Positions 1 to 64,000 of a DNA stretch of 64,000 nt are shown in pieces (positions within the stretch are counted from its first letter, which is position 1; every line of letters starts with the position of its first letter). The stretch lies in the IMG/VR virus record IMGVR_UViG_3300043419_000898, positions 18,498 to 82,497 of that record; one strand, written 5' to 3'. Source of the stretch: a virus. Both the position numbers and the translations under genes were made by a program. The notes under the pieces are model-generated. The model was given only the letters and a program-made list of their open reading frames with translations, made no database searches and was not told the DNA's origin.

Positions 1-618
1 TATGCCATTGTTGCACAAGAACAAGCAATCGGTTACCGATGTATTAAAGTTATAAGCCGAACCTGTTGTTTGACCTTCAATATATAATCCAACATCGCCA
101 TAAAAAATACATTTACTTATTGTTGAATCTAGAGGATTATTAGCAGATGTAGCTAATCGCACAATCCCTCTAGCACCACCACTTTGCGCAGACCACGTTG
201 AAAACACGCAGTTTTGCAATGTTATATTTCTTGCACTTGTAAATTGCGTATAACCATTACCAACTATATGCACATTTTGTAACGTCACATAAGTTTTAGC
301 GCAGGTTAATATATTCCCAAATGTCGGAACAACATTGTCTGATGCAAAATTTGTCATCAAAACAATGTTTGGAGTTACTCCAGAAAATTGTGATGCGACA
401 GGGTCTCCAGAGATTACGAGCGTTTGACTAACTGATGGCGTAACCGTCACTGTAGGAGATTCTCGGTAGATACCGGGCGCAATATATAAATAATTCGCAC
501 CACTCGTTAAAACCATATTGGCTAATGCATAAGTAATAGTTTGCCACGCCTGATTTGCAGCTGAACCAGTGCCTGCGTTGGCATTATTGCCGTCTGTCCT
601 AACGTAATAAGTCGCCAT
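1..618 (-). CDS. Beta-helix (pectin-lyase-like) tailspike/virion protein, paralogue 7, truncated by window edge
   Basis: Translated by hand from ATG at 618: MATYYVRTDGNNANAGTG...AWQTI...LYIAPGIYRE, the same N-terminus as six neighbours; open to position 1. Confidence 0.7.
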   Translation of the reverse strand, partial: MATYYVRTDGNNANAGTGSAANQAWQTITYALANMVLTSGANYLYIAPGIYRESPTVTVTPSVSQTLVISGDPVASQFSGVTPNIVLMTNFASDNVVPTFGNILTCAKTYVTLQNVHIVGNGYTQFTSARNITLQNCVFSTWSAQSGGARGIVRLATSANNPLDSTISKCIFYGDVGLYIEGQTTGSAYNFNTSVTDCLFLCNNGI

Positions 619-845
619 TATTCGGCATCTCCACTAATAATCTGTTGAGCCATAATCACTGCGAACTGTTGCACGATGCCATACTGAAACTGCTCATCCT
701 GCATCACCCACCAGACGTTGACCGATGTTCCATCATGTCCAAACGCTCCAAGGATGTTTCCAGCATCGTCTTCAATGTCACCAAATACACGCCAATCAGT
801 AGACGGTGCAGGTTCCTTTTCAATGCGGAAGTTTTGCAGGTTCAT
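618..845 (-). CDS. Small partner protein of the tailspike array (possible chaperone/adaptor)
   Basis: MNLQNFRIE..DWRVFGDIEDDAGNILG.FG.DGTS; paralogue of 6777..7067 and 12515..12961. Confidence 0.6.
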   Translation of the reverse strand: MNLQNFRIEKEPAPSTDWRVFGDIEDDAGNILGAFGHDGTSVNVWWVMQDEQFQYGIVQQFAVIMAQQIISGDAE

Positions 846-991
846 TTGCCCACCTTCAAAGCACTTGCCTGAACACCCTTGAAAGGCATCGTGAGGAACG
901 CCAGCACACTAGACACCGCAGCGGAGACTCCAGCCGCTACAGCCTTGCTCCCATATACCGCCATCACTGCTCCGTAGACCGTAGTATTCAT
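842..991 (-). CDS. 49-aa hydrophobic ORF, probable holin C-terminal fragment
   Basis: MNTTVYGAVMAVYGSKAVAAGVSAAVSSVLAFLTMPFKGVQASALKVGK; start and stop overlap both neighbours; loosely resembles the second half of 13530..13886. Confidence 0.45.
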   Translation of the reverse strand: MNTTVYGAVMAVYGSKAVAAGVSAAVSSVLAFLTMPFKGVQASALKVGK

Positions 992-3015
992 TACCGTCTC
1001 CTAACCCTTAGCATCATAGGTCCATGTATAGCAGTATCAGCACCGCCATTATTGCGCCTTGCGTATACCTTGTAATCGCCAGCCGTAGTAGTCACTACAG
1101 TATCGAGAATAAACGTCATCTCACCGTTTGACTCATACTGAATTGTCGGCGTATAGGTAGATATAAGGTTCCCAGATGAGTACACCTCTACGGTACACGT
1201 AGCGGCTCCTATAGGCACTGCTGTGTTGTACGTATCAACTATCTGCAACTTTACAGTTGTTGATGTACCTTGGATGATATCTAGTTCACCGTTTGCACCG
1301 AGTTGGTCAGATATCAACTTGTAGCCGGGAGTACTGATAAGCATAGATGCTTGGTCAAACTCTACGGTCACATATGCACCGTTAGTGCCAGATGCACCCT
1401 TGATAGTAAACGATGCTGTAGTAGTGTTGGCGGCTATCATCGCATTAGGAATATCGAACCTATAAAGTCCCGGCATCCTAACTGCATCTACTTCACAGAA
1501 GCCACCAGATACCCACGCTCCAGTTGGTGTCTGAGCAACCAGCGGTACGGTCACTGTAGCACTGTTGTTTCTGACGTAGTAGCAAACTAAGTTAGGCGTG
1601 TCGAATGATATGCCCGTAACACCTAGGAAGACATAAGTTGACTGACTTTGCGAACCGGGTGTAGTCCTGAATGTCGTTGTCTGTCGTTCTGATGGTATGT
1701 ACTGTCCAATAGTAGATAGGTCAACTCTGTTAGCCATACCGACAGTTGGTGCGGAACCAGTTGGATATGCAGTGCCAAACGCATCTGTTGTGTATCTAAA
1801 TCTACGATGCTGGATAGTTCCAGCAGTGGATGGAGTAAGACCAGTACAAGTGAAGGATGTAGTTCCGGTGACTGTTGCTACAGTGTATGTTTGCAGAGCA
1901 GTGATGTTGCCGAGTGTAGTCAAGAATTGAATCTTGTCACCAACAACATAGACGTTTCCACCAAGCGGAATTTCGGCAGAACCAGCAGTGATTCCAACAG
2001 ATAGAGAGTTTGGAGTGCCGGATGAGATGAGGTTACTACCAAGGCGTGGTGCATACCAGTCGTTTACACCAAGACCAAATAGTCGTTCCATACCGTGAGA
2101 TAGTGTTGGGTTACATATAACATTATTACTACCTACCGCTGTATTGAGTGCTACATTTGCGTAACCACTTTGAATCATACTTGATTTGTTGTAATCCGCA
2201 TAAATAGCATTAGCGATATTTGCTTGACAGTAGTTAAATGTAATCTGTTGTGCGTAGTTGTTGTAGTATTTTGCTTGCAATGTTGCATCAGTTACACCGG
2301 ACACTTCTAAGCACCTGTGTACTTGGTGAAACGTATTATTAAATACAAGCGTATTTGCAGGAGTATATCCAGTTAAGAATATTGCCCCGTTTCCAGCACC
2401 ATTTGCGTTTCCACCACCGGTGAAATAATTGTTGGCAATGACTGTATTTGACTCTATTGCTGATGAGCCAGCATGAGTAACTTGTAATATCACACTACCT
2501 ACAGCCGTCCTGCATAAGACTATGTTGTCAGTGAAAATAAAATTTAATGCCACATTGTTTGGGCTGCCGATAGTGCCAACATTACTCCAACAAATAAATG
2601 CACATTGGTCTACAATCCAGTTTGTACAAGTAGTTGCACTAAAACCGGTGTTCCAGTTTTCAAACAACAACTTACGAAAAGTTAAAAAGTTCTTTGATGT
2701 AGCAGTAAGAGCAGTTCCACTATAGTTAACTTGTGCGTTATCAGCCGCCGTAGATGTAATACGGACTACACCCGGTGTGATGTCGCTAAACTGAGTACAC
2801 GTAGGGTCACCAAGTATGTTTGTCTGAACAGTAGCCGAAATCATAGCGACAGTCAACGTCTCGTTGTATCGACCCGGTGCAATGTAAACCGTATCACCGG
2901 ACGAGATACCAGCCGCTCCTAGTGCCTTCTGTATAGTCTGCCAAGCCTGAAGCCGACCGGGTCCTAAACCAGTGTTAGCATCACTACCATCGTTACGGAC
3001 ATAGTATGTAGGCAT
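991..3015 (-). CDS. Beta-helix tailspike/virion protein, paralogue 6
   Basis: YYVR.DG.D.NTG / GDTVYIAPG.Y.E N-terminus, Asn/Cys-ladder repeats, conserved GGF.EV...PG.YR.DIP domain, Ig/BppU-like C-terminus. Confidence 0.7.
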   Translation of the reverse strand: MPTYYVRNDGSDANTGLGPGRLQAWQTIQKALGAAGISSGDTVYIAPGRYNETLTVAMISATVQTNILGDPTCTQFSDITPGVVRITSTAADNAQVNYSGTALTATSKNFLTFRKLLFENWNTGFSATTCTNWIVDQCAFICWSNVGTIGSPNNVALNFIFTDNIVLCRTAVGSVILQVTHAGSSAIESNTVIANNYFTGGGNANGAGNGAIFLTGYTPANTLVFNNTFHQVHRCLEVSGVTDATLQAKYYNNYAQQITFNYCQANIANAIYADYNKSSMIQSGYANVALNTAVGSNNVICNPTLSHGMERLFGLGVNDWYAPRLGSNLISSGTPNSLSVGITAGSAEIPLGGNVYVVGDKIQFLTTLGNITALQTYTVATVTGTTSFTCTGLTPSTAGTIQHRRFRYTTDAFGTAYPTGSAPTVGMANRVDLSTIGQYIPSERQTTTFRTTPGSQSQSTYVFLGVTGISFDTPNLVCYYVRNNSATVTVPLVAQTPTGAWVSGGFCEVDAVRMPGLYRFDIPNAMIAANTTTASFTIKGASGTNGAYVTVEFDQASMLISTPGYKLISDQLGANGELDIIQGTSTTVKLQIVDTYNTAVPIGAATCTVEVYSSGNLISTYTPTIQYESNGEMTFILDTVVTTTAGDYKVYARRNNGGADTAIHGPMMLRVRRR

Positions 3016-4877
3016 TACAGTCTCCTAACCTTCAAAGCAAGCGGTCCATAAACAACACTATCTGAAGCACCAGCAGAGCGTACACAGTAAACATTGTAGT
3101 CGCCAGCAGTAGCCGTTACAGTGCTTGTAAGAACAAACGACAACTCACCGTTACCAGCATACTGAACAACCGGCGTATATGTTGCTACTAAGTTGTTGTT
3201 GCTATTGTAGACTTGCACAGAACATGTTGCAGTACCAATATTGACTGGAACATCATACATATCCAACAACTGAATCTTAGTGGTTACCGTAGAGTTCTGA
3301 TTGAGTTCAAGAATGCCGTTGTTTCCACTGTCTTCTGAGTACAACTTAAACTCATTGGTTGATACTAGTGATGATGTTGCTGGATTCTCGATGTTGACGT
3401 TTACGAATGCACCATTGAAAGCGTTAGCACCACGTAGCATGATAGACGCTGATTTAGCACCAGCAAGCATCACGTCGTTAGGGATGTCGAACTTATAAAC
3501 ACCGGGCATTGTTGTTGATGACACTTCGAACAAGCCACCAGATACCCAAGTAGAAGCGTTACCAGCAACTAGTGGGACGTATACGGTAGCACCATTGTCA
3601 CGAGCGTAGTAGCACGTCAAGTTAGGCGTTTGATAGTTTACGCCAGTGGAACCTAGGTAGACGTGTACTGAGACTCCAGTGGAGCCTGATGTGACTGTGA
3701 TTGTTTGGATTGCTCTGTCTAGAGGTACGTAGCCAGCAGTTGATGGGATAGTAGATACTTGCCTGTTATCCATATATCCAATAGTCGGATTTGCTTGATT
3801 CCAAATATTGTTACTGAAATCATATGTAGGCGTACTGAAATTACCAAATGTTGTATTCGCACCAGCACCAATTATCGCAGAACCAAGTAAAGGTGTGTAT
3901 GGTAAGTATTGATATACACTCTCCTTGTATCCTTCTTGTATATCAACTGGCATCGAGTTCAATGTTACGTTTCCAGTACCGGGTCCAAAACTGTTATTAC
4001 TTAAAACAAATCCTGCATTATATGATTGCTGAACTTGATTACTAAAGTCATTTGTAAATGTGTTTGTGACCGGAACACTTAATATTAAACAGTTCGTAAC
4101 CGTCATGGCTGGTCTACCACTCCATGCGTTGCAAGCAAAAATATAATTAGGTTGATTTCTGCCGGGGGCAAGTGTACAGTTCCAATAGTTTGACATATAT
4201 GTGTTATTGGAATTGGCTTTACTTGCTTGAAGATGATAGAAATTTGTAACAGTACCACCAGAGTTAGTGTGTGATGCTCTATCTGCATTTATACATGCAG
4301 TCATAAAACATGATGCAAATAAAACAGTACAAGCAACAGGGTAGTTTGCATTATTGAAATATGCTGGAAATTCAAATAAAGAACAACGCCTAAACGAAAC
4401 CGTCATAACTGGGCTTTCATTAATTTGTGTAAATGACGATTCCTTACAACCAGCATACACAACGCAATCATCAAAAAATACGGACGGACTACTAGTAAAT
4501 GTCATCCACCCGTCAAATCTAAGATTCCTGAACGTATAGAATCCCTTTGAAGAAAGCGTCAATACTGCGCCAGATGGAGCAGTGGCGTCATTCGTCAAGT
4601 TATTACTTATTCTGACAACACCGGCAGTGAGACCCGTTCCCCACGCAACTTGAGTTAGTGATGCATCACCACGAACATCAATATTCAATGACTGCAATGT
4701 AATAGTCGGAGATACATTCTCTCGATACACACCCGGTGCAATCCAAACTGTATCTCCGCCAACTGCTACAGATAACGCTTTGTTGACAGTCCTAAATGCA
4801 CCAGTGCCACTCGCATTAGTAGGTGCTAATCCTGTATTAGTATCGTTGCCATCAGGTCTTACATAATATGTAGGCAT
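3015..4877 (-). CDS. Beta-helix tailspike/virion protein, paralogue 5
   Basis: Same architecture; TAATG stop/start overlap. Confidence 0.7.
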   Translation of the reverse strand: MPTYYVRPDGNDTNTGLAPTNASGTGAFRTVNKALSVAVGGDTVWIAPGVYRENVSPTITLQSLNIDVRGDASLTQVAWGTGLTAGVVRISNNLTNDATAPSGAVLTLSSKGFYTFRNLRFDGWMTFTSSPSVFFDDCVVYAGCKESSFTQINESPVMTVSFRRCSLFEFPAYFNNANYPVACTVLFASCFMTACINADRASHTNSGGTVTNFYHLQASKANSNNTYMSNYWNCTLAPGRNQPNYIFACNAWSGRPAMTVTNCLILSVPVTNTFTNDFSNQVQQSYNAGFVLSNNSFGPGTGNVTLNSMPVDIQEGYKESVYQYLPYTPLLGSAIIGAGANTTFGNFSTPTYDFSNNIWNQANPTIGYMDNRQVSTIPSTAGYVPLDRAIQTITVTSGSTGVSVHVYLGSTGVNYQTPNLTCYYARDNGATVYVPLVAGNASTWVSGGLFEVSSTTMPGVYKFDIPNDVMLAGAKSASIMLRGANAFNGAFVNVNIENPATSSLVSTNEFKLYSEDSGNNGILELNQNSTVTTKIQLLDMYDVPVNIGTATCSVQVYNSNNNLVATYTPVVQYAGNGELSFVLTSTVTATAGDYNVYCVRSAGASDSVVYGPLALKVRRL

Positions 4878-6775
4878 TAGAGATTATTTACCTTTACAGC
4901 AAGCGGTCCAAATACGGCTCTGTCGGTAGTACCACCAGCACGTATTGCATACACGTTGTAGTTACCAGCCGTATTCGTAACAGTGCCGTCAATCACAAAG
5001 GTTACCGCACCGTTTGACGCATACTGCACAGTCGGCGTGTACGAACCTATCAGCACGTTAGCAGAAGAGTAAACTTCAACGGACATCGTTGATGAACCAA
5101 TGTTTACGGCAGTTCCGTTAGTATCTGCTATCTGACACTTGATTGTTGTTACTGTTCCTTTATTGACTGTAAGTACACCATCAGAACCAGCATATTCAGA
5201 CAACAACTTGTACCCAGTTGTAGATAAGTAAGCCGACTGAGCCGGTTGCTTGATATTGATGTTGACATACGCTCCGTTGAACGCATTAGCACCACGCAGC
5301 ATTATGGATGCAGTAGACGCACCAGAAGATATGACTTCGTTAGGTATGTCGAACTTGTATACACCGGGCATCGTTACGGCAGATACTTCGTAGAGGCTAC
5401 CAGAGACCCATGTAGAGGCGTTACCAGCAACTAGCGGTATGTTTACCGATGTGCCGTTATTACGTGCGTAGTAACAAGTAAGGTTAGGTGTCTGGAAGGT
5501 TACTCCGGTGGAGCCTAGGTAGACGTGTACTGACTTGCCGGTTTCAGCCGCTGTGACCGTGACTGTTTGGATAGAACGGTCTAAAGGTACGTAGCCACCT
5601 GCTCCCGGTACAGTTGCTATAACCCTGTTATCCATATACCCAACAGTTGGGTTAAGTTGATTCCACAGATTGTTAGAAAAGTCAGTTGTTGGTGTTGTCC
5701 ATGTTGTCGTACCAACTGTTACGGACTGTGTACCAGCACCTATGACTGGACTAGCCGGTAGTGGTGTATGTGGTACGTAGTTAAATACACCTTGACTGTA
5801 TCCGTCATTTATGTCTATTGGTGCATATTGAAGTGTGACAGAGTTAGCACCAGATGCAACACTAGACCGGGTTATGTTGATACCGTAATTGTAATTCTCA
5901 ACAATTCCTGAAGCCACAGACCTAAATGTAGCAGTAGTTGCAGTAGCAAGTATTAGGCAGTTGATTACTATGAAATTACCTGTCGTCCCACCAACGTTGT
6001 CATTCCATATGTACGAAGGAGTTGTGCGCCCCGGTAAAACAGTGCAGTTAAAGAAACGTACATGCGTAGTTCCCTGAGCACCTGCACCAGCCTCCATACT
6101 CCAATAAAAAGTACCAAGTACTGCTGGGCTTTCACAGACATAAAACAAGCAATCTACAAAAGACAGACGTTCATCAACACTTACATTTAACTGCGCACGA
6201 CCAAATCTCATAGGCACGTTACTGAACGTACATCGAAGGAATTCTATATTCCAAACATACCGGTCACCCAGATTGCTATATCCAAAAAATTCAGTAAGTT
6301 GACCATTCCCAGCAAACTGACAATCAGTAAATCTATGTCCTGAACCACGAGTGTTATCAGTCGTATCCCAAAATGCTACACATCTAAATGAGCCATCTAT
6401 GCGTATCTTTGAGAAGTCATAAAACCTTCTAAGTGTTGCATAGTTAGTACCTAAGTCTAATGTAACACCGGAAGGAGTTGATGAGTCGTTTGTTAGTTGG
6501 TTCGTAAGCCTAATCACACCAACGGTCAACCCAGAACCCCAAGGAACTTGAGTAAGCGTCGGGTCGCCTTTGACATATATGTAAGTGTTTTGAGCCGCAG
6601 TTGTAGGATAAACATTCTCCCTATACGTACCGGGAGCAATCCAAACCGTATCACCGCCAACCGCTACACTAAGTGCCTTGTTGACAGTCCTAAACGAACC
6701 AGTACCAGCGGCGTTAGTTGGAGCAGTGCCGACGTTTAGGTCGTTGCCGTCTGGTCTTACATAGTAAGTAGGCAT
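4877..6775 (-). CDS. Beta-helix tailspike/virion protein, paralogue 4
   Basis: Same architecture; termini closest to paralogue 5. Confidence 0.7.
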   Translation of the reverse strand: MPTYYVRPDGNDLNVGTAPTNAAGTGSFRTVNKALSVAVGGDTVWIAPGTYRENVYPTTAAQNTYIYVKGDPTLTQVPWGSGLTVGVIRLTNQLTNDSSTPSGVTLDLGTNYATLRRFYDFSKIRIDGSFRCVAFWDTTDNTRGSGHRFTDCQFAGNGQLTEFFGYSNLGDRYVWNIEFLRCTFSNVPMRFGRAQLNVSVDERLSFVDCLFYVCESPAVLGTFYWSMEAGAGAQGTTHVRFFNCTVLPGRTTPSYIWNDNVGGTTGNFIVINCLILATATTATFRSVASGIVENYNYGINITRSSVASGANSVTLQYAPIDINDGYSQGVFNYVPHTPLPASPVIGAGTQSVTVGTTTWTTPTTDFSNNLWNQLNPTVGYMDNRVIATVPGAGGYVPLDRSIQTVTVTAAETGKSVHVYLGSTGVTFQTPNLTCYYARNNGTSVNIPLVAGNASTWVSGSLYEVSAVTMPGVYKFDIPNEVISSGASTASIMLRGANAFNGAYVNINIKQPAQSAYLSTTGYKLLSEYAGSDGVLTVNKGTVTTIKCQIADTNGTAVNIGSSTMSVEVYSSANVLIGSYTPTVQYASNGAVTFVIDGTVTNTAGNYNVYAIRAGGTTDRAVFGPLAVKVNNL

Positions 6776-6776
6776 A

Positions 6777-7067
6777 CTAACCCTCCTGCGGTGGAACTGG
6801 GTTCAGGATAGCGTCAGCCATATGTTGAAGGAACATATCAACCCAGCCTGACTGCTTGTCCAATGGTTGTGTAGTAAAGAACTGAAACAACGAAGTACCT
6901 TGTGGCACTCCTTCAGCGTCTGGATTGTTGAATGTCCCTAAGATGTAGGCAGGGTCAGGATTTTGCGGGTCGTAAAACTCGCTGACAATATCTCCAAACA
7001 CTTTCCAGTCGTTTGTTTCTGGTACGTGTTCTTTTCGGATGTTTGCGAAACTGTTATTGAGACCCAT
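6777..7067 (-). CDS. Small partner protein of the tailspike array
   Basis: NDWKVFGDIV...ILGTF...GTSLFQFF..Q, homologous to 618..845. Confidence 0.55.
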   Translation of the reverse strand: MGLNNSFANIRKEHVPETNDWKVFGDIVSEFYDPQNPDPAYILGTFNNPDAEGVPQGTSLFQFFTTQPLDKQSGWVDMFLQHMADAILNPVPPQEG

Positions 7068-7084
7068 AGTAATTTAGTCTAACC

Positions 7085-8863
7085 TTATGGCGATAACACT
7101 TCAAGTTTCATACGACCAAAGACGTTTATCTCAGAACCTATCTGCCGTGAAATATTGATGGTGTACATACCAACAACATTAGTCACCGTAGCGTCTATAG
7201 CAAACGAGTATCTGCCGTCTTCAGCGTATTTAGCAGTACAAGGGTACGAGTCAACCAAGAAGCCAGCACTGTTGTAAGCATTAGCAGTAACGACTGTGCC
7301 TGTACCATCTACGCCTGTGCCGTACTGGTCAACCATCTTGAAGTCGATTGAGTGGATAGAACCCTTGAACAGTTTGAGGCGTTCGTCTGTGAGTACACCA
7401 TCTGCTTGTACGGTAAATGGACCCATACGTACTTGTGAACCAAGGATAGGTGGTTCTTGAATAACAACAACTGCACCGTTAGTTCCTGATGCACCTCTAA
7501 CCGTAACCACTGTCTGGGTGTATGCGGCAGATATTGCTGCGTTAGGTATGTCTAGTCGATACACGCCGGGTTGATTAGCCGCACTGACTTCTGCAAAACC
7601 TCCGGATACCCATGCGCCTGTTGTTGTTTGTGCTACTAGTGCAATAGATACTGGAGCGGCATCTTCCTTAGTGTAATAGGCTTGAAGACCGGCGGTTGTA
7701 GCAGTAAGACCTGTAGCACCTAAATATAGGTAGAGTGAGCGGGATGTTGAGCCAGCGGTGATACTGATTTGGGTAGTTTCATCTAAGTTAGGTAAGTATG
7801 TACCGATACCTGTGAGTGTTCTGTATTTTGCAACTCCAATATCAGGATTAGTGCCCCATGCTTGACCATACATATCGACAGTTGGTGCACCTGAAAGCAA
7901 TCCAGCAAGAGCATTGGGGCTGTTAAATGTATTTCCAAATATCTGTACTGGACCATAGCCTTGAAGTAGGCTTTGACCAAAATCCAGACCAGACCATGAT
8001 GCAACTGTTGTATTTGCACCTTGAGCCACATTTAGTCTATTATTAACACCGTAAACACGGTTAAAGTTTTCGGTTACACCTAAGTTTAGGTTAGATTGAA
8101 ACGCATATGTGCCTGTTGCATAAATTAGACAATTGTAAATATTTATAACTCCTGAGCCTGAAATATGAGCCTGCGAAGTCCTAAATGGTGTTGAACCCAT
8201 TAGTACACAGTTATAAATATTCACACCCGACAAAAGATAAGGATTGTATCCAGTATTTTGGTCTGTAAGAAAAATTGCGTTTTCACCTGTTAGGACACAA
8301 TCACTTAAAGCAAAACCAACATTTTGTGCTGACCCTAAATTCCTATAGTTGTATTGAATCCCGTTCACTGTCCCAGTGAAAACACTTTGCTTGACAACTG
8401 TATTGAAGTTTGAATTGGTAGTACCGCTAAACGTAAATGCCGATGTTGTTGCCGATGTACTAAAACATAAACACCTTTCAACCGTTAAATTAGTACTAGT
8501 TGCTATGTTTAATCCACCAATAATTAAGTCTCTGAATGTCAGGTTATTCTTACTTGTTCCAGTAATAGCGTCGGATGTTGACACAGTGTTGTCATTAATC
8601 GCTGGGGTAATTCTAACTTCACCTGCCGATACACCAACAAACTGTGAAGCAGTTGGGTTACCGTAGATATTCGTCGCTGATGCGTACGTGCCACCAATCG
8701 TAACTGTTTCCCTATACGTACCCGGTGCTATCCACAACGTGTCCCCACTAGTTATGCCACTTGCACTTAGTGCTTTTGCTATAGTTCGCCACGCTGTAGA
8801 TGCAGTTGAACCTAAGCCCGTATTAGCGTCGTTGCCATCCGGTCTTACATAATACGTAGCCAT
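7085..8863 (-). CDS. Beta-helix tailspike/virion protein, paralogue 3
   Basis: Same architecture. Confidence 0.7.
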   Translation of the reverse strand: MATYYVRPDGNDANTGLGSTASTAWRTIAKALSASGITSGDTLWIAPGTYRETVTIGGTYASATNIYGNPTASQFVGVSAGEVRITPAINDNTVSTSDAITGTSKNNLTFRDLIIGGLNIATSTNLTVERCLCFSTSATTSAFTFSGTTNSNFNTVVKQSVFTGTVNGIQYNYRNLGSAQNVGFALSDCVLTGENAIFLTDQNTGYNPYLLSGVNIYNCVLMGSTPFRTSQAHISGSGVINIYNCLIYATGTYAFQSNLNLGVTENFNRVYGVNNRLNVAQGANTTVASWSGLDFGQSLLQGYGPVQIFGNTFNSPNALAGLLSGAPTVDMYGQAWGTNPDIGVAKYRTLTGIGTYLPNLDETTQISITAGSTSRSLYLYLGATGLTATTAGLQAYYTKEDAAPVSIALVAQTTTGAWVSGGFAEVSAANQPGVYRLDIPNAAISAAYTQTVVTVRGASGTNGAVVVIQEPPILGSQVRMGPFTVQADGVLTDERLKLFKGSIHSIDFKMVDQYGTGVDGTGTVVTANAYNSAGFLVDSYPCTAKYAEDGRYSFAIDATVTNVVGMYTINISRQIGSEINVFGRMKLEVLSP

Positions 8864-10686
8864 CAGTTAGCCCTCACCAAACATCTCAGCGGTCCAAACA
8901 CAACTATATTCCCACCAACCTGACGTGTAACAGTCACCGTATAGTGACCACTATTATCCGTTACCGTCGTATCCAAGTTGAACGAACAACGACCATCTAA
9001 CGCATAGGTTGGAGTACAAGTATACGTGTCTATCAACTGACTAGACGCATTGTAGATTTTAGCAGTAACACTAGCACCAGTAATATCTACACCACCACCG
9101 CTATTATCAACCAACTGAAGGTCTACAGGTGCTTGTACGCCTTTGAGTACTTCTAGTGGGTTGTCTGCACCCATATGGTTGGATATCAGTTTGTATGGAC
9201 CCATGTAGATTTGACTGCCACGTTCCGGTGGGTCTTGGATGGTTACGACTGCACCGTTTGTTCCAGATGCTCCTCTGACGGTCACGACTGTTTGGTTGTA
9301 TCCAGCGGATATAGCGGCATCTGGAATATCAAGTCTATAGATACCCGGCTGATTGATAGCACTGACTTCAGCAAATCCACCTGCTACCCATGCACCCGTT
9401 GGAGTCTGAGCGACTAGCGGTATTGATACTGGAATGCCGTCTTCTTTAGTGTAGTAGGCTTGTAATCCAGTTGTTGAAGTTGTTAAACCAGTAACGCCTA
9501 AGTAGACGTAGATTGAGCGTGATGTAGAACCCGCTTGCATAGACATAACAGAAGCGTTGCGTTCGGTTGGTTGGTAATAACTTGTGCCAGTCAACTGGAT
9601 TGATGTAAGTGCGCCTGCATCTGGGTCGGCTCCACCGTTGAACCAAGTCTGTCCAAATAGGTCTGTTGTCAACGCTCCAGTCGGGTCACCGAAGCCTATG
9701 TTAAGACTTCCCGGTAAAGCACTAAACCACGTCTGCTTTGCTGACAAACCGAACAATTGAGACATTCCAATATCAACCATAACAGGACCAACCGTGACGG
9801 TATTTGCACCAGTCGCCACACTACTAAGACTAGCCGTGCAACCTATGATGCGATTGTAGTCTTGAATATTCACTGTTGATGAACGTCCAGCAATACCTGT
9901 ACCACAGTTAGTAATGATGCAGTTTTGTACGTTAGTAGGGTATGTTGGATTACCACAATCAAAATTTATACCAATCACTGCTGATTGAATATAGCAGTTG
10001 TAGATATTGATTCCACCCGCTAGTAATCCTGCTCCTGTAGTTCGATAAAAACCTATTGCAGGAGTACTTGCAGTAACAGGGGAAGTGCCAACGAAAGCAC
10101 AGTCTTGAATTGTATACCCTAGAGACCAATCAGATGTATGATTTCCACCTACATCGGCATATATACCAGTACCACCAGTCATAAAAATACATCGTCTTAC
10201 TGTATTGTTTACAGTAATACCGGTATTGAATGAACTAACAATACCTTTTGATAATGTAAGGCTTGAACCAATAAATGCACAATTTTCAATAAGCCAATTA
10301 GTGCCAGCAAAGTTAGACAATATCGTTGCCGACCCATCAAAATACAAATAACTTATATTTATATAGTTTTTTCCACTACCAGAAATAATTGACCCAGATG
10401 GCGATGCAGTATCCGTTGTCAAGTAATTTGTGAGGCGGACAAGACCTTGTGGAACATTTGCAAACCGTGCTGCGGTCGGGTCTCCGATAATGTATGTAGC
10501 CGCTGTATACGTTCCACCTATCGTGATGTTTTCACGATACGTTCCCGGTGCGATGTAAACAGTATCGCCTGAACCAATACCAGTTGTACCAAGTGCCTTT
10601 TGAACTGTTCTCCACGCCTGAGCCGCACTGCTACCTAAACCCGTATTAGCGTCGTTCCCGTCAGGTCGAACATAGTAGGTAGCCAT
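8863..10686 (-). CDS. Beta-helix tailspike/virion protein, paralogue 2
   Basis: Same architecture. Confidence 0.7.
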   Translation of the reverse strand: MATYYVRPDGNDANTGLGSSAAQAWRTVQKALGTTGIGSGDTVYIAPGTYRENITIGGTYTAATYIIGDPTAARFANVPQGLVRLTNYLTTDTASPSGSIISGSGKNYINISYLYFDGSATILSNFAGTNWLIENCAFIGSSLTLSKGIVSSFNTGITVNNTVRRCIFMTGGTGIYADVGGNHTSDWSLGYTIQDCAFVGTSPVTASTPAIGFYRTTGAGLLAGGINIYNCYIQSAVIGINFDCGNPTYPTNVQNCIITNCGTGIAGRSSTVNIQDYNRIIGCTASLSSVATGANTVTVGPVMVDIGMSQLFGLSAKQTWFSALPGSLNIGFGDPTGALTTDLFGQTWFNGGADPDAGALTSIQLTGTSYYQPTERNASVMSMQAGSTSRSIYVYLGVTGLTTSTTGLQAYYTKEDGIPVSIPLVAQTPTGAWVAGGFAEVSAINQPGIYRLDIPDAAISAGYNQTVVTVRGASGTNGAVVTIQDPPERGSQIYMGPYKLISNHMGADNPLEVLKGVQAPVDLQLVDNSGGGVDITGASVTAKIYNASSQLIDTYTCTPTYALDGRCSFNLDTTVTDNSGHYTVTVTRQVGGNIVVFGPLRCLVRAN

Positions 10687-12515
10687 TAGTTAGCCCTCAC
10701 TATCATCTTCATAGGTCCAAACACCACTATGTTGCCACCTATCGTCCTAGTCAACGTCACGTTATACACACCAGCCGTATTCGTTACACTAGTCGTCAAC
10801 TGGAACGTACATCTACCATCAGCGGCGTATACAGGCACACAACTATACGTAGCAATCAACGAGCCTATAGCGTTGTACACCTTAGCCTCTACAGTCGCTC
10901 CTGAGATATCTACACCGTTTTCGTTAGCATCTACCAACTGAACAGATACAGGTGCTTGTACGCCTTGCACGATGTCTAATGGCTGGTCAGAACCTAGTCC
11001 ATCAGCGATGACTTTGAAAGGTCCAATATGCACGATGTTTCCTGCTATGCCTTGCATATTACAAGTAACAACTGCACCGTTCGTCGTGTTAGCACCACCT
11101 ACAAAGATGGTCACGTCATCAGCACCAAAGTCGAATGCGGCGTTAGGTACGTCTAGCCTGTATGTGCCACGAGCGTATGGAGCAGATACTTCACAGAAGC
11201 CACCAGAGACGTAAGAGCCAGTCGGTGTTTGTGCTACTACAGTGATAGGTACTGATGCTTGACCATTGCGTGTGTAGGACGCTGTGAGGTTTGTTGTTGT
11301 GTGTGTAAGACCAGTCGCTCCTAGGTAGAGGTAGAGAGAGCGAGAAGTTTCACCGGGCGCAATTGTGATGGTGCTGGAGTTGCGCTCTGTTGGGACGTAA
11401 CGACCTGTAGATACACTATCGGAATATTCAATCGCACCGATTGTTGGAGTAGATGGAGCAAGCCACGTTACACCATAGATATCAGTGGCAGGTGCGCCTG
11501 TTGATGTACCAGCGTTCTGCGATGCACTGCTTGAATGGTTAGCCCAGAATGGGAAGTTTCCCCACCCTGTGACCCGGCTTAGGTTGTAGTCAGGAGATAT
11601 AAACGCTCGAGTGGTTGACCCTGTTCCTGTTCCAACATTATTCCTAGGAGTGCCGCAATTAAAAATGTTATACGATTCAACTATTTGACCATTATTTGTA
11701 TTTGAAGTAATGCCAGTTGAAGTTTCAAAAATACAATTTCTGATTAATGTTGGATATGTTGTTGTTAGGTTATTGCCCGGATATGGAGCAATTCCAATAT
11801 ATCCTATAAACCTACAGTTTTGAACTGTAATTCCACCTAAAAACGCACCTCCAGAACTAAAAAACTGAAGACACGTGGATGGCGTATATACAGATGGATT
11901 TATAAAAACACAATCCTTAAAAGACGACTGTGAATCAAACGCAGATGTTAATTGACTACTACCAAGCGTAACCGGTGCAAGAAATATACACTTAGATACT
12001 GTAAATCCAGCAGTACTTTGTATTGGTGTAAGCCTTACAGCAAATGAAAAATCAACATTATTTGCTGGTGTGTAAAAACCACACGCTGTGACAACATTAG
12101 ATGTTCCAACAAACTGAAAGATAGTTCCATAAAGTGGGTCACCTCCAGTTCTGTAACCTGTTATATGTAAATTTTGCAATGTTACATATGATTTATTGAT
12201 TTCCAATACCCCAGATGAGTTAGCACTAGTATTTGTTACGTAGTTAGTTAACACTACAGGGCCAGCAGAAACACCGGTAAATTGTGACGCTGTAGGGTCA
12301 CCAGATATTGTAATTCGCTGTCCTTCTGATGTTGGGTTTGTAAATGCCGCTGTGACCGACTCACGATAAACACCGGGAGCAATATACAATGTGTCTCCGG
12401 GAGCAATCCCTGTTGCGCCGATGGCTTTTGTTATCGTCTGCCACGCCTGATTAGTAGCAGGACCAGTGCCAGCGTTTATGTCACTGCCATCAGTCCTGAC
12501 GTAATACGTTGCCAT
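10686..12515 (-). CDS. Beta-helix tailspike/virion protein, paralogue 1
   Basis: Same architecture. Confidence 0.7.
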   Translation of the reverse strand: MATYYVRTDGSDINAGTGPATNQAWQTITKAIGATGIAPGDTLYIAPGVYRESVTAAFTNPTSEGQRITISGDPTASQFTGVSAGPVVLTNYVTNTSANSSGVLEINKSYVTLQNLHITGYRTGGDPLYGTIFQFVGTSNVVTACGFYTPANNVDFSFAVRLTPIQSTAGFTVSKCIFLAPVTLGSSQLTSAFDSQSSFKDCVFINPSVYTPSTCLQFFSSGGAFLGGITVQNCRFIGYIGIAPYPGNNLTTTYPTLIRNCIFETSTGITSNTNNGQIVESYNIFNCGTPRNNVGTGTGSTTRAFISPDYNLSRVTGWGNFPFWANHSSSASQNAGTSTGAPATDIYGVTWLAPSTPTIGAIEYSDSVSTGRYVPTERNSSTITIAPGETSRSLYLYLGATGLTHTTTNLTASYTRNGQASVPITVVAQTPTGSYVSGGFCEVSAPYARGTYRLDVPNAAFDFGADDVTIFVGGANTTNGAVVTCNMQGIAGNIVHIGPFKVIADGLGSDQPLDIVQGVQAPVSVQLVDANENGVDISGATVEAKVYNAIGSLIATYSCVPVYAADGRCTFQLTTSVTNTAGVYNVTLTRTIGGNIVVFGPMKMIVRAN

Positions 12516-12961
12516 TACTCAGCCACACCTTGAATAATTTCATACGCCATCTGAATAGCGAACTGCATTACATACCCATACTGAAACTGCTCATCCTTAC
12601 TGAGCCAGAATTGGTTGATAGACGTGCCATCTTCACCGTACGTATCAAGCACGTTGCCTAAGTCATCTTCGATGTTGCCGAACACTAACCAGTCGTTGTT
12701 AGGCTCATCCTTGTCGATATGGAAGTCCTGTAGGTTGATACCGCTACGCCCTACCTTATCGGTTGCTATGACGATAGCAAACTGCTGTGAGATACCCAAC
12801 TGGAACGCATCATCCTGTCGGAACCACCACTGCATGACCGTAGTGCCATCTTCGCCAAACGTGCCAAGAAGATTACCGGCATCATCTTCAATATCGCCAA
12901 AGATAATCCAGTCACCGACGTTCTGTGGATACGGTTCTATACGAAAGTTTTGTAGGTTCAT
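12515..12961 (-). CDS. Small partner protein with two tandem copies of the NLQ.F.I..DW..FG.IEDD.GN domain
   Basis: Internal duplication visible in the protein; ATG at 12961 overlaps the upstream stop. Confidence 0.6.
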   Translation of the reverse strand: MNLQNFRIEPYPQNVGDWIIFGDIEDDAGNLLGTFGEDGTTVMQWWFRQDDAFQLGISQQFAIVIATDKVGRSGINLQDFHIDKDEPNNDWLVFGNIEDDLGNVLDTYGEDGTSINQFWLSKDEQFQYGYVMQFAIQMAYEIIQGVAE

Positions 12962-13245
12962 AGTTTCACTGCCTGCTTCCATCTCATTCTATGCCAAAAG
13001 AATGCCCATGAAAACAAACCCGCCAAGCCCATATTCAAGACGATTTCTGACCAAGCCGGTGTTGATAATGACAGTACGTTCATCAGTGCACCAGCGGCTA
13101 CAACAGCCAAAGATATCTTTATCCAACCACGAACAACGAAAGGCATACGGGTGATTGGATTACCCTCTGCTTGCAACATGGCTATAAAGCCTGTTATGGA
13201 TACTGCGATAATGCCAGACGCTACGGCATTAAGGAGTGTTGCCAT
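12958..13245 (-). CDS. Three-TM membrane protein (holin/antiholin-like)
   Basis: Three hydrophobic segments, basic C-terminus, next to holin-like genes. Confidence 0.5.
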   Translation of the reverse strand: MATLLNAVASGIIAVSITGFIAMLQAEGNPITRMPFVVRGWIKISLAVVAAGALMNVLSLSTPAWSEIVLNMGLAGLFSWAFFWHRMRWKQAVKL

Positions 13246-13540
13246 CTTTCTCTACCTTCGTTGTTTTTAGTTGCAACTTCTCGGTAATCAGTTCGACTCC
13301 ACGTAGTCCAAGCGTACCCATCAAGAAACTCAGTCCAAGCATATACTTAGGCTCAGTTATCTTGAGCAAGTCAGCGATAATAGGTGTCAGGTAAGTAGCA
13401 CTAGCCGTACCAGACATAACTGCTATCACTAGACCGCCGATGTTCTTGTGACTTTGGCGTGAGACCCCAACGAGACTACCGAAAAATCCCGCTACAATCT
13501 GTTGTATCTCGTCTGAGCTCAGACCTCTATCAATTGACAT
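13229..13540 (-). CDS. Putative holin
   Basis: AGFFGSLV...GTASATYLTP...SFLMGTLGLRGVE pattern typical of phage holins; charged tail. Confidence 0.65.
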   Translation of the reverse strand: MSIDRGLSSDEIQQIVAGFFGSLVGVSRQSHKNIGGLVIAVMSGTASATYLTPIIADLLKITEPKYMLGLSFLMGTLGLRGVELITEKLQLKTTKVEKDGNTP

Positions 13541-13886
13541 CTTCTGTATCCCGTGTCGCTTTATTACGGCTCAATACCGCTCCGACTGTGCTTATCTTCA
13601 TCTCATCTTCGAGTTGCTGAATAGCAGACTGCTTAGCACTCGCAAGTTGAAACGTTGGGGTGTCAGCATCCTGACGCATGAAGAAGGCGATACAGGCACT
13701 GATACACGCAGGTACACCACCTTGCAGTCCTTCAATACAAGACACTGTAAAGGCTTTCATGACCATACCGAACGATGCTGTGTCAGGGATATGTTGCGTC
13801 TTCCAACTAGCATCAAACTCAGGTCCAAAGCCAGCCATAAAGGCACCTAGTGCGACTAGGACAAGACGACCATAGGCTATGTTCAT
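13530..13886 (-). CDS. Membrane protein, holin-like
   Basis: Two hydrophobic segments; lysis-cluster position. Confidence 0.45.
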   Translation of the reverse strand: MNIAYGRLVLVALGAFMAGFGPEFDASWKTQHIPDTASFGMVMKAFTVSCIEGLQGGVPACISACIAFFMRQDADTPTFQLASAKQSAIQQLEDEMKISTVGAVLSRNKATRDTEDVN

Positions 13887-14281
13887 AGGGCATCAACTCC
13901 GTTATCAACAACGACATCTCCCTTTGCTATCAAAAGGATTGCATCTGACCTACCGTAGTCAACTGAGGTGATATTGAAGACACGAGACCTCATCGCCCCA
14001 TTAGTCACTTTTACTCTGTCCTTGGGCAATACAGAGGTTTCTACGGGCATATAAATCGTCCAGTCGCTTCTTGCCTGTAGTACTCCGCCTTCCAAAGTCT
14101 CAGCACCGTCGTCGAAGACTATACGGGCTTTTGTTGTTTGTGTGATTCTCCAGTCAGATGTGATTCCACCCATGCCGTCAGATTGCGGTAAGTCACGCAA
14201 AATCTGCACATCCGTAGAGCAAGCACGGCGTGTCATCTCGGCACGTATAGGCGACATAGCATCTGGATTAATCATATACAA
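13883..14281 (-). CDS. Head closure / head-tail joining protein
   Basis: SDGMGG..W, V.PKDRV.V, F.ITSVD motifs of SPP1 gp16-like proteins; follows the adaptor gene. Confidence 0.7.
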   Translation of the reverse strand: MYMINPDAMSPIRAEMTRRACSTDVQILRDLPQSDGMGGITSDWRITQTTKARIVFDDGAETLEGGVLQARSDWTIYMPVETSVLPKDRVKVTNGAMRSRVFNITSVDYGRSDAILLIAKGDVVVDNGVDAL

Positions 14282-14383
14282 AGATGTTGTACATAAATGA
14301 TTGTCAGGAATCTATGATTGTTGCGTTGACAAGACTTAATGACGGCTGTATGATTCCGCTGAGTGTGTTCGAGCGAAAAGCAG

Positions 14384-14410
14384 AAGACCAACCTTTCGGT
14401 TGGTCTTTTT
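14384..14410. terminator. Intrinsic terminator-like hairpin
   Basis: AAGACCAACC-TTTC-GGTTGGTCTT with flanking A/T runs. Confidence 0.6.
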
Positions 14411-14412
14411 GT

Positions 14413-14889
14413 TTAGAAGATGTTGTACGGTCGATATCGTTCGGCAGTCTTCATACAGTTGTCATACAACTGATTCATCTTGATATCTACAGAACCATCA
14501 GTAGAGTCAGCAAACTCAGTACATCGTTGAGCCTTTAGTAGCCAACCACGCCAAGCGGCTCGCTTGATATCGTAACGCTCAGTCCAAGCGGCTCCATCGT
14601 CAGCCCACTCACATGTGCCATCAGTTTGGAGTTTTCCTTTGTATGGGTTTGTTGTCCAAGATGGCTCAGTTGCCCCTGTAATACCGGGGACAACACATAC
14701 ATAGATTCTGCCCGAGCGTGTAGCAGGAAATACTATGTCATCTACATCGTATGCGGTTTCTGGTTCCCAGAGTAGTCCACGCCTACTCTCATCTACAAGA
14801 GCAAGCAGGTCATCGGAAGACAGTGTTGGTTGTCTTTCCGCACTGCACATACGTGCCAAGTCTAATGCTATTTCTTCTCTTGTTTTCAT
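14413..14889 (-). CDS. Head-tail adaptor with inserted carbohydrate-binding-like module
   Basis: PTLS.DDL..L and YDI.RAA..GW..KA adaptor-like ends flanking W...TAY..DDIV.P...Y.C...G.TG..EP.W insert. Confidence 0.55.
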   Translation of the reverse strand: MKTREEIALDLARMCSAERQPTLSSDDLLALVDESRRGLLWEPETAYDVDDIVFPATRSGRIYVCVVPGITGATEPSWTTNPYKGKLQTDGTCEWADDGAAWTERYDIKRAAWRGWLLKAQRCTEFADSTDGSVDIKMNQLYDNCMKTAERYRPYNIF

Positions 14890-14995
14890 AGTTGCCTATC
14901 AAAAAAGTGACCCGGCTGTTTGAGCATATACAGAGGCTTGCCGGGTTCTTTGACGAAGACTAGGTGGATGGTTAGTCCACCTAGTAATTTACCGA

Positions 14996-15430
14996 TTACA
15001 GAATTACTTCGTAACCAGTTGCACCACGGGTAGCAGCCGTAAACGGTGCTTCCTTTGCACGGCTGAGTACACAGGTAACAGCGGCAAGCAGACCTGTCGA
15101 AGTGCCAGCGAGTGAGAAGCGAAGATAACGACGACGCTTGCGTACATCCAACTGATAGATGTACAACTTGCCGTTGTCAGTTGTTGCAGTGATAGCTGCG
15201 ACGTTTGACGTGCCAGCAACGTCAACCCACGTGGAGTTGTCATCAGATTCCTGAAGTTTCAGTCCACCGATTGCAACCGTTGTAGAGATGACACCAGCCT
15301 GAACATAGATAGAAGCCCAGTCGAACTTCGTACCAGTCTGCACGGTGTCAACAGCCGTACCGGTAACAGTTGCGGTAACTGCTACTGGTGCAAGCATTTC
15401 GATGACTTTTGCATCCATGAGTTTAATCAT
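14996..15430 (-). CDS. Capsid decoration/cement-like protein
   Basis: Directly after the MCP; LQESDDNSTW.DV...RRYLR jelly-roll motif. Confidence 0.6.
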   Translation of the reverse strand: MIKLMDAKVIEMLAPVAVTATVTGTAVDTVQTGTKFDWASIYVQAGVISTTVAIGGLKLQESDDNSTWVDVAGTSNVAAITATTDNGKLYIYQLDVRKRRRYLRFSLAGTSTGLLAAVTCVLSRAKEAPFTAATRGATGYEVIL

Positions 15431-15482
15431 GTTGTTTCTCCTCTAGAGGGGTTTCTCAACCCCTCTAGTATTTCAGTGATTA

Positions 15483-16844
15483 CTACGAAGCAGCAGTAAT
15501 CAGACCAACGATAGGACCGGGCTGGCGGTTAGCCGCTACGGACGAAGCGTTTCCAACGTCATGGACGTTGATATCGTAACGCTGTGTACCACGGAGCGTC
15601 AACTCATCAGTCGTGAAGGCAGCATGCTCGGAGAGAGCAAGCGTAACGTCACGGCGGTCACCAAGCATGGAGCCAAGGCGAAGGTCGCCAAGGAGACAAC
15701 ATACCTGTGAGTTAGCCTCATCCTTAGGCATGACCTGTGCAAACTCCACTGGGTAACCCATGAAGTACTGGCGTGGGATGCCGTTGATGATTTCGGTCGA
15801 AGTAACACCACCGGTTGCTTCAGCCAACTTACACATGACCTCATGGTAGAAGGAACGATGAACAATCCATCGTGCACCAGCACCGTCAGCGTACTGTGGA
15901 AGACGACCGATGACCTTGCGGAAGTCGGAAAGAATCAACTCGGAGTAAGCGTTTCCGGTTCCAACAACGAGACCAGCGATGTTACCGATGGTGCCATCAA
16001 GACCCTTGAGTTTTTCACGGACACCAACGATACCACCGTATGTGGAGGTGCCGTCACCGTTGAAACCAGCGTTGTCTTCAGCGTTTGCAAATGCATATGC
16101 GATTTCGTCGGAAACCGTGTTTGCAATTTCAATCGTGGAGTCTTCGTTGAGTTCAGCAGTCAACTTAGCAATAACGCCAAGTTTCTTGGTTACCAAGCGA
16201 ACACGGTCCCAGTTGAGTTCGGACTCGTTGATGGTTGCGCCTTCTCCAACGTAGAAAGCGGTAAGACCACCACGGCGACGTGGGCGGGACTGAGTATCGG
16301 ACGTCATTGGGACAACACGAGTCAGGCGGCGGAATACACCGTACTGCTCACGAAGGTCGATGAGGTCGTTGAGGAACTCTTCAGGAACAAGGAATCCACC
16401 AACTTCGTTCTCGAACTCGTTGTGACCCTTGATTTCAATACCACGCTCACGGCACCATGATGCAGCCTTAGCGTTTCCAGCAGGTCCACCAAGGAACCAC
16501 TGTCCAAAGCGGTATGCCTTGAGTGCTCGCTCTTGCTGAGTAGCACCAGCAAAGTTGGTGACACGGTTGCCAGCAGGGAGGCGGATAGCCTTAAGTGCAT
16601 CTGCTTCAGCACGGTCGGAAACCGACTTGGTTGCTGGCTCAGGCTTAGGTGCTTCATATGGAAGAGCACTTGTCTCAGAGATGGTACGTAGGGATTTGAT
16701 ACGAGCGGCAATGCCTTCGTTCTCTTCAATCAGCGTAGCAGCATCTGCTGGGTCAAGGTTCATGTCTGCGAGAATAGCCTGAGCGGTTGCCTTGTTGGCT
16801 TCCATCTTGGACTCAAGCGAGTTGATACGGGAAATAATATCCAT
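15483..16844 (-). CDS. Major capsid protein (HK97 fold)
   Basis: Coiled-coil delta domain, GGFLVPEEF, VGEG..I.ES, EL.EDS, F.NGDGT, LLGDL, R...RYD motifs; strong RBS. Confidence 0.93.
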   Translation of the reverse strand: MDIISRINSLESKMEANKATAQAILADMNLDPADAATLIEENEGIAARIKSLRTISETSALPYEAPKPEPATKSVSDRAEADALKAIRLPAGNRVTNFAGATQQERALKAYRFGQWFLGGPAGNAKAASWCRERGIEIKGHNEFENEVGGFLVPEEFLNDLIDLREQYGVFRRLTRVVPMTSDTQSRPRRRGGLTAFYVGEGATINESELNWDRVRLVTKKLGVIAKLTAELNEDSTIEIANTVSDEIAYAFANAEDNAGFNGDGTSTYGGIVGVREKLKGLDGTIGNIAGLVVGTGNAYSELILSDFRKVIGRLPQYADGAGARWIVHRSFYHEVMCKLAEATGGVTSTEIINGIPRQYFMGYPVEFAQVMPKDEANSQVCCLLGDLRLGSMLGDRRDVTLALSEHAAFTTDELTLRGTQRYDINVHDVGNASSVAANRQPGPIVGLITAAS

Positions 16845-16856
16845 ATCTCTACCTTT

Positions 16857-18437
16857 CTAGATTTGCATTCTCTGTGCGAGAAGTTTGCGGGTTAGTTCAT
16901 CTCGAACACGACGAGCTTCCTCATCGTCATACGATTTGACATCCTCTTGAACTGGTTCTTCTGTTGCTTCTTCTGCTGGTGCTTCTGCATCAACAACTTC
17001 TACTTCTTCGGAAACCACTTCTTCAGCGGTTTCAGCAACAACCTCTCCAGTTGCTGCTGGCTCAGCGTCATCGGTTGTTTGTTCAACAACTTCTTCCACT
17101 GATTGGACATCTGCTGACTTAACGTCAACTTCGTCCATTTCGGCTTCTTCCACTGCATCGCACAGTGCCTTCCACCCATGGGATGCAAGCATTTTTGCTT
17201 CCCGGCGAGAAAGACTGAGTGCTTCACGCACCCGTCGCTCGAATTCAGTAACGCTCGTTGGTTTTGACTTAGAGAACAGGACGTTCATCTCATGAACTTC
17301 CTTCATAGGTCTCTTCTTCTTACCCATGTAACCAACAAGCATTTGACCAAATGAATCAACATTACTCATCAATGCCGAGTGATATTGGTCAATATCATCT
17401 TCTTCAACTTCACCATCGTTCAATGCACTAAGCATTTCCTGATAAGCCATCATCAAGTGTGACAGAATCAAAGAAAGAGTTGCAGGACTAATCTCTGGAC
17501 CTTCGTTCTCATCTTCCATGTCTGGCTGCATTGGCATACCCGGTTGCATCGGCATGTCATCTTTAGCCATAGCCATGCATGTTGGACAGTCTTCGTTTGA
17601 ACCAAGAACATCTCCACATGTTGGGCACATACTCTTCATGCGATGTGTGATGCATCCCTTACAGGTCATATTCGACCCGATTACACCTTTACACATGGGA
17701 CATTCAGAATCTAACTTAAATGCTGACTGTCGCTTCTTCTTTGGACCACACATGTCAATGTTGCTGTTCATTGAATAACTATCCACCATATCTTCATCCA
17801 TTTTTCGCTTACGTTTTGGCATCCAACTGTATGTATTAATCTCAGGCATTGACATACGCATCTTCGGCTTTATGGATGGCAATGGCATCATGTTAGGGAT
17901 ACCGCATTTTGCTTCATTAGGTGTAATCAATGGTGCGAAGTCAGAAAGTGACTTTGCGAAAGCCAAGTTACGTGGTTCAGCAGGACGTGGTGTAAGACTT
18001 GCTTCAGCAAGTGGCCATACAGTCAGAAGGTTTGTATCTTCATTGTATGACTTTTCACGAACAACAAGGTGACCAGCCGCACCAGAAGAGAATCCAAGGC
18101 GTCCCTCAACAGCGAGACGCTTAATCATCTCACGGTACTGGTCAGAAACCTGAATCTGACCTTCATACCAAAGACCGGCTTCTTTGACAACGATACGTCC
18201 AGTCCCGACTGCCTTCTTGCCAATGACTGGGTCCATGCCATGAGCATAGTAAAGGTTCATTGGAACCGAGTCACCAATCTTCATCGGGCGTCCAAAGTCA
18301 CACTGAGGTGAAAAGACATCACCCTCTAGGTCTTGTCCACCGAAACGGACAAGGTACCCACGGACTTTACCGTCGGTCGTTGCTTTCACTTCGTCGCCGA
18401 AGCGAATCACGATTTCGTTGTCGTTATCTACTGACAT
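16857..18437 (-). CDS. Prohead maturation protease with long scaffold-like extension
   Basis: GYLVRFG..DL.GD.F, YYAHG, GLW.EG, LGFSSG, EASLTP.PAEPRN (HK97 protease); acidic C-terminus. Confidence 0.85.
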   Translation of the reverse strand: MSVDNDNEIVIRFGDEVKATTDGKVRGYLVRFGGQDLEGDVFSPQCDFGRPMKIGDSVPMNLYYAHGMDPVIGKKAVGTGRIVVKEAGLWYEGQIQVSDQYREMIKRLAVEGRLGFSSGAAGHLVVREKSYNEDTNLLTVWPLAEASLTPRPAEPRNLAFAKSLSDFAPLITPNEAKCGIPNMMPLPSIKPKMRMSMPEINTYSWMPKRKRKMDEDMVDSYSMNSNIDMCGPKKKRQSAFKLDSECPMCKGVIGSNMTCKGCITHRMKSMCPTCGDVLGSNEDCPTCMAMAKDDMPMQPGMPMQPDMEDENEGPEISPATLSLILSHLMMAYQEMLSALNDGEVEEDDIDQYHSALMSNVDSFGQMLVGYMGKKKRPMKEVHEMNVLFSKSKPTSVTEFERRVREALSLSRREAKMLASHGWKALCDAVEEAEMDEVDVKSADVQSVEEVVEQTTDDAEPAATGEVVAETAEEVVSEEVEVVDAEAPAEEATEEPVQEDVKSYDDEEARRVRDELTRKLLAQRMQI

Positions 18438-18462
18438 AGTCTTTTCATATCCTCTGCAAACG

Positions 18463-19359
18463 TCACGCTTGTTTCGAATCGCCTTCGTCTACAGTTAGTA
18501 ATACATTTAGTGAATCACCTTTCAACCACTTCGCATACTTGTCGTCACCAAGGACGGCTTTTGCTTCGTATGTTGGCAGCAATTCAAACATCTCATCTGC
18601 TGACATGATGCCTTTGACATCATTCACAGCAACATCTGTATAAAACAACGGAACACACTTGCAGTCACTTCCGTGAACAACAAACGAGTTAGTCAGATTA
18701 ATATCTGTTCCGTGTACAAACCAGCATTCTGCTTTTGTCGTCACATCGCAAGGGCTTACAGTCATACATTTGACTTGTTTGTCCCGTACGGTCAATCTAA
18801 CGACATCAACAAATAGGTTTTCTACAGACTTTTCGAACAGATTTATTATGTCAGACATAAACATCTCGTCTGCGTCATAAATAGCCGACATGAGCAAATC
18901 TGGACGTGCGTTGTATGATTTACCAATCTGATTTCTTTGTGAATCAACGATATCGGATATCGCACATTCCATTTGATAGTCAAAATCAGAAGTGAATAAC
19001 TGGCTCAACATTGAGTCTATTTCTTCGTCACTGACCAGCGTTTTACCGTTCAGGACTTCCGAACTTTCGTTCAGTTCTTCCACAATCATCTTGACAAAGG
19101 TTGCCTTAGTTTCATCAAACTTGTCAAGCATCAACGATGCGGTCATCAATGTCACAGTGTGTAGACGGCGATGCAGGATAGCAAGCGTCGTTTCATCTGC
19201 ACCACTCATCTTGACCATTGAGCCGATGGACTCTAGCGTCTTTCGTTGTTTCTTGTATTTCTCTTGCAGTGACTCAACCGCTTTTTTCATGCTTGACTTG
19301 TACTCACGGCGGAGTTCCGTCATGATTAAAAGCGATTCATCAAGGGACTCTAAACTCAT
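18463..19359 (-). CDS. Minor head protein, divergent MuF/SPP1 gp7-like
   Basis: Between portal and protease; D.TT..EC...HG....H..CKC resembles the MuF Cys/His motif. Confidence 0.5.
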   Translation of the reverse strand: MSLESLDESLLIMTELRREYKSSMKKAVESLQEKYKKQRKTLESIGSMVKMSGADETTLAILHRRLHTVTLMTASLMLDKFDETKATFVKMIVEELNESSEVLNGKTLVSDEEIDSMLSQLFTSDFDYQMECAISDIVDSQRNQIGKSYNARPDLLMSAIYDADEMFMSDIINLFEKSVENLFVDVVRLTVRDKQVKCMTVSPCDVTTKAECWFVHGTDINLTNSFVVHGSDCKCVPLFYTDVAVNDVKGIMSADEMFELLPTYEAKAVLGDDKYAKWLKGDSLNVLLTVDEGDSKQA

Positions 19360-21125
19360 TTGCCTTCACGCTCCCTCATGATGCGGTCACGTATCTTCTT
19401 GCTCCAAGAAGCACCAGCATCACCGCCCCACAAGTCCCAAGCAACTCTACCCTTTGACGGGAATCCATCTTCACCGCTATTGAAACCAGTTGCTTGTTTA
19501 TCTACTTCATGGCGACTGAAGAATGAGTACATGCGAAGCACTGTGCTATCCGATAAGTTCTCACCATTGACCAACTGGTTAGCACGTGTCAAACCTACGA
19601 GAGTGCCACCACCCTTGCCTTCTTTCTTCCATTGAAGAGCACGTCTGGCAGCGGACTGCATACCAGACGTGGGTTTATGACCGTCTGATTTGACTTCCTC
19701 CGCTACTATTTCTGTAGCCTTTTGTTCTGGCTGGTTTTCTGTAGGTGCGGGAACCGGTTGCGGTTCTGGCGTTGGTTGTTCTGGTGTTTCGGCTGGGATG
19801 GCGTTTGCTTCAACGCCCACTCCAGTCTGTGAGTTGATGCCTTCATCTTCACTTCGTGCAACCTCTCCAATCATCTTTCGGGCTTCAGCCTTGTCGATGA
19901 TTCCAGCAGCATACAAGGTTGTTGCTCGCTGTACACGAAGGGTTTCGTCTTCTTGCAGGGCAGGTACTTCAGTGTTGTCAAATGCAACAATGTCGTCGTC
20001 TTGCAGGTCAGTGTATTCAGGCACCATAGCCATCGTGATTTGGGCACAGAGTTGTTCCTGTAGAGGAATCATTCCGTCTTCCCAAGCAGCACGACGTGCT
20101 TCAGCATAGTTGGAGTAAGTGTTACGCTCAAGTCCAGCACCAAGACCAAGAACCATACAGTTCAAGCCAAGTGCGGAAGCAATACGCTCTTCAGGCTTAC
20201 GTCGAAGGTCATCCAGACTTAGTTCTGATGGAGAGAGCGACATACGGCTCACTGAGTAAGGAGCAGTTGATACGGCGATACCACCTGCATTGTCACCGCA
20301 GAAGTCTTCTTGCAGACGCTTCTTTAGAACACGTGCATCTTCTTCCATGATTTCAACCATCATGTCGCCAGAAGAAGGTCCAACCATCATCGATGGCATA
20401 GCGTTGTTCTTCAGAAGCGAATAACTAACAGTTGAACTCTGGTTATCAGCGGCTACTTCTTTTAGTACAGAGGCTATCGTAGAGCGTCCTACACGGATGT
20501 CGTTAGGGTCACGCAGATACCGCCAATGAATGATGTCTTCTGACGGGATGTCATACTGCACACCATCGACCATGTAGATGTATTCCTTGACGACAAGCTC
20601 AGGCTCGCCTTTAGGTGTAATCATGTCGCAAGGAAGAAATTGTAGGTAAACAACTTCACTACGTCGTCCACCCTTACGAACCTTACGTGCATAGGCGTTG
20701 CCTTGCAGTTTTAGGTCTTGTGTAATCCAACCATAGAATGTGTTTGCTGGTACGCCGGGACTTGGGTTTCGCAGAAGGTCAAGAAGTGGATGTGTATCAA
20801 TGATTTCAAACTTGTCAGACTTTGTGTCTTGGACGTTTCGTTGAATCACCAACTTGCCGACGTTCAGGTTGCGGATGTACCAGTCAAGACCGATGGCAAT
20901 AATAGAGTTAAGTCCAAGGTCACCGGCTTCTTTAGCCCAGTCCAACTTACTCGATGGCAGTTTAGTTGTGATGATGCTTTCAAGCCCACCATTGCCAGCA
21001 CGTGCAACAGCACGAGTTCGGTTTCGTGGTTGTGGTGCTTCAGCATTAGGGCGAAGAGCAACTTTAACAGCATCTTGACCCGTCAGGGCTGACCAAGCGT
21101 CAGAGAAACGGCTTAACAAGCCCAT
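19356..21125 (-). CDS. Portal protein (HK97 family) with extra C-terminal domain
   Basis: HPLLDLL..P, L.GNAY, DIIH.R, IASALG, TYSNY.EAR, EAR..IG motifs. Confidence 0.9.
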   Translation of the reverse strand: MGLLSRFSDAWSALTGQDAVKVALRPNAEAPQPRNRTRAVARAGNGGLESIITTKLPSSKLDWAKEAGDLGLNSIIAIGLDWYIRNLNVGKLVIQRNVQDTKSDKFEIIDTHPLLDLLRNPSPGVPANTFYGWITQDLKLQGNAYARKVRKGGRRSEVVYLQFLPCDMITPKGEPELVVKEYIYMVDGVQYDIPSEDIIHWRYLRDPNDIRVGRSTIASVLKEVAADNQSSTVSYSLLKNNAMPSMMVGPSSGDMMVEIMEEDARVLKKRLQEDFCGDNAGGIAVSTAPYSVSRMSLSPSELSLDDLRRKPEERIASALGLNCMVLGLGAGLERNTYSNYAEARRAAWEDGMIPLQEQLCAQITMAMVPEYTDLQDDDIVAFDNTEVPALQEDETLRVQRATTLYAAGIIDKAEARKMIGEVARSEDEGINSQTGVGVEANAIPAETPEQPTPEPQPVPAPTENQPEQKATEIVAEEVKSDGHKPTSGMQSAARRALQWKKEGKGGGTLVGLTRANQLVNGENLSDSTVLRMYSFFSRHEVDKQATGFNSGEDGFPSKGRVAWDLWGGDAGASWSKKIRDRIMREREGK

Positions 21126-21349
21126 CTATTGAATTCCTTCCGCATGAGTTCATCCGTCTTCGCCGACAAAAACTTTATACGCCGGGAAGCATCACGCATC
21201 TTCACTATAATGGGTTTTGCTTCATCAGTCGTCAACTGTACACAATATCCACGATTACACAAATAGGTAAAGCAGTCAAACTTTACCAACTGACCATCAA
21301 CATTTGCTGTTAAATCATAGCCTTCTAGTTGTTTGTCATTTGCATTCAT
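21113..21349 (-). CDS. Hypothetical protein
   Basis: ORF coupled to the portal start. Confidence 0.5.
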   Translation of the reverse strand: MNANDKQLEGYDLTANVDGQLVKFDCFTYLCNRGYCVQLTTDEAKPIIVKMRDASRRIKFLSAKTDELMRKEFNRWAC

Positions 21350-21401
21350 CTCGTTTTATCACCAGTGTCAACAGTACAGGTATTTGATTGTACAATGTCC
21401 C

Positions 21402-21656
21402 ATGCTGTTCTCATCATACAAACGACTTACACGGGTCAACGGCTTTCATAGGTTCTGGTATCTGAAGGCGGATGTTTGTACCTACGAAGGCATCTGCGTC
21501 AACTGCGGTAGACGCATCACTGTCAACATCGACCTACATGATGACATCTACAAAACAGACGATGTTATGACCGCTATGACAGAGCACTGCCATAAGACAA
21601 AAATAGATGGCTGGAATCGAAATGATATTTGGGATGATGTTGACAAAGTAGAATAG
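21402..21656 (+). CDS. Hypothetical protein (CxxC)
   Basis: Fills the gap at the strand switch; start uncertain. Confidence 0.4.
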   Translation: MLFSSYKRLTRVNGFHRFWYLKADVCTYEGICVNCGRRITVNIDLHDDIYKTDDVMTAMTEHCHKTKIDGWNRNDIWDDVDKVE

Positions 21657-21668
21657 TGGTAGTAACAT
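21639..21668 (+). promoter_or_regulatory. Sigma70-type promoter, leaderless
   Basis: TTGACA-17nt-TAACAT, 6 nt before ATG 21675. Confidence 0.6.
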
Positions 21669-21674
21669 AGGCAC

Positions 21675-22427
21675 ATGAACCCACGTGAAATGTCTATCAA
21701 AATGTGGAAGGCAGTGATGTCCGACCTTGCACGTCTCTCCGGTATCGAGATGGATGAAATGGATGCGAAGGAGTACACCAACGCTCTTCGTCCACTCCAG
21801 CAAGCCATCATCAATCAGCGTCTCAGTGAGACAAAACAACCTTTGAATGACGAGAGTCCAGAAGTCTGGAAGTTGCGATACTGGATTCGAAATCAAAAGT
21901 ATCGACCCAACTACGAAGAGGTTGCCAACAAAGTCTTAGATGTACTTGGTATGCCGAAGACTCACGGCGTACCGGGACACGTCATTGATGCACAGAAGGT
22001 TTATCGTGCAGAGCCATTGCCTCCATCACGTCAGTTGTCCGACAAAAACTACGACTTGTTTAGTTGGACTGAAGAACTGAAGCCTTCGGGCGATGATAGC
22101 CGTGACGAGATTGTTGCAAAAATGCTCACGACAGTTGAGGGTATCTATGGCTCAGCAGAAGCAGTCAACGTAGCCAAGTCCATCAATGCCAACAACATGC
22201 TTATCCGTGCTGAAGAAGAGGAAATGCTTCAAGCGGTTCTTGAGAAGATACCTGCTGAAGAGCGTGACACTTGGATTAACAAGGCTGGTGGCTTCGGAAA
22301 CAAGAGGCACTTCGTCAAGTTAGGAGTCGCTCGTGAGGCACTTGCTCAGTACACAAAGTCAAATCGAACAGCGAACTCTGAACAAGGTATGGCGGTCTGG
22401 AGAAAACGCTGGGGAAAACCAGCATAG
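21675..22427 (+). CDS. Hypothetical protein
   Basis: 250-aa ORF behind a promoter. Confidence 0.65.
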   Translation: MNPREMSIKMWKAVMSDLARLSGIEMDEMDAKEYTNALRPLQQAIINQRLSETKQPLNDESPEVWKLRYWIRNQKYRPNYEEVANKVLDVLGMPKTHGVPGHVIDAQKVYRAEPLPPSRQLSDKNYDLFSWTEELKPSGDDSRDEIVAKMLTTVEGIYGSAEAVNVAKSINANNMLIRAEEEEMLQAVLEKIPAEERDTWINKAGGFGNKRHFVKLGVAREALAQYTKSNRTANSEQGMAVWRKRWGKPA

Positions 22428-22436
22428 GAGCGTGAG

Positions 22437-22793
22437 ATGTTTGAGCAAGTAACGTATTTAACTTTCGGTGTGACCGTAGCGTCATCTATCTTCATCGGTA
22501 TGGTGCTTGGGTATCAACTTAAGTACATGGGTGAGCAGAAGTCAGATGACATAGTTCCTGCTGGGACAAAGGTTAGGTTCATGACACGAGCCGGTCACTA
22601 CTCATATGGAATTGTTCTTGAAGACTTTGTTGAGACAAAGAGTAAGTTCATCGTCGTTCGAAACGTAGAGTGGAAGATGAACGAGTCAAGTGTTGAGGCA
22701 CATGAAGGATACAGAATCTTCCCTATCCGTATCAAAGAAGGCGTGACACTACTCGGCACCGGTGAATGGACAACCGAAGACTACCTTGGTTAA
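22437..22793 (+). CDS. Hypothetical protein with N-terminal TM helix
   Basis: AGGAG RBS; hydrophobic N-terminus. Confidence 0.6.
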   Translation: MFEQVTYLTFGVTVASSIFIGMVLGYQLKYMGEQKSDDIVPAGTKVRFMTRAGHYSYGIVLEDFVETKSKFIVVRNVEWKMNESSVEAHEGYRIFPIRIKEGVTLLGTGEWTTEDYLG

Positions 22794-23382
22794 ACGACTC
22801 ACCGTTGCAACAGAAGATGTAGATGTTGCATTACTTAAACAGCACCCAAGAAACGTCAATCAAGGCGACTTGGGTGCTGTCATTTCGTCTATCCAAACTA
22901 ATGGCTTCTACGGTCGCCTAATCGTCAACAGGCGTAACAATCACGTCCTAGCGGGGAATCATCGTCTGATGGCGGCAAAGTCGCTACAGATGGAAACTGT
23001 GCCCGTAGAGTGGGTTGATGTTGATGAAGACGCAGAGATTCGCATCTTACTTGCAGACAACCGTACGACTAGGTTGGGTCTTGATGACAACGTCGCATTA
23101 ACTGCCTTACTTGCCGAGTTGGCGAACACAGAAAAGCAGTTAGACGGTACAGGCTATGACTTTGACGACTTGAATAATTTCATATCAGACATAGCAAGAG
23201 AAGAACTTCAACTAACAACAGACACCTATGACAAACTAGTCCCACGGATAGCACATCAAGGTCAGACGTGGGAATTAGGCGACACGCTTTTAGTTGTTGG
23301 TTTCAATGAAGAAGACTGTGACCGATTGATAGTCACTTGGGAAAAACTAACTAAAGGAAAGGCAGTTCTGAAAGATGGATGA
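22762..23382 (+). CDS. ParB/Srx-like N-terminal domain protein (methylase domain absent)
   Basis: HPRN, SI..NGF, VLAGNHRL.AAK.L, LLADNR; upstream of terminase. Confidence 0.8.
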   Translation: MNGQPKTTLVKRLTVATEDVDVALLKQHPRNVNQGDLGAVISSIQTNGFYGRLIVNRRNNHVLAGNHRLMAAKSLQMETVPVEWVDVDEDAEIRILLADNRTTRLGLDDNVALTALLAELANTEKQLDGTGYDFDDLNNFISDIAREELQLTTDTYDKLVPRIAHQGQTWELGDTLLVVGFNEEDCDRLIVTWEKLTKGKAVLKDG

Positions 23383-23953
23383 AGATGAAGTCACACCAAT
23401 AGACTTATCTGTTCCTGAGAGCCGAGACTCTATCAGGGAACAACTTACCGCTCCGCTATTTGACGAGTATCACGCCAGACGTAAAGCACTCGTCAGTAGT
23501 GCTAGACCAGATGGTCACGCATACGGCGGAAACCCACTCTCTATTGACGATGAAAAGATGAAGGTTATACTTGACGCTATCCTTGCAGGTGCTTCGCACT
23601 CAGTAGCGGCTCAGGTAGCAGGTGTGCCTGTAAGGCGATTGAAAGACTGGATTCAGCGTGGAGAGAGCGGTGACCTAAACGTACCTACGGAGCTTGTAGA
23701 GTTTGCACGTCGTGTACGCATGGCTGAGAGCCGTGGAGAGTTAGGTTTGATAGTTCGCATCCGTCGTGCTGCGGAAGAGAACTGGGGTGCTGCTGCGTGG
23801 CTTCTTGAACGCAGACATAGCAAGCGTTGGGGCAAGAAAACTCAAGTTGATGTGAGGCAGATGACAGATGAGCAAATTACAAGACTCCTTACGGCAGAAG
23901 CTGATGGAGGAAGCGATACGGCGGGGCTTGAGGATTCCGGGGACGACGAGTGA
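23375..23953 (+). CDS. terS: Terminase small subunit
   Basis: HTH (AAQVAGV..RRL..W), W.AAAWLLERR....WG motif; precedes TerL. Confidence 0.7.
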   Translation: MDEDEVTPIDLSVPESRDSIREQLTAPLFDEYHARRKALVSSARPDGHAYGGNPLSIDDEKMKVILDAILAGASHSVAAQVAGVPVRRLKDWIQRGESGDLNVPTELVEFARRVRMAESRGELGLIVRIRRAAEENWGAAAWLLERRHSKRWGKKTQVDVRQMTDEQITRLLTAEADGGSDTAGLEDSGDDE

Positions 23954-25319
23954 TATCTACAACCCTTACAAGGATGGTGTTGAGAAAGGCTCGATGGAGT
24001 CCTTTCATGAGTATCTAAAACTTACACTCCCAAAGGGATGGACTGCTGAACCAGCACACATCAAACTCATCGCTGAGCATCTCGATGCAGTAGACCGTGG
24101 ACAGATTGACCGTTTGGCAATCTCAATGCCCCCTAGACATGGCAAAACCGAGACCACTACTGTCCGTTACGGTGCATATGCGTTCGAAAGAAATCCTAGG
24201 GACAACGTCCTTGTAACCGCATACAACGAACGTATTGCACGTCGTTTTAGCCGTAAGGCAAGAGCGATTGTGGAAGCAAGACGTCAACTCATGACTAGCA
24301 GTCGTGCTGCAGACGAATGGGGCATGCCAGAAGGCGGCACATTTATGAGCCGTGGTGTTGGTTCTCCTCCTACTGGTGTAGGTTTTAAGAGAATCATCAT
24401 TGACGACCCTATCCGCCGACGTGAGGACGCTGAAAGCGTAAACCTGCGTGAGAAGGCTTGGGACTGGTTCACTGACGATATCTATACTCGTTTGGAGCCG
24501 GGTGGGGCAATGATTATCGTTGCTACTCGATGGCATCACGACGACATCATCAGCCGTGCCATTGACTCTGAGGCTAACAAGTGGGTTGTTCTAAAACTCC
24601 CTGCAATCGCAGAAGAGGCTGACCAGTTAGGACGACAACCGGGTGAGTCACTTTGGCCAGAGCGTTACTCCGTGGAAGACTTGATGCGTATCAAAGCCGT
24701 CATGCTTCAGAACGAAGGTGAGTACGGCTGGCAAGCGTTGTATCAACAGTCACCAACCCAGCGTTCTGGTGCGATGATACGCCAAGACCGAATCTCTGCA
24801 TTCCAAGAACTACCACTTTCGGTGGGACGGTTCCGACGTGTTGTACGTGCTTGGGACTTGGCATCTACTCGTGGTGCTGGAGACTACACCGTTGGAGTCA
24901 AGGGTGCTCTTGATAACATCGGACGCTTCTGGATACTCGATGTAGTTATCGGTCAATTCGACGTTGATGAGCGTGACAACATCATCTACAGAACTGCTGA
25001 GATGGATGGTAAGGATGTCACTATACGGCTTCCACAAGACCCAGCACAGGCAGGAAAGAGTCAAGCCAGATACTTACTCAGAATGCTTCATGGATACCGT
25101 GTAAGCATCCAAAGTCCATCTGGAAACAAGACGCTAAGGGCTGAACCGTTTGCGGCTCAGGTAAACAACTTTAACGTCAATATGATAGCCGCCGCATGGA
25201 ATACACCTGTTCTCGATGAGTTCAGACAATTTCCTATGGGGCGGCATGATGACATCGTTGATGCAGCAGTTGACTGCTATGACGAATGTACAAAAAAGAG
25301 GACTATGTCTTTCGCTTAG
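23868..25319 (+). CDS. terL: Terminase large subunit
   Basis: MPPRHGKT Walker A, IIIDDP Walker B, TRWH.DD, LYQQ.P, WDLA, HDD.VDA nuclease motif. Confidence 0.95.
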   Translation: MSKLQDSLRQKLMEEAIRRGLRIPGTTSDIYNPYKDGVEKGSMESFHEYLKLTLPKGWTAEPAHIKLIAEHLDAVDRGQIDRLAISMPPRHGKTETTTVRYGAYAFERNPRDNVLVTAYNERIARRFSRKARAIVEARRQLMTSSRAADEWGMPEGGTFMSRGVGSPPTGVGFKRIIIDDPIRRREDAESVNLREKAWDWFTDDIYTRLEPGGAMIIVATRWHHDDIISRAIDSEANKWVVLKLPAIAEEADQLGRQPGESLWPERYSVEDLMRIKAVMLQNEGEYGWQALYQQSPTQRSGAMIRQDRISAFQELPLSVGRFRRVVRAWDLASTRGAGDYTVGVKGALDNIGRFWILDVVIGQFDVDERDNIIYRTAEMDGKDVTIRLPQDPAQAGKSQARYLLRMLHGYRVSIQSPSGNKTLRAEPFAAQVNNFNVNMIAAAWNTPVLDEFRQFPMGRHDDIVDAAVDCYDECTKKRTMSFA

Positions 25320-25525
25320 TAAGCGTTATCAGACAAGTACTTACGCAATGCATCTACGCACGATTCGGCTGTCACCTTGGTGTTTTGTTTCGTGCGTAGG
25401 TTTGTAATTAGGAAGTGGTCTTTCTTCTGATTCCAAGCAAGTCCTGCCTTGGCTGCATAACTGAACACAGATTTGTCATCCACAAACTGCAATAAATCCA
25501 TTTCGGCAATGTTGCCTATCTTCAT
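25316..25525 (-). CDS. Hypothetical protein
   Basis: ATGA-coupled in minus-strand operon. Confidence 0.55.
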   Translation of the reverse strand: MKIGNIAEMDLLQFVDDKSVFSYAAKAGLAWNQKKDHFLITNLRTKQNTKVTAESCVDALRKYLSDNAY

Positions 25526-26091
25526 TCAATCACCATTAATTCTTTGTTATTTGATGCATCTTCAGTCGGTGCATCGGACGCCCATTCCATCATATGTGCC
25601 GCCATAGCGTCAATCTTTGCGATTGTGTTTGCATGGGCTACATTCCGCTTTGTCTCGTGCTTCTTCGGAGTGCTGATACCGTTCATCCATTTGTTGAGCA
25701 CTGCAAGACGCCACGCTCCGACTAGTATAGGTTTTGACTTGTGCTCCTGAGCCGATAGGCAACTACGCCAATGGCTCCTGATAGGGTCTTCGTCAGCCTC
25801 ACAAAGCAACTTCTCAGCAGTCTGGATGCACTGGGTCTCATTATCAACAGTAAGCCCAACGATAGTAAAAGAACCATCTTCAAAGTACATCAGTCCTGAA
25901 TCTATCAACTCGTATGCATGTTCTTTAGTGACCGCACACGTGAGCATGATTTCAAGCATCTTTTGCTTCGACACTTGACCAAGCGTTCGATTTGACCGTG
26001 ACCAACATTCGGATGCAATCAAAAGGTATCGTGCAGAAGCACTAATACTTCCAAGCCGACTATCAGTGAACCAGCCATAAACTAATCTCAC
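25522..26091 (-). CDS. Hypothetical protein
   Basis: GTGA-coupled in operon. Confidence 0.6.
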   Translation of the reverse strand: MRLVYGWFTDSRLGSISASARYLLIASECWSRSNRTLGQVSKQKMLEIMLTCAVTKEHAYELIDSGLMYFEDGSFTIVGLTVDNETQCIQTAEKLLCEADEDPIRSHWRSCLSAQEHKSKPILVGAWRLAVLNKWMNGISTPKKHETKRNVAHANTIAKIDAMAAHMMEWASDAPTEDASNNKELMVIE

Positions 26092-26474
26092 GTCTTCTTC
26101 CCACCGTCGTAAGGTTTCGCTATCCCCTTATCTACTAGATACTGATTTAGCGTAGCCCCGTCCTTCCCATAGACTTTGGCTAAGATGCGACCATACTTAT
26201 CAGGTTTGTCGCTTAGTGTTTCGAATGTAACATAGGTTATAGACTCTGTCAACTGCTTTTTTGAAATAGTGTTTTCTTTTAACCAGTCGGTCGTAACCTG
26301 TTTTGCGTACTTGCCTTCATCGGTCTTGATTTCAGGTGTGTCCAGTTCTGCAAGGCGGAGTTTCCGCTGCCCTAAAAGGACGTTAAATCCAAGGTCGATG
26401 TCAACTTCGATAGTATCCCCGTCAACAACTCGTATAAGCCTTCCACGGTACGTGTAGAGGCTCACAGAGTCCAC
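26088..26474 (-). CDS. Staphylococcal nuclease-like (thermonuclease) protein
   Basis: RVVDGDTI.V.IDLGF, RL..LDTPE, DKYGRILA motifs. Confidence 0.9.
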   Translation of the reverse strand: MDSVSLYTYRGRLIRVVDGDTIEVDIDLGFNVLLGQRKLRLAELDTPEIKTDEGKYAKQVTTDWLKENTISKKQLTESITYVTFETLSDKPDKYGRILAKVYGKDGATLNQYLVDKGIAKPYDGGKKT

Positions 26475-27094
26475 TCCAATGCCTTAGCAGTAATAGGAAA
26501 ATGCTTGATGAAAATCTCTTTGACTTGCTTGGCTAGTTCTTCGTGTTCACCCTGAGCATCCTTGTTTGCACGGGCTTCAATGTAGTGAATCCAAGAGCGG
26601 ATGTTTCCATTTGCATAGATGTGTGTAGGTGCACAGATAGGCAGTACTGAACGAGCACATTCTTTGGCTACGCCTTGCTCAAGAAGATAGTCGTAGACTT
26701 CTTGTTGTTTTTCAAAGAGCTCGGCAATCTTTTCTTTGGCAATGTCTTTCTCGGCACAATCTTCCCAAGGATTACTCGCTTGACGATTCTTTGCGTCTTG
26801 GAGTCTTAGGTCTGGTAGTTCTATCTCTTCAGTAACCTTTGCATAACGCTGGCTGAACTCTTGGATTCGGATAGAACTATGTCTTGCAAACTGTGCTGAG
26901 ATGTCACGGCGAGTATGTATGTCAAGACACATATTGCACATCTCAAAGATAGACCAATGCTTCTTTCGGATGCAGTAAGCAATCAGCCTGTCTGGTGGTG
27001 CATTTTGGTTGTCTGGGTTCGACACACGTGCCATCTTGGCAATCTTTATCTCTGCGTCTGGTGTCAACCAAACAACGCTAACCGATGAACTCAT
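26462..27094 (-). CDS. thyX: Flavin-dependent thymidylate synthase
   Basis: ARVSNP, HWSIFEM, RH....QEFSQRY, GVAKECAR.VLP, RSWIHY, Q.EH. Confidence 0.93.
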   Translation of the reverse strand: MSSSVSVVWLTPDAEIKIAKMARVSNPDNQNAPPDRLIAYCIRKKHWSIFEMCNMCLDIHTRRDISAQFARHSSIRIQEFSQRYAKVTEEIELPDLRLQDAKNRQASNPWEDCAEKDIAKEKIAELFEKQQEVYDYLLEQGVAKECARSVLPICAPTHIYANGNIRSWIHYIEARANKDAQGEHEELAKQVKEIFIKHFPITAKALEWTL

Positions 27095-27329
27095 TTTCGT
27101 AGTATTTCCTATGGACGTTATTCACGACGTTGGTTTTTTGCTTTGCGTCAAGACAGTACCAGTCAACTCCAAACATGGCAAACGACTCACGCTTGCATAG
27201 AATTGTGAGCCGTTCGTCATTTGTAAGTGGAGAAGTGACTATATCGTAGTCACTTTTGCAGGTTTGTGTCCGATATGACCAAAGTGCTAAAAACTCTGAT
27301 TCACTGAGTGTCATTACTTTCAGACTCAA
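27078..27329 (-). CDS. Hypothetical protein
   Basis: Overlapping ORF in operon. Confidence 0.5.
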   Translation of the reverse strand: MSLKVMTLSESEFLALWSYRTQTCKSDYDIVTSPLTNDERLTILCKRESFAMFGVDWYCLDAKQKTNVVNNVHRKYYENEFIG

Positions 27330-27819
27330 AAGGCGAGACTTTGATATCTAGATAATCACAAATACGCTTGGCTGCGTCATGCCACGTATAGCACACAGCC
27401 CAAGCGTATTCTGCTTCACATTCAGATAGGATTTCTTTGAAGTTCTTCTGTTCGTTTGTTAGACGATTTTTACCAGCCTTCATCTCTATCCACATTCCAA
27501 GGTACACAAGTTCTCCATCTAAGAACTTAGGATGAGGAATGAAGATATCCCAGACTCCTGCCTTCTGACCTTCTCGTTTCATGTTTACCGCAGTGGTTTT
27601 ACTGCGATACCCGCCATTCGGTACAGCAAAGATTCCTCTAAGCTTCGGATGGCGGGGTTCGTTGTACTTTATCCAGTTGAACAGGTTGACCTGTTCGTCA
27701 TGCTCAGGATTCTGTCGCTTGGACTTTACGTGGACGACCCCTAGGTCTTCCAGTAGGGATATACGTCGCTTTCTTCTCAGGTCGGTCATTGACAGCCTCT
27801 TGCCATAGATTACGCTCAC
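27301..27819 (-). CDS. VRR-NUC domain nuclease
   Basis: EH.EQ, FAVPNGG.R, K.EG..AGV.D, IEMK...NRLT.EQ. Confidence 0.85.
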   Translation of the reverse strand: MSVIYGKRLSMTDLRRKRRISLLEDLGVVHVKSKRQNPEHDEQVNLFNWIKYNEPRHPKLRGIFAVPNGGYRSKTTAVNMKREGQKAGVWDIFIPHPKFLDGELVYLGMWIEMKAGKNRLTNEQKNFKEILSECEAEYAWAVCYTWHDAAKRICDYLDIKVSPFESESNDTQ

Positions 27820-28102
27820 TCATGAACCGCTTGAGCGACTCAATCGTTACGTAAGTGTATCTGTCTTTGCCTTCAGACTTCACAAACTCTAAACGACCCT
27901 TACCGTTGAGTACATAAACACGTGCACGGCTGATACCAAGGATTTCTTGTGCAAGAGGCAGTGGGACAGAACCAAGGTCACGTCCCTGTTCAATACGAAT
28001 ATTTCCCTGCAACTTCATACGCTGAATGGCTCGCTCGATGGCTTGCTCAACTAACTCATCTGTGTATACATTAACCGGCAACTTCTTGCTCCTTACTATC
28101 AA
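27704..28102 (-). CDS. HTH DNA-binding protein with AT-hook tail
   Basis: AQEILGISRARVY.L...GRL (excisionase-like HTH); GRPRGRPRK C-terminus. Confidence 0.65.
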   Translation of the reverse strand: MIVRSKKLPVNVYTDELVEQAIERAIQRMKLQGNIRIEQGRDLGSVPLPLAQEILGISRARVYVLNGKGRLEFVKSEGKDRYTYVTIESLKRFMSERNLWQEAVNDRPEKKATYIPTGRPRGRPRKVQATES

Positions 28103-28661
28103 TAATCAATGCTTCTAAAGCAACGATGGCTTTGTTCCAGCCCTCAGGACTTACATCCTTGGAACCAACTAACTTCTCAAACAACTCAGCACGTTCGGCT
28201 GTTGTGTGATTTTCGCCGAGATAAGCACGTGCCATGTCACCAAAGATTTTTGCAGGTGATGGCGCACTAGGTGCTTGAGCCTTTGGCTTAGGTTGGTTGA
28301 TAGGTGCATCTACGATGCGTGGATTAGGCGAACTAACATCAACTTCATCGAACTCTGGTGCGAATTGCGTTCCATAACCCAAGATTCCGAGAGCACGTCC
28401 GATAGAGCCAGTCTCAGCCTTTTCCATGTAGTCAGCAAAACCACGAGCGTCTTCCATCTTCGTGCCTTCGGCTACAACGATGCCATTCTCGTTTGCGATG
28501 ATTGCCTTGAAAACTGCGTACTTTTGCTCAATATTCAGGTCAACAATCTGTGTCCGAATGCTCCAATCAGGATGCTCTTGACGGAACCAAACTAGACGCC
28601 ACTTGACCTCCAAGTAGGCTTTACCCTTCAGATTCATCAAGTGGTCATTTGGATTAAACAT
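28071..28661 (-). CDS. Single-strand annealing protein (Rad52/Sak-like)
   Basis: GK.YL.V..R...FR, EKAET..IGRAL..LG.G; SSB and YqaJ exonuclease nearby. Confidence 0.65.
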   Translation of the reverse strand: MFNPNDHLMNLKGKAYLEVKWRLVWFRQEHPDWSIRTQIVDLNIEQKYAVFKAIIANENGIVVAEGTKMEDARGFADYMEKAETGSIGRALGILGYGTQFAPEFDEVDVSSPNPRIVDAPINQPKPKAQAPSAPSPAKIFGDMARAYLGENHTTAERAELFEKLVGSKDVSPEGWNKAIVALEALIIDSKEQEVAG

Positions 28662-28802
28662 AACTTCCCTCCCTCAGTTGAGTTGACATATAGTATCTCC
28701 CTAACTACGTTTTGTCAAGATTACAAAAAGATTTCTTTTTCTATAGACAGATTGAGAAAGTGGTGGTATCACGCACGTGCGCCTACGTCGTACGCGAATA
28801 GT

Positions 28803-28907
28803 TACGTATAGATTTGCAATACGTTTCTGACTAAATCATTAGGTATTTGTTGTTTGTAATTACATAAACAACTACTACGTATAGATTTGCAATACGTATT
28901 GCAAATC
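28803..28907. repeat. 22-bp direct repeat plus 24-bp perfect palindrome (origin/operator candidate)
   Basis: TACGTATAGATTTGCAATACGT at 28803 and 28876; GATTTGCAATACGTATTGCAAATC at 28884-28907. Confidence 0.8.
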
Positions 28908-28978
28908 CACGTGCGTACGGAAAATTACACTTGACATGTTGGCAATGATGGTTGTAACATGACGACCTGAGGTGAAAC

Positions 28979-29425
28979 ATGAATGTTGTTTGTTTAGTGG
29001 GTCGTGTCGTCGCTGACCCTGAAGTAAAAACACTATCGTCGGGTTCTATCGTCGCCAGCATGCGTATTGCTGTTGACCGTCCGGTCGCAAAAGATGCAGA
29101 AGTGACCGCTGACTTTATCAGCCTGAGTGCTTTTGGTAAGACTGCCGAGTTTGCGTCTAAGTACATCACGAAGGGTCAGAAGATTTCCGTTCAAGGTCGT
29201 CTTCAAATCCGTGACTACACGGACAAGGACGGCAACAAGCGAACTGCAGCTGAAGTGCTGGTTAATGACCTCCGTGGCGTAGACCGACCCTCTGGAGGCG
29301 GAAATGCACAAGGTGGCGTAAACTACCAGCCAAATGGAAATCGGTTCCAGAATAAGGCACAGAACGCCACACAGCGGGTTTCCCGCCCATTTGATGAACC
29401 TATCACTGACCCATTTGCGGAGTAG
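28979..29425 (+). CDS. ssb: Single-stranded DNA-binding protein
   Basis: MN.V.LVGR...DPE, FGK.AE....Y..KG..I.V.GRLQ.R.Y.DKDG; acidic DPF tail. Confidence 0.95.
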   Translation: MNVVCLVGRVVADPEVKTLSSGSIVASMRIAVDRPVAKDAEVTADFISLSAFGKTAEFASKYITKGQKISVQGRLQIRDYTDKDGNKRTAAEVLVNDLRGVDRPSGGGNAQGGVNYQPNGNRFQNKAQNATQRVSRPFDEPITDPFAE

Positions 29426-29431
29426 TTATAG

Positions 29432-29698
29432 ATGAATCCATTTCGAAAGATGTATATGGATGCGGCACGTGCTAAGGGAGCGTCACACAGTGACGTTCTC
29501 TTTGTGCTTCAACGGTCAGGATATGACTCTATGACCTATCACGCATTTATGATGAGACTGAACCGGGGTACGATTGACCAGCAATTTGTCAACACATTAG
29601 CCCTGATTGTTGATGTTGATGCTGCTCAACTTTACACAGAAGCGTCAACAAGATACGAGTTTTACAAGAGCCGATATGCCAATAGCGATAATCCTTAA
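29432..29698 (+). CDS. Hypothetical protein (possible HTH)
   Basis: GGAG RBS; follows ssb. Confidence 0.5.
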   Translation: MNPFRKMYMDAARAKGASHSDVLFVLQRSGYDSMTYHAFMMRLNRGTIDQQFVNTLALIVDVDAAQLYTEASTRYEFYKSRYANSDNP

Positions 29699-30641
29699 TA
29701 ACCAATCCGTAGGTAAGAACTGCCCTGAGATAGCAGCAGTACGCAGTGGAAACGTAGAGCAAAACGTCATAGGTGAAGCGTGGGTTATAAAGCCCGAAAA
29801 CATCACTTCTGTATGGCGTCCTGAGTGTGAAGTATGGGAAGTAGCCATACAAGGCGAAGGCACATATGCTGGCTCACACAAGGTCAAGTATCTACGTCAG
29901 GCAAGTGACATTCAACTGAATCAGTTAGGTGTCTACACTGCTGGCGTGACAGGTTCTGACTACGGAGGAACCAAAGTTGTCAAAGATACAGGCTACGTAG
30001 TAGGTGCAAGCCCTGCGATAAACATAAGTGCTGAGAATGCTGCAATCAGATGCGACAGTGGAAGTTCTGGGACTATCACTGCATATAAGTCAAAGATACA
30101 CATTGACGAAAACACAAACATCATCCTTCATGCAACTGACTGCACAATTACCGCTTCTAGTGGAACTATATTTGCGGAAAACTCTAAAGTCACTGCTACA
30201 GGTCAAACAATCGTCAATTGCGTGAACTGTACTGTAGAAGCACATGACTCAGTGGCTGTAAAGTCATCTGGTTCTAAGTTGCAGGTTGACGGCAATGTTT
30301 TTGTTAATCCAAATTCATGCGTTGTTGTAGCCAAGTGTCAAAGCATTATTAGTTGCAATGATAACAAGGTAAAAGTCACTGCATCTGAAAGTGTTATCTG
30401 TATTGTGAACGACATCGAGCAAGCACACGCCACAGGCTCTATGGCTGAGTCATTTGCGAAGCAGAAGTTCATCTTGAGTGATAACGCCATAGTTGTATCA
30501 AGGACGCTAGGTGACTACGTGTGGACGCCTACAGGCAAGTACTACGCATCTGCAATCAAGGGTGCACCACAAGACTTACCTAAATCAACTGGACGCCCAA
30601 GAAAACAACCAAGACCTGAAGATGAGGTTGCACTAGACTAA
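29676..30641 (+). CDS. Beta-solenoid repeat protein with AT-hook-like tail
   Basis: Short S/T/V/A/C repeats (AENSKVTA, CVNCTVEA); TGRPRK near C-terminus. Confidence 0.55.
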   Translation: MPIAIILNNQSVGKNCPEIAAVRSGNVEQNVIGEAWVIKPENITSVWRPECEVWEVAIQGEGTYAGSHKVKYLRQASDIQLNQLGVYTAGVTGSDYGGTKVVKDTGYVVGASPAINISAENAAIRCDSGSSGTITAYKSKIHIDENTNIILHATDCTITASSGTIFAENSKVTATGQTIVNCVNCTVEAHDSVAVKSSGSKLQVDGNVFVNPNSCVVVAKCQSIISCNDNKVKVTASESVICIVNDIEQAHATGSMAESFAKQKFILSDNAIVVSRTLGDYVWTPTGKYYASAIKGAPQDLPKSTGRPRKQPRPEDEVALD

Positions 30642-31084
30642 TGGCTTCCAGACAACCACGCAAAGCAGTTTATGTTGCAGTGTTCTTAGACGGCTCAGAG
30701 CCAAACAAAGTCTATACACGGTTTGAAAATGCCAACCGTACTCACTATGGCAATGACAATGTAGAAATCTATCGTCACAAAGTATTAGAAGATGGGGATT
30801 ATACTTGTGTGCCAAATGAAGACAGTTCGAAGCAGGCAAAGCGATACGTTAGCGAAGATGTAAAGCAACGCCAATCTGAATACATGAAGGAGCACTATAG
30901 ACGATATGTCTACTTAGCCTTCAATGAAGCAACAGGCGAGTATCGTGACTTTACACGCAAGCAAAACTGCATCATATTCTGTAGTTCAAACTCTGAGTAC
31001 ATTCCGTATCTGATGCTAAGAACAGATTGGGATGAACATGGTCAGTTGTTCGATGAAACAATAATCGATATGAGCCAGACATAA
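30641..31084 (+). CDS. Hypothetical protein
   Basis: TAATG-coupled; terminator follows. Confidence 0.6.
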   Translation: MASRQPRKAVYVAVFLDGSEPNKVYTRFENANRTHYGNDNVEIYRHKVLEDGDYTCVPNEDSSKQAKRYVSEDVKQRQSEYMKEHYRRYVYLAFNEATGEYRDFTRKQNCIIFCSSNSEYIPYLMLRTDWDEHGQLFDETIIDMSQT

Positions 31085-31098
31085 TGTCTGGCTCTTTT
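31072..31098 (+). terminator. Intrinsic terminator
   Basis: GAGCCAGACA-TAA-TGTCTGGCTC-TTTT. Confidence 0.7.
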
Positions 31099-31134
31099 GT
31101 TTGCATACCTCACTGATATACTTGACCCATTGAC

Positions 31135-31707
31135 ATGAACTTACCAGATAAAAAATACGACGTTGTCTTGATGGACCCACCTTGGTACTACGGTAACAAG
31201 ACTGGTATGGCTGCGGCTGAAAAGCATTACCGAACCATGAAGGATGACGACCTAATGGCTCTTGATGTCCCATCGTTACTAAAGCCTACGTCAGTAGTTT
31301 TCTGTTGGGCTACGGGTCCACGCCTTGACTTTGCTATGCAACTCATGGCTCACTGGAATCTGCATTATCGCTGCATGGCTTTTGTATGGGTAAAGACTAC
31401 GAAAGCGGGTGTGCCGTACGGAGCTAGGGGCATACGACCAACAATAGTAAAACCAACAACTGAGTTCGTGTTGGCATGCTCACCTATGAGGAAAGGACGA
31501 CCTATGCAACCACAAGACCTAACTGTCCCACAAGTCCTTATGGCGTCTCCCATGGAGCACTCACGCAAGCCAGAAGATATCCACGAACGTATTGACCGTT
31601 TGTATCCCGATGCAACAAAGCTGGAGATGTTTGCTAGGCGTCCATATAAGAACTGGGACATATGGGGAAATGAAGTTGGTTATATAAGCGAAGAGGCTCC
31701 TGAATAG
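31135..31707 (+). CDS. MT-A70 family adenine methyltransferase
   Basis: KYDV...DPPW.Y, HY.TM, F.WAT, WVK, EHSRKPE, LEMFAR...WD.WGNE. Confidence 0.92.
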   Translation: MNLPDKKYDVVLMDPPWYYGNKTGMAAAEKHYRTMKDDDLMALDVPSLLKPTSVVFCWATGPRLDFAMQLMAHWNLHYRCMAFVWVKTTKAGVPYGARGIRPTIVKPTTEFVLACSPMRKGRPMQPQDLTVPQVLMASPMEHSRKPEDIHERIDRLYPDATKLEMFARRPYKNWDIWGNEVGYISEEAPE

Positions 31708-31719
31708 GAGCCTCTTTTT
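31691..31719. terminator. Terminator between convergent genes
   Basis: AAGAGGCTCCT-GAAT-AGGAGCCTCTT-TTT. Confidence 0.7.
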
Positions 31720-32122
31720 ACTTACGGATTGGTTTGTTCCAGTCAGGGTCTTCATAGAACATACGACGTCCAACGTAGAAGACTTGACCAATATCTCCTG
31801 CACCTTCGGCTCTCCATGTTCCATCAGGATGCCTGATGATACTTACAATTTCACCTTTGGTGTCACGTACCATCTTGGCAACTCCGCCCTTCATAAGAAC
31901 TTTATCTGACTGGATGGTCAGTTTAGAGAAACCAGTCTTCAAGTTGACTGGATACTTCTTGATTACAGTGTATGGAATAAGGTCAGTATAAAGAACTTCC
32001 GTAACACCTGAAAAACGGTCGGCAGTGAATGGACCAGACTCTTTTACGAGTGCAATATTTCGTGCTGAACCGTAATAATCTTCAGCCCATTCATAAACTG
32101 GTTTGACCTTAGGGATTGTCAT
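31718..32122 (-). CDS. Hypothetical protein
   Basis: ATGA-coupled to exonuclease. Confidence 0.6.
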   Translation of the reverse strand: MTIPKVKPVYEWAEDYYGSARNIALVKESGPFTADRFSGVTEVLYTDLIPYTVIKKYPVNLKTGFSKLTIQSDKVLMKGGVAKMVRDTKGEIVSIIRHPDGTWRAEGAGDIGQVFYVGRRMFYEDPDWNKPIRK

Positions 32123-32766
32123 TCGCTAAAACTCTTTTCAATAACTTCACACCAAGTTCTATCTACTGCATCTGCCAGAGCCTGTTGGGTTTGTTTGTCA
32201 GCGGTTATCTTGACTAAGAATGGACCGCCTCCCCACTCGGCTACAGTAATACTCTTGACTGAAAGTTCCTCTTCAAATTGCTTAGTGCCAACATTGTCGT
32301 GAAAAAGAATGAGGTGCATTTCATCTATTCCCAAGACGAGTAGTTGGTACTGCATTTGATTGTACACAGACTGAGGAATGGACTTACTGTTTTTATAGTC
32401 AGAAACGTATCTAAATCCACATTTACATTCGATGGCATACACTGAGCCATCTTCTGCAATATGCAGTCCATCAAGCGATACACGACGCCAAGGGTGCTCC
32501 ACTGACTGTATGCACTCAGGCTCAAACTTCATCTGCAACTTATCTTCAGCTATGGCACGTGCGTATGGTTCAAGAATATGACCAAGCTGCATAGCCTGTG
32601 TTGATGGACTACTTGCCATGTCAACAGCCTGAAGTTTTTCACTGATGAATCTAGCCTTACTACCGGGCATCAATAGACGCCCGGCTTCAGTGGCAGTTAT
32701 TCCGCCTTTACGCCAGTTCAGCCACTCTTCTGTGCCTTGCTCCATGGCAACTACCGTGAACTTCAT
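32119..32766 (-). CDS. YqaJ/lambda-exonuclease family protein
   Basis: QGT.EW...R..GITATE, G..LEP.AR, SLDG, IECKC, Q.QYQL. Confidence 0.88.
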   Translation of the reverse strand: MKFTVVAMEQGTEEWLNWRKGGITATEAGRLLMPGSKARFISEKLQAVDMASSPSTQAMQLGHILEPYARAIAEDKLQMKFEPECIQSVEHPWRRVSLDGLHIAEDGSVYAIECKCGFRYVSDYKNSKSIPQSVYNQMQYQLLVLGIDEMHLILFHDNVGTKQFEEELSVKSITVAEWGGGPFLVKITADKQTQQALADAVDRTWCEVIEKSFSE

Positions 32767-33173
32767 ACGCCTACTGCTTCCCTTAATTTTGCCATCACTG
32801 ACGTGTTTTCCTGAGGTAGAACCTTGTTCAGTGTGACTATAAGGTCAACAATGTCACCTACTGTCTGGAAAAGACGGTCGTCTATGGAGTCCATATGAAC
32901 GATGCCGTCACGGACGTTTCTTGTTTCATCGTACTGTGCTAGTTCAATGAAACGTGCTCTTTGAGCATTTACGCTGAATCTGATGTTATTTAGGTCTTCT
33001 ACGTAACCACGTAGCATCTGTACATCAGCCGCTGATAGGCTTGTCCGATTCTTGTTTGACTTCTTCAACTTCTTCCCCTTTGAACGTGTGTTTGACGCCA
33101 GCCTTCCACTGCTTGTCAATGCCAGCAACGGCGTCACTGAAGTCCTTCCACGAGTCAAACTTAGCGTCAACAA
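32763..33173 (-). CDS. Hypothetical protein (true start probably downstream)
   Basis: ATGA-coupled to exonuclease. Confidence 0.45.
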   Translation of the reverse strand: MLTLSLTRGRTSVTPLLALTSSGRLASNTRSKGKKLKKSNKNRTSLSAADVQMLRGYVEDLNNIRFSVNAQRARFIELAQYDETRNVRDGIVHMDSIDDRLFQTVGDIVDLIVTLNKVLPQENTSVMAKLREAVGV

Positions 33174-33342
33174 TGAACGTCACGACACGTGTGTCTTCAC
33201 CGTCAATACCGACGCAGTCTACATAGAAGATGACCGACTTTTCCTTGCTGGCTTTTATTCCAGTCAAAGCAAACCAGCCTTCAGTTAAACCCTGCTGCAC
33301 AGCCGCAGTCACGACTTGCTCATGTAATTGCTTGTATGTCAT
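33025..33342 (-). CDS. Hypothetical protein
   Basis: First ORF of the leftward operon. Confidence 0.55.
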   Translation of the reverse strand: MTYKQLHEQVVTAAVQQGLTEGWFALTGIKASKEKSVIFYVDCVGIDGEDTRVVTFIVDAKFDSWKDFSDAVAGIDKQWKAGVKHTFKGEEVEEVKQESDKPISG

Positions 33343-33522
33343 GCATTCATTCTAGAACGCTTCATAACACCGAGCAATGAACACTTTATATTAGATAGTC
33401 TTCAGTTTGTCAATAGTAAAAAACACAAATAAAATAAATAAAAAACAACTTGTACGTTTTGATTTACCGTGGTTATAATGTAACCGACGGAAGTCAAACA
33501 CTAAAAGGAAGGGTAAAAAACA

Positions 33523-33708
33523 TTGGCTAAAGTAAAAACAGCAACAACAGAGACGCTTTCTATCGTCTTGTCTGGTGATGCAGTCGAAGAAGCAGTAGCA
33601 GCCCGTGATACATTGACCAAGAAGCTCGGATTTGTTCCGACTTGGCGTCAGGTTGTTTCACTGACTCTCAATCAGTTCAACAAGATTCAGCGCACAGAAT
33701 CTGAATAA
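33523..33708 (+). CDS. Small hypothetical protein (possible regulator)
   Basis: TATAAT and AGGAAGGG upstream. Confidence 0.55.
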   Translation: MAKVKTATTETLSIVLSGDAVEEAVAARDTLTKKLGFVPTWRQVVSLTLNQFNKIQRTESE

Positions 33709-33721
33709 AGGTAGGCTACTG

Positions 33722-33994
33722 GTGCAAGAACAACCTCAGTTCAGCATATGGCGTGTCATAACAAGGGCATTTGTAGTGGTTATAGGCTTAGTGATGTTGC
33801 CTGTAATCTTAGTGCTCGCATTGATATCAATAACAATGTCTATCTTTGGAGTGGTACTCGCCGAACTAGGTAAGTTGTTATTGGTGCCAACGAACGACAT
33901 GGTGTGTGCCATCTTTGCACCTCATCAAAGTCAGTTGTTCCGTGTGTCTGGTCAAACAGAAATCACAGAACGTACAGACGAAGACCAAGAGTAG
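33722..33994 (+). CDS. Membrane protein
   Basis: Long hydrophobic stretch. Confidence 0.5.
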   Translation: MQEQPQFSIWRVITRAFVVVIGLVMLPVILVLALISITMSIFGVVLAELGKLLLVPTNDMVCAIFAPHQSQLFRVSGQTEITERTDEDQE

Positions 33995-34089
33995 TCAACA
34001 CTAAAGTCGCCCCATACTGCGTGGTTATCGCTACGCTGTGTGGGGCATAGTTGTCTCTAGTGGTCATACAATAATGATGGAGAGCAAGC

Positions 34090-34392
34090 ATGACATTCAC
34101 TGAGATTTCCGATTTTGTCGCCAACGGACGAACTGTATACAGAACGTCTGAGCCTGAGCAGATGTACTTCATCTTTTCTGGTCGTATTGCAAACGTCGTT
34201 ATCTTTACTGCTGATACTGAGTATCTTCCTGAGCCGGGTAACGGATACTGCGTGTATACGCACGATGTAGAAGGAGTTGAGTACAAGATTATTGACGACT
34301 GGGTAATCTCAACTGACATGCTTGGTGCTGATGACTGGGAAGTTGTGCCAGATATGTCCATTGAATGGGGAGATAGAAATTCTGAGCGATGA
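34090..34392 (+). CDS. DUF2829/Tad2-like protein
   Basis: MTF.E....NG..V.R ... W....DMLGADDWEVV. Confidence 0.65.
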   Translation: MTFTEISDFVANGRTVYRTSEPEQMYFIFSGRIANVVIFTADTEYLPEPGNGYCVYTHDVEGVEYKIIDDWVISTDMLGADDWEVVPDMSIEWGDRNSER

Positions 34393-35021
34393 CATTCAAA
34401 GACATATTGCCACACCTTGAGTTAGGCTTATTCTGTCGTCGTAGGTCAGACTTGAATTACTACTACTTTATCTACGACGGAAAGAACTACAACTATCAAG
34501 TGGGGCTTGAGCCTGAAAATGGAAAGCCAGCACTTGGAAACGGATATAGAATTTCATCTAAGCCGGTAGTTGTCAACGGCTATTGTGGGTACACCTTAGA
34601 TGACTGGGAGCCTAACGAGCTCGACATGAGTGTGTCTGACTGGGAGGTTCCAGCGGTTGACCTTTTGCTACCTGAAGTAGTAATGGAGAAACAAGAAGTG
34701 GCACCAGTGGAAATCAAGAGGCTTGACACAAGCAAGCCGATATCAAAGCGACCACCACGGCAAAGAGAGCCAAAGAGCAACATAGACTTTGATGTAGCAC
34801 TTCTTCACCTAAAGAAGGGTGGCATCACTGAAGTGCCAACATACGAGCAAGGCGACATACTCGCTGTTCAGTACCAACTATTCAACAACATTACACTGAT
34901 GACTCGCAAGCGGTTATACGACAAAGTCTATGACGCATGGGTGCCATATCAGTGGCAAGCAAAAGACTTTGCCTGTATTGATTACAGGCTACTGAAAGCA
35001 AAGGATAAGAATGACTCCTAG
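34389..35021 (+). CDS. DUF2829/Tad2-like protein, two tandem domains
   Basis: MTF.D.L..L..G...RR..WEP...DM..SDWEV, then IDFDVAL.HLKKG...W.PY.....DF...DY. Confidence 0.6.
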   Translation: MTFKDILPHLELGLFCRRRSDLNYYYFIYDGKNYNYQVGLEPENGKPALGNGYRISSKPVVVNGYCGYTLDDWEPNELDMSVSDWEVPAVDLLLPEVVMEKQEVAPVEIKRLDTSKPISKRPPRQREPKSNIDFDVALLHLKKGGITEVPTYEQGDILAVQYQLFNNITLMTRKRLYDKVYDAWVPYQWQAKDFACIDYRLLKAKDKNDS

Positions 35022-35259
35022 AAAACGATACATCTACATGCTGAAGGCTGATGGTCAAAACGACAATCGTGTCTTTTACATCACAACAAAAGCAAAGTAT
35101 GTTATCTGTGAGATGCTAAAGAAGGGTGCTACTGAAGTCACCGTACTGCGAGCAGAACACGATGAGTTTAAGGCAAATCCTAACTGCGAAATGGAAGTAG
35201 TCACTGTGTGCGACAAGGTTTGGTGGAACGACTACTTGCAAGGAAAACGTGGATGGTAA
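35011..35259 (+). CDS. Hypothetical protein
   Basis: Coupled ORF in operon. Confidence 0.55.
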   Translation: MTPRKRYIYMLKADGQNDNRVFYITTKAKYVICEMLKKGATEVTVLRAEHDEFKANPNCEMEVVTVCDKVWWNDYLQGKRGW

Positions 35260-35645
35260 TCAACCTTTTGCCGACTGGTCACAAAGAGCAGTTCAGAGAG
35301 TCTTTTGTTTCTGAGGTAATCAGTGCCCTAAGAGAGCCTAATGAGACAACACATGAAGTCTATCTAGGTGACTACTACCTAAAAGTAGATAAGAAGTTCA
35401 TCACTGACATCGACTCAACAGATAAGAACTGGGAGCACGGTGTAATCAACTACGAGTTTGGATACACAGACAACAGCATTGAAGTGAATCCTATCAAGGG
35501 GCGTTTTGTTGGCGTAACTTTAATCTTTGCTGCACATCCGGAAATCATGATTGCTGATAGGTTTGACTACATCTACACACGATTAATCAACAACGTGTTG
35601 ACACAGGCAGAAGCAAAAGAATATTACGACGAACTTGACTACTAG
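35208..35645 (+). CDS. Hypothetical protein
   Basis: ORF in operon; start uncertain. Confidence 0.55.
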   Translation: MRQGLVERLLARKTWMVINLLPTGHKEQFRESFVSEVISALREPNETTHEVYLGDYYLKVDKKFITDIDSTDKNWEHGVINYEFGYTDNSIEVNPIKGRFVGVTLIFAAHPEIMIADRFDYIYTRLINNVLTQAEAKEYYDELDY

Positions 35646-35683
35646 TAGTTGACAAAGTACATGATAAGTGGTAAAACACTTAC

Positions 35684-35953
35684 ATGGAAAACAATAAGAA
35701 TAATGCACCACTTTGGTTTATCGGTGGGCTACTTTTAGGCGGTACTCCGATATTCCCATTTGCGTTCGGTTGCCTTGGATTGGTTTCAGTAATAGTCGTA
35801 TTTTCTATTGGTTCTGTTCTAAGTGCTCTGACTTATGCAGTAGTGCTGCACTGGAAGACGCTTTTGTTGTTTGTGATATTTGGCTCAGTATTCGCACTTC
35901 TCGGATACATGTACATGCTAGAGGAGAAGAAGAAGCGTGAAAATAAGGGCTAA
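35684..35953 (+). CDS. Membrane protein, leaderless
   Basis: Hydrophobic; TTGACA promoter at 35649. Confidence 0.55.
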   Translation: MENNKNNAPLWFIGGLLLGGTPIFPFAFGCLGLVSVIVVFSIGSVLSALTYAVVLHWKTLLLFVIFGSVFALLGYMYMLEEKKKRENKG

Positions 35954-36272
35954 CTATATTGACGTCACATGTGACCAGTATGTTGCTTGCCACATGTTGG
36001 TCATGTTCTACGAAACAAACGTCGTATCAGACTTCATCAAAATCACCGTATCTGACGTGCTTTCAAACGATGTGGGCATGGAACCGTTGGTTATGTATCC
36101 ATCTATTGACGATGAGGCTTGTACGTACAAAGTACGGATGATTCTTCGTGGCGTTGAAGAAATCAAAGTTTATCCATACGACATGCTTCATAAGATGTTG
36201 AATAATCGTCTAATACCTTTTTGGATGACCGAGATTGACAAGTGTGTAGCGTCCATGAAGGGGCTAAACTGA
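35937..36272 (+). CDS. Hypothetical protein
   Basis: GAGGAG RBS, GTG start. Confidence 0.55.
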   Translation: MKIRANYIDVTCDQYVACHMLVMFYETNVVSDFIKITVSDVLSNDVGMEPLVMYPSIDDEACTYKVRMILRGVEEIKVYPYDMLHKMLNNRLIPFWMTEIDKCVASMKGLN

Positions 36273-36514
36273 TGACGCTTGAAGAAGCACTCTTCTGGAT
36301 GCGTGATGGTAAAGCCGTTGTTTCCAAGAAGATGATGATGAAGTTCAAAATGGAGAGACGTCCAGTCAACCTAGGAGGCTCTACAAAGACATACTGGTTC
36401 ATAGAGTTTCAGCACATGAATACTAAGTTTCCAGAAGAATGGATACGGTGGCATAGTGCAAATGATGACTTCTTCGACTTGATAAACGACGATACGTGGG
36501 AGTTAGTACCATGA
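36272..36514 (+). CDS. DUF2829/Tad2-like protein
   Basis: MTLEEAL..M.DGK.V ... DL.NDD.WELV. Confidence 0.6.
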   Translation: MTLEEALFWMRDGKAVVSKKMMMKFKMERRPVNLGGSTKTYWFIEFQHMNTKFPEEWIRWHSANDDFFDLINDDTWELVP

Positions 36515-36702
36515 CAATCAATGATGCACTGCCGTTGCTTGATGAGAGAAAAATCATCTGTACGGCTTCACATCGTTTCAGGAAGAGCCGAATTGGCTAC
36601 GAGTGGACGAACGTAGGTGAGCCAGATATCTGGTGGCCAGTACAAGCAAAACTTGAGTTCATAGACATAACCGATGATTGGGTTTTAGAGGTAACAGAAT
36701 GA
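36511..36702 (+). CDS. DUF2829/Tad2-like protein (divergent)
   Basis: MTI.DAL..L...K ... W.P.....DITDDWVL. Confidence 0.5.
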   Translation: MTINDALPLLDERKIICTASHRFRKSRIGYEWTNVGEPDIWWPVQAKLEFIDITDDWVLEVTE

Positions 36703-36974
36703 CATTTCCAGAAGCACTAGCACACTTACTTGACTACAGAGTAATGCAACGAGTTGATGATGGCCAGACATTCAACTTCTGGTTCAACAAAGATACCGGA
36801 AGCGGCATGTACGAAGAAGATGAGTTTATGTTTGCAAGCATGTGGTTTGTTTCTATTGACGACTTTACTGACGAAAACTGGGAGTTTACAGATAAAGCAA
36901 CAGAAGCACGTATCAAAGAGAAGTATAGTGCGAATCACAAGTATGTAAAAGGCATTGGCTTAGCACGTAAGTAA
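36699..36974 (+). CDS. DUF2829/Tad2-like protein (divergent)
   Basis: MTFPEAL..L.....M.R ... SIDDF..ENWEF. Confidence 0.55.
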   Translation: MTFPEALAHLLDYRVMQRVDDGQTFNFWFNKDTGSGMYEEDEFMFASMWFVSIDDFTDENWEFTDKATEARIKEKYSANHKYVKGIGLARK

Positions 36975-37064
36975 GCCAATTAACGAAATGTAGGCACCAT
37001 GAAAATGGTGTCTTTTTTTATTTGTACTATTTACAATCTGACAACAAGGATGTATAGTGACTAC

Positions 37065-37256
37065 ATGAGATTTGCTGAAGTTATAGATGCTTTGATAAAT
37101 GGGAAGAAGGTTAGACGGGCTTCTTGGCAGCAAGTAGGCGGATGTGTCACGTGTGACTTTACACAGATGACCATCTCCATTGGCGGTGTTGACAGTCCAT
37201 TCAGCCTAAACACAATTTCTTTACTTGCTGATGACTGGGAGGTGCTTGATGACTAG
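37065..37256 (+). CDS. DUF2829/Tad2-like protein
   Basis: MRF.E...AL..GKKVRR.SW ... LLADDWEVL. Confidence 0.75.
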   Translation: MRFAEVIDALINGKKVRRASWQQVGGCVTCDFTQMTISIGGVDSPFSLNTISLLADDWEVLDD

Positions 37257-37593
37257 TCAAGAGTTAGTGGATTGTTTGCTTGATGGCAAAACGTTGACTC
37301 ATTCTTTCTTTGGAAGGAACGGTCGTGTTCACATATTGAACGTAGCAGAAGAGCACGATGCTTACCAACGTCTTGTTGTTGTTTATAGGGATGGAGAGAT
37401 TGGCTGGAATCGACAGACTTATAAAGAGACGCTTGAACGCTCAAAGTTAGAGAACTTCTTAAAGCACATCTACATAGACACACTGAACATATACCGTGAT
37501 AACACGCTTATGATGCCAGAGCAGTATCAACTATTCAAGAAAGCATATAACGAGTCAGATTGGTCAATCTGGGAGCCTACAGATGAAGTTTAG
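37249..37593 (+). CDS. DUF2829/Tad2-like protein with large insertion
   Basis: MT.QE...CLLDGK.L ... SDWSIW. Confidence 0.45.
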   Translation: MTSQELVDCLLDGKTLTHSFFGRNGRVHILNVAEEHDAYQRLVVVYRDGEIGWNRQTYKETLERSKLENFLKHIYIDTLNIYRDNTLMMPEQYQLFKKAYNESDWSIWEPTDEV

Positions 37594-37849
37594 AGCAAAG
37601 CCTTCTGGCTGCAAGTACTTGTCAAAAAGAGACCAAGAAGCAATACGGTTCTGCATGAACTACTTCAGGGAGAATCCAACAGAACTTTCATGCACGTTGT
37701 ACGAAGTGCTTGAAGATGGTACTGAGCAGATAGTCGGAAATATCGCAAACCCTGAGTTTGAAAAACTGGAAGAAGACGTCGTAAGACTCATGTCTATCTA
37801 TACGCACTTCAAGAAAAAGGGTGAGCCTACACCAGAGATGTGGCAATAA
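37583..37849 (+). CDS. Hypothetical protein
   Basis: GGAG RBS, coupled. Confidence 0.55.
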   Translation: MKFRAKPSGCKYLSKRDQEAIRFCMNYFRENPTELSCTLYEVLEDGTEQIVGNIANPEFEKLEEDVVRLMSIYTHFKKKGEPTPEMWQ

Positions 37850-38042
37850 GATGCTTTTCAGCACATTAACAGACTTGCAGAACGTAGTGTTAGGACTACC
37901 TCAGTATGCAACTGAGCCTCCTAAATGGTTTATACATAGGGAGCATTACGCCTTGATTATAAAGTCACAGTACAAGTATGCAAAGGCTATTCGCAAAGCC
38001 AAGGCACGTAAAAAGCGTATCAATTCGAAGTGTGGAAGGTAA
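37821..38042 (+). CDS. Hypothetical basic protein
   Basis: ORF in operon. Confidence 0.45.
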   Translation: MSLHQRCGNKMLFSTLTDLQNVVLGLPQYATEPPKWFIHREHYALIIKSQYKYAKAIRKAKARKKRINSKCGR

Positions 38043-38045
38043 TCA

Positions 38046-38279
38046 ATGACTGGACTTGAAGCACTTGAATTATTGCGGAATAGCGACACTAAAGTCAAAC
38101 GTGCCGAATGGAGAAGTGATGAATACCTAAGAGCATATGGCAACGGTCAGGGTATATGTCCATCATTAGGCTACCACCGTAAACGGGGAGAGGACTGTTA
38201 CTATCCAGAGGATGCTGTTACTTTAACCGATGACATTTTAAACGACTTTACAGCAGACGATTGGGAGGCAGTGGAATGA
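38046..38279 (+). CDS. DUF2829/Tad2-like protein
   Basis: MTG.EALELL.....VKR.EW ... DF.ADDWE.V. Confidence 0.7.
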   Translation: MTGLEALELLRNSDTKVKRAEWRSDEYLRAYGNGQGICPSLGYHRKRGEDCYYPEDAVTLTDDILNDFTADDWEAVE

Positions 38280-38497
38280 CAATACACGAAATAAGCCCAT
38301 CTGTTTCCAAAGGCTTTCCATTTAAACGTGATGTCTGGCCACAAAAGCTTTACTACTACTACGACAGAGATGACCAGTGGTTTATCCAAGTTAACTCAGA
38401 GACTGGATGCGAAATCATCATGTACACACTTGACCTAAATCTTGAAGACTTGATGGCTACTGACTGGAGTGTTGACGAGTGGGAGGTAGAAGAATGA
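38276..38497 (+). CDS. DUF2829/Tad2-like protein
   Basis: MTI.E.....KG...KR..W ... L.LEDLMATDW.V. Confidence 0.7.
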   Translation: MTIHEISPSVSKGFPFKRDVWPQKLYYYYDRDDQWFIQVNSETGCEIIMYTLDLNLEDLMATDWSVDEWEVEE

Positions 38498-38703
38498 GTG
38501 GAGTGGAGGCACTAGCCTTAGCCAAGCACGGCATGAAGGTAACTTGTCACAACTGGTACGACAAAGATAATCCTTGGGACTACTCCGCATGGATTGAAGA
38601 AGGATGTATAGTGAATAGCCCGTACGAAGGTATGAGTGCATACGACGCCACAAACGCCTTTCTGGCAGACCTACTACATCAAGAATGGGAAGTACTTGAG
38701 TAA
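38494..38703 (+). CDS. DUF2829/Tad2-like protein
   Basis: MSG.EAL..AK.G.KV....W ... DLL..EWEVL. Confidence 0.6.
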   Translation: MSGVEALALAKHGMKVTCHNWYDKDNPWDYSAWIEEGCIVNSPYEGMSAYDATNAFLADLLHQEWEVLE

Positions 38704-39032
38704 TGGAGCACGACTCATACAAGTGGATTATGGAGCAGTATCCAAAGACATCTGAAACGCTGGTCTTTGAGAGAGTCTGTGATGCACTACATGCACGTAA
38801 GTCATATGACAGAACGCTAGACACAGACGAAGACATCGTCAAGGTTGCAATCAAAGTCAGCCCTATTTCAAAGCAAGTGCGGGTAGGCATTAAGTTCAAA
38901 AACCCAGATGTCTGGATAAGTGACGCTGCCCCTACGGAGCCGTATAAGTATTCATACATGTATATGGGACTTCTGGAGAGCATTATTTGCTCTTATCAAT
39001 TGTGCAAGAAGTTTGACGCTGAACAACTATGA
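38703..39032 (+). CDS. Hypothetical protein
   Basis: TAATG-coupled. Confidence 0.55.
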   Translation: MEHDSYKWIMEQYPKTSETLVFERVCDALHARKSYDRTLDTDEDIVKVAIKVSPISKQVRVGIKFKNPDVWISDAAPTEPYKYSYMYMGLLESIICSYQLCKKFDAEQL

Positions 39033-39331
39033 AGATAACACTCAAACACCGTGTGTACACGCACGACGACGGCACTAAAACAGACGTCTATGACCCAGAG
39101 GTTGAGGGCAAAGATGTAGGAATGCTCGTCCATGGGTTTAAGTTGGACTATGAAGTCTGGCGTCCACTAGGCTCTGAACTGGAATTCGTCATAAGGAAAC
39201 TAGTACGTGACGAAGAGAACCCACGACAGTATTTGACAGACGAAAATCTCAAGCCACTCAACGTTGATGTGCATATGCATGTCAAGTCAGTGACCATAGA
39301 GTTTGAAGAAATTTATCCACCAACTGGATAG
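39029..39331 (+). CDS. Hypothetical protein
   Basis: ATGA-coupled. Confidence 0.55.
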   Translation: MKITLKHRVYTHDDGTKTDVYDPEVEGKDVGMLVHGFKLDYEVWRPLGSELEFVIRKLVRDEENPRQYLTDENLKPLNVDVHMHVKSVTIEFEEIYPPTG

Positions 39332-39434
39332 ATATTATCCACCAGTTTCCTGACTGACCGTTTGAAAATTAACTTGTACTAGATATCCTTTGGACATCTT
39401 TAGGGGGTATGAGTAATGTCGGTTAGGATTTTTT

Positions 39435-39506
39435 GGGCAGTTAGCTCAACGGTTGAGCAGCAAACTCATAATTTGTTGGTTAGGGGTTCGAATCCCTTAC
39501 TGCCCA
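39435..39506 (+). tRNA. tRNA with CAU anticodon (Ile2-like, or Met); CCA not encoded
   Basis: Acceptor GGGCAGT/ACTGCCC+A; D-arm GCTC..GAGC; anticodon arm GCAAA-CTCATAA-TTTGT; T-arm AGGGG-TTCGAAT-CCCTT. Confidence 0.92.
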
Positions 39507-39571
39507 TAGATGTTTGAAAGACATCTTCCATACGATACAATAGGACTTCCATTACAAAACTCCTTACTCTA

Positions 39572-39610
39572 AACCCAGATGCATCTCCCGCATCTGGGTT
39601 CTTTTTTTTT
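39572..39610 (+). terminator. Intrinsic terminator after tRNA
   Basis: AACCCAGATGC...GCATCTGGGTT then T9. Confidence 0.75.
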
Positions 39611-39704
39611 GTGGTAGGATGAAATTGCCACCGAAAGGTGAGCATTTGAACGAAAGACCAGAGAAATCTGGGCTACGTCCGACAAACACATACTCTGCAA
39701 ACAG

Positions 39705-39734
39705 AAAGACCAGTTCTCCAGACTGGTCTTTTTT
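39705..39734 (+). terminator. Terminator/attenuator just upstream of ORF 39747
   Basis: AAAGACCAGT-7nt-ACTGGTCTTT-TTT. Confidence 0.65.
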
Positions 39735-39746
39735 GTTAGGTGACCT

Positions 39747-39983
39747 ATGACCGGTGAAGAAGTACTACCACTCTTACGTAAAGGCAAACTGATGAGGCGA
39801 AAAGCATGGAGTCCAAAGCTGCATGTCTTCATGAGGCAGATGGGTGATACCTACTACCTATTCGCTCAAGGGGCTGATGTCTTTGACCTTATGGACGACA
39901 AAATCAAACTGTCCGACTTCTTCTATGACGACTGGGAAATATATGTTGATATAGTTGACAACAGTAAGCCATCAGATGTATAA
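39747..39983 (+). CDS. DUF2829/Tad2-like protein
   Basis: MTG.E.L.LL.KGK.MRRK.W ... LSDF..DDWEI. Confidence 0.72.
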   Translation: MTGEEVLPLLRKGKLMRRKAWSPKLHVFMRQMGDTYYLFAQGADVFDLMDDKIKLSDFFYDDWEIYVDIVDNSKPSDV

Positions 39984-39991
39984 TTTACTCA

Positions 39992-40246
39992 ATGGGTAGA
40001 TACTCAAGAGTATCTTTAGGAGTAAGTATGCTGGATATGTCGTTTGACCCTATATGGGCATTGAAGCAAGGGTATACAGTTGTTACTGAGTATCCAAACA
40101 ACACGTCATTTCACTACAAAATCATCGACGGGAAGTTAAAGTCGAAATGCACTTTCTATGTAGATGACTTCTGGAAAGATGCTGGTTATTTCGTACTTGG
40201 TGTAGACGTTAAGTGCTCACTTATCCCACCGGAGCCACCAATTTGA
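39992..40246 (+). CDS. Hypothetical protein, weakly DUF2829-like N-terminus
   Basis: ALKQG..V; TTGACA-18-TATAAT leaderless promoter upstream. Confidence 0.45.
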   Translation: MGRYSRVSLGVSMLDMSFDPIWALKQGYTVVTEYPNNTSFHYKIIDGKLKSKCTFYVDDFWKDAGYFVLGVDVKCSLIPPEPPI

Positions 40247-40464
40247 CAGTAGATACAGCAATCAAAAGTATCCTTGAGGGACATCGAGTAATCAACGACT
40301 CAAGCATGAGTTTTACTGAGATTCACTACGACAAAGAGTCTAAGTACTTCATATACTCCATCCAAGGGGTTGAGTCCATGAGGGATAGGAAGTTAATGCT
40401 GGCGTTATCTGATTTAAAAAGTAAGGACTGGAAGATAGTTGACATTCGGACAAGCACTACATAG
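40243..40464 (+). CDS. DUF2829/Tad2-like protein
   Basis: TTG start; T...AI..I.EG.RV ... LSDL.S.DW.IV. Confidence 0.6.
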   Translation: MTVDTAIKSILEGHRVINDSSMSFTEIHYDKESKYFIYSIQGVESMRDRKLMLALSDLKSKDWKIVDIRTSTT

Positions 40465-40654
40465 TTTGAAAAAAGGTTTCACTGTGACTCGTACATACGT
40501 TGAGTCCGACGCTGTTGTTGTTGTGTTTTGTAAATTCACAAACAACCAAAGACTGGTTAGAAAGAAAGTCACAAGTAGACATCAGTCCGACTGGAGGCTT
40601 TCTGGTTGGTCACTCAAGGATATGTCCGCAACTGACTGGATAGTCGCTGGATGA
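40439..40654 (+). CDS. DUF2829/Tad2-like protein
   Basis: MTFGQAL..LKKG..V.R ... S..DM.ATDW.V. Confidence 0.75.
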   Translation: MTFGQALHSLKKGFTVTRTYVESDAVVVVFCKFTNNQRLVRKKVTSRHQSDWRLSGWSLKDMSATDWIVAG

Positions 40655-40833
40655 CAGCCACAGAGGCTTATGACTGGGTTATATCTGGCGGCAAAGTTAG
40701 ACATGCTACTTGGTCTATGGACACATACGCTTTCCTACATCATGGAGTAGTCAGTTATACGGATGGAACGTATCTGACAACTTGTCCGCCGTTTGAATTC
40801 TTTTCAAATAACTGGCAGATATATACAAAGTAG
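40651..40833 (+). CDS. DUF2829/Tad2-like protein
   Basis: MT..EA.....G.KVR...W ... NNWQIY. Confidence 0.6.
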   Translation: MTATEAYDWVISGGKVRHATWSMDTYAFLHHGVVSYTDGTYLTTCPPFEFFSNNWQIYTK

Positions 40834-40925
40834 GATACACTTATCATGAACGTAGATGCCTTATAGCATCTTTAGGAAAGTAAGGGAAGATAGATATCCA
40901 AGGATATCTTTGAAGGGAAAACAAC

Positions 40926-41303
40926 ATGGACTTTGTAACGATTATCGGTTTGACGTTTGGGCATTGGTTTGCTGACTTTGTGTTGCAGACACGTAAGATT
41001 GCAGAAACCAAGTCAAAGAGTTTTCGGTCGCTGTTTACTCACGTAGCCTTGTATACAGCCGCACTTGCTTGTGTGATGGTGCCTATCCTTATCCGACAGT
41101 ATGACTGGAGGTTGATTGTGTCTTTCATCCTTCTCAATGGTTTCTGCCATCTGGTCACTGACTTTGGAACATCTAAGATGTCAGCCGCCGCATACAAGGA
41201 CGAAGACAAGAGCCAGTTCTGGCAAATCATCGGCTTTGACCAGTCTATCCACTGGAGTCACTTACTGATTACTTACTTTGGCTTCTTCGTATGGGGTAAC
41301 TAG
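40926..41303 (+). CDS. DUF3307 family membrane protein
   Basis: HW.ADF.LQ, H...Y, H..TD, IGFDQ..H motifs. Confidence 0.8.
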   Translation: MDFVTIIGLTFGHWFADFVLQTRKIAETKSKSFRSLFTHVALYTAALACVMVPILIRQYDWRLIVSFILLNGFCHLVTDFGTSKMSAAAYKDEDKSQFWQIIGFDQSIHWSHLLITYFGFFVWGN

Positions 41304-41304
41304 T

Positions 41305-41766
41305 ATGTGGGATAACAGTAAGCGAGTGAAACCATCCTATGAAGAGATATACCAACGAACAACAAAAGACGTTCTTGACTTAGTAGTCTCTCTTAGAGAG
41401 AAGCGTTACTCGTTTGACCGGATAGCCGGATACCTACATGAGAATGGTTATCAATCACCTCATGCTAAGTGGAATCCACATACGCTTAGTCGGCTGATGA
41501 AGATTCACGGGTTAGAGGAAAAGCAACTTTACAAGGTGCCAGACTACCGGCATATCAATGAGATACTTGAACTAAAAGAGTCGGGTATGTCTTTTAGGGA
41601 TATTGTTTCCCATCTAAACAATACCGGCAAGCGTAGACCGAGTGGTTTACCGTTTTGTGTCCATAGGCTTAGGGTTTACATACGGCAGTATCACATACTG
41701 AAAGAAAGGTATGGGGCTGAGATGGACAAGTACACCGTAGCGAGAGAGGAAGAAGATGACATTTGA
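41305..41766 (+). CDS. DNA-binding protein with two recombinase-type HTH repeats
   Basis: LR....SF..IA..L...G.....W twice; no serine-recombinase catalytic domain. Confidence 0.6.
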   Translation: MWDNSKRVKPSYEEIYQRTTKDVLDLVVSLREKRYSFDRIAGYLHENGYQSPHAKWNPHTLSRLMKIHGLEEKQLYKVPDYRHINEILELKESGMSFRDIVSHLNNTGKRRPSGLPFCVHRLRVYIRQYHILKERYGAEMDKYTVAREEEDDI

Positions 41767-42007
41767 AGAAGCAGTCAAAGCCATGGATAACGGGGCTTTT
41801 GTTCGAAGGGCTGGTTGGTCTAAGAACATCAAGTTGTATGCCGCGTATCCAGCAGAAGAAGATGCTGAGCCGATAAACAATAAGCGGCATATCTTTGCAC
41901 AGATTGACTCATACGAGCCAGAGTATGCCATATTTCGGTTATCCGATATCTATGGCGATGACTGGTACGTAGTAAACGACGACAACACTACAGACGACGA
42001 GTTATAG
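41756..42007 (+). CDS. DUF2829/Tad2-like protein
   Basis: MTFEEA..AM..G..VRR.GW ... SDI..DDW.VV. Confidence 0.8.
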   Translation: MTFEEAVKAMDNGAFVRRAGWSKNIKLYAAYPAEEDAEPINNKRHIFAQIDSYEPEYAIFRLSDIYGDDWYVVNDDNTTDDEL

Positions 42008-42015
42008 GAGACAAC

Positions 42016-42306
42016 ATGAAAAAGACGTGGGAAGAGAAGTTCGATGCGGCTTGTCAGTATAGTTACAATGACTTAATCATTGATGGTCAATGTACATATC
42101 CAGAGGCACTTATCAACGGATATAGAGCCATCATTGAAATGGTCACGACTGAGAAAGCTTGCAGTTTCTCGTACAACTGTGGCGGTTGGCATATCTTCTA
42201 CACAAGGAAAAAGAAGAAGTTTTCTCCTAAGGAAGAGTTCTTGCTGGAAGTTATCAAGAGTGCCAAACATGGTTACTCTAGTTACGACACGGAGGATTAT
42301 AGATGA
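42016..42306 (+). CDS. Hypothetical protein
   Basis: AGGAG RBS. Confidence 0.55.
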   Translation: MKKTWEEKFDAACQYSYNDLIIDGQCTYPEALINGYRAIIEMVTTEKACSFSYNCGGWHIFYTRKKKKFSPKEEFLLEVIKSAKHGYSSYDTEDYR

Positions 42307-42503
42307 CGTTTGGTCAGATTTACGGGTTAGTCAAAAAGGGACGCTGGTTTGGTCGTAGTAGCCAACCAAAGAGTCGGACATGCATGGTAGCGGATACATT
42401 CCTTATCCACGACTTGTCGGAAGATGGAAGCATCATCAAGTGGAATGTTCTTTCACTAACAACAGAAGACATGATGGCTGATGACTGGGAAGTCTACAGT
42501 TAA
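42303..42503 (+). CDS. DUF2829/Tad2-like protein
   Basis: MTFGQ....VKKG....R ... L..EDMMADDWEVY. Confidence 0.75.
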   Translation: MTFGQIYGLVKKGRWFGRSSQPKSRTCMVADTFLIHDLSEDGSIIKWNVLSLTTEDMMADDWEVYS

Positions 42504-42744
42504 CGATAATCAGTTCAAGAGACACATAACGCTTCTCTGTAAACGGCTTGATAAGGGCTACACCATAGAGTGTGCTTACGTGAAGTCACGTACAGCCAAC
42601 ATGGCTGCTAACGGTCGTAACAGAGAGGCGTTACGCTTGCATATCAAGTACTGCGAGAAGCGTGGTCTTGACTGGGAGAAGTACTGGAAAGGTGACCCGT
42701 ACTTTACCAAGAGCATTAGTATCCGTGACTATGGTAGTTTGTAA
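42481..42744 (+). CDS. Hypothetical protein
   Basis: Overlapping ORF in operon. Confidence 0.45.
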   Translation: MTGKSTVNDNQFKRHITLLCKRLDKGYTIECAYVKSRTANMAANGRNREALRLHIKYCEKRGLDWEKYWKGDPYFTKSISIRDYGSL

Positions 42745-42823
42745 TGTTTACATTGTAATGAGTGTAGTCACCAGAACAGATGCTTGTCGCATCTTTGGGA
42801 TTTATGATAATGGGAGTTAGTGA

Positions 42824-43216
42824 ATGTTTGAAAGCGTGAGTGAACATCCGTCTAATTGGCAAGCAGTTGGGTCATACGAAGAAGTGGTAGCGGGTATCAA
42901 GAATGTAGTCGGCGATGTGGAGAACATTGGCGTATTCGCTGAGATATATCCATGCATCTTTGAGATGGCTGATAAAGATGTCGTAGATGGCTGGTGTTCC
43001 ATTGATAAGGTGGCGTTTGCCGCCGCTATAGGCTTCTATACGGCTACTGCTGTTCAGTCGCTATACAAGACGGTATCGCATCGGATGATATCGGCGATAA
43101 CGGTAGCACCGGTCATCGACTTGATGCAAGCCGGACTATTACGAGTAGAGGCTGATGCCGTTTACCTACGGCATGTAGATGGCATTGAGTTGATACCGGA
43201 ATCTCCTTATGAATGA
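42824..43216 (+). CDS. Hypothetical protein
   Basis: GGGAG RBS. Confidence 0.55.
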   Translation: MFESVSEHPSNWQAVGSYEEVVAGIKNVVGDVENIGVFAEIYPCIFEMADKDVVDGWCSIDKVAFAAAIGFYTATAVQSLYKTVSHRMISAITVAPVIDLMQAGLLRVEADAVYLRHVDGIELIPESPYE

Positions 43217-43643
43217 TAGGGAAGATTATTCACAGTACACAAAAGGTCTGAAGTCTTACAAGACTCACGGACGGATACAGTTACCACCACACGATGACTC
43301 GTTACTGCGTGACTACTGTGCGAAGAAGAGGCTTCTAAACGGCTGGACATACGCTTACGTCGGTAGGCAAGTATTGCAACGTAACGGTAAGCCATACTCA
43401 CGGATGAACATCTATAACTGGGTCACTGGTCGGATTAAGTTTGGACCAACGTACTCCTACAAGATGGCAGAAGCATTTCGTGTGCATCCTATATACGCCG
43501 CGTTTCTCATGAAGCGGTTTCCAGACTACGAGTTAATCGATGAGTATCCGGAAGAGGCGGAAGTAGTTCACTTCATGCTAGATGCTATGAGACGGTTTGG
43601 TTTCAAGGTAGATAAAGGGGATAAGAAGTATGAGATTATCTGA
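43209..43643 (+). CDS. Probable Cro/C1-like HTH protein
   Basis: GWT...VG......SR..I..W..G.......KMAEAF.V.P pattern. Confidence 0.5.
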   Translation: MNDREDYSQYTKGLKSYKTHGRIQLPPHDDSLLRDYCAKKRLLNGWTYAYVGRQVLQRNGKPYSRMNIYNWVTGRIKFGPTYSYKMAEAFRVHPIYAAFLMKRFPDYELIDEYPEEAEVVHFMLDAMRRFGFKVDKGDKKYEII

Positions 43644-43923
43644 TTTCATAAGGCGGCGACGCAAAGAACTAAACATGACGCAGAAGCAACTAGCCAAGGA
43701 AGTAGGACAGAATCCCGGCTGGATATGCATGTTAGAGTCTGGTCTAAGGATGCCGGGAGCAGTCACTATGCCCATACTTTCCGCTGCCTTAGAGGTGCCA
43801 GAGGCTATGCTATCGATTATGTCTGGTCATTCACCGGTTACCGACTTCAAGGACGACCTAACCATCGAGCAGCTTGAGGCAGCAGTGAAAGAGTTTGTTG
43901 CTAAAGTGGGTGCTGATATTTAG
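43630..43923 (+). CDS. XRE/Cro-C1 family HTH transcriptional regulator
   Basis: IR.RRKEL.MTQKQLA..VG....I..LESG.R.P......L..AL.V. Confidence 0.9.
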   Translation: MRLSDFIRRRRKELNMTQKQLAKEVGQNPGWICMLESGLRMPGAVTMPILSAALEVPEAMLSIMSGHSPVTDFKDDLTIEQLEAAVKEFVAKVGADI

Positions 43924-44029
43924 CAGGACTGGACTGCCATCGTCATGTCGTTTGCTGGTAAAGCCACGACTCATCAGTCCTGTGGTGGTTCTGGTTGTTT
44001 GATTAATCAACAAAGTATAGGCAAAAGAA

Positions 44030-44051
44030 AAGCCGGTATTTCTACCGGCTT
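44030..44051 (-). terminator. Terminator closing the cassette array; first of a family of related CCGG-N-TTTC-N-CCGG and GGAGCC-TTTC-GGCTCC hairpins
   Basis: AAGCCGGTA-TTTC-TACCGGCTT with T-run on minus strand; near-identical hairpins follow most cassette ORFs. Confidence 0.75.
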
Positions 44052-44076
44052 GATGCCTACGATGGAATGGTGCTGA

Positions 44077-44409
44077 CTAGTCAGCGTATATACGCTGACC
44101 TTTTAGCGTATACAAAACGCTATTTCCTAGCGTGATGTAGGCATTGAATTCATAGCACATATTAGAGCCTTGCACGTGCACAGAGTCGATGCCATGCATC
44201 AAGGCTTCGGATGCAAGAGCGAAACCGAATTCGGTTTCAGTTTGAAACCACTTGATTTCGTTACCGTCACGGCTTCCACCAAAGTACTTGATGGTATTGG
44301 CTTCGTTTACGATGGAAGTAGGATTATCTTTGTAATCCATTGTTTCAGCACGTACGATGCCATCGGCATATCCGGCTTTTGCGATAAGTGTAAGAAGAAG
44401 TGATTTCAT
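44077..44409 (-). CDS. Hypothetical cassette protein
   Basis: GAGGGAACC leader; terminator follows. Confidence 0.65.
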   Translation of the reverse strand: MKSLLLTLIAKAGYADGIVRAETMDYKDNPTSIVNEANTIKYFGGSRDGNEIKWFQTETEFGFALASEALMHGIDSVHVQGSNMCYEFNAYITLGNSVLYTLKGQRIYAD

Positions 44410-44431
44410 TTTGGTAGGTTCCCTCTTGTGA

Positions 44432-44551
44432 TTACTTGACTAGATTGCCAAGTGTAACGATAACAGCGACGATGATAGAGAAGGACAAAAGTCCACCGAT
44501 GATAAGAGCAAGGTTGATTGCTTCGGCTTTTGTTGTTTGTGGAAGTTCCAT
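44432..44551 (-). CDS. 39-aa single-TM protein
   Basis: MELPQTTKAEAINLALIIGGLLSFSIIVAVIVTLGNLVK; paralogue at 45265; not in ORF track. Confidence 0.65.
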   Translation of the reverse strand: MELPQTTKAEAINLALIIGGLLSFSIIVAVIVTLGNLVK

Positions 44552-45001
44552 GCCTCAATACTACAGCAGATTGTATACGTATGCAAGACATTTTCCAGAT
44601 ATATTTTCCTATCCTAAATGCCTTATTTGCATCAGTTTGCCTACCATGCATAGCATTTATGAAATGCCTCTGTAGGCTCAAATTTGGCGATTCTACGGAC
44701 TTTGTATACGTTATGGCATAACTTATCGATTTGACGTCAAAACGGCTCTATTTAGGCAAATCTAAGAGTCCGCCCAATGCAGGCTTTGAAGTAGCGTTAC
44801 TGACAGTCACCATTCATGGTGACGTATAGTCACATCGGACTTTACAGGAGTTAGTTGCGTAGTCAACAATTGATAAATCAACTACTTGTGGCAACTACTC
44901 AAATAACCTGCCGTAGCTGCTAGGTGTGACTATTAGTCACATGCCAGTGATAAACAAAAGCCGGATGATTTCTCATCCGGCTTGATGCAACCGTGGTAGG
45001 T

Positions 45002-45241
45002 TTACTCGGTTATGTAATCCGAGTAATTCCAAACCTTGACTTTGTAGGTTTGACCCTTGAAGTTTGTCAATTGCCAAACCTCATTGAGTCCCCAAACCTT
45101 GATAAGTTTCGCACTTATCAATTCTGGATGCATGATATCCAAGCCGAATTCACGGCTGTAGAAAATCTCGATACGAGCCTTATTAAGGCTTGCCTCACGG
45201 GTGAGGCTTTCAGCGAGTGCGATTTCTTGTGTCTTAGTCAT
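45002..45241 (-). CDS. Hypothetical cassette protein
   Basis: AGGGAACCAAAAATG. Confidence 0.65.
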   Translation of the reverse strand: MTKTQEIALAESLTREASLNKARIEIFYSREFGLDIMHPELISAKLIKVWGLNEVWQLTNFKGQTYKVKVWNYSDYITE

Positions 45242-45264
45242 TTTTGGTTCCCTATACTTTCCGA

Positions 45265-45381
45265 TTACTTTACGAGATTTCCAAGCGTTATCAGAACGCC
45301 TACGATGATTGCAAAGGATGTAAATCCGCCGACGATGAGTGCAAGGTTGATTACTTCAGCCTTAGTGGTTTGAGGTTGCAT
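45265..45381 (-). CDS. 38-aa single-TM protein, leaderless
   Basis: MQPQTTKAEVINLALIVGGFTSFAIIVGVLITLGNLVK; TTGACA...TAGTAT promoter directly upstream. Confidence 0.65.
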   Translation of the reverse strand: MQPQTTKAEVINLALIVGGFTSFAIIVGVLITLGNLVK

Positions 45382-45857
45382 GTAAAGATACTACAGCCAA
45401 GCGTTAGAGAATGTCAATAGGGTATTTGCATATTCAACAAAAATAGTTTTGCATATCCTAAAAATAGTTTGAAGGTATACAAATGCCATCATTTCCGCCT
45501 ATAAACCGATGAGCCTATAGGATTTGGATATACCGCTGTAGGCTCAAATTTGGCGATTCTAGCGGGTTTGTATACGTTATTGGATAGTTTATCGGTTTGG
45601 TTACAAAACGAGCGTATTTAGGCAAATTCGGAAGTTTGCCCGCCGCAGGCTTCGAGTCGCCGATACTGACAGTCACCATGTAAGGTGACGCACAGTCACA
45701 CCACGGTTGACAGGATAGTTGTTGCTAAATCAATAGTTGCATAATCAACTAAACGACAGACAACAGAAAAAGTCCTGCCGTACGGCTGGTAGTTGCATAA
45801 TCAACAAACGCTTGACATAAGTAAACCGGATGATTTCTCATCCGGTTTGACTATTAA

Positions 45858-46193
45858 CTAATCTTCGCCTTCGTCTTCGGTGTCTTCGTCGTCGTCTTCG
45901 TCGTCGTCTTCGGATATCCAAAGTGCATCATATGCATTTCCATACGCTTTGGCATCCATTTGCATCATTTCGTTTGCACACTCAGCAGATACCTTTAGAG
46001 TATCTGCAAGTTTACTGATGCTGATTTCAGTACCAGTAAATCCATTAGCGTCAAAAATGCGATAGATGTGAGCCGATGTATTTCTGGCATCACGTGATGC
46101 CAATTTCATAATGCCATTTCTGGTAGCAACAAAGTCACCGGAGTACAAGCGAGTCAGTGCCGAATCGGTCGGCATCGGTAGTAAGGTTCCCAT
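45858..46193 (-). CDS. Hypothetical cassette protein with acidic tail, leaderless
   Basis: TAATAT-6nt-ATGGGAACC. Confidence 0.65.
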   Translation of the reverse strand: MGTLLPMPTDSALTRLYSGDFVATRNGIMKLASRDARNTSAHIYRIFDANGFTGTEISISKLADTLKVSAECANEMMQMDAKAYGNAYDALWISEDDDEDDDEDTEDEGED

Positions 46194-46553
46194 GCATCAA
46201 TATTACCATTTTGTCACCTTGACGCAAGTAAATATATGGTACGTATACAAAAATAGTTAATGCCTCTATAGGCTCAAATTTGGCTATTCTAGACACTTAT
46301 CATGCCAGATGAGTTATGTATCGGACGGTATGCAAAACGGCTCTATTTAGGCAATGTGGAGGTTCCGCCCAATGCAGGGCTTTGGAGTAAGGTGACTGGT
46401 AGTCACCGTGTAAGGTGACCTATAGTCACGTGCTAGATAGCAGGACTACTGCTGAGTATGGCAGCCTGTAGGTAGTTGATTTTGCAACGATAGGATGGCA
46501 TAAGTAAACCGGCTGGACATCCAGCCGGTTGGAGTCTACGTAGTGGTGGTGAC

Positions 46554-46913
46554 CTACTTGGAGTAGGTCATCGTACCGTGAAAGTCTACGTACAAGTCGG
46601 TGGTGTCCATCACAACGTGAAAGCCTACCGTGATATGCTGGACGCTTTCAGTCATGTCTACCGACATGTCTATGGACTTGACATTTCCATTTGATGCACA
46701 GACGTTTACCAATTCCACAACGTCGGTGATGTCATACGACTTGTGATTTGTTATCATGCCATCCACTACAGTAGTGGATGTGTAGTAGCAGAAATTTGCC
46801 ATTTTGGCTACGTTGTGGACGCTATTTTGCGTCATCTGAAGTATTCCAGATGTGTAGGTGATGTCGCCTTGTACAGCGATGTCAGAGGCGATGATAGCAG
46901 ATAAGATTGTCAT
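46554..46913 (-). CDS. Hypothetical cassette protein
   Basis: AGGGAACCGACAAATG. Confidence 0.65.
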   Translation of the reverse strand: MTILSAIIASDIAVQGDITYTSGILQMTQNSVHNVAKMANFCYYTSTTVVDGMITNHKSYDITDVVELVNVCASNGNVKSIDMSVDMTESVQHITVGFHVVMDTTDLYVDFHGTMTYSK

Positions 46914-47183
46914 TTGTCGGTTCCCTATTAAGTCAGTGTAGGTCGTTTCCTACACCACTATGTTACCACTTTGTCTACCTATCGCAAATAAATAGTCGGA
47001 CTATTTTTGCCATTTACCAGTGATAGGCATGGTGACTATTAGTCACGTAGCAGATGGCAGGAACGGCTCACAGTATGGCAGCCTGTAGCAGTCGGTCGGT
47101 CGTTGCATAATCAACAAAGCCGTGACATAAATAAACCGGTTGGATTTCTCCAACCGGTTGTATGCCTACGTAGTGGATGTGGA

Positions 47184-47396
47184 TTAGAAATCCAAGTCTA
47201 CATCCGTTTTCGCAATTACCTTGACGGTACGACCGCTCTGGAGCGTCACGCTCCAGACTTCGGTATCACCCTTTGTACGGATGATTTTCGCATCCACCAT
47301 ATCGGTAAACGTGGCATACGTCATATTGGACGTACGTGACACAAGAATGTCCATGCGGATATCCGCTCCGGTGGTGGTGGTGGTAAATGTTGTCAT
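47184..47396 (-). CDS. Hypothetical cassette protein
   Basis: AGGGAACCAAAAATG defines the start. Confidence 0.65.
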   Translation of the reverse strand: MTTFTTTTTGADIRMDILVSRTSNMTYATFTDMVDAKIIRTKGDTEVWSVTLQSGRTVKVIAKTDVDLDF

Positions 47397-47413
47397 TTTT
47401 GGTTCCCTTTCCT

Positions 47414-47665
47414 TCAAACAAAGAATGTCATTTTGACATTTGCATTTTCACACTTGATGTGCGAAACGTTTCCTTCAACGGTGAAAACGGTTACAACGTT
47501 GGACATTGCAACCCAAGCGGTGAATTCATCCGCCGTGCTATCTTCAGATGCCGATACTACACCACGGCGGATGGTATCGAATGTGATTTCCATATCGGCA
47601 TTTGCCATGGCATGGAAGTCGCAATTGTAGCAGAAGACATTTTTGAGGTTCACGGTAGTATTCAC
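47414..47665 (-). CDS. Hypothetical cassette protein, leaderless
   Basis: GTGAATACTAC start just after TATAAT. Confidence 0.6.
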   Translation of the reverse strand: MNTTVNLKNVFCYNCDFHAMANADMEITFDTIRRGVVSASEDSTADEFTAWVAMSNVVTVFTVEGNVSHIKCENANVKMTFFV

Positions 47666-47938
47666 GACGTTATTATATCAAGAATGTCACGTTTACAAGG
47701 GCATTTCGGAGCCAAGTACAAAAAATAAACCAACTATTTTTTCACCATTTACCAGTGATAGGTATGGTGACTAAACGTCACATATTTCCTTGAAAATGCA
47801 ACTATCAGCGTTACGATTACAGGAAAGTCAGTCGTGGTGGCAGCCTGCCGTCGTCTGTTGTTTGTTGATTATGCAACGATAAGTTGACATGAAAAAACCG
47901 GCTGGATTTCCAACCGGTTGGATACGACGAAGTGGATA

Positions 47939-48124
47939 CTATCCGGTTAATCGAACCATCAACAAATCCAGCATGATGGCATATTCAAAAATGTCGCCGA
48001 TTATGATATCTGCCATGGTGGCATAGGCGTTCATTTTGACAAACCATGCATCGGCTATGAACGCTAGTGGTGTGCCGGTGGCTATGCCAGCACAGAGGTA
48101 TTTTTGGTCAATGTTCATTTTCAT
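47939..48124 (-). CDS. Small hypothetical protein
   Basis: GGAG RBS; terminator follows. Confidence 0.5.
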   Translation of the reverse strand: MKMNIDQKYLCAGIATGTPLAFIADAWFVKMNAYATMADIIIGDIFEYAIMLDLLMVRLTG

Positions 48125-48133
48125 ATACTCCAA

Positions 48134-48298
48134 TTATCCGGCATAGTGCCGGATAAGACATACTGCAAGTACTACGACGAAGCCGACCATGTATAGCACC
48201 ATACCGGCAAGTATGACAGCAAAAACAGAGGCGGCGAATGGCGACATGACACGGCTGTAGTCAACGTCGGTGGTGGTGGTGGTTTGTTTGGTTCCCAT
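48134..48298 (-). CDS. 54-aa membrane protein, leaderless
   Basis: ATGGGAACC start; MGTKQTTTTTD..FAASVFAVILAGMVLYMVGFVVVLAVCL; not in ORF track. Confidence 0.55.
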   Translation of the reverse strand: MGTKQTTTTTDVDYSRVMSPFAASVFAVILAGMVLYMVGFVVVLAVCLIRHYAG

Positions 48299-48455
48299 GC
48301 CTATCATTATACTGGATTGTCAACGTATCGCTAATTTATTTACGTAATAAATGCGAACTGTTGCAAAATCAACAAACGGCTTCTCCGACAGGTTTAGCTC
48401 GGTGAGAACTAACCTGCCATGACAGATACAAGCCGGGATTTCTCCCGGCTTATTT

Positions 48456-48728
48456 TTAGTTGATGTCTAAAACAACCGTTTTGTGGATAACACCATTACT
48501 AGTAGCATCCATTACTACCGAATCATCATTTACACAAATAACCCAAAGGTAGTGGTCAAACCGTGTGATTGTCACCGCCTCACCGGTTTTGTTGAATTTG
48601 CGTACGGCTGACGTGGCTTTAGTTTCATACAAATCAGCGAAACTAGGACGTGTACGTTCACTAGCATGATGGAAAAATTCATTTGATGCCGTCAAGGTGG
48701 TGGCTGACAAAGTTACTAATTTTTTCAT
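48456..48728 (-). CDS. Hypothetical cassette protein
   Basis: GAGGGAACCACTATG. Confidence 0.65.
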   Translation of the reverse strand: MKKLVTLSATTLTASNEFFHHASERTRPSFADLYETKATSAVRKFNKTGEAVTITRFDHYLWVICVNDDSVVMDATSNGVIHKTVVLDIN

Positions 48729-48989
48729 AGTGGTTCCCTCACCTAAATATTACCATACTTTGTCAATGTGTAACACATTTTGGAGCCGGTTATGAAAATA
48801 TAGTTTTGACCATTTACCAGTGAGAAGTTGATTATGCAACAAACGGCTTCTCCGACAGGTTCGGCTCAGTGGATGGCAGCCTGTCAAGCCGGGATGTGAC
48901 CTACAGTCACCATGCAAACATTTGTTTGCATTTTCCCAGTGATAGACACGAAAAACCGGCTAGATTTCTCTAACCGGTTGGGTTGTTAC

Positions 48990-49307
48990 TTACTTGGAAC
49001 GTGCTGGCCACGTGCCATACCGGATAACACCGGCATCGATGTACATAACACCGGTGAACGTGTCATCGGTAGTACCATCGCGGAATTCCTTGAATGCTAC
49101 GTTCATCCGAACCATTCTTTGCCCTTGCTGTGTGCCATGCACGATGCCACGTGCTACGCTACCGTCGCCTAAGATAGCGGACGCTTGACGGATGCCGAAT
49201 TGTTCGAACAGCATTTTTTCCGCTTGCTTTACAGCGATGGCATTTGCCGCGACGGAGTCGGAGGACGTGTCTACCGTGTCCCAACCGGTTGGTGTAGTGT
49301 TTTCCAT
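48990..49307 (-). CDS. MENTT-leader cassette protein
   Basis: ATGGAAAACACTAC leaderless start. Confidence 0.7.
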   Translation of the reverse strand: MENTTPTGWDTVDTSSDSVAANAIAVKQAEKMLFEQFGIRQASAILGDGSVARGIVHGTQQGQRMVRMNVAFKEFRDGTTDDTFTGVMYIDAGVIRYGTWPARSK

Positions 49308-49591
49308 ACCTAATGGTATCACCTATTGTCACCTATGCAAACTATTTATCGGATATATTTTCGGCAGTTTACCAGTGAAATTTCAAATTCATGGTGACAG
49401 ATAGTCACGGCTAGCTTCTCCGACAGGCTGCCATCCCTACTGTAAGTCCTGCCAAGCCGGGATGTGACGGATAGTCACGTGTGACTTTTGGTCACATCAA
49501 AATCGAAATGTGACTGGAAGTCACCTATCAGGCATAATGCCCAATGCAGGGGTGCTGTCACCACCCCCCCCCCCGCTGGTACCCGCTCCGA

Positions 49592-49825
49592 CTAGTCACC
49601 GTAGTGGAATTCATACAAACATTCGGAACAAATGTTCCGCTCTTCCGTACGAACAATTTCGCCGGTGTAGTCATGTTTGTGGATTTGGCACTCGTATACA
49701 TCATTGCCTAATCCGTCATTGCATTTATCGCAACCGTAGCGGGTGAAATGACGCTCTTCGGCGTTCTGCATGGTGACATTTGCACCGGACATTTCGAGCG
49801 ATTCGATGTACTCTTCCCAAGTCAT
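49592..49825 (-). CDS. Small Cys-rich (CxxC x2) cassette protein
   Basis: AGGGAACC leader; CDKC...CSEC. Confidence 0.65.
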   Translation of the reverse strand: MTWEEYIESLEMSGANVTMQNAEERHFTRYGCDKCNDGLGNDVYECQIHKHDYTGEIVRTEERNICSECLYEFHYGD

Positions 49826-50008
49826 TTTCGTGGTTCCCTTCATAGCACTTGGCTACACTAGAATAATACCATGTTGGTAGACAAAGTCAATGTGAAAAAT
49901 TACCATTGAATATGCAACAACTGGAACAGCAGGATAGATTCCTAGTTTCACAACCTGCCTATAGGTCAAGAAAAAACCGGCTGGATGGTTTCCAACCGGT
50001 TTGATGTA

Positions 50009-50242
50009 TTAGGCTCCGAAACCGAGCCTTTTTCGCCACGTTGGGGCATTTTTTGGGTCTTGACGGTACCGGAGCTCGGCACTGCAATAGTGGATTTCAT
50101 CGGTGTAGTATCCGATGTTTGGATTATCCGGTTGGAGCCGGATAACTTGCTGACAGTCGGCAATTATGTGCCGGAGCGAGTGAAGGCAATTGTGTACCAG
50201 ATTCCGCTGATACTCGGTGTGGTTCATTTGTTTGGTTCCCAT
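50009..50242 (-). CDS. Hypothetical cassette protein
   Basis: ATGGGAACC start; YY.DEIHYC..EL..R. Confidence 0.65.
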   Translation of the reverse strand: MGTKQMNHTEYQRNLVHNCLHSLRHIIADCQQVIRLQPDNPNIGYYTDEIHYCSAELRYRQDPKNAPTWRKRLGFGA

Positions 50243-50401
50243 GCATCTAATTTACCACCACTTTGTATACGTTGCAAATGTATTTTGTTGTTAGAGAATA
50301 ACTATTGAATATGCAACTACATTGAGCAGATGGCAGGACTACCGAGTGGGAGTCAAGCCTGTCACAAGACAAAAAGAAAACCGGGATTTCTCCCGGCTTG
50401 A

Positions 50402-50659
50402 TTAGTCTTCGATTTCTCTTGGTATGCATATACACGCATTGACCAATTCTCTTTCCGACATCATACGCACCACGTAATTTGACATGGTGATTTCACCGGC
50501 GTCGGCACCATCAGAGTATTGAGTCGCCTTGATGGTGATATCTCGACCCATAAACATTTCCGTACCTACGTTACGGAGCAACGCTGGTACCGTGGCAACG
50601 AATTTGCCATTGACGGTGAAGTTGTACGTACCACTGAGGTACTCTTTGGTGTTTCTCAT
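50402..50659 (-). CDS. Hypothetical cassette protein, leaderless
   Basis: TTGACA promoter then ATGAGAAACAC. Confidence 0.65.
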   Translation of the reverse strand: MRNTKEYLSGTYNFTVNGKFVATVPALLRNVGTEMFMGRDITIKATQYSDGADAGEITMSNYVVRMMSERELVNACICIPREIED

Positions 50660-51020
50660 GCCTATATCCTAGGGCATGAATTAGACTTTGTCAACACCTA
50701 TTTTGAAAATAGTTTTATAGGCATACGGTACAAATTTGCTACCACGGCTCAAATGCAACAATGCCTCTATTTGTCCAAATTTGGCGATTCTAGCCACTTA
50801 TCATGCGATATTGAGTAAAGTATCATCGAGCATCAAAAACGGCTCTATTTGGGCATTTCAGAGCGTTAGTCAAAACGTGTCTGTTGTTTGTTTGATTATT
50901 CAACTATGGCAGGGCTAGTCACCACTCAGTAAGCCTGTCGTCAGGCAAAAAGAAAAGCCGGGATTGCTCCCGGCAGCTGCCTACGATGTAGAGCTGGGAT
51001 TTCTCCCAGCTCATTTCCTA

Positions 51021-51251
51021 CTAAAGGTAAAGCGACTTTTTGGTTGGCTCCAACCATTCTTCACGGAGCATAAAGGCAGCCATTTTCAAGCTACCCAAGC
51101 TCTTTTCATCGCAATCACGGATTTGGTCCATAAGCATTTCGACAGCTTCCAGAGCAATTTCAAGCCGCTTTTCGGTGATTGTCGCATTGGCGGCGATAGA
51201 GTCGGACGATGTATCGACTGAAGTCCAGCCGTTTGGTGTAGTGTTTTCCAT
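51021..51251 (-). CDS. MENTT-leader cassette protein
   Basis: TTGACA-17-TAAGAT-6nt-ATGGAAAACACTAC. Confidence 0.7.
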   Translation of the reverse strand: MENTTPNGWTSVDTSSDSIAANATITEKRLEIALEAVEMLMDQIRDCDEKSLGSLKMAAFMLREEWLEPTKKSLYL

Positions 51252-51401
51252 GTCTATATCTTACGGCATGAAATAGAGAATGTCAACAACTATTTTACAT
51301 TTGTTTTTAGAGCTACTAGCAGCTGCCAACGGCAGGTTCGGTGGCTGGTAGTAAGTCCTGTTGTGAGGCAAAAGAAAAGCCGGGATTCCTCCCGGCTTGC
51401 A

Positions 51402-51623
51402 TTACGATTTATGAGTAGCGATTATTTTTTCTGCTATCCAATCCCAATTTATATCATCAAGCATATCCAGCAGATAATCATACTTTGGGGATTCATCCAT
51501 AAAGTAATCGTGTGCCACCGACATTGCCTCACCACCATTGAATCCGTCTCCTGAGGACTCCCATTGTGCGACAAATCCATCATAAACGGTATCTAGTACT
51601 AGTTCAGTTTCAGCGTTTATCAT
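51402..51623 (-). CDS. Hypothetical cassette protein
   Basis: AGGGAACCAAGATG; C-terminal INW..IA shared with ORFs at 57438 and 59907. Confidence 0.65.
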   Translation of the reverse strand: MINAETELVLDTVYDGFVAQWESSGDGFNGGEAMSVAHDYFMDESPKYDYLLDMLDDINWDWIAEKIIATHKS

Positions 51624-51850
51624 CTTGGTTCCCTTTCACAATTATTATACCACTTTGTCAACTATCTGCAAGAAAATATATCAACTATTTTTTGACTGAA
51701 ATAAAGACAGGTTCGAAGACTGGTAGTCAGTCCTGCCACAAGGGGGTGTGACGGATAGTCACCATGCAAACATTTGTTTGTTTTCCCAGTGATAGACATG
51801 AAAAAACCACTGGCTGATTTTAGCCAGTGGTGTAGCCTACGATAAAGGGA

Positions 51851-52099
51851 TTAGGCTAACTCTAGAGCCTTCTCCGTGAGTGCCCAACCGTACTTACCGC
51901 CTTCTGGGTCGAAGTCGATTAGTCCAGCGTCCTGAGCACCAGACATAACGCCAGCGGTACGCTCATTGCTCCAGCCGGTGACCTTGGCTACCATTTCGGC
52001 ACTAAACCACGAGTGGTTATCGAGCATCAATTGTGCCGCGGTCTCGTACGGGCTATCGGCGATTACGACTTCTACCAAACGCTTCTGAAATTCTGTCAT
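51851..52099 (-). CDS. Possible winged-HTH cassette protein
   Basis: SAE.VA..TGW.....AGV......GLI; structured leader. Confidence 0.6.
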   Translation of the reverse strand: MTEFQKRLVEVVIADSPYETAAQLMLDNHSWFSAEMVAKVTGWSNERTAGVMSGAQDAGLIDFDPEGGKYGWALTEKALELA

Positions 52100-52442
52100 T
52101 GTGGTTCCCTCAGTAGGTTAGGTTGTTTCCTACCTACACTATGATAATATGCTATAACGTAGACAAAGTCAAGAAAATAAATGGCATATTGGCAAAATAT
52201 TTTTGACCATTTACCAGTGAAAAATCAATCTCATGGTGACTTCTAGTCACGGGAGTCTTTGACAGGTTTGGCTACTAGTAGTCAGTCCTGCCGATGTGAC
52301 TGTCCGTCACGTGTGACCCAGCGTCACGGAGGTGACTATCAGTCACGGTGACTAGCCGTCACCATGTGCACTCTGCCCAATACAGGTGTCATGCGTCCAC
52401 CCCCCCCCTCCACGCCGCCAGCCAAAGAAAAGAAAACCGGGA

Positions 52443-52658
52443 TTACTCCCGGTTAGCCGCCACTTCGTTGCACGTGGCACAATCGTTGCAGATTTCTTCG
52501 TCTGCTATCCAATCATCTTCCCAGACCCAATCACCGCATTGTGTACACTGCATGGTACTAGGCTCCGCACCATAGCAATCATCATCCATATCATCTGCCA
52601 TCATCTCAGCATCCAGCCACGGTGCGATATTCGACTCCAGCATCCATTCTTCGTCCAT
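52443..52658 (-). CDS. Acidic Zn-finger-like cassette protein
   Basis: AGGGAACCAAAATG; CTQC...CNDC. Confidence 0.6.
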   Translation of the reverse strand: MDEEWMLESNIAPWLDAEMMADDMDDDCYGAEPSTMQCTQCGDWVWEDDWIADEEICNDCATCNEVAANRE

Positions 52659-52823
52659 TTTGGTTCCCTTCCTTCCTACATCAATAATATACCGTACATA
52701 GTAGACAATGTCAAGCAAATACATGAAAATACTTTGGTTGCATAATCAACAAACAACAGAGATGGCAGGATAGATGCCTACCTATAAGTCCTGCCATAAG
52801 GCATAAAAAAAGAGCCTTTCGGC

Positions 52824-53132
52824 TCATGCGAACATTTCGTCATACTCCATAGTGATTGCCTCTTCCCATAGCAGATTGACGTGATGGCGAAGCATCATAC
52901 TTCCTACATACTCAGTCACTACCAGATTGACGTTCCACTGTGCATCACCGTGCAATTCCGCCATCGTGTCATGCACCTCTTCACCGAATGCTTTGATAGC
53001 ACACATAATGATTTGCTTTTCATCTGCATCCAGAGGCGTATCAATGTTGATAGCGTGTGACCAGACTGCACGGTCTTCCATTGTGGAGGCGTCAAGTGCA
53101 CCGCAGATTACGAAGTGTAGTGTATTTCCCAT
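52824..53132 (-). CDS. Hypothetical cassette protein, leaderless
   Basis: ATGGGAAATACACTAC start. Confidence 0.65.
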   Translation of the reverse strand: MGNTLHFVICGALDASTMEDRAVWSHAINIDTPLDADEKQIIMCAIKAFGEEVHDTMAELHGDAQWNVNLVVTEYVGSMMLRHHVNLLWEEAITMEYDEMFA

Positions 53133-53241
53133 GCCTATATCTTATCATACTTTGTATACGTGTCAAGAAGTATTTTACTTGAATGTGCAACTACCTGAGA
53201 TGGCAGGAGTTGCACGATAGATGGCAGCCTGTAAGCCTCCA

Positions 53242-53400
53242 TCACTCCTCCCTTCCCTTGTGCTTTGCCTTCCGGCTGTACGTCCGTTTGTTGTCGTACA
53301 CCATCGATTTCTGCCACGGGCGGTCACTAGCCGGTATGCGTGATTTGTTGGCTGTACGGGCATTCTGGAGCTCTCTGTCGGTTAGTTTAATCGTTTTCAT
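53242..53400 (-). CDS. 52-aa basic protein with ArfA/BrfA-like C-terminal motif
   Basis: AGGGAACCAATG; ...VYDNKRTYSRKAKHKG; not in ORF track. Confidence 0.55.
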   Translation of the reverse strand: MKTIKLTDRELQNARTANKSRIPASDRPWQKSMVYDNKRTYSRKAKHKGREE

Positions 53401-53450
53401 TGGTTCCCTTTCAAAGATAGAGCCGGTATTTCTACCGGCTCATTGAGTGA

Positions 53451-53672
53451 TTACGCTACGTTGATGTTTCCGTGCTTGACACAGAGTGCATCGTAGATTT
53501 CTCTACCGTTTTCAGTAAGGGATTCGTATCCCTTGTGAAGTGGTGAGATACGAAACTGCATTCGGTGCAACCTTCCGAAAATCCGGTAGATTGGGCAATT
53601 CATGCCACCATGCCAATCACTTGCGAACGCATGGTACGCTTCGCAGATATCAAACCTATCAAAATTCGTCAT
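53451..53672 (-). CDS. Hypothetical cassette protein
   Basis: AGGGAACCAAGTTATG; FDRFDICEAY...L.ENGREIY. Confidence 0.65.
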   Translation of the reverse strand: MTNFDRFDICEAYHAFASDWHGGMNCPIYRIFGRLHRMQFRISPLHKGYESLTENGREIYDALCVKHGNINVA

Positions 53673-53813
53673 AACTTGGTTCCCTTCCGACACTGTTAAT
53701 GTACCATGCCTAGTAGACAAACGCAAATAAATAGTCAAACTATTTTTGTTGTTTATGCAACTAAATAACCTGTCATCAGACAAAGGGAAAGCCGGGATTT
53801 CTCCCGGCTTTCA

Positions 53814-53834
53814 TTCTAGGGAACCAACCTAGAA
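53814..53834 (-). ncRNA. Candidate antisense hairpin (loop UUGGUUC)
   Basis: TTCTAGG-TTGGTTC-CCTAGAA just before a terminator; complementary to AGGGAACCAA. Confidence 0.45.
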
Positions 53835-53993
53835 AACTCTAGGGATTAAGGTTCCGATGTAGATTAGCACTACCGCTATACCTAGGTACGCTCTATCTTT
53901 GCGATGCATAGCACCAAATAACAAAGCCAACAAAAGCATTCCAAAGATACCGCTGAAACTTACTAACCTTGACAAATCTTCTATGATTATCAT
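53829..53993 (-). CDS. 54-aa two-TM protein
   Basis: AGGGAAG RBS; hydrophobic; not in ORF track. Confidence 0.55.
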   Translation of the reverse strand: MIIIEDLSRLVSFSGIFGMLLLALLFGAMHRKDRAYLGIAVVLIYIGTLIPRVF

Positions 53994-54151
53994 CTTCCCT
54001 ATCCCTTTCCTACACTACTAATATATCACCACTTTGTATACTACGCAAGGCATTTATCAAACTATTTTCAGAGACCACCGATGGCAGGAGCTGTACCACG
54101 TATGGCAGCCTGTGCAGAGGCATAAAAAAAGGAGCCTTTCGGCTCCTACTC

Positions 54152-54472
54152 CTACCTAGTGCTCAGTTCAAGCACCTTGCCGAGATACTCGGTATCTTTT
54201 TTCAGTGCCTTTGCAACCTTGCCGATTTCGGGATACATCTCACGGTAGTGTGACGGCTCACATTCCAGCAGAAAATCACCGAATACGTTTTCTGCATCCG
54301 ATACCCAATTAGATACCGTTTGGGTTTCGTCGGCACAGTCGTACAAGTCACGCCAATCGAAATCTGCTAGACATCCAACGGGTACACCACAGATACGATT
54401 CGAGATGTAGTTTACGAGTGCCATCCATTGGCGATAAGTCAAAGCGACTTTTTTACGGGTAGTGTTTTCCAT
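54152..54472 (-). CDS. MENTT-leader cassette protein
   Basis: ATGGAAAACACTAC leaderless start. Confidence 0.7.
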   Translation of the reverse strand: MENTTRKKVALTYRQWMALVNYISNRICGVPVGCLADFDWRDLYDCADETQTVSNWVSDAENVFGDFLLECEPSHYREMYPEIGKVAKALKKDTEYLGKVLELSTR

Positions 54473-54478
54473 GTCTAT

Positions 54479-54527
54479 ATATTACCATACTGGTATACAA
54501 AGTCAAGGAAATGACAAAACTATTTTT
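54479..54527 (-). promoter_or_regulatory. Representative cassette promoter
   Basis: AAAAATAGTTTT UP-like element, TTGACT-16nt-TAATAT with TG extension, ATG 6 nt later; similar promoters precede most cassettes. Confidence 0.75.
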
Positions 54528-54629
54528 CGGTTGCATAATCAACTACTTTGACCGAGATGGCAGGATAGATGACCTACGGTAGAGCCTGTCGTATGGCAAA
54601 AAGAAAACCGGGATTTCTCCCGGTTCGCT

Positions 54630-54836
54630 TTACATCGCTCTAACTTTCCCTATCCATTCGGCTACTTGCTCAAATGAAAGGTATCCATGCACATCATCTT
54701 GAACGATACCGTCTTTCATGACTGCTATCTCAAATAACCCTTGGTCGGCACCATATGAGATTCCCGGCTGGCAGATGATGGATATCGTGTATCCATTTGG
54801 AAATGTGATTTTCTTTTCGTAAAACGTTGGTGTCAT
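54630..54836 (-). CDS. Hypothetical cassette protein
   Basis: Structured leader + AGGGGAACC; F.NGY.ISI....SYG...GLFEIAV. Confidence 0.7.
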   Translation of the reverse strand: MTPTFYEKKITFPNGYTISIICQPGISYGADQGLFEIAVMKDGIVQDDVHGYLSFEQVAEWIGKVRAM

Positions 54837-55033
54837 TTTGGTTCCCCTTGTAGGCTAGGCTACTTCCTTCCTACATCTATATAATACCGTACCTAGTATA
54901 CAATGTCAAGAAAATAGTCAAAGTATTTTTGTTGTTTATGCAACTACTTACAACAGATGACAGGTTTAGAGCTGAGTATGGCAGCCTGTGAGGAGGCAAA
55001 AGAAAAGCCGGGATTTCTCCCGGCTAGTGCCTC

Positions 55034-55264
55034 CTAGTTGAAGTTGAATGGTGCCTTCTGGATGTTCTCTAGGCTTTCCCGTAGGATTCGCACGTAAATG
55101 GTGAACCTAGGGTCATTTATCACCTCAAGTGTATTAAGTGCGGATTGTGCGATTTGAAGTGTAGCACCATACTTTTGCGATGGATGCATTGCATCCAATT
55201 CTACGCTAGTGCTATCAGACGACGTGTCGATGGTATCCCATCCGTTTGGTGTAGTGTTTTCCAT
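55034..55264 (-). CDS. MENTT-leader cassette protein
   Basis: ATGGAAAACACTAC leaderless start. Confidence 0.7.
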   Translation of the reverse strand: MENTTPNGWDTIDTSSDSTSVELDAMHPSQKYGATLQIAQSALNTLEVINDPRFTIYVRILRESLENIQKAPFNFN

Positions 55265-55485
55265 ACATATATGTTACAAGGACTTTGTATATATGTCAAG
55301 GAATATGTCAAACTATTTTCAGCGACCGAACTTGGCAGGAAAGTGAACCTAGGTACAGTCCTGTGATACGGGATGTGACTGTCCGTCACCATGCTGACTA
55401 TCAGTCACGTGGCATGACATCAAAAAAGCCCCTCCGGATGGAAGGGCTTTGCTCATTGCAGGTCGTCTGGGTTGCACCCCCCCCC

Positions 55486-55749
55486 TTAGCGGAGGGAGAG
55501 GTATTTCCCGTGTGTGATTTGTCCGGTCTCTACGAGCTCGTGGACGTATTTGGCGATGTCACGAGCATCCCATTTGTAGAACCCGGCTTCGATATCGGAC
55601 ATCACGCCTTCGGTGTTAGCGTAGTAGACTTCCATAGTCTCATCTGCATCCATCACGAGAACGGATGCTTCACCGCGCTCATTTGACATATTGACGTAGT
55701 ATTCGGTGTATCCGATACCGTCACGATTTGGTGCGTTTACGAGTGGCAT
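55486..55749 (-). CDS. Hypothetical cassette protein
   Basis: AAGGAAGGG RBS after promoter. Confidence 0.6.
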   Translation of the reverse strand: MPLVNAPNRDGIGYTEYYVNMSNERGEASVLVMDADETMEVYYANTEGVMSDIEAGFYKWDARDIAKYVHELVETGQITHGKYLSLR

Positions 55750-55911
55750 TTCTTTGTACCCTTCCTTCACATATATATTACCATACTTTGTATACGTGTC
55801 AAGAAAATATGTGAACTATTTTTACTTGCATAATCAACAACAGGACTGTCACTAGGTATGGCGGCCTGTAAGATGGCAAAAAAAGAGCCGGGATTTCTCC
55901 CGGCTTTCGCC

Positions 55912-56103
55912 TTACTCCTTGTCGAAGCCGTCAAACCAAGGACCCATGCGACGGGTTCGGGCTTTCCCGGTAGCATTGGTGCACGTACTGGACGACGTCT
56001 GCGGGTCGCTACAATGTGCCTTCGCTTCTTCAAGCGTCAAACCACGCTTGATGGTGCGTCGTCCGCCTTCGAAGTACATCCGGATAATCTTGTAAGTGGT
56101 CAT
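55912..56103 (-). CDS. Small basic cassette protein
   Basis: Structured leader; YKIIR...GLTLEEA.AHC.DP.TSS. Confidence 0.7.
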   Translation of the reverse strand: MTTYKIIRMYFEGGRRTIKRGLTLEEAKAHCSDPQTSSSTCTNATGKARTRRMGPWFDGFDKE

Positions 56104-56196
56104 TTTTGGTTCCCTTTGTAGGCTAGGTTGCTTCCTTCCTACACCTATATATTACCACACTTTGTCACCTATGCAAGAAAATATATAAACTATTTT

Positions 56197-56460
56197 TCAA
56201 GCGTCCGAGATGACAGGTTCCATCATCGGCAGCCACTCTTGTTCTAACCACTTCATAAGCTGCTTGTAATCCACTCCCGTATACACAGCTCTACCATCGG
56301 TGAACAGCGTGACCTTACGACGGTTCCTGTAAGGGTAGAGGCTGACTCCTACCGTCATTCCTAGGCTATACGCTAGGTTTACAAGCTTGGTGAACAAAGT
56401 CCCGTCAAGCGTGAAAAAGCCTCTAGATTCGTCATCTAGAGGCTTGTAGAGGCTACTCAA
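56197..56460 (-). CDS. Hypothetical protein
   Basis: Coupled to the upstream ORF. Confidence 0.5.
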   Translation of the reverse strand: MSSLYKPLDDESRGFFTLDGTLFTKLVNLAYSLGMTVGVSLYPYRNRRKVTLFTDGRAVYTGVDYKQLMKWLEQEWLPMMEPVISDA

Positions 56461-56822
56461 TACGATGGTCGGAAGATACCAGCGGTAGCATTGGCGGTAC
56501 CACGTGCATCATGCTCTGCATCACGATTTTCGATTTCTACCCAATAAAGGTAGTCATTGAACATTTCATACGTCATTTTCCGTGGATGTCCAACGATGCA
56601 AACAAGATTGTCATTTTCCGTAAAGTGATTTTCATCTTCCAGCGAATCAACGATATCACCATCAACGAAGATTTTAGGCACCATATTGGCATCATGGTCT
56701 GCAAGTACAAGCCATTCTTCTGTTGCATCAACAGAATCGATGTACTTGAAGGAATAGCCATTTACCAGCAAATCCCGCACCTCAGCCCTATCCATTTTCA
56801 CGTAGTCATTAAAATTAATCAT
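56457..56822 (-). CDS. Hypothetical cassette protein
   Basis: AGGGAACCAAGATG. Confidence 0.65.
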   Translation of the reverse strand: MINFNDYVKMDRAEVRDLLVNGYSFKYIDSVDATEEWLVLADHDANMVPKIFVDGDIVDSLEDENHFTENDNLVCIVGHPRKMTYEMFNDYLYWVEIENRDAEHDARGTANATAGIFRPSY

Positions 56823-57015
56823 CTTGGTTCCCTTCCCTTTCACATCAATAATATATCGTACCTAGTAGACAATGTCAAGAAAATAGATGGACTATTTTTC
56901 CGTTGACTAATCAACTAAACGGAGAACGGCAGGAGTGACTCACAGTCACCAAGCCTGTCATAAGGCAAAAATAAAGGGGAACCGACTTGGCTCCCCTTGT
57001 GCTAAGTTGGACGCT

Positions 57016-57246
57016 CTATTCGAACGTCACGAAGCCTACCATACACGCTCCCGACGGCTTGAAGGTGAGCGTATCACCGATATTTTCGGTATAGCACCGA
57101 ACGTTAGTCAAGCCTAACTCAGCCTTGACCTTACGCATGATTTGCGACTGAGTCGCATTGTCAGCGATTTCGAACTTACCACGCTGAACCCAACTGTAGT
57201 TTGCTTCACCAGCAAACGTATCTGTCAACTCAAATCGTACTGTCAT
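57016..57246 (-). CDS. Hypothetical cassette protein
   Basis: Structured leader; E.TDTF.GEANYSWV.R. Confidence 0.7.
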   Translation of the reverse strand: MTVRFELTDTFAGEANYSWVQRGKFEIADNATQSQIMRKVKAELGLTNVRCYTENIGDTLTFKPSGACMVGFVTFE

Positions 57247-57437
57247 TTTGGTTCCCCTTGTGGATTAGGTTGATTCCTATCCACATCAATAATATACACC
57301 ATGCGGTAGACAAAGTCAAGGAAATAGGCAAACTATTTTCAGTTGATTAGTCAACTACTTTTGGCTTGATGGCAGGACTACCACTCAGTATGGCAGCCTG
57401 TAAGATGGCAAAAAAAGGAGCCTTTCGGCTCCTCCTC

Positions 57438-57701
57438 CTACCCTTCGTCTTCGTCTTCGTCTTCGATTTCGTTTGCTTCGTTTATCGCATTTGCAATTTC
57501 TTCGAAGTCTACCGCACTGATGTACGTTTCGATGATGTCATTGTAGAGCGAACCCGGTTCCACTCCAGCCGGTGCCATATCACGCACCATATCTTCCACT
57601 GCATCCGCCGATACCTTGGAATCTTCGCCGATGAATGCATCCATGATGTGGAGCGAACAATTCCACGTTTCGTAATTCGCCCAACCGTTGTAAGTGCTCA
57701 T
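57438..57701 (-). CDS. Acidic cassette protein (YNGW.N.ETW family)
   Basis: Paralogue of 59907..60176. Confidence 0.7.
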   Translation of the reverse strand: MSTYNGWANYETWNCSLHIMDAFIGEDSKVSADAVEDMVRDMAPAGVEPGSLYNDIIETYISAVDFEEIANAINEANEIEDEDEDEG

Positions 57702-57960
57702 TTTGGTTCCCTTAGTAGATTAGGTTGCTTCCTACCTACACCATAATAATAGCATAGTGGTAGACAAAGTGCAAGGTGTATTTTTAGTATTTACTTATTA
57801 GTTGTTTGTATTTGATTCAGCAACTAACTCTTACAGGATTGACCAGTAGTCAACAGTCCTGCTACACTCAACTGCTAGGTGGTTCTCCAGCTACCTAAGC
57901 ATCATAACAACTACCAACCAAGTGGGGAAGGGGCACTAGATGGTGCCCCTTTTTAGTTGT

Positions 57961-58230
57961 CTACTTGACTTCGTTGTAAACCTTGTAGACTTCACCACCG
58001 TGGTTATAGAGAAACTTACAGATGATGTGGAGATTTGTTGCACTCCACCTATCCGCACGATTCATGCTATCCATTAGGTCATTTCGTAGGACTGCATCCA
58101 AGAAACCACCCAACATCAAAATGGTGCGGTACTGCACAAAGCGTTCGAACGCTTCGATGTAGGAACCGATGCAAGCGTACTCATTACGGGTTTCTTCGCT
58201 GATGTTCAGCGGGTTAGTAGTGTTTTCCAT
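57961..58230 (-). CDS. MENTT-leader cassette protein
   Basis: ATGGAAAACACTAC; GGFL.AVL.NDL.....RAD. Confidence 0.7.
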   Translation of the reverse strand: MENTTNPLNISEETRNEYACIGSYIEAFERFVQYRTILMLGGFLDAVLRNDLMDSMNRADRWSATNLHIICKFLYNHGGEVYKVYNEVK

Positions 58231-58460
58231 ACCTAATAGTATCATAGTTGACAAAGTCTGCCAGCATCCTAGGACATTTATTTTCAGGCAGAAGTTGACA
58301 GGCTCGGAGCCTACCTATCAGTCCTGCCAATGTGACTTCTGGTCACCATGATGACTATCCGTCACATCCACACACAACAAAAAAACCTAGGCTTTCACCT
58401 AGGCTTTGCACATTGCAGGGCGTGAGTCTCCGCCCCCCCCCCTCCCCGCCGTGGAGCCTC

Positions 58461-58724
58461 CTACAGTTCAAGTACCGTGTAGGAATACTCCTCCTCATTG
58501 TCAAGCCGTACGGTGAGCGACACATCGCCGTATACGGCACCCTCAAAGAGGATTTCGTATGTCATGCCATACCGTGAAAGGTACTCGTGCACAGATGATG
58601 CCAATTCATCGTATGTGTTAGAGTCTACGGAGCCGACAACCTTGAGTGGTTGACCTTCTCCAACTTCACCGGGAACGCCTTCGAAGATTTCGATTACTAG
58701 GAATCGTGATGTAGTGTTTTCCAT
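58461..58724 (-). CDS. MENTT-leader cassette protein
   Basis: ATGGAAAACACTAC leaderless start. Confidence 0.7.
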   Translation of the reverse strand: MENTTSRFLVIEIFEGVPGEVGEGQPLKVVGSVDSNTYDELASSVHEYLSRYGMTYEILFEGAVYGDVSLTVRLDNEEEYSYTVLEL

Positions 58725-58862
58725 ACCTATATATTATCACACTTTGTCAATGTGCCAAGAACTATTTTAGTTGATTATTCACTGTACAGCGATAACAGGA
58801 TATTCAGTGAATAAGGCATCCTGTAAGGAGGTAAAAGAAAAGGAGCCTTTCGGCTCCTCCTC

Positions 58863-59126
58863 TTATCCTACGACTTCGCTGATTTGGTCAGCATAGCACC
58901 AACGCATACCGTTGCACGGTACATCTATCGGCTTGATGGTAAAGATAGCGAGCTCTTGGCTCAGGTCAACCTTATTGACCGTTTGACCATACTTGATACG
59001 CTGGTTGCCAGTGGCTTCGATTTCTACCACGACTGCACGGCTGGCTGGCTCCATGCCAAAGCAACCGCTCCACATAACGATGTCGCCGATTTTGACCATT
59101 CGGCTGATGGTAGTAGTGTTTTCCAT
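58863..59126 (-). CDS. MENTT-leader cassette protein
   Basis: ATGGAAAACACTAC leaderless start. Confidence 0.7.
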   Translation of the reverse strand: MENTTTISRMVKIGDIVMWSGCFGMEPASRAVVVEIEATGNQRIKYGQTVNKVDLSQELAIFTIKPIDVPCNGMRWCYADQISEVVG

Positions 59127-59214
59127 GCCTATATCTTACACCACTTTGTATACTATGTCAAGCGCATTTTGTTGTTTATTTTAGACAGCTCTGATTTCCT
59201 GTGATAGTTCAAAT

Positions 59215-59420
59215 AGGGAAAGAGGAGGCAGATTGCTCTGCCTCCTCTTCAGTCGGGAACCAACCGACAATCGTTTGCCGAGCTGCGATGCTCTAGGCTT
59301 ATAAAGGTTATATCGTATAGGCTCATATTTGCCAAATCTAGAGGCTAAAAGATAGGAGGCTAACTATGAGCGGATTAGCCTCCTATAGAGTCCCTACGGA
59401 AACACCACCAACCGTAGGGA
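59215..59420 (-). ncRNA. Candidate small-RNA locus: two antisense-loop hairpins, each followed by a terminator
   Basis: TCCCTACGG-TTGGTGGTGTTT-CCGTAGGGA (59391-59420) + terminator 59352-59386; GTCGG-TTGGTTC-CCGAC (59252-59268) + terminator 59220-59249. Confidence 0.5.
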
Positions 59421-59429
59421 CATTGCATA

Positions 59430-59705
59430 CTAGCGTTTGGCTAGTAAGTCTGCGTACCCGACAATCATCGTGTCGATGTACGGGTCATTGCAGATTTCAT
59501 CAACAATGACATCGTCGGTGTTCTCTTGTACAGCGACTCCGAACCAGTGGCGAAGTTCGCTGATTTGTACAGCGGTAAGGTCTTCGACTGCTGTATTTAC
59601 CAAGTCGATACCCAACTCATTCTTGATACCTTCAAGGTGAGTTTCCGTCAATGTTCCGTGCATCTGGAAGTTGATGCTAACGCTTCCCGTGAGTGTAAAC
59701 TCCAT
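59430..59705 (-). CDS. Hypothetical cassette protein
   Basis: Leader carries both GGGAACC and GGAAAAACACT. Confidence 0.65.
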   Translation of the reverse strand: MEFTLTGSVSINFQMHGTLTETHLEGIKNELGIDLVNTAVEDLTAVQISELRHWFGVAVQENTDDVIVDEICNDPYIDTMIVGYADLLAKR

Positions 59706-59906
59706 AGTGTTTTTCCGGTTCCCTATCTGTAGGCTAGGCTTGTTCCTTCCTACACAACTAATATACCCTATACGGTAGACAATGTCAAGAAAATAGACAA
59801 ACTATTTTTAGTTGCATAGTCAACAATCTACAACGGCTGACAGGTGAGACTAGTAGTCACTAAGCCTGTAGCAAGCCAAAAAAAGGAGCCTTTCGGCTCC
59901 TATCCA

Positions 59907-60176
59907 CTACCCTTCCTCTCCTTCCTCTTCGTCCTTCTCCCGGTCTTCGTTGATGTGCTGTACCACCTCATGCCAATTCACGGAGGCGATGTGCTGATTT
60001 ACGAGCCATTGAGCGTACTCGCTTTCAGAGGTGCCTATCCACTCCGCTACCAATTCCTCCGCCGTCTCCCGCTCCATGTCGGCTTTGGCTTCGCTTGCCA
60101 CCTCAATTAGAGCATCGCCAAAGGCGAGCATAACGTGCCAAGTGTCCCAGTTCGTCCATCCGTTGTATCCACTCAT
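59907..60176 (-). CDS. Acidic cassette protein (YNGW.N..TW family)
   Basis: Structured leader; paralogue of 57438..57701. Confidence 0.7.
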   Translation of the reverse strand: MSGYNGWTNWDTWHVMLAFGDALIEVASEAKADMERETAEELVAEWIGTSESEYAQWLVNQHIASVNWHEVVQHINEDREKDEEEGEEG

Positions 60177-60379
60177 TGTCGGTTCCCTCAGTAGGCTAGG
60201 CTTGCTTCCTTCCTACATCATTAATATACATCATAGGTTGACAATGTGCAAGCGAATTGCCAAAAATAAATGAAGAATGTTTGTTGACAAATCAACAAGC
60301 TGGAACGGCTTTACAGGCTTAGAAGGTAAGCAGCTCTCCTGCCATCAAGCAAAAGAAAAGGAGCCTTTCGGCTCCATCT

Positions 60380-60592
60380 CTACTCCTTGTTGAAGTCCTT
60401 CGCTACTTCACTCCAGAGAGCGTCGTGTTTGGTAATGAACTTGTAGTATTCATCCCGTAGCAACCGGATGAGCTCGGTTTTGTCTACCTTTTCATCGTAC
60501 TCTACGTCATTCAAGACACGTGCAACGTTGAATGCGTGCTTTACGGCGATGTCCGCTTTGCGGGCTTCATACTTCTCTGTAGTGTTTTCCAT
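60380..60592 (-). CDS. MENTT-leader cassette protein
   Basis: ATGGAAAACACTAC leaderless start. Confidence 0.7.
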   Translation of the reverse strand: MENTTEKYEARKADIAVKHAFNVARVLNDVEYDEKVDKTELIRLLRDEYYKFITKHDALWSEVAKDFNKE

Positions 60593-60635
60593 GTCTATAT
60601 CTTACCTTTACTTTGTCAATGTGTCAAGTCTTTTT

Positions 60636-60890
60636 TCAACTATTTTGAAAATAAGTCTCATAAGTGTCTTTGTGACCCGTTGCCTTTTCATACAAGTCAT
60701 CCGACCGCTTTGTGTAGCGGTTCCATGTGGCAACAAGAGCGTCAAGCATCTCATCCCGTTGGATTTCCTTGTTTACGGACGCTCTGCACAGCAAGAGGTA
60801 CATTTCGCCTACGGCATCCACAGCGATGTTTTCACGCTCTGCTGTGTACTCTGCCATTGTCAACGGTTGGGTTTGTGTAGTGTTTTCCAT
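60636..60890 (-). CDS. MENTT-leader cassette protein
   Basis: ATGGAAAACACTAC leaderless start. Confidence 0.7.
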   Translation of the reverse strand: MENTTQTQPLTMAEYTAERENIAVDAVGEMYLLLCRASVNKEIQRDEMLDALVATWNRYTKRSDDLYEKATGHKDTYETYFQNS

Positions 60891-61060
60891 GTCTATATCT
60901 TACAGTACTTTGTATACCATGTCAAGAAGTTTTTCAAGTATTTTCAAAGCACTTTTAGCAGGAGTTGCTACCAGCATACTAACCTGCCATCAAGCAACCA
61001 AGAGAGCCGGGACGCTGAAGACATCCCGGCTCTCTCTATCACCGCACCACCGGTGACTTC

Positions 61061-61399
61061 CTATATCTTGAAAGCCATTGAAAGTTCCATGCATTTCCGG
61101 CTTGACTCATTGAGTTCAACGTTTCCGTTGAAGTGTGCCGGTTGGCTCTTGGTGATAGTCCATTGCTGGAGTCTCCCATTTGCCTTGCTCTCAGCCTCTA
61201 CGGTTACCGTACGACCGTAATTCGACTCTACGTGACCGTATGCGATGTGTCCGTTTTCGAAGGCGTATCGGCTCGCATATCCCACCATGTCAACATGCCA
61301 CGCTACATCAACATCCATGATGTCGATGATTTGAGGCGTCGGGTACTCGCTCGTGGTGAGCATGAAGACAACTTTCGTTGTTAGTGTAGTGTTTTCCAT
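61061..61399 (-). CDS. MENTT-leader cassette protein
   Basis: ATGGAAAACACTAC leaderless start. Confidence 0.7.
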   Translation of the reverse strand: MENTTLTTKVVFMLTTSEYPTPQIIDIMDVDVAWHVDMVGYASRYAFENGHIAYGHVESNYGRTVTVEAESKANGRLQQWTITKSQPAHFNGNVELNESSRKCMELSMAFKI

Positions 61400-61567
61400 G
61401 TCTATATCTTACAGCACATTGTCAACGTTGTCAAGAAAATAGTTAGTTGATTAGTCAAGTAGATATCTTGCAGATATCTTTGCACAGCTGCCAGAAGTTT
61501 TACAGGCTCAGTAGGTAGTAGCCAAGCCTGTAGCCAGCAACAAAAAAGGAGCCTTTCGGCTCCCTTC

Positions 61568-61903
61568 TCAGAATGACCAGTCGTAGTAGTAGTCCCTACT
61601 GCCGAAGCGAACGATGCGGAAGTTCGTTCCCTTGACCTTCCATTTGCCATCCTTCCGGAAGGTGACTACCACCTTGTGTCCGTTTGGATTTGGCTCGACT
61701 ACCCAGCTCTGGTGCCCGAAGTCAACATTCTCCGCTGCCTTGACGCTATCCCGTTGAAGCGTGACAGTCTTACCAGACTTCGAAACTTCGACTACCGTGT
61801 AGACTTCACGGTCTGTGTAACAGTACTCCGTTGCACCATCGCCGACCTCTGGTGTCTTGCATCCGACACGCTCTACCAACCGATTGATTAGACTTCCTTG
61901 CAT
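61568..61903 (-). CDS. Hypothetical cassette protein
   Basis: GAGGGAACCAATATG; P.VG.GAT....DR..YTV..V...G.R.YYYD.SF. Confidence 0.7.
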   Translation of the reverse strand: MQGSLINRLVERVGCKTPEVGDGATEYCYTDREVYTVVEVSKSGKTVTLQRDSVKAAENVDFGHQSWVVEPNPNGHKVVVTFRKDGKWKVKGTNFRIVRFGSRDYYYDWSF

Positions 61904-62139
61904 ATTGGTTCCCTCTTCCTTACACAACTAATATATCCTACTTTGTCAACGGTGTCAAGAAAATAGTTGAAGTATTTTCAGCCGACGGATTTCACAGGAG
62001 TAGACGGGATGTGACTTTCCGTCACCTGACTGGTGACTATCCGTCACATGAAAGGCAAAAAGAAAACCACACAACCGTTAGGCTACGTGGTTTGCACAAT
62101 GCAGGTATGCGGACTTCGCACCCCCCCTCAGCCGGACGC

Positions 62140-62388
62140 CTACACCCCTTCGGTGTAAGCATCACATTCGACAAGGATTTTGTCGATGATGTATGCGGCT
62201 TGGAAGACATCGACGCTATGGTCGCTATCCGCTTCCAGTTCTGCGATGCAAGGTCCACCCTCAAGGTGGTTAGCAGAACATGCGTTGTGCCCTTCACAGC
62301 AAGAGTAGAACATGTACTCTGGTACTTGCTCATAGATGTGGAAACGGATGTACTCAGCGGTGCCGTAGGTAACTTGTGTAGTGTTCAT
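62140..62388 (-). CDS. Hypothetical cassette protein, leaderless
   Basis: ATGAACACTAC start after promoter. Confidence 0.65.
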   Translation of the reverse strand: MNTTQVTYGTAEYIRFHIYEQVPEYMFYSCCEGHNACSANHLEGGPCIAELEADSDHSVDVFQAAYIIDKILVECDAYTEGV

Positions 62389-62569
62389 GCCTATATATTA
62401 CAGCACTTTGTCAACGTTGTCAAGTAGTTTTTTGTTGTTTGTTTATTATTCTTACAACCAAGTACTGGAGAAGTATTACAGGATAGATGCTTAGGTATCT
62501 GACCTGTAATCATGGGTAAAAAGATGCCTTTCGGCATCTGTAAGACAAAAGGAGCCTTTCGGCTCCTCC

Positions 62570-63046
62570 TTACTCAAACGCTGGTGTCTTGTACAGCGTG
62601 TTGATTCGCTGCCACCAGTCTAGGACTCGGTACGTCCACCACTGAGGGTCACAGATAACCTTGAGGTCATCCGGCTCGTTGGCACTGAAGTTGATTTGAG
62701 CCTTGCGAGCGAGTAGGCTACCTTCCTCCAGCTGACTACCCCATACGGTGTCGTAGAACGCCTTACGGAGGCTTTCCTCCGAGTAGTTGACGTCTACCAG
62801 CATCTGGCTTGCCACGGAGTAATCGGTGACACCGTGCTCCTTTTCAAGGGCGTCCACTGCCGTGTTGAACAACTTCTGTCCTAACTTGTGCAAGTCGAAC
62901 AAGATGTCTTTGTTGGTTGCACCGTCGATGAACAACCCATTGAGTGCGAGATAACTCAGCATCTCAAAACAGTCGCTTTCGAAGGCGGCAAGCTCTGGAT
63001 TTTCCATAGCCCAGCGGATACGTGCGTGTTTTTCTTCGTTCGTCAT
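62570..63046 (-). CDS. Hypothetical protein
   Basis: AGGGGAACT RBS. Confidence 0.65.
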   Translation of the reverse strand: MTNEEKHARIRWAMENPELAAFESDCFEMLSYLALNGLFIDGATNKDILFDLHKLGQKLFNTAVDALEKEHGVTDYSVASQMLVDVNYSEESLRKAFYDTVWGSQLEEGSLLARKAQINFSANEPDDLKVICDPQWWTYRVLDWWQRINTLYKTPAFE

Positions 63047-63047
63047 T

Positions 63048-63338
63048 CTAGTTCCCCTCTCCTACAATCAGAAGCCCTATGGCTTCACCCTTCACCCAGC
63101 CACCCTCTGGTACGTCAACAACGATTTTGTTGTCGTAAATGATGAACTGGACATCGTCCACGCTATCGCAATCGTGCAATAGCAGATTGTTGAATTCCCA
63201 GACTTCGTAGAATTCATCGGCATACTTTGTAGCGGTGCCATTCAGACTAGCACGGTCACGGATTACTAGACTCTTGCCCTCAGTCTTGAGGTGTCGCTCA
63301 ACTCGCTTCAGATACTCGGTCAGTTCGTATTTATACAT
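63048..63338 (-). CDS. Hypothetical cassette protein
   Basis: AGGGAACCACGATG. Confidence 0.65.
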   Translation of the reverse strand: MYKYELTEYLKRVERHLKTEGKSLVIRDRASLNGTATKYADEFYEVWEFNNLLLHDCDSVDDVQFIIYDNKIVVDVPEGGWVKGEAIGLLIVGEGN

Positions 63339-63398
63339 CGTGGTTCCCTTCCTACATCAATACTATACACTATACATGATACTTTGTCAAGTACTATT

Positions 63399-63629
63399 TT
63401 AACTATTTTCAAGCACACGGAACATGATTTCTCCGCCCCATCCGTCATCGAAGACAATGGTCAAGTCGTCTTCGTCTGGCTCACAAACGATGTTCTCAGC
63501 GTTGCCACCAATAAGGTTGACCATGTAGAACTTGGCAAGGCGTGTCAACCGTGCGGCATCCATGCCTTCAGTGCGAGAGGTAACTACCTCTGTGTCGATG
63601 TCCGTTCCCGATATCTCAACTTGTGTCAT
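63399..63629 (-). CDS. Hypothetical cassette protein
   Basis: AGGGAACCAAAGATG. Confidence 0.65.
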   Translation of the reverse strand: MTQVEISGTDIDTEVVTSRTEGMDAARLTRLAKFYMVNLIGGNAENIVCEPDEDDLTIVFDDGWGGEIMFRVLENS

Positions 63630-63685
63630 CTTTGGTTCCCTTCCTACACCACTATGTTACAACCTATCCCGTACTTTGTCAACAC

Positions 63686-63952
63686 CTATTTTACAATAAA
63701 TGTGACTTCGATAAGTTGTGGCACCGTCATCTCCCAGAGCATCCTTCCCTTGACGGTATATACCCCATCCTTGAGGGTGATACCGTCGAACTGGTACCCC
63801 TTTATGCTCGATGTACGGAGCAAGCTACGAACGCCGTAGACGTTCACAAAAGAATTAATGTCGATAAGGCTCTGAGCCGTTGACGTCTTGAAGTTGACGA
63901 CTTTGTAACGACTCTGGTCTCTTGTTAGGTCGTCTAGTATCTTTGCACTCAT
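63686..63952 (-). CDS. Hypothetical cassette protein
   Basis: AGGGGAACCGACATG. Confidence 0.65.
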   Translation of the reverse strand: MSAKILDDLTRDQSRYKVVNFKTSTAQSLIDINSFVNVYGVRSLLRTSSIKGYQFDGITLKDGVYTVKGRMLWEMTVPQLIEVTFIVK

Positions 63953-64000
63953 GTCGGTTCCCCTTGTGTAGACTCAGGGGGGGAAAGGTTGCGTCAATCC

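Follow-up and report, generated by a model that had tools for sequence, protein, structure and literature searches.

An array of at least 13 Tad2-like paralogues in an uncultured freshwater phage

Introduction

Solved Tad2 proteins build their tetramer with the N-terminal helix, and the published accounts place gcADPR or, in HgmTad2, cyclic dinucleotides in those regions that vary among the copies described here. The gcADPR pocket set consists of W25, N26, W73 and D79 (with S76 and T78) in SPO1 Tad2 and of W21, N22, S90, T92 and D93 in HgmTad2, and mutation of W21/N22 or S90/T92/D93 in HgmTad2 is reported to lower gcADPR binding (10.1101/2023.11.15.567273). Tad2 homologues differ in ligand, as described for 3'cADPR, His-ADPR, N7-cADPR, cyclic dinucleotides and cUMP/cCMP. 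They block CBASS, Pycsar and three Thoeris types, with two distinct pockets in use (10.1101/2025.08.24.671296; 10.1101/2023.11.15.567273).

Here we analyzed a 64,000-nucleotide stretch (the window) of an 82.5-kb IMG/VR genome from an uncultured freshwater tailed phage. One region of this genome is an array of old Tad2/DUF2829 paralogues, which number at least 13 and perhaps 16. We found no published description of such an array in the literature.

Results

Layout and setting of the array

All 17 ORFs that an initial annotation had assigned to the family are present where it had placed them, on the + strand (Table 1). The genes run head to tail with 4-bp start/stop overlaps, and neighboring array genes are translationally coupled. 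The array sits within a small-gene accessory region of the phage genome, beside small proteins with no assigned function, and every + strand ORF from 35021 to 60468 is shorter than 180 aa. The overlaps, the promoter- and terminator-like sites and the lack of large + strand ORFs suggest a setting of accessory or early type, and the hairpin and promoter-like site at 36992..37058 are predicted to split the array into transcription units. Short contigs from an RNA-library run map on the array; with no silent-stretch control, this mapping is no proof of transcription.

Table 1 Features of the array by position in the window. Residue equivalents refer to SPO1 Tad2; orthologues, counterparts and dN/dS refer to the sister phage G001.
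Feature	Coordinates	Strand	Evidence	Further observations
Tad2-like member, 100 aa	34090..34392	+	PF11195 24.8 bits, E 3.3e-5; broad profile E 1.1e-9	W at W73-equivalent, W25-equivalent absent; orthologue 65% identical, dN/dS 0.13
Tad2-like domain (aa 1-93) and 115-aa C-terminal part	34389..35021	+	PF11195 E 0.0016; broad profile E 3.6e-7, domain 1-93	
Possible diverged member, 80 aa	36272..36514	+	No Pfam match; broad profile E 0.23; hhalign 73-79%, first 17 residues only	Orthologue 85% identical
Possible diverged member, 63 aa	36511..36702	+	No PF11195 match; broad profile E 0.019; hhalign 63-68%, N-terminal 20-30 residues	dN/dS 0.26
Tad2-like member, 91 aa	36699..36974	+	Broad profile E 1.4e-7; hhalign 92-95%	W73/S76/D79-equivalents kept, no W25-equivalent (residue mapping)
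Terminator-like hairpin (36992-37013), then promoter-like site (37030-37058)	36992..37058	+	Consensus scan	
Tad2-like member, 63 aa	37065..37256	+	PF11195 33.8 bits	Copy nearest the wider family; BLASTP matches to many database representatives
Possible diverged member, 114 aa, long differing middle	37249..37593	+	Broad profile E 0.019; hhalign 24-37%, N-terminus only	Relatives 47-89% identical: G001 orthologue and four proteins from databases
Tad2-like member, 77 aa, strain-variable	38046..38279	+	PF11195 E 9.4e-4; broad profile 1.6e-10	
Tad2-like member, 73 aa	38276..38497	+	PF11195 E 8.6e-4; broad profile 5.6e-11	
Tad2-like member, 69 aa	38494..38703	+	Broad profile E 2.2e-7; hhalign 55-91%	
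tRNA-Met (39434-39507) and strong terminator-like hairpin (39572-39600), within array	39434..39600	+		
Tad2-like member, 78 aa	39747..39983	+	PF11195 25.2 bits	Library protein P0005 96% identical
Perfect sigma-70-type consensus (TTGACA, 18 nt, TATAAT), directly 5' of 39992	39955..39984	+	Consensus scan	
84-aa ORF, family membership unsupported	39992..40246	+	No Pfam/PHROG match; hhalign 0.8%	Conserved gene; counterpart 47% identical, dN/dS 0.20
Tad2-like member, 73 aa, TTG start	40243..40464	+	In-genome profile E 4.5e-4, then recruited; broad profile 3.6e-6	
Tad2-like member, 71 aa, TTG start	40439..40654	+	PF11195 30 bits	
Tad2-like member, 60 aa	40651..40833	+	In-genome profile E 2.2e-5; broad profile 1.7e-9	
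Tad2-like member, 83 aa, top Pfam score	41756..42007	+	PF11195 37.1 bits, E 4.6e-9	dN/dS 0.07
Tad2-like member, 66 aa	42303..42503	+	PF11195 25.1 bits	Orthologue just 42% identical, dN/dS 0.41

Family membership

The proposed DUF2829 assignment held in part with Pfam PF11195 (Tad2-like/DUF2829), which matches 9 of the 17 ORFs at E <= 0.01 and leaves 8 without a match. Five (37065, 39747, 40439, 41756 and 42303) reach the gathering score of 25 bits, and the other four lie under it, including 34090. An in-genome profile was iterated over the full set of 577 six-frame ORFs from the 82.5-kb genome and drew in 11 of them, all within 34090-42503 on the + strand. The broad profile, built from 285 domains taken only from databases, gains 36699 and 38494 and brings the number to 13 (E <= 3.6e-6), all in the array and thus in one 8.4-kb stretch of one strand. 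The best ORF beyond the array scores E 0.037, and 39992 is absent from the broad-profile matches among the 577 ORFs. Five shuffles of the same ORFs gave no matches at E <= 1e-3, and twelve adjoining non-member ORFs or pieces, used as an hhalign control, reached 0.1-1.6% against the broad profile. The hhalign probabilities of array ORFs against this profile were 95% (36699), 91% (38494), 73% (36272), 63% (36511), 37% (37249) and 0.8% (39992), the last within the control range. The "massive expansion" of the initial annotation thus stands, and chance falls far short of explaining it.

Among solved Tad2 chains, a profile of the 17 ORFs finds HgmTad2 (8kbi, 1.2e-6) and SPO1 Tad2 (8wje, 7.2e-6; 8sme, 8.1e-6), followed by 9eib (1.4e-5), 8v3e (1.9e-5), 9kzr (5e-5) and 8wjd (6.7e-4). 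ModTad2, SptTad2 (PDB 8WJD) and AcrIIA7 are among these PDB matches. These matches, together with the 13 ORFs placed in the PF11195 family, confirm the assignment to Tad2. The original count of 17 genes is reduced by the profiles and hhalign to 13 firm members and three possible ones (36272, 36511 and 37249), with 39992 unsupported. For the three possible members, the hhalign alignment is limited to the first 17-21 residues, which hold the N-terminal helix motif. An ESM Atlas model of 37249 gave a TM of 0.47/0.59 to a PF11195 cluster, which may serve as a lead only. ORF 34389 had been read as a two-domain protein, a reading that the profiles do not support for the second domain (domain E 29; hhalign 1.6%).

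Age, selection and strain turnover

The copies are old: at 1e-4, BLASTP links only three pairs of paralogues. DNA repeats in the array are only 14-26-nt motif stretches. A syntenic array is carried by G001, a sister phage (IMGVR_UViG_3300020050_009836). The large terminase subunit (TerL) is 97% identical between the two phages, yet the BLASTP orthologues of 13 of the 17 array ORFs are just 42-87% identical. ORF 40651 has a counterpart by tblastn (57%) with an in-frame TAG at codon 7, while 38046, 38494 and 39747 have no counterpart in G001, and the G001 array includes one extra member of its own that does not occur here. Across the 10 pairs for which it could be computed, dN/dS against G001 is 0.07-0.41. 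The array genes are real, old and constrained by purifying selection. Individual paralogues have their own orthologues in several samples, and a 37-kb contig from another study (run X3) contains the whole array at ~97% identity. In a contig of run X11, 38046 is swapped for 241 other letters.

Conserved regions and pocket residues

The copies conserve the N-terminal helix (MTFxEAxxxLxxGxxV) and a C-terminal D-x-x-A-D-D-W-E-V segment. The loop behind the first strand, the entire middle and the residues ahead of the DW motif vary, and the middles cannot be aligned among copies or with HgmTad2. The copies resemble shrunken Tad2 proteins, at 60-100 aa compared with 89-104 aa for SPO1 Tad2 and HgmTad2. 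ORFs 34090 and 34389 have longer middles, and copies of 60-73 aa are too small for the 40-residue HgmTad2-type insertion. At their size, the array copies must lack or have altered part of the middle that makes the dimer contact or the pocket for cyclic dinucleotides.

Pocket residues were mapped by sequence alignment only. The starts of HgmTad2 and the array proteins align residue for residue, so HgmTad2 W21 corresponds to array position 21. On this mapping, the W25-equivalent Trp occurs in 7 of the 17 copies, W at the W73-equivalent in three and the D79-equivalent in 11; the N26-equivalent Asn occurs in none. The W25- and W73-equivalents are never found together, and the full gcADPR pocket set, whether of SPO1 Tad2 or HgmTad2, occurs in none of the 17 copies. 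The incomplete pocket counts against the initially proposed sponge function, as does the small size of the copies. Of the 285 domains from database relatives, 254 have W at the W25-equivalent; array copies without it have BLASTP matches to their own orthologues only. As Li et al. give it, only ~1% of the Tad2 proteins analyzed were predicted non-functional at the gcADPR site (10.1101/2023.11.15.567273), and the array copies are therefore atypical.

Discussion

The best explanation, which taken as a whole we would give an even chance, is that these are diverged copies of the Tad2 scaffold that bind different targets, most likely nucleotide-type immune signals, and so act as sponges. Each copy would be a small, early-expressed binding protein whose assembly follows the Tad2 scaffold. 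Divergence would have turned the copies toward different targets, most likely different host nucleotide-type immune signals, and turnover of the array among strains appears to resemble that of anti-defence loci. A "panel of sponges" covering many messengers, as in the initial annotation, is a plausible hypothesis.

Alternatively, the scaffold could have been re-purposed, with pocket-less copies binding host or phage proteins as inhibitors or decoys, one protein per paralogue. Most copies have lost the ADPR-ligand residues but retain the scaffold motifs, each copy is under purifying selection, and the W25-less copies are restricted to this lineage, all of which this reading would accommodate. 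It could also draw on a DUF2829 protein, AcrIIA7, once reported as an anti-CRISPR; however, the anti-Cas9 activity was not reproduced by Li et al. (10.1101/2023.11.15.567273). Every proven function of the family is small-molecule sequestration, and the retention of the stacking Trp in seven copies and the Asp in 11 also argues against a change to protein targets, which we consider unlikely.

It is less probable still that the array has a role outside host immunity, such as regulation or host takeover by another route, or that many copies are redundant relics. Neighbors without assigned function and the G001 orthologue interrupted by a stop would be consistent with this, but dN/dS is far under 1 in all 10 computable pairs, each paralogue has orthologues of its own in several samples, and the whole array recurs in the contig from another study.

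The initial annotation also raised hetero-oligomers, in which mixed copies would form a combinatorial sponge with many pockets from few genes. Solved Tad2 pockets are described at protomer interfaces (10.1101/2023.11.15.567273), and mixed subunits would therefore make many different pockets. The tetramer-building helix is the conserved part of the paralogues, the W25- and W73-equivalents are carried by different genes, and the array genes are translationally coupled. In addition, 124 of the best 150 database relatives are two-domain fusions with a median linker of 1 residue, and one fusion, P0035, has a 38046-like first domain. However, two-domain proteins rank too high, as the scores of their domains add up, and both domains keep the Trp in 100 of the 124 fusions, which therefore do not show complementation. 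No fusion of two adjoining array genes was seen, and the strain-variable content suits independent units better than fixed partners. The idea has no support here, and we regard it as very improbable.

Chance similarity among short ORFs, to which the four weak or unsupported ORFs of the 17 might point, is refuted for the other 13 by the broad profile, the shuffles and the PDB matches, and its likelihood overall is negligible.

Comparison with known Tad2 systems

The preferred reading, of diverged Tad2-scaffold sponges, can be set against several known systems. The founding Thoeris anti-defence 2 sponge, SPO1 Tad2 (Gp34.65; PDB 8SME/8SMF/8SMG, 8WJE), belongs to the same Pfam family and is matched by the array profile at ~8e-6 over nearly its whole length. 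It shares the N-terminal helix motif and a C-terminal D-x-L-A-E-D-W motif, and it is likewise a small protein from a phage accessory region. However, SPO1 Tad2 is a single gene of 89 aa, whereas the array has at least 13 genes of 60-100 aa, and the ligand residues described for it (W25, N26, W73 and D79) are never all present in any array copy. In the case of HgmTad2/AcrIIA7 (PDB 8KBI-8KBM, 8WJC), HgmTad2 is the PDB structure that the array profile matches best. Its cyclic dinucleotides are reported to bind via a 40-residue inter-strand insertion (residues 32-72), whereas the array middles appear shorter and unrelated, and its W21/N22 and S90/T92/D93 set is not retained in the array copies.

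MoTad2/ModTad2 (PDB 9EIB, 8V3E) and the homologues of 10.1101/2025.08.24.671296 indicate, as described there, that the scaffold can be adapted to ligands as different as His-ADPR, cUMP/cCMP or N7-cADPR, which is the kind of divergence we propose for the array. The tested homologues are single genes in separate phages, whereas here the divergence lies side by side in one genome.

A like arrangement is found among database relatives and in other uncultured phages (library proteins P0001-P0150 and IMG/VR loci). Their domains are just as short (median envelope 66 aa) and of the same kind, placed head to tail, either fused or as 5-10 adjoining genes; 8 of 29 other IMG/VR loci (L032, L041, L044, L046 and L048-L051) contain 5-10 family domains within 20 kb. 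Those relatives mostly keep the W25-equivalent, whereas about half of the array copies have lost this Trp. Among the compared loci, the window has the highest copy number, with 13 by the same count.

Membership of the array

The array is a real, old, constrained and strain-variable set of Tad2-family (DUF2829, Pfam PF11195) genes. All 17 ORFs of the initial annotation, named here by start position, are present at the starts given there on the + strand. A profile of the 17 matches solved Tad2 proteins, which bears out the family assignment: HgmTad2/AcrIIA7 (8kbi) at 1.2e-6 and SPO1 Tad2 (8wje/8sme) at about 8e-6, with further matches to ModTad2 (9eib), 8v3e, AcrIIA7 (9kzr) and SptTad2 (8wjd). 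The count of Tad2-like genes itself has to be lowered from 17, as 13 are firm, three are possible diverged members (36272, 36511 and 37249), and one, 39992, is unsupported.

With PF11195, nine of the 17 matched at E <= 0.01 and five reached the 25-bit cut-off. Among the eight Pfam-negative ORFs, 40651 matches two unnamed PHROGs families, and PHROGs gave nothing useful for the other seven. A profile seeded from the nine matching ORFs recruits 11 of the 577 six-frame ORFs of the genome, all within 34090-42503. We also built a broad profile from the 285 domains of 150 database relatives; it contains no window sequence but is not fully independent, since the source proteins were found with the array profile and some are orthologous to members (P0011 to 36699). 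This profile recovers 13 of the 577 ORFs at E <= 3.6e-6, gaining 36699 and 38494, and matches nothing in five shuffles of the set. 37249 and 36511 come next (E 0.019), followed by an ORF elsewhere in the genome (0.037) and by 36272 (0.23).

Comparison to the broad profile by hhalign gave 95% for 36699, 91% for 38494, 73% for 36272, 63% for 36511 and 37% for 37249, against 0.1-1.6% for 12 control pieces or ORFs from neighboring non-members. Alignment of 36272, 36511 and 37249 to the family is confined to their first 17-21 residues, and 37249 taken with its database relatives aligns over 27 N-terminal residues only. We rejected 39992 as a family member (hhalign 0.8%, absent from the broad-profile matches among the 577 ORFs). 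The second Tad2 domain proposed for 34389 was likewise rejected by domain search and hhalign, its C-terminal half scoring like the control ORFs.

Ligand pocket

SPO1 Tad2 contacts gcADPR through W25, N26, W73 and D79, plus T78, I63 and T65, with waters held on D67, H71 and S76 (Yirmiya et al., 10.1101/2023.05.01.538930). For HgmTad2, Li et al. report that W21A/N22A and S90A/T92A/D93A reduce gcADPR binding, that cyclic dinucleotides are held by an insertion between strands, and that only some 1% of the Tad2 proteins in their analysis are predicted to be non-functional at the gcADPR site (10.1101/2023.11.15.567273).

We mapped these positions by sequence alignment alone, using HMMER alignment to the solved chains, anchors and hmmalign. 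The W25-equivalent is Trp in 7/17 copies (37065, 38046, 38276, 38494, 39747, 40651 and 41756) and the W73-equivalent in three (34090, 34389 and 36699), with both Trp together in no copy. The D79-equivalent is Asp in 11/17 and the N26-equivalent is never Asn. The initial annotation read the array as a panel of signal sponges; the canonical pocket set is conserved in none of its copies. The 150 best database relatives (285 domains) carry Trp at the W25-equivalent in 254 domains and Asp at the D79-equivalent in 157. In BLASTP searches, copies lacking the W25-equivalent match their own orthologues only, and those bearing it match the wider family. As judged by this alignment, the array keeps the scaffold motifs and has diverged where the solved proteins hold ligand.

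Genomic setting and expression signals

The window covers bases 18498-82497 of its IMG/VR record. The record of 82,497 bp is rated complete by CheckV and represents a tailed phage, with PHROGs matches for the major head protein, portal and TerL. Its head protein is below 30% identity to anything among 50,697 deposited phages. When the array DNA was searched against the same records for near and distant matches, the tRNA-Met was the only one, and tblastn of 41756 and of the database relative P0098 found no match at 1e-3. The sister phage G001 has no match to the tRNA-Met stretch.

The array lies within a long small-gene region, because the + strand over 35021-60468 holds no ORF of at least 180 aa. 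Many array genes have 4-bp start/stop overlaps. Interspersed genes include a DUF3307 membrane protein and a 162-aa protein with weak matches; the others match no family. On the 3' side of the array there are more families of small repeated ORFs, along with DNA repeats. Seven ORFs of roughly 590-674 aa form another tandem paralogue family, on the - strand at window 1-12982, that continues upstream past the window edge. One of the seven has a weak Invasin_D3 match; otherwise neither they nor their small companions match any PHROG or Pfam family. The seven large ORFs may be receptor-binding proteins.

Features in and around the array (window coordinates)
Feature	Position	Strand	Remarks
Seven-ORF family	-1175..618; 991-3015; 3015-4877; 4877-6775; 7085-8863; 8863-10686; 10686-12515	-	
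Small companion ORFs	618-845; 6777-7067; 12515-12982		three-member family
Major head protein	15483-16844		
Portal	19356-21125		
TerL	23868-25319		
Promoter-like sites	33407-33435; 37030-37058		
Tad2-like array	34090-42503	+	
DWEV/GGGAG junctions	36490-36511; 37229-37249; 38256-38276; 38474-38494		before 36511, 37249, 38276 and 38494
Terminator-like hairpins	36992-37013; 39572-39600		
tRNA-Met	39434-39507 (stretch 39434-39733)		mid-array; two T-run hairpins 3' of tRNA, 39572-39600 and ~39705-39733 (second by eye)
Perfect TTGACA-18-TATAAT	39955-39984		
DUF3307 membrane protein	40926-41303		inside array; E 3.1e-10
162-aa protein	41278-41766		inside array; weakly matches recombinase and helix-turn-helix domains
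Repeated ORF families and DNA repeats	44436-47417; 48990-55346		3' of array

The promoter-like and terminator-like sites suggest several transcription units within the array; promoter-like sites overall are not enriched (26 found versus 21.2 expected from shuffles). At four junctions, GGGAG stands 8-12 nt 5' of the next ATG, supplied by the Trp-Glu codons (TGGGAG) in the C-terminal DWEV motif of the upstream gene. TGGGAG looks like the Shine-Dalgarno site of the next gene, and a protein motif thus appears to double as ribosome-binding site and to coincide with a translational coupling signal. Five short contigs of the RNA-library run X20 fall on the array, which without a silent-stretch control is no proof of expression.

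Age, constraint and strain turnover

In a MAFFT alignment, identity to 41756 is 16-33% for the paralogues, and BLASTP detects only three paralogue pairs at 1e-4. Recent duplication or a diversity-generating mechanism was rejected, as DNA repeats in the array region are no more than 14-26-nt stretches over the two protein motifs. Near-orthologues of several individual paralogues also occur among the library proteins, such as P0005 (96% to 39747) and P0046 (88% to 42303).

The array of G001 (IMGVR_UViG_3300020050_009836, 83,860 bp) is syntenic with that of the window. Identity between the two phages is 97% for TerL, 96% for the head protein and 92% for the portal, versus 42-87% for the array proteins. 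Array dN/dS is 0.07-0.41 over the 10 of 14 pairs that could be computed, values that are rough as most dS exceed 1, and 0.03-0.08 for head, terminase and portal. There is no G001 counterpart of 38046, 38494 or 39747, and a G001-specific member sits at the place of 38494. The counterpart of 40651 (G001 57966-58145; locus L021, approximately 7967-8146) carries an in-frame TAG at codon 7, so that the copy either is decaying or starts elsewhere. Scans of IMG/VR with 38276, 37249 and 36272 returned only G001/G002 or a chance fragment.

Public sequencing runs with at least a quarter of the sampled words come from 10 studies and carry freshwater, aquatic or pond metagenome labels; contigs of X3, X7, X11 and X20 were compared to the array. 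A 37-kb contig of X3, a freshwater metagenome from another study, spans the whole array stretch, differing from it at 237 letters and by 39 gaps over 8,601 bases. In a contig of X11, a freshwater population from a third study, 38024-38262, which is the 38046 gene, is swapped for 241 other letters. X11 also replaces a further 73-nt stretch at window 39531-39605, the terminator.

Relatives and arrays elsewhere

Among 1.84 billion representative proteins, 4,072 matched at E <= 1e-3 when searched with a profile built from the firm members plus their orthologues. The 150 best, a ranking by summed scores that favors multi-domain proteins, contain two family domains in 124 cases, one in 21, three in four and four in one, with a median linker of 1 residue. 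P0002 has four domains; P0001 has four by count and five matched stretches in the profile search. Across the 124 two-domain fusions, second versus first domain, the pocket Asp is kept 43 versus 13 and the aromatic residue 41 versus 13.

A narrower alignment, used for a pattern scan of IMG/VR, yielded 29 loci besides G001 and G002. When domains up to 10 kb either side were counted, with profile and thresholds kept constant, 15 loci have one domain and 14 two or more, including eight with five to ten; the same count gives 13 for the window and 11 for G001. The eight rich loci, contigs 166 kb and 358 kb long among them, have members in common, keep the Trp in most copies, and look like one wider lineage. 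The window TerL matched none of five other array-bearing records, only one of which is complete, so this says little on kinship. In the more distantly related phage G004 (TerL 51%), a 15-kb contig carries at one end four tandem ORFs that show the family pattern (L023 712-1687, - strand), two significant with the in-genome profile and two judged by eye.

Function and significance

We infer that the array copies are probably early accessory binding proteins on the Tad2 scaffold with diverged targets. Because of the known functions of the Tad2 family, these targets would most likely be immune signals, and we give the sponge-type reading an even chance. At least 13 long-diverged copies under purifying selection in one phage suggest either hosts with many signals or scaffold uses beyond the known pockets. 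Re-use of the scaffold for protein binding we consider unlikely.

SPO1 Tad2 forms a tetramer along helix alpha1 (Yirmiya et al., 10.1101/2023.05.01.538930). A four-copy complex prediction of 41756 scored 0.22 and 0.25 where the mark is 0.42, without controls, and speaks neither for nor against oligomerisation; that the copies form mixed oligomers is improbable in our estimate. It would be a long shot that the array is a combinatorial immune-signal trap, in which different half-pockets on a common assembly helix would mix into hetero-oligomers and give many interfacial pockets from a dozen genes, some for undiscovered bacterial alarm molecules. If so, each paralogue or pair could serve as bait for such molecules. 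Roles of the array outside immunity seem improbable as well.

The array is a ready-made test set because the copies are 60-100 aa and easy to express. Assays of the copies against defense systems could show new specificities, and cargo from infected cells could reveal new immune messengers. The literature found by full-text search does not describe multi-copy Tad2 arrays or short two-domain forms, though supplementary homologue tables may list such proteins. Few phage sponge families have a proven plasticity in ligand choice, and Tad2 is one of them. The arrays of 5-10 copies in other uncultured phages, together with the two-domain fusions common among the best-scoring relatives, point to a general and undescribed use of this family.

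Follow-up and report, generated by a model that had tools for sequence, protein, structure and literature searches.

The DNA stretch analysed here (the window, 64,000 nt; coordinates prefixed with w are positions in it) comes from an uncultured freshwater tailed phage. Its minus strand carries an array of single-gene early cassettes at w44406-64000, in each of which a promoter and a standard start precede a small ORF that is closed by a standard terminator. The array was delimited from ORF lists and from counts of promoter-like sites (64, vs 34.6 expected) and terminator-like sites (50, vs 16.5 expected). The right end of the phage's record (G000) falls inside the array. About 35 unrelated small early genes in the array carry one of two standard start sequences, and sigma70-type promoters precede most of these starts. 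Outside the array, GGAG/GAGG-type ribosome sites are found at many long ORFs, in agreement with the original prediction of ordinary Shine-Dalgarno sequences on structural genes. The array could be compared with that of one readable relative (G001), which is about 80% identical to G000, continues about 4.1 kb beyond the end of our record, and shares the tags and hairpin loops of G000. The arrays of the two genomes are mosaic, and cassettes are swapped in metagenome contigs. A segment at w60986-60626 equals the region of hairpin 2, described below, in its conservation between G000 and G001.

The first standard start is marked by the heptamer GGGAACC, which occurs 31 times on both strands of the window against 4.44 expected, a count reached in none of 100 shuffles. 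On the minus strand, w44417-63962 holds 25 such tags, comprising 19 AGGGAACC, three GGGGAACC (w54840, w57250 and w63956) and three ATGGGAACC (w46185, w48290 and w50234), a tally that bears out the earlier estimate of about 22 upstream tags plus three inside the start. The tag-to-ATG gap is 3 nt in 21 of the 49 sites pooled from G000 and G001, and 3-5 nt in 32. The constancy of the heptamer proves nothing, because it was the selection criterion, and the positions flanking it vary among the 49 sites. Tags lie upstream of ATG at w45246-45252, w47401-47407 and w48732-48738, with the ATG 7 nt downstream at w44417-44423 and 1 nt downstream at w53402-53408. They follow a 5′ hairpin at w46919-46925, w52103-52109, w54840-54846 (GGGGAACC), w56108-56114, w57250-57256 (GGGGAACC), w57705-57711 and w60181-60187, and stand in short leaders at w51627-51633 and w61907-61913. 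Within the start itself, as ATGGGAACC, they occupy w46185-46191 (with a promoter immediately upstream), w48290-48296 and w50234-50240. Further copies are found at w52662-52668 (GGAAGGAAGGGAACC), w53678-53684 (GTCGGAAGGGAACCAAG), w56826-56832 (GGGAAGGGAACC), w63342-63348 and w63634-63640 (both GTAGGAAGGGAACC), and at w49832-49838, where an upstream in-frame ATG is an alternative start. The record's last cassette bears the tag AAGGGGAACCGAC (w63953-63965), while the leader at w59717-59723 combines both tag types in tandem, GGGAACC being followed by GGAAAAACACT and then ATG.

The second standard start, ATGGAAAACACTAC, is present in ten copies, all on the minus strand and on unrelated ORFs, where each is the start of, or lies in frame within, an ORF of 70-112 aa. 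The promoter scan placed a TTGACA-like -35 box and a TAnnnT -10 box ending 6 nt upstream of the ATG at eight of the ten, namely w51238-51251, w54459-54472, w55251-55264, w58711-58724, w59113-59126, w60579-60592, w60877-60890 and w61386-61399. The other two, at w49294-49307 (encoding MENTT) and w58217-58230, have weaker promoters. The description of these ten starts as leaderless fits the promoter geometry of the eight, and we infer from this geometry that ATGGAAAACACTAC messages would be leaderless. Both the GGGAACC and the ATGGAAAACACTAC start tags are highly enriched, and their placement is precise.

Tags of this kind could in principle be sites at which proteins bind or cut, read by a host CsrA-like protein recognising A(N)GGA or by a phage factor resembling RegB or RegA, with the hairpin RNAs described below being unrelated or acting as competitors. 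In phage T4, RegB cuts early ribosome sites and RegA is a translational repressor. Both AGGGA and AUGGA match ANGGA, and several GGA triplets occur in the leaders that have a 5′ hairpin. Early messages of T4 are under established protein control (review PMC3014915), which serves as a precedent. We nevertheless regard this explanation as improbable, since ATGGGAACC does not match ANGGA, and a 5-nt protein site leaves unexplained both the invariant 7- and 14-nt tags and the RNA complements of 11-16 nt. Family searches for CsrA and Hfq gave no match in G000 or G001, which also counts against it. Those for RegA and RegB gave no match in the two genomes either, but show little because the same searches matched no control genome.

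Complements of both tags are found in hairpins on the transcribed (minus) strand. In hairpin 1 (w53814-53834), a 7-bp stem encloses the 7-nt loop UUGGUUC. This hairpin begins at the stop codon of ORF w53993-53829, is followed by a standard terminator (w53787-53812; terminator scan and fold), and is identical in G001. Its UUGGUUCCC complements GGGAACCAA, and its cofold gain for the 25 GGGAACC starts is -9.4 kcal/mol, compared with -0.8 for 64 control starts. The array's sense strand contains TTGGTTCCC twice, against 0.054 expected (P = 0.0014), and GGTTCCC three times (P = 0.03).

Hairpins 3 and 2 lie in a conserved non-coding stretch, w59430-59215. Hairpin 3 (w59391-59420), in the 3′ UTR of gene w59705-59430, folds into a 10-bp stem and a 12-nt loop, UUGGUGGUGUUU, whose predicted target is AAACACUAC in the promoter-fused starts, one of the pairs being G-U. 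G001 keeps GUGGUGUUU and has a compensatory change in the stem. The cofold gain of hairpin 3 is -4.1 kcal/mol vs -0.6 for controls, while its 9-mer GTRGTGTTT is not significant alone on the array sense strand (P = 0.27). Downstream of the hairpin lie terminator 1 (w59352-59386), whose predicted fold shows a compensatory change in G001, and a possible weak promoter read from the sequence (w59307-59335; TTGGCA, 17 nt, TATAAC), which the promoter scan missed because the last -10 position is not T. The two differences between G000 and G001 within this promoter both fall in its spacer.

This promoter may drive a candidate ~85-nt small RNA (w59215-59300) in which a small 5′ hairpin precedes hairpin 2 and terminator 2, with a predicted fold of -41.9 kcal/mol (z -5.6). 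Identity with G001 over w59347-59222 is 118 of 126 positions (93.7%), vs 81.6% for the block (P = 9e-5), and terminator 2 (w59221-59248) has exchanged GCAG/CUGC for GUAG/CUAC in compensatory fashion. Hairpin 2 (w59252-59268; GUCGG UUGGUUC CCGAC), which contains the anti-tag UUGGUUCCC and is identical in G001, has a cofold gain of -9.0 kcal/mol with GGGAACC starts vs -0.8 for controls. Its minimum-energy fold adopts another register with 8 bp and a 3-nt loop (-9.0 kcal/mol), and the form originally predicted, a 5-bp stem with a 7-nt loop, reaches -6.5 kcal/mol, so the anti-tag is predicted to be largely paired. The positions given earlier for the three hairpins are correct for the minus strand, and hairpins 1 and 3 fold as described. 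The common open anti-tag loop claimed for hairpins 1 and 2 holds for hairpin 1, but is predicted to be mostly paired in hairpin 2.

A fourth element had been proposed in the terminator at w56974-56998, whose 3′ arm does complement the tag AAGGGGAACCGAC (w63965-63953) exactly over 13 nt. This anti-tag is paired inside the predicted stem, its cofold gain is -2.7 kcal/mol vs -1.7 for controls, and G001 has a different terminator in its place. We rejected it as a regulator; it shows that inverted tag copies can arise in the array without being kept. The same terminator, an address-like arm with an exact inverted copy that is absent from G001, favours a second explanation, whereby the starts would be an inherited promoter-plus-ribosome-site module copied and shuffled among cassettes, and the hairpins would be by-products of inverted duplication in an array prone to recombination, serving solely as 3′-end hairpins or terminators, with no action in trans. 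Promoters, the ATAGRY stretch after the -10 box and terminators are likewise standardised, and the mosaic arrays of G000 and G001 and the cassette replacement seen in metagenome contigs also agree with it. An upstream hairpin was found, by a loose criterion, at 13 of 25 script-detected terminators, so a hairpin before a terminator is in itself not unusual.

The strongest support for an antisense reading comes from just outside this record, in a sequence unit of G001. Beyond the position at which our record ends, G001 has a promoter-to-terminator unit for a putative RNA of about 80 nt, in the order TTGACA, 17 nt, TATACT, a hairpin whose loop is C/U-rich, and a terminator. Its two loops complement GGAAGGGAACC and GGAAAACACTACTAAA exactly; loop 1 contains GGUUCCCUUCC, and the terminator loop UUUAGUAGUGUUUU, together with the next two stem bases, complements 16 nt. 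The predicted fold (-29.7 kcal/mol, z -4.35) leaves both loops open. Across 32,988 G000 windows, the ten promoter-fused starts are ten of the twelve best partners of loop 2. Among the tags, that at w56826-56832 is the best predicted partner of loop 1. This loop matches G-runs and further purine tracts as well, with 189 sites reaching -16 kcal/mol or lower, of which 74 lie on the opposite strand. Mean cofold gains of the G001 RNA are -8.0 with the ten leaderless starts and -7.0 with the 25 GGGAACC starts, compared with -1.5 (sd 2.4) with 64 control starts, and the predicted pairing of the antisense RNAs with tagged starts is, on these models, specific.

Contigs of four out of four metagenome runs, from four studies, cover the G001-type unit, which is almost unchanged amid divergent or replaced flanks. 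One contig differs from the G001 unit at exactly 10 of 120 nt, two of these differences falling within the 80-nt RNA body and eight in the spacer and pre-start stretch, while the two promoter hexamers are unchanged (P = 0.003). The tie of this RNA to G000 is one 888-nt contig, from a sample that is possibly the source of this genome. Inherited start modules leave unexplained why a separate unit, with its own promoter and terminator, should present both complements in open loops and stay nearly invariant in all four runs amid changing flanks. They likewise do not explain the raised conservation of w59347-59222, or the presence of UGGUUCCC in three different hairpin contexts in G001. We consider such modules, with by-product hairpins, a rather unlikely explanation.

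It could also be argued that the anti-tags act in cis, the anti-tag of a read-through transcript folding onto the next tag, or the 3′ UTR of a message folding back on the 5′ end of that message, such that own-promoter transcripts alone would be translated. Every anti-tag does lie immediately upstream of a terminator and the next promoter, and in gene w59705-59430 the leader contains a near-copy of the leaderless tag and the 3′ UTR contains hairpin 3. Yet the cassette downstream of hairpin 2 has a leaderless start and no GGGAACC tag, the leader of the hairpin 1 mRNA itself is without GGGAACC, and the free-standing RNA of G001, having a terminator of its own, would have to act in trans. Action in cis appears very improbable.

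A small family of antisense RNAs pairing with the standardised start regions is, in our judgement, a moderately probable explanation, and a few such RNAs could probably control the whole tagged gene set at once. The original prediction of a small-RNA switch is partly supported, by the tags, by the sense-strand hairpins with anti-tags (1 and 2 identical in G001, GUGGUGUUU of hairpin 3 kept), and by the free-standing G001 RNA, which complements both tags and is conserved in four of four runs. It is weakened by the stem-bound anti-tag at w56974, the mostly paired loop of hairpin 2 and the insignificance of the hairpin 3 match alone. Relatives that kept the addresses without the antisense loops had been named as evidence against it, and G001, the sole relative examined, has both.

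The tags, their complementarity, the predicted folds and their conservation are observed features; RNA production, pairing in the cell, and the direction and timing of any effect are what we infer from them. The region would be the early part of the phage, with several dozen one-gene cassettes read by the host's sigma70 polymerase. Their messages would begin either with a purine-rich leader, whose final GGGAACC stands about 3-5 nt upstream of the ATG, or with the first base of the ATG itself, in the sequence AUGGAAAACACUAC. The lineage would make small structured RNAs carrying complements of these starts, namely the free-standing two-loop RNA of ~80 nt and, inside the window, the conserved non-coding stretch w59430-59215 with hairpins 3 and 2, and hairpin 1 at a 3′ end. 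These RNAs may base-pair to the ribosome-binding region or, in promoter-fused messages, to the 5′ end. Such pairing would reduce translation of the tagged early genes collectively and probably make their messages shorter-lived. Having an early-type promoter, the G001 RNA would be produced at the same time as its targets, and a simple late shut-off by this RNA needs further assumptions.

Such early phage parts are known elsewhere as the host-takeover region. The shuffling invoked by the inherited-module explanation, for its part, is comparable to that of the PeSL cassettes, which are copied and shuffled in T4-type phages.

Head, portal and terminase genes identified by PHROG matches show that the window comes from a tailed phage, and these matches indicate no particular phage type. 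In the phage collection searched, the terminase is closest to those of Bradyrhizobium and Acetobacter phages, and with ~41% identity at best to any searched phage record it does not indicate a T4-like phage. The sequence occurs mostly in freshwater metagenomes (24 runs from 13 studies). None of these runs is catalogued as RNA, and one is labelled as RNA by guess alone. From approximately position 44400 to its end, the window carries a long row of small ORFs on the minus strand, which forms an array of cassettes. Both promoter-like sites (64 vs 34.6 expected) and terminator-like sites (50 vs 16.5 expected) are enriched in the array and mostly lie on the minus strand, and many of the terminators have in common one shared sequence with a GAAA loop. 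The array as DNA matched nothing in the phage collection, and ten of its ORFs had no match in Pfam. A 250-codon open frame on the plus strand (positions 60468-61220), antisense to three minus-strand cassettes and without a Pfam match, is probably not a gene. Outside the array, a tRNA-Met gene with anticodon CAT lies on the plus strand at positions 39434-39507, and an Rfam abiF RNA match (38 bits against a threshold of 37) lies on the minus strand of the structural gene region at positions 14910-14945.

The one near-complete relative in IMG/VR, G001 (83,860 bp), was reached through a 14-mer from the start regions of the cassettes (ATGGAAAACACTAC) and the capsid protein, which is 96% identical. 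Its array is ~80% identical to the present one, with a mosaic pattern of matches. G001 extends ~4.1 kb past the point where the present record ends (G001 79,724-83,860), and this extra part holds further cassettes, an AAA/RecA-like ATPase gene and a candidate regulatory RNA with two seeds. The window, bases 18498-82497 of a record of 82,497 bp, extends to the end of that record. Since the present record ends inside the array that G001 continues, its CheckV estimate of “100% complete” is too generous.

The original prediction held that the cassette genes begin with one of two standard sequences, and this is borne out by the counts. The heptamer GGGAACC is found 31 times in the window against 4.44 expected, a number reached by none of 100 shuffles. 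The 25 copies on the minus strand of the array comprise 19 of the form AGGGAACC, three GGGGAACC and three ATGGGAACC. Among 49 sites pooled from the present genome and G001, the distance from tag to ATG is 3 nt in 21 and 3-5 nt in 32; GGGAACC mostly has A/G-A before it and A-A after it, and the positions further upstream are variable. The second sequence, ATGGAAAACACTAC, is found in ten copies, exclusively on the minus strand, each of which opens an ORF of 70-112 aa whose product differs from the others after MENTT. On its minus strand G001 has 25 copies of GGGAACC (24 within its array); it also has ten copies of ATGGAAAACACTAC. Most long ORFs outside the array have ordinary GGAG/GAGG sites instead.

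These tags occur in three layouts. The promoter is either fused to ATGGAAAACACTAC, with the -10 element ending 6 nt before the ATG in eight of the ten cases, or followed by a few bases and GGGAACC, or followed by a 5′ hairpin of the form GUAGG..CCUAC and then GGGAACC. Variants of the promoter-fused start are ATGGGAACC, ATGGGAAATACACTAC, ATGAGAAACACC and ATGAACACTAC. That the ATGGAAAACACTAC messages would be leaderless is a sound inference from this promoter geometry. The sequence GGGGAACC may resemble the top of helix 45 of 16S rRNA, and the leaderless tag may resemble the old “downstream box”. Both tag types stand in tandem (AGGGAACC, GGAAAAACACT, ATG; positions 59706-59723, minus strand) in the leader of the gene at 59705-59430.

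The same prediction listed three hairpins and a terminator that carry complements of the tags. The hairpin coordinates are correct when read on the minus strand, and the first and third hairpins fold as described. Hairpin 1 (positions 53814-53834) begins at a stop codon, displays UUGGUUC in its loop and is followed by a standard terminator; hairpin 3 (positions 59391-59420) has a 12-nt loop, UUGGUGGUGUUU, and is likewise followed by a terminator. Hairpin 2 (positions 59252-59268), however, prefers another register with a 3-nt loop (-9.0 kcal/mol) to the predicted structure (-6.5 kcal/mol). UUCCC is formed by the loop of hairpin 1 together with its closing pair. It is also present in hairpin 2, where exposure of the UCCC motif is doubtful in the predicted fold. 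The terminators after hairpins 2 and 3 were missed by our own terminator script because stem extension consumed the T run, and its count of 25, with 13 preceded by an upstream hairpin, should be read as rough figures.

On the sense strand of the array, TTGGTTCCC is found twice against 0.054 expected (P = 0.0014) and GGTTCCC three times (P = 0.03), while the 9-mer of hairpin 3 has no significance alone (P = 0.27). With the 25 GGGAACC starts, the gain in cofold energy is -9.4 kcal/mol for hairpin 1 and -9.0 kcal/mol for hairpin 2, compared with -0.8 kcal/mol for 64 control starts. Hairpin 3 gains -4.1 kcal/mol with the ten promoter-fused starts against -0.6 kcal/mol with controls. The modelled gains of the hairpins thus show specificity for tagged starts. 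The message of the tandem-tag gene at 59705-59430 ends in hairpin 3, and its 5′ and 3′ ends could therefore pair. The loop of hairpin 3 (GGUGGUG) is also partly complementary to ACC codon runs, encoding five threonines, shortly after the start of two cassette genes on the minus strand (positions 47360-47396 and 48250-48290).

The terminator at positions 56974-56998 (minus strand), which had been listed with the hairpins, does not appear to be a regulator. It contains an exact 13-nt complement of the tag at 63965-63953, but within its stem and opposite an address-like arm. A different terminator occupies the corresponding place in G001, and the cofold gain is -2.7 against -1.7 kcal/mol for controls. 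We read this element as an accident of inverted duplication. It shows that such accidents occur, and in this respect it favours an explanation in which the tags are inherited modules of promoter and ribosome site and the anti-tags are accidental inverted copies of them. We regard that explanation as unlikely.

Hairpin 2 may belong to an RNA of its own. A possible weak promoter (TTGGCA, 17 nt, TATAAC; positions 59335-59307) lies upstream, with both differences between the present genome and G001 in its spacer, and would give rise to an RNA of ~85 nt from positions 59300-59215. A 25-codon ORF across this RNA was rejected, as neither its start codon nor its stop codon is retained in G001. Rfam searches of the array and of L189, the G001 stretch that holds the dual-seed RNA, gave nothing at gathering score; the sub-threshold match at hairpin 2 was to BjrC68 (26.3 vs 39 bits).

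Hairpins 1 and 2 are unchanged between the two genomes, and the neighbouring structures show paired substitutions. In G001, the stem of hairpin 3 has changed from CCCUACGG/CCGUAGGG to CCCUAUGG/CCAUAGGG, terminator 1 from GAGGC/GCCUC to GAUGC/GCAUC and terminator 2 from GCAG/CUGC to GUAG/CUAC, all compensatory changes. The loop of hairpin 3 retains GUGGUGUUU in G001 with both flanks of it changed. The segment comprising the spacer, hairpin 2 and terminator 2 (positions 59347-59222) is identical at 118 of 126 positions, compared with 81.6% over the 4.2-kb aligned block (P = 9e-5). A gene segment at 60986-60626 is equally conserved, and the conservation around hairpin 2 is therefore supportive only.

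Further relatives were sought in several ways. When viral contigs were scanned with segments of the G001 RNA or with the 5′ portion of the hairpin 2 RNA, G001 alone was matched, and a scan with the 14-mer ATGGAAAACACTAC gave mostly single chance matches in addition to G001. Four GC-rich contigs that matched the hairpin 2 17-mer besides G001 proved by alignment to be unrelated chance matches. The protein encoded at 59705-59430 has 14 listed relatives (74-98% identity), one on an 87-kb contig, and a viral-contig scan with their alignment returned G001 alone. A metagenome scan with the G001 ATPase yielded a 1.1-kb fragment and a contig with 99.7% identity to G001, neither of which was informative. 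Of two other genomes considered, G002 represents only the structural half of a relative, and G004 was ruled out as an unrelated phage of 67% GC.

The dual-seed RNA of G001 supports a shared antisense control more strongly than do the three hairpins originally listed. Its unit lies on the array strand, ~0.8 kb into the extra part of G001 (L189 639-525, minus strand), and has a promoter of the form TTGACA, 17 nt, TATACT. The first hairpin has a 6-bp stem (CCUAGG/CCUAGG) around AUGGUUCCCUUCCCCUUCCCAUUCCCAG; the second has a stem GGUGGACGG/CCGUCCACC around UUUAGUAGUGUUUU and is followed by five U. Loop 1 includes the exact complement of GGAAGGGAACC; GGAAAACACUACUAAA is complemented exactly by loop 2 plus the first two bases of its stem. 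Both loops are open in the predicted fold (-29.7 kcal/mol, z -4.35), in which the four UCCC motifs of loop 1 are unpaired. When 30-nt windows on both strands of the present genome (n = 32,988) were scanned for partners, all ten promoter-fused starts were among the 12 best windows for loop 2. Loop 1 is less selective: the tags score high, as do G-runs and purine tracts, and 189 sites, 115 of them on the minus strand, reach -16 kcal/mol or lower. The whole RNA gains -8.0 kcal/mol with leaderless and -7.0 kcal/mol with GGGAACC starts, against -1.5 kcal/mol with control starts. A 10-codon frame within the unit (MVPFPFPFPA; L189 595-564, minus strand) was considered and set aside as probably untranslated; it is without a ribosome site, and an ATG upstream of it (13 codons) is changed in a metagenome variant. 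An element found in five copies on the minus strand (positions 62127, 58442, 55485, 52408 and 49574), which starts with 7-11 G and continues as (T)GC..N..CCTGCAWTG(W)GC, ranks with the best predicted partners of the C-rich loop; this may be a mere effect of composition. Three of the five directly precede a terminator, and similar copies are present in G001.

Folding in cis on read-through transcripts would be another use for the hairpins. It fits neither hairpin 2 nor an RNA that stands alone and has a terminator of its own, and we consider it very improbable.

Conservation of the dual-seed unit was examined with contigs from four runs of four studies, placed on L189:1-1300; one run derives from a sample that is possibly the source of the present genome. 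The unit is covered by contigs in all four runs. Over L189 521-640, the contig from run X20 has exactly ten differences, of which two are in the 3′ part of loop 1, three between the -10 element and the start, and five in the promoter spacer; there is none in the -35 and -10 elements, the stems, the GGUUCCCUUCCCCUUCCC tract, loop 2 or the U run. Only two of the ten thus fall within 80 of the 120 positions (P = 0.003). The same variants are found in the other three runs. In the 130 nt downstream of the unit, by contrast, 24 differences and 5 indels were listed for run X1, and joints in the metagenome contigs show that neighbouring cassettes have been replaced. The unit is nearly invariant while its flanks diverge or are replaced, which makes it a conserved island in a shuffled region. 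It is very likely that the phage of the window also carries the dual-seed RNA, on the part lost from the assembly. Runs X20 and X23 are labelled with a named but coded organism and not as metagenomes, and about a quarter of the array words are present in them; the culture or sample of that organism may be a pointer to the host.

Base pairing of the anti-tag RNAs with the start regions is the most economical reading. Pairing at GGGAACC would cover the ribosome-binding site, and pairing at GGAAAACACUAC would cover bases 3-14 of a message that needs a free 5′ AUG for the ribosome; both would be expected to lower initiation. As these RNAs have early-type promoters or are situated at the ends of early messages, their synthesis would coincide with that of their targets. 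The outcome could be an upper limit on the yield of early proteins, or a shut-off that sets in late, with the accumulation of stable hairpin RNAs; both the direction and the timing are inferred. The original prediction of a shared barcode is partly supported, and in our reading the terminator at 56974-56998 has no regulatory role. The furthest-reaching reading, to which we give somewhat less than an even chance, is that cassettes with either standard start, one of them a leaderless 5′ end, make up the entire early gene set and are controlled by an antisense family of one dual-seed RNA and several 3′-end hairpins, which would act on new genes as soon as these are inserted behind a standard start. 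Control by RNA would then extend across the regulon and would reach leaderless messages directly.

A protein that recognises the tags would be a rival account of the shared starts. CsrA sites have A(N)GGA motifs, which usually lie in loops and often number two per target, and this motif is present in both AGGGA and AUGGA. Searches of the present genome and G001 gave no match to the CsrA, Hfq, RegA or RegB families, though those for RegA and RegB matched no control genome either. We judge a protein agent to be improbable. A second, transcriptional layer of common control may exist. Between a terminator and the promoter that follows it, the minus strand (positions 44833-62047) carries 23 palindromes with the pattern GTGAC-N4-6-GTCAC, most of them with N5 and some in runs of 3-5 (52362-52310 and 49524-49478); they resemble operators for a dimeric DNA-binding protein.

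Little is known of small RNAs through which lytic phages act on their own genes, and the examples known to us govern single operons. If antisense control of the tags is real, a single family of short RNAs would determine the level or timing of ~35 unrelated early genes through a shared start, and the phage would exemplify RNA control of leaderless messages in nature. No RNA seed directed at the 5′ ends of leaderless messages is known to us. Searches of the accessible literature found no description of such a system. The design of a standard address with a matching RNA would be of interest to builders of gene circuits. Since the promoters are of the ordinary sigma70 type, the system can be tested in a laboratory strain.

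The nearest bacterial parallels are small RNAs of Gram-positive bacteria, LhrC1-5 of Listeria, RNAIII, RsaE and SprD of S. aureus and FsrA of B. subtilis, in which C-rich UCCC motifs in unpaired regions or loops pair with G-rich ribosome-binding sites and thereby block initiation; LhrC exists in multiple copies, each molecule carrying three UCCC sites (PMC4132741). Similarly, UCCC is exposed in the predicted folds of loop 1 of the G001 RNA (four motifs) and of hairpin 1, and the present RNAs hold exact 9-11 nt complements to (GGAA)GGGAACC(AA), with cofold gains between -7 and -9.4 kcal/mol where controls gain -0.8 to -1.5 kcal/mol. Unlike those RNAs, the present ones are encoded by a phage whose own early genes are the apparent targets, these targets share one exact tag instead of a loose G-rich site, and the 5′ end of promoter-fused (leaderless) messages is matched by another seed. 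The resemblance is also without sequence homology, as no Rfam family was matched at gathering score.

Among phages, the c4 antisense RNA of P1 and P7 is described as having loops complementary to the region around the ribosome-binding site of the phage's own mRNA and as blocking its translation (PMC12197685). The predicted loops here are likewise complementary to ribosome-binding regions of the phage's own mRNAs. Here, too, the Rfam search gave no match. The CI RNA of P4 is a case similar to c4. The c4 RNA serves immunity in temperate phages, acts on one operon (icd-ant) and is excised from the operon under its control, whereas ~35 separate genes with their own promoters would be addressed here.

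In organisation, the array resembles the PeSL (promoter-early stem-loop) cassettes of T4-type phages, in which small non-essential genes in variable regions are bordered by strong sigma70-like promoters and terminator stem-loops and shuffled by recombination between these borders (PMC2839356). Sigma70-like promoters and terminator stem-loops also border the present cassettes, and shuffling is evident in the mosaic matches to G001 and in the replacements in metagenome contigs. In the abstract of that study, PeSLs are modules of promoter and terminator, with no mention of standard translation starts or a matching antisense RNA (PMC2839356). None of the UCCC-type sRNAs, c4 and PeSL is known to join a matching RNA to an exact address shared by dozens of genes with promoters of their own. 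The T4 proteins RegB and RegA control a whole class of early messages through a shared feature of the ribosome-binding region. In the phage described here, a class of early messages would likewise be addressed through its ribosome-binding regions, with candidate RNAs in place of the proteins of T4.

Follow-up and report, generated by a model that had tools for sequence, protein, structure and literature searches.

The DNA analysed here, a window of 64,000 nt, covers positions 18498-82497 of the 82,497-bp record of an uncultured freshwater phage, which has HK97-type head genes and whose terminase shares no more than 41.5% identity with its closest cultured relatives. It carries an array of some 30 single-gene units, probably early and transcribed by the host sigma-70 polymerase, and nearly all junctions between these units contain a short element, RCAGG-N20-CCTGY. 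Two DNA-binding genes adjoin the array: one is XRE-type and repressor-like (43630-43923; PF01381, E = 1.1e-8), the other is a tandem HTH gene (41278-41766). The phage also encodes a YqaJ-type exonuclease. The window holds exactly 29 matches to CAGG-N20-CCTG, with starts from 46441 to 62479, and all 29 sites that the first-pass annotation had placed were recovered at the same starts. They are as follows (no strand is assigned; the basis is the motif search unless more is said):

46441-46468, site 1
47058-47085, site 2
47820-47847, site 3
48389-48416, site 4; strain contigs from three runs join 48395 to 48863, with one cassette lost
48856-48883, site 5 (motif search and strain contigs)
49424-49451, site 6, among the few with CTGCCAT at the gene-strand 3' end
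49930-49957, site 7
50334-50361, site 8
50910-50937, site 9
51333-51360, site 10, with an N20 matching that of site 11 at 15/20 positions; 51360 is joined to 51744 in one strain contig
51708-51735, site 11 (motif search and strain contigs)
52263-52290, site 12, with four GTGAC-N5-GTCAC palindromes ahead on the gene strand
52766-52793, site 13
53204-53231, site 14
54085-54112, site 15
54561-54588, site 16
54961-54988, site 17, part of the example junction below
55336-55363, site 18; N20 the same in 6 of the 7 sequences with this junction, one change in the seventh
55841-55868, site 19
56930-56957, site 20, with a GTGAC-N5-GTCAC palindrome within the interior
57373-57400, site 21, without any difference in the related phage G001
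57834-57861, site 22
58299-58326, site 23
58796-58823, site 24
59841-59868, site 25; the G001 ortholog at 75606 has a 21-nt spacer
60314-60341, site 26
60959-60986, site 27; in contigs from two runs likeness restarts exactly at the plus-strand CCTG (60983)
61503-61530, site 28
62479-62506, site 29, with two tandem terminators ahead

The earlier estimate of about one match by chance agrees with 100 dinucleotide-preserving shuffles, which gave 0.78 matches on average and 3 at most, and none of which (0/100) reached 29. The complete virus record contains the same 29 boxes and none outside the window, and reading the record backwards as a control yielded no CAGG-N20-CCTG. When spacers of 0 to 80 nt were scanned with a threshold of 3 matches, only N20, with its 29, and N4, with 3, reached it. 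A purine precedes CAGG and a pyrimidine follows CCTG in 29/29 sites, and the spacers are, as had been noted, all different (29/29 distinct). The distance of 375-650 bp given as usual applies to 23/28 of the gaps between sites.

The element is shared by relatives. G001, a phage of about 80% identity, has 25 sites in the equivalent array and six metagenome contigs have 48, such that the phage and seven related sequences together hold 102 N20 sites and two N21 sites, the latter in G001 at 75606 (orthologous to 59841 in the window) and in L232 at 6214. The description of N20 as invariant thus applies to this genome, but not strictly to its relatives. Nevertheless, spacer length is conserved, with the exact site kept in 101/104 ordered orthologous junction comparisons. 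At site 22 the G001 ortholog seems, in a comparison by eye, to have one insertion and one deletion with the length still 20. The sequence between the ends drifts, since orthologous N20 (identity 0.886) diverge at the rate of the adjoining intergenic DNA (flanks 0.82-0.88).

The placement of the site after a terminator and before the next promoter, as first proposed, holds on the gene (minus) strand. One junction may serve as an example:

55006-55025, minus strand, intrinsic terminator stem-loop AGCCGGGAGAAATCCCGGCT with T-run, its stem ending 17 nt short of the site 17 CAGG
54961-54988, site 17
54931-54944, no strand assigned, GTTG-N6-CAAC palindrome, 16 nt past the site 17 CCTG when read along the gene strand
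54881-54909, minus strand, sigma-70-like promoter of the next cassette (TTGACA, 17 nt, TATTAT)

Along the gene strand the parts of the composite junction follow one order. The terminator stem comes first, then 17 nt made up of the T-run and GCCT..TGR, then the 28-nt site as a fixed part; about 15 nt further on stands a second palindrome, of either the GTTG-N6-CAAC or the GTGAC-N5-GTCAC type, after which come an A/T-rich box and finally the next gene's -35. A strict hairpin with a T-run lies within 70 nt upstream of 60/102 sites, and in 57 of these 60 the distance from the stem end to CAGG is 14-20 nt, most often (32 sites) 17 nt. Junctions with only a promoter and no terminator (promoters at 63682, 63390 and 60627) lack the site in all three cases (0/3). 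Conversely, a full site is missing at no fewer than three of this genome's junctions with a terminator (terminator ends at 53787, 53420 and 62064). Because the site accompanies terminators, not promoters, sealing of a boundary would be its most likely job, and we infer that an insulator or roadblock is the best match among the functions suggested in the first-pass annotation.

The site is not coupled to the terminator exclusively, since the distance to the promoter is nearly fixed as well: coordinate arithmetic places the -35 at 33-39 or 51-55 nt downstream of the site, in two tight classes, and in 11 junctions, counting from the start of the site, the second palindrome begins in a set register at +39 to +45. 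This would also be expected of an operator for a global timing regulator, i.e., a phage or host dimer that sits at each junction and represses or activates the early promoter that follows, with the terminator link a mere by-product of a compact junction, comparable to the upstream sites of phi29 p4. The two array-adjoining genes for DNA-binding proteins would suit such a regulator. However, the three strong promoters without an upstream terminator have no site, the two classes differ by about 15 bp (1.4 turns), so that the site does not keep one helical phase relative to the promoter, and N20 tracks the upstream gene more often than the downstream one (see below). An operator of this kind is therefore rather unlikely in our view. 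The p4 protein itself may still serve as a precedent for the geometry of long-spaced inverted words: in the parts of the literature describing its binding, two identical protomers of this phage regulator, which acts between early and late promoters, bind 5'-AACTTTTT-15 bp-AAAATGTT-3' (PMC1904284; see also PMC3100819), an arrangement of 8 + 15 + 8 bp. The words and spacer here measure 4-7 bp and 20 bp, the interiors avoid A/T runs whereas the p4 site depends on A-tracts, and there are about 30 sites, one per junction, as opposed to the few in phi29.

The N20 interior is not free sequence. It follows a weak two-fold symmetric consensus, R-CAGG-A-Y..Y.VCT|AGB.R..R-T-CCTG-Y, which can be extended to TGR-CAGG-A-Y..Y.VCT|AGB.R..R-T-CCTG-YCA. 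Scored on 80 half-sites from 40 non-redundant sites, position +5 has A 45 times and G 3 times, +10 has G once, +12 has T once, and +13 has C 42 times and A 4 times (chi-square p of 1e-5 to 1e-10); these preferences are visible in each half taken separately. Of the words reused among the spacers, CTGCCAT is the commonest; occurrence in either orientation was overstated, as this word is found at the gene-strand 5' end of 15/82 unique sites and at the 3' end of 3/82.

Could the element instead act as a hairpin, in RNA or single-stranded DNA, with a 20-nt loop closed by CAGG/CCTG and serving as a guide, decoy or processing signal? The 20 nt vary from site to site as guides would, and the 30-mer, in its minimum-energy fold, has the CAGG/CCTG stem closed at 47/54 sites. 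Yet the interiors fold no better than shuffled ones (-7.76 vs -7.09 kcal/mol, p = 0.20), and the flanking R..Y pair does not covary to extend the stem (48/93 unique sites pairable vs 53 expected under independence, with A..C the commonest pair in 45/93), both of which argue against a hairpin. Moreover, the constant parts amount to just 4-5 nt, and the two-fold symmetry is better suited to duplex DNA and a dimer. Guide RNAs, already considered the lesser option, are unlikely because the site lies past the T-run and before the next promoter and because N20 diverges at the intergenic rate; altogether, we regard a hairpin element as the least probable of the readings discussed here.

The element is best understood as a site in double-stranded DNA, and it is probable that RCAGG-N20-CCTGY is read by a protein. 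The general idea of a DNA site for a large dimer, spanning over two helical turns, is supported by the invariant ends, the kept length, the symmetric interior and the lack of covariation or of excess folding. The simplest form of this idea fares less well: the tetramer centres are 24 bp (about 2.3 turns) apart and thus not on the same face of the helix, contrary to the preference of a simple dimer.

A different kind of dimer site would be a crossover site. The suggestion that cassettes are exchanged here was loosely right in that they are gained, lost and reordered at junctions between strains, and the edges of N20, at CAGG|N20 or N20|CCTG, coincide exactly with several breaks in homology. A recombinase might cut within the 28 bp, as at a serine recombinase crossover site or integron attC. 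Small serine recombinases use crossover sites of similar size (resolvase site I 28 bp, hix and gix 26 bp), likewise two-fold symmetric and best conserved at their outermost bases, and the four conserved bp at each end of the 28 bp resemble resolvase site I. The tandem HTH gene (41278-41766) also contains a PF07508 'Recombinase' domain fragment (29.4 bits). In contrast to such sites, there is no common central dinucleotide (TA in 11/40, with 11 others also occurring), and a Pfam scan of 69 ORFs found no catalytic recombinase domain. N20 is inherited as one block, with crossovers in the shared flanks on either side and not at the centre. Where neighbours differ, sites that share the upstream gene have N20 halves 0.741 and 0.738 identical, vs 0.562 and 0.49 for sites that share the downstream gene, in counts that rest on non-independent pairs and in which some clusters of 'different' neighbours may in fact be orthologs that have diverged; the two halves are thus not sorted apart with their respective flanks. 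Breaks elsewhere are located within terminator hairpins (46519 to 47149) or past the second palindrome. Whole N20 blocks and breakpoints in shared flanks, including those at the N20 edges, are what ordinary homologous recombination would give, and the YqaJ-type exonuclease is consistent with a pathway of the phage's own. We therefore hold site-specific recombination to be very improbable.

In this respect the junctions may resemble the promoter-early stem-loops (PeSLs) of T4-type phages, which are small composite cassettes that combine a strong sigma-70-like promoter with a stem-loop terminator (Arbiol et al. 2010, PMC2839356; see also Comeau et al. 2014, PMC4122927). The genes that they flank are small, non-essential and without known function and lie in a plastic genome region, and recombination between PeSLs shuffles genes among related phages; the mosaic arrays of G000 and G001 and the cassette-sized joints in strain contigs show such shuffling here. 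However, the present phage is not T4-like, and its junctions add a fixed-end 20-nt box and two palindrome families, which do not appear in the abstract of PMC2839356.

The position of the sites at the 3' ends of transcription units also brings to mind a chromosome-organising or topology factor of the host, for example a nucleoid protein or a topoisomerase that relieves supercoils at the ends of strong units. REP/BIME elements of enterobacteria are short repeats that likewise lie past such 3' ends, and some of them bind host proteins. REPs, however, are transcribed imperfect palindromes of conserved sequence, whereas the element here is constant at its ends alone, has a non-palindromic interior and lies past the T-run. 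A conserved host reader would fit with the fact that site ends and consensus are the same in the phage and G001, while the two array-adjoining DNA-binding genes are only 44% and 57% identical between them, which makes the products of these genes weak candidates for the binder. Against a host factor, three bacterial genomes (3.7-4.6 Mb each) showed no enrichment, with 16-21 matches vs 6-13 in the control, though they carry distant terminase relatives (33-35% identity) and may not be hosts. Furthermore, the central consensus does not match the cleavage preference of gyrase. A chromosome-organising or topology factor of the host appears improbable.

The anatomy, conservation, symmetry, terminator coupling and inheritance of the site are established by the data, and on top of them we infer binding by a protein and a roadblock effect. 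We tentatively favour, at somewhat less than an even chance, RCAGG-N20-CCTGY as a candidate docking site for a dimer, with which terminator-promoter junctions would be given a boundary or roadblock. The double-stranded site, two-fold symmetric and about 30-34 bp long, would be bound by a single dimer of a DNA-binding protein or by two dimers. The bound protein might mark and seal the boundary, stopping polymerases that read through the terminator and shielding the next promoter, which would allow independent expression of each cassette. The boundary or roadblock role in particular is possible, but we consider it more doubtful than protein binding as such.

Finally, the array also contains decayed and longer versions of the site (no strand assigned):

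56214-56241, decayed site, plus-strand CAGG-N20-CTTG (CCTG to CTTG), with intact orthologs in G001, L232 and L234
43955-43982, decayed site at the distal array end, plus-strand CTGG-N20-CCTG, the decay common to G001
44844-44911, long form RCAGG-N58-CCTGY
45710-45778, long form RCAGG-N59-CCTGY

The longer distal gaps of 51, 58 and 59 nt that had been reported are all present. The N51 form (43923-43983) is the decayed distal N20 site (CAGG-N20-CCAG on the gene strand) together with a later CCTG. Two GTTG-N6-CAAC palindromes lie inside each of the N58 and N59 forms, which would not fit a rigid dimer unless another protein bends these palindromes.

The CAGG-N20-CCTG box is genuine; its occurrence is highly non-random and its geometry is conserved. 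All 29 copies listed in the first-pass annotation were found exactly at their listed places, against a chance expectation of 0.78 (the annotation had estimated about one), and 29 copies were reached in none of 100 shuffles. As claimed, the 20-nt interiors (N20) all differ (29/29 distinct), and the ends read RCAGG and CCTGY at 29/29 sites. Site-to-site distances span 375-1089 bp, with 23 of the 28 gaps falling within the proposed 375-650 bp. The suggested count of other spacer lengths, run for spacers of 0-80 nt with a print threshold of three matches, returned only N20 (29 matches) and N4 (three). The rest of the genome contains no CAGG-N20-CCTG, and a backwards-read control gave zero. The three longer distal forms that had been noted (N51, N58 and N59) are likewise real: in the N51 form, an N20 site has decayed and a further CCTG comes later; inside each of the N58 and N59 forms are two GTTG-N6-CAAC palindromes.

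The window covers the right-hand 64 kb of a virus record of 82,497 bp, rated complete by CheckV. The record encodes an HK97-type major head protein, a portal and a large terminase (general PHROG families); the terminase has no cultured relative above 41.5% identity, and its best cultured relatives are not T4-like. From about 43.9 kb to the window end, small genes lie on the minus strand, most with their own sigma-70-like promoter and intrinsic terminator. In 44000-63900, 64 promoter-like sites (35.2 expected) and 50 terminator-like sites (15.5 expected) were counted, mostly on the minus strand. A Pfam scan of 30 cassette proteins left 28 without any match, the sole match type being DUF7249 (2/30). 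At least nine cassettes open with ATGGAAAACACTACA (MENTT...), 4-6 nt past a TAAGAT- or TAATAT-type -10 box, and because the start follows the -10 box so closely, their mRNAs are probably leaderless, with a common start region. In the remaining cassettes a hairpin leader is present, and the usual Shine-Dalgarno word is replaced by a GGGAACC box lying 5-8 nt ahead of the ATG.

49307, 51251, 54472, 55264, 58724, 59126, 60592, 60890 and 61399, minus strand: starts of genes opening with ATGGAAAACACTACA

Arrays of small early genes in phages house many anti-defence and host-takeover genes; how such arrays stay modular is, to our knowledge, poorly understood. Outside the array, two small ORFs on the plus strand (41756-42007 and 42303-42503) carry a Tad2-like (Thoeris anti-defence 2) domain, with E = 4.6e-9 and 2.6e-5. 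Other phage genes encode a 526-aa C5 cytosine methylase, an MT-A70 adenine methylase, a YqaJ-type exonuclease, ThyX, a dUTPase, a Mu Gam-like protein and a ParB_N-DUF4417 protein.

Genome 197-1777 (before the window) and window 31135-31707, 32119-32766 and 26462-27094: methylase, exonuclease, ThyX, dUTPase, Gam-like and ParB_N-DUF4417 group

One complete relative is present in IMG/VR (G001; 83,860 bp), with a terminase protein 97% identical and DNA mostly 72-90% identical. Its matching array has 25 N20 sites, one N21 site orthologous to the site at window 59841, and four long forms (two N58, one N59, one N51). A metagenome scan with a cassette protein yielded six loci, 6/6 with arrays; these six contigs hold 8, 13, 3, 17, 4 and 3 N20 sites plus one N21, giving a total of 102 N20 and two N21 sites over eight sequences. 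The spacer had been called invariant, which is true of the 29 sites in this genome and is relaxed to N21 at two sites in relatives. Loss of the spacer length in relatives had been named as a possible refutation; where both neighbouring genes agree, the exact site was kept in 101 of 104 ordered junction comparisons. Known departures comprise both N21 sites, two decayed sites and three deletions. A decayed site at 56214-56241 lies within a possible 53-codon ORF (...KQLMKWLEQEWLP...; 56197-56358, minus strand) and not after a terminator; this site family is decayed in the present phage and intact in G001 and in the contigs L232, L234, L235 and L236.

Orthologous interiors are 0.886 identical, compared with 0.82-0.88 in the flanking zones (21 junction families, 76 pairs), in a table of exact sites only, which carries an ascertainment bias such that the zero gaps in N20 have no weight alone; the unbiased check on site length is the ordered junction comparison. 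A hypervariable N20 was therefore rejected. Since its identity resembles that of the flanks, the interior is neither hypervariable nor specially conserved, and it is the eight end bases and the length that are strongly kept. At one site (window 57834 vs G001 73579), an ungapped listing inspected by eye suggests an insertion and a deletion that together restore 20 nt.

In an alignment of 54 sites on the gene strand, CAGG invariably follows a purine (A 35, G 19), and in every case a pyrimidine (C 32, T 22) comes directly after CCTG. Mirror bases further out, T at -2 and A at +31 (39/54 each), extend the arms to about TGR-CAGG and CCTG-YCA. Position preferences also occur in the interior (chi-square p 1e-5 to 1e-10; 80 half-sites out of 40 non-redundant sites): at +5, A (45) far outnumbers G (3); at +13, C (42) far outnumbers A (4); and there is a single G at +10 and a single T at +12. 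As these preferences are symmetric and visible in each half taken separately, the whole 28-34 bp amounts to a weak two-fold symmetric consensus with its centre near ACT|AGT. The interiors fold no better than shuffled ones (mean -7.76 vs -7.09 kcal/mol, Wilcoxon p = 0.20). Among 93 unique sites, the flanking bases R and Y are most often A..C (45 sites); pairable combinations occur in 48/93 compared with 53 expected under independence, with the same picture at positions further out. The absence of both a folding excess and R/Y pairing argues for a protein that reads each half-site of duplex DNA, and not for a folded strand. The first-pass annotation had proposed a DNA-level site of dimer type: its DNA-level, symmetric nature gains support from these data, and the binding of a protein we infer. 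To judge from sequence, the best reading of the box is a place where a protein docks on duplex DNA, with two-fold symmetry and located on the terminator side of the junction.

The box was also compared with two further element classes. Integron attC sites belong to promoterless cassettes and have RYYYAAC...GTTRRRY ends around an imperfectly palindromic, folding interior. Here, each cassette has its own promoter, the ends are RCAGG/CCTGY and the interior folds no better than shuffles, and attC was rejected. A CRISPR-like array has constant repeats of at least 20 nt around variable spacers and is read as one transcript. The distinct 20-nt interiors recall such spacers, but the constant parts are just 4-5 nt, and terminators and promoters stand between the sites; we thus agree with the low rank initially given to guide RNAs.

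The proposed order of terminator, site and next promoter was confirmed. A strict search found a G+C-rich hairpin with a T-run no more than 70 nt upstream at 60 of the 102 sites, with the stem ending 14-20 nt before CAGG in 57 of these 60 and exactly 17 nt before it in 32. At 21 of the 42 remaining sites, one to four GTGAC-N5-GTCAC palindromes are inserted between, and some of the 42 carry imperfect hairpins overlooked by the search rule. Downstream, 11 of this genome's junctions have a GTTG-N6-CAAC beginning at +39 to +45, counted from the start of the site, and the GTGAC palindrome takes its place in four others. By arithmetic on coordinates, the site lies either 33-39 or 51-55 nt upstream of the -35 element, depending on whether this second palindrome is present.

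Such distances would suit an operator for the next promoter, which is the main rival reading of the box. Strong promoters without a terminator (63682, 63390, 60627), however, stand in junctions without a site. Three terminator junctions have no full site, one retaining CAGG only (near 53.8 kb) and one CCTG only (near 62.0 kb). The coupling to terminators, together with the siteless promoter-only junctions, indicates that the site accompanies terminators, within a junction whose length is nearly fixed.

Most likely, then, the box acts as a boundary element, that is, a roadblock or insulator. That a dedicated dimer sits on the DNA about 17 nt downstream of every intrinsic terminator in the early array, as a backup, seems to us rather doubtful. 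A candidate dimer past the terminator could fully insulate about 30 tandem, strongly transcribed units from one another as modules, and the unique 20-nt interiors might break homology between neighbouring junctions and so slow cassette loss. Roadblock termination is known for eukaryotic Reb1 and TTF-I and for mitochondrial mTERF, and the roadblock reading would add a counterpart in a bacterial virus. The box would be a boundary element with a fixed post-terminator place, 4-5-bp ends that do not vary and a strict 20-bp ruler; it is present about 30 times per genome. A reader protein, if found, would represent either a new transcription insulator, of use in multi-gene constructs, or a new global early-gene switch.

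Both neighbouring palindromes are themselves repeated. The 15-bp GTGAC-N5-GTCAC has 24 copies in the genome, 24/24 inside the cassette array (44000-62300), often in runs of two to four, either between the terminator and the CAGG site or +39 to +43 past the site. From its sequence it looks like an operator of a second dimeric protein; it resembles the enterobacterial matS word, though with a longer spacer. GTTG-N6-CAAC has 27 copies, 19 of them in the array part, and lies at a fixed 11-17 nt past the CCTG of the site, followed by a AAAATAGTT-like box and then the -35 element.

52300-52370, 55370-55410 and 46410-46440: examples of GTGAC-N5-GTCAC
54931-54944, with 10 other junctions: GTTG-N6-CAAC
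44844-44911 and 45710-45778: long forms that also contain GTTG-N6-CAAC

The junctions are also where cassettes change partners. The arrays of this phage and G001 are mosaic and reordered, and strain contigs omit or exchange whole cassettes, with joints inside sites or within about 15 nt of them. Junction anatomy also marks where these phages exchange cargo genes.

48395 to 48863: joint at sites, cassette-sized skip, three runs
51360 to 51744: joint at sites, cassette-sized skip
60356 to 60997: joint at sites, cassette-sized skip
49454 to 51747: joint at sites
49964 to 55880: joint at sites
47844 and 60983: likeness resumes exactly at CCTG
46519 to 47149: joint in terminator hairpins, cassette-sized skip

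Acidic-tail gene ends with GAC, GAA and GAT repeats (45860-45915 and 57317-57460) attract contigs of many other organisms, with read-depth peaks of 151 and 3530, and joints there are untrustworthy.

When junctions share the upstream gene and differ downstream, the 5' and 3' halves of N20 are 0.741 and 0.738 identical (34 pairs); with a shared downstream gene and a different upstream one, the halves are 0.562 and 0.49 identical (40 pairs), and between unrelated sites 0.347 and 0.337. Both halves thus follow the same neighbour, which led us to reject a model of the "10 + 10" type, with either half tied to its own cassette; N20 moves as one block. Because BLAST HSP ends are blurred by paralogous junction modules, breakpoints were taken from change-point alignments. 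In 32 rearranged junction pairs, the breaks lie in the T-run (-13 to -18), at CAGG|N20 (+4), at or near N20|CCTG (+20 to +24), past the second palindrome (+59 to +67) or outside the 120-nt frame. This pattern is the trace expected of homologous recombination in shared sequence around a unique 20-nt island, and the phage encodes a YqaJ-type exonuclease. The first-pass annotation had considered a cassette-exchange site and suggested breakpoint mapping. Cassettes do shuffle at the junctions, but N20 is inherited as a block, and the several break positions, in shared flanks, do not bear out a central crossover.

A crossover site for a serine recombinase was rejected on the same grounds. In serine recombinase sites each half-site stays with its own flank, whereas here both halves follow the same neighbour equally. 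The central dinucleotide differs between sites (TA 11, AG 6, TG 6, CT 5 and eight further kinds among 40 non-redundant sites), and no catalytic recombinase (Resolvase) domain was found in 69 ORFs scanned with Pfam, which outside the array are those of at least 90 aa and include some of the structural genes; the sole hit of such a type is a PF07508 fragment (29.4 bits) in a 162-aa ORF. Taken together, these features keep the box from being filed as a recombination site.

Two known systems offer closer parallels. The promoter-early stem-loops (PeSLs) of T4-type phages (PMC2839356; see also PMC4122927) combine a strong sigma-70-like early promoter with a stem-loop terminator between small genes, and recombination between cassettes shuffles genes among close relatives; both features are found here. 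PeSLs belong to hyperplastic regions of T4-type myoviruses, whereas this phage is not T4-like and has 82.5 kb. A further trait of PeSLs is that they give rise to encapsidated mini-circles. With operators of the phi29 p4 type (PMC1904284, PMC3100819), a class defined by binding of a dimeric regulator, the box shares short inverted words, a fixed long spacing and two-fold symmetric preferences. By analogy, it may work like the long-spaced dimer sites of p4, and its setting is a PeSL-like shuffling architecture; by sequence and lineage it belongs to neither family.

Several phage proteins are candidate readers, including, besides those listed here, an HTH_17 protein and two ParB_N proteins.

41278-41766, plus strand: 162-aa ORF without catalytic domain, Recombinase-like HTH by Pfam (PF07508, residues 29-74, 29.4 bits)
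43630-43923, at the array edge: XRE repressor-like protein

PF07508 ("Recombinase") is a DNA-binding domain found in large serine recombinases. Near residues 94-132 of the 162-aa protein, a second motif of similar kind is suggested by eye and by sub-threshold HTH hits only. A PDB sequence search gave no match for this tandem HTH protein and repressor-like matches for the XRE protein. Their identities to the G001 counterparts are 44% and 57%, and this divergence, with the same site ends in G001, favours a better-conserved phage protein or a host protein as reader. A search for the host with the terminase reached only distant relatives (33-35% identity) in three MAGs, which are at best candidate hosts; the box is not enriched in these three MAGs.

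Beyond G001, DNA searches of the phage collection, near and distant, with 30000-46000 and 46001-54000 as queries gave no match. A scan of viral contigs with the conserved site 18 (55336-55363) matched G001 only, and among 230 loci in which the box was counted, arrays occur only in this phage and G001. Two extended box patterns gave, besides G001, almost only single matches in viral contigs, which we take as chance. A full-text literature search found no paper on a CAGG/CCTG inverted repeat in intergenic bacteriophage DNA. No RNA dataset was listed among the sequencing runs with array sequence, and one that bears an RNA-Seq label is probably DNA. Parts of the array are present in 24 public runs (13 studies), whose labels, with three exceptions, are freshwater, aquatic or pond metagenome.
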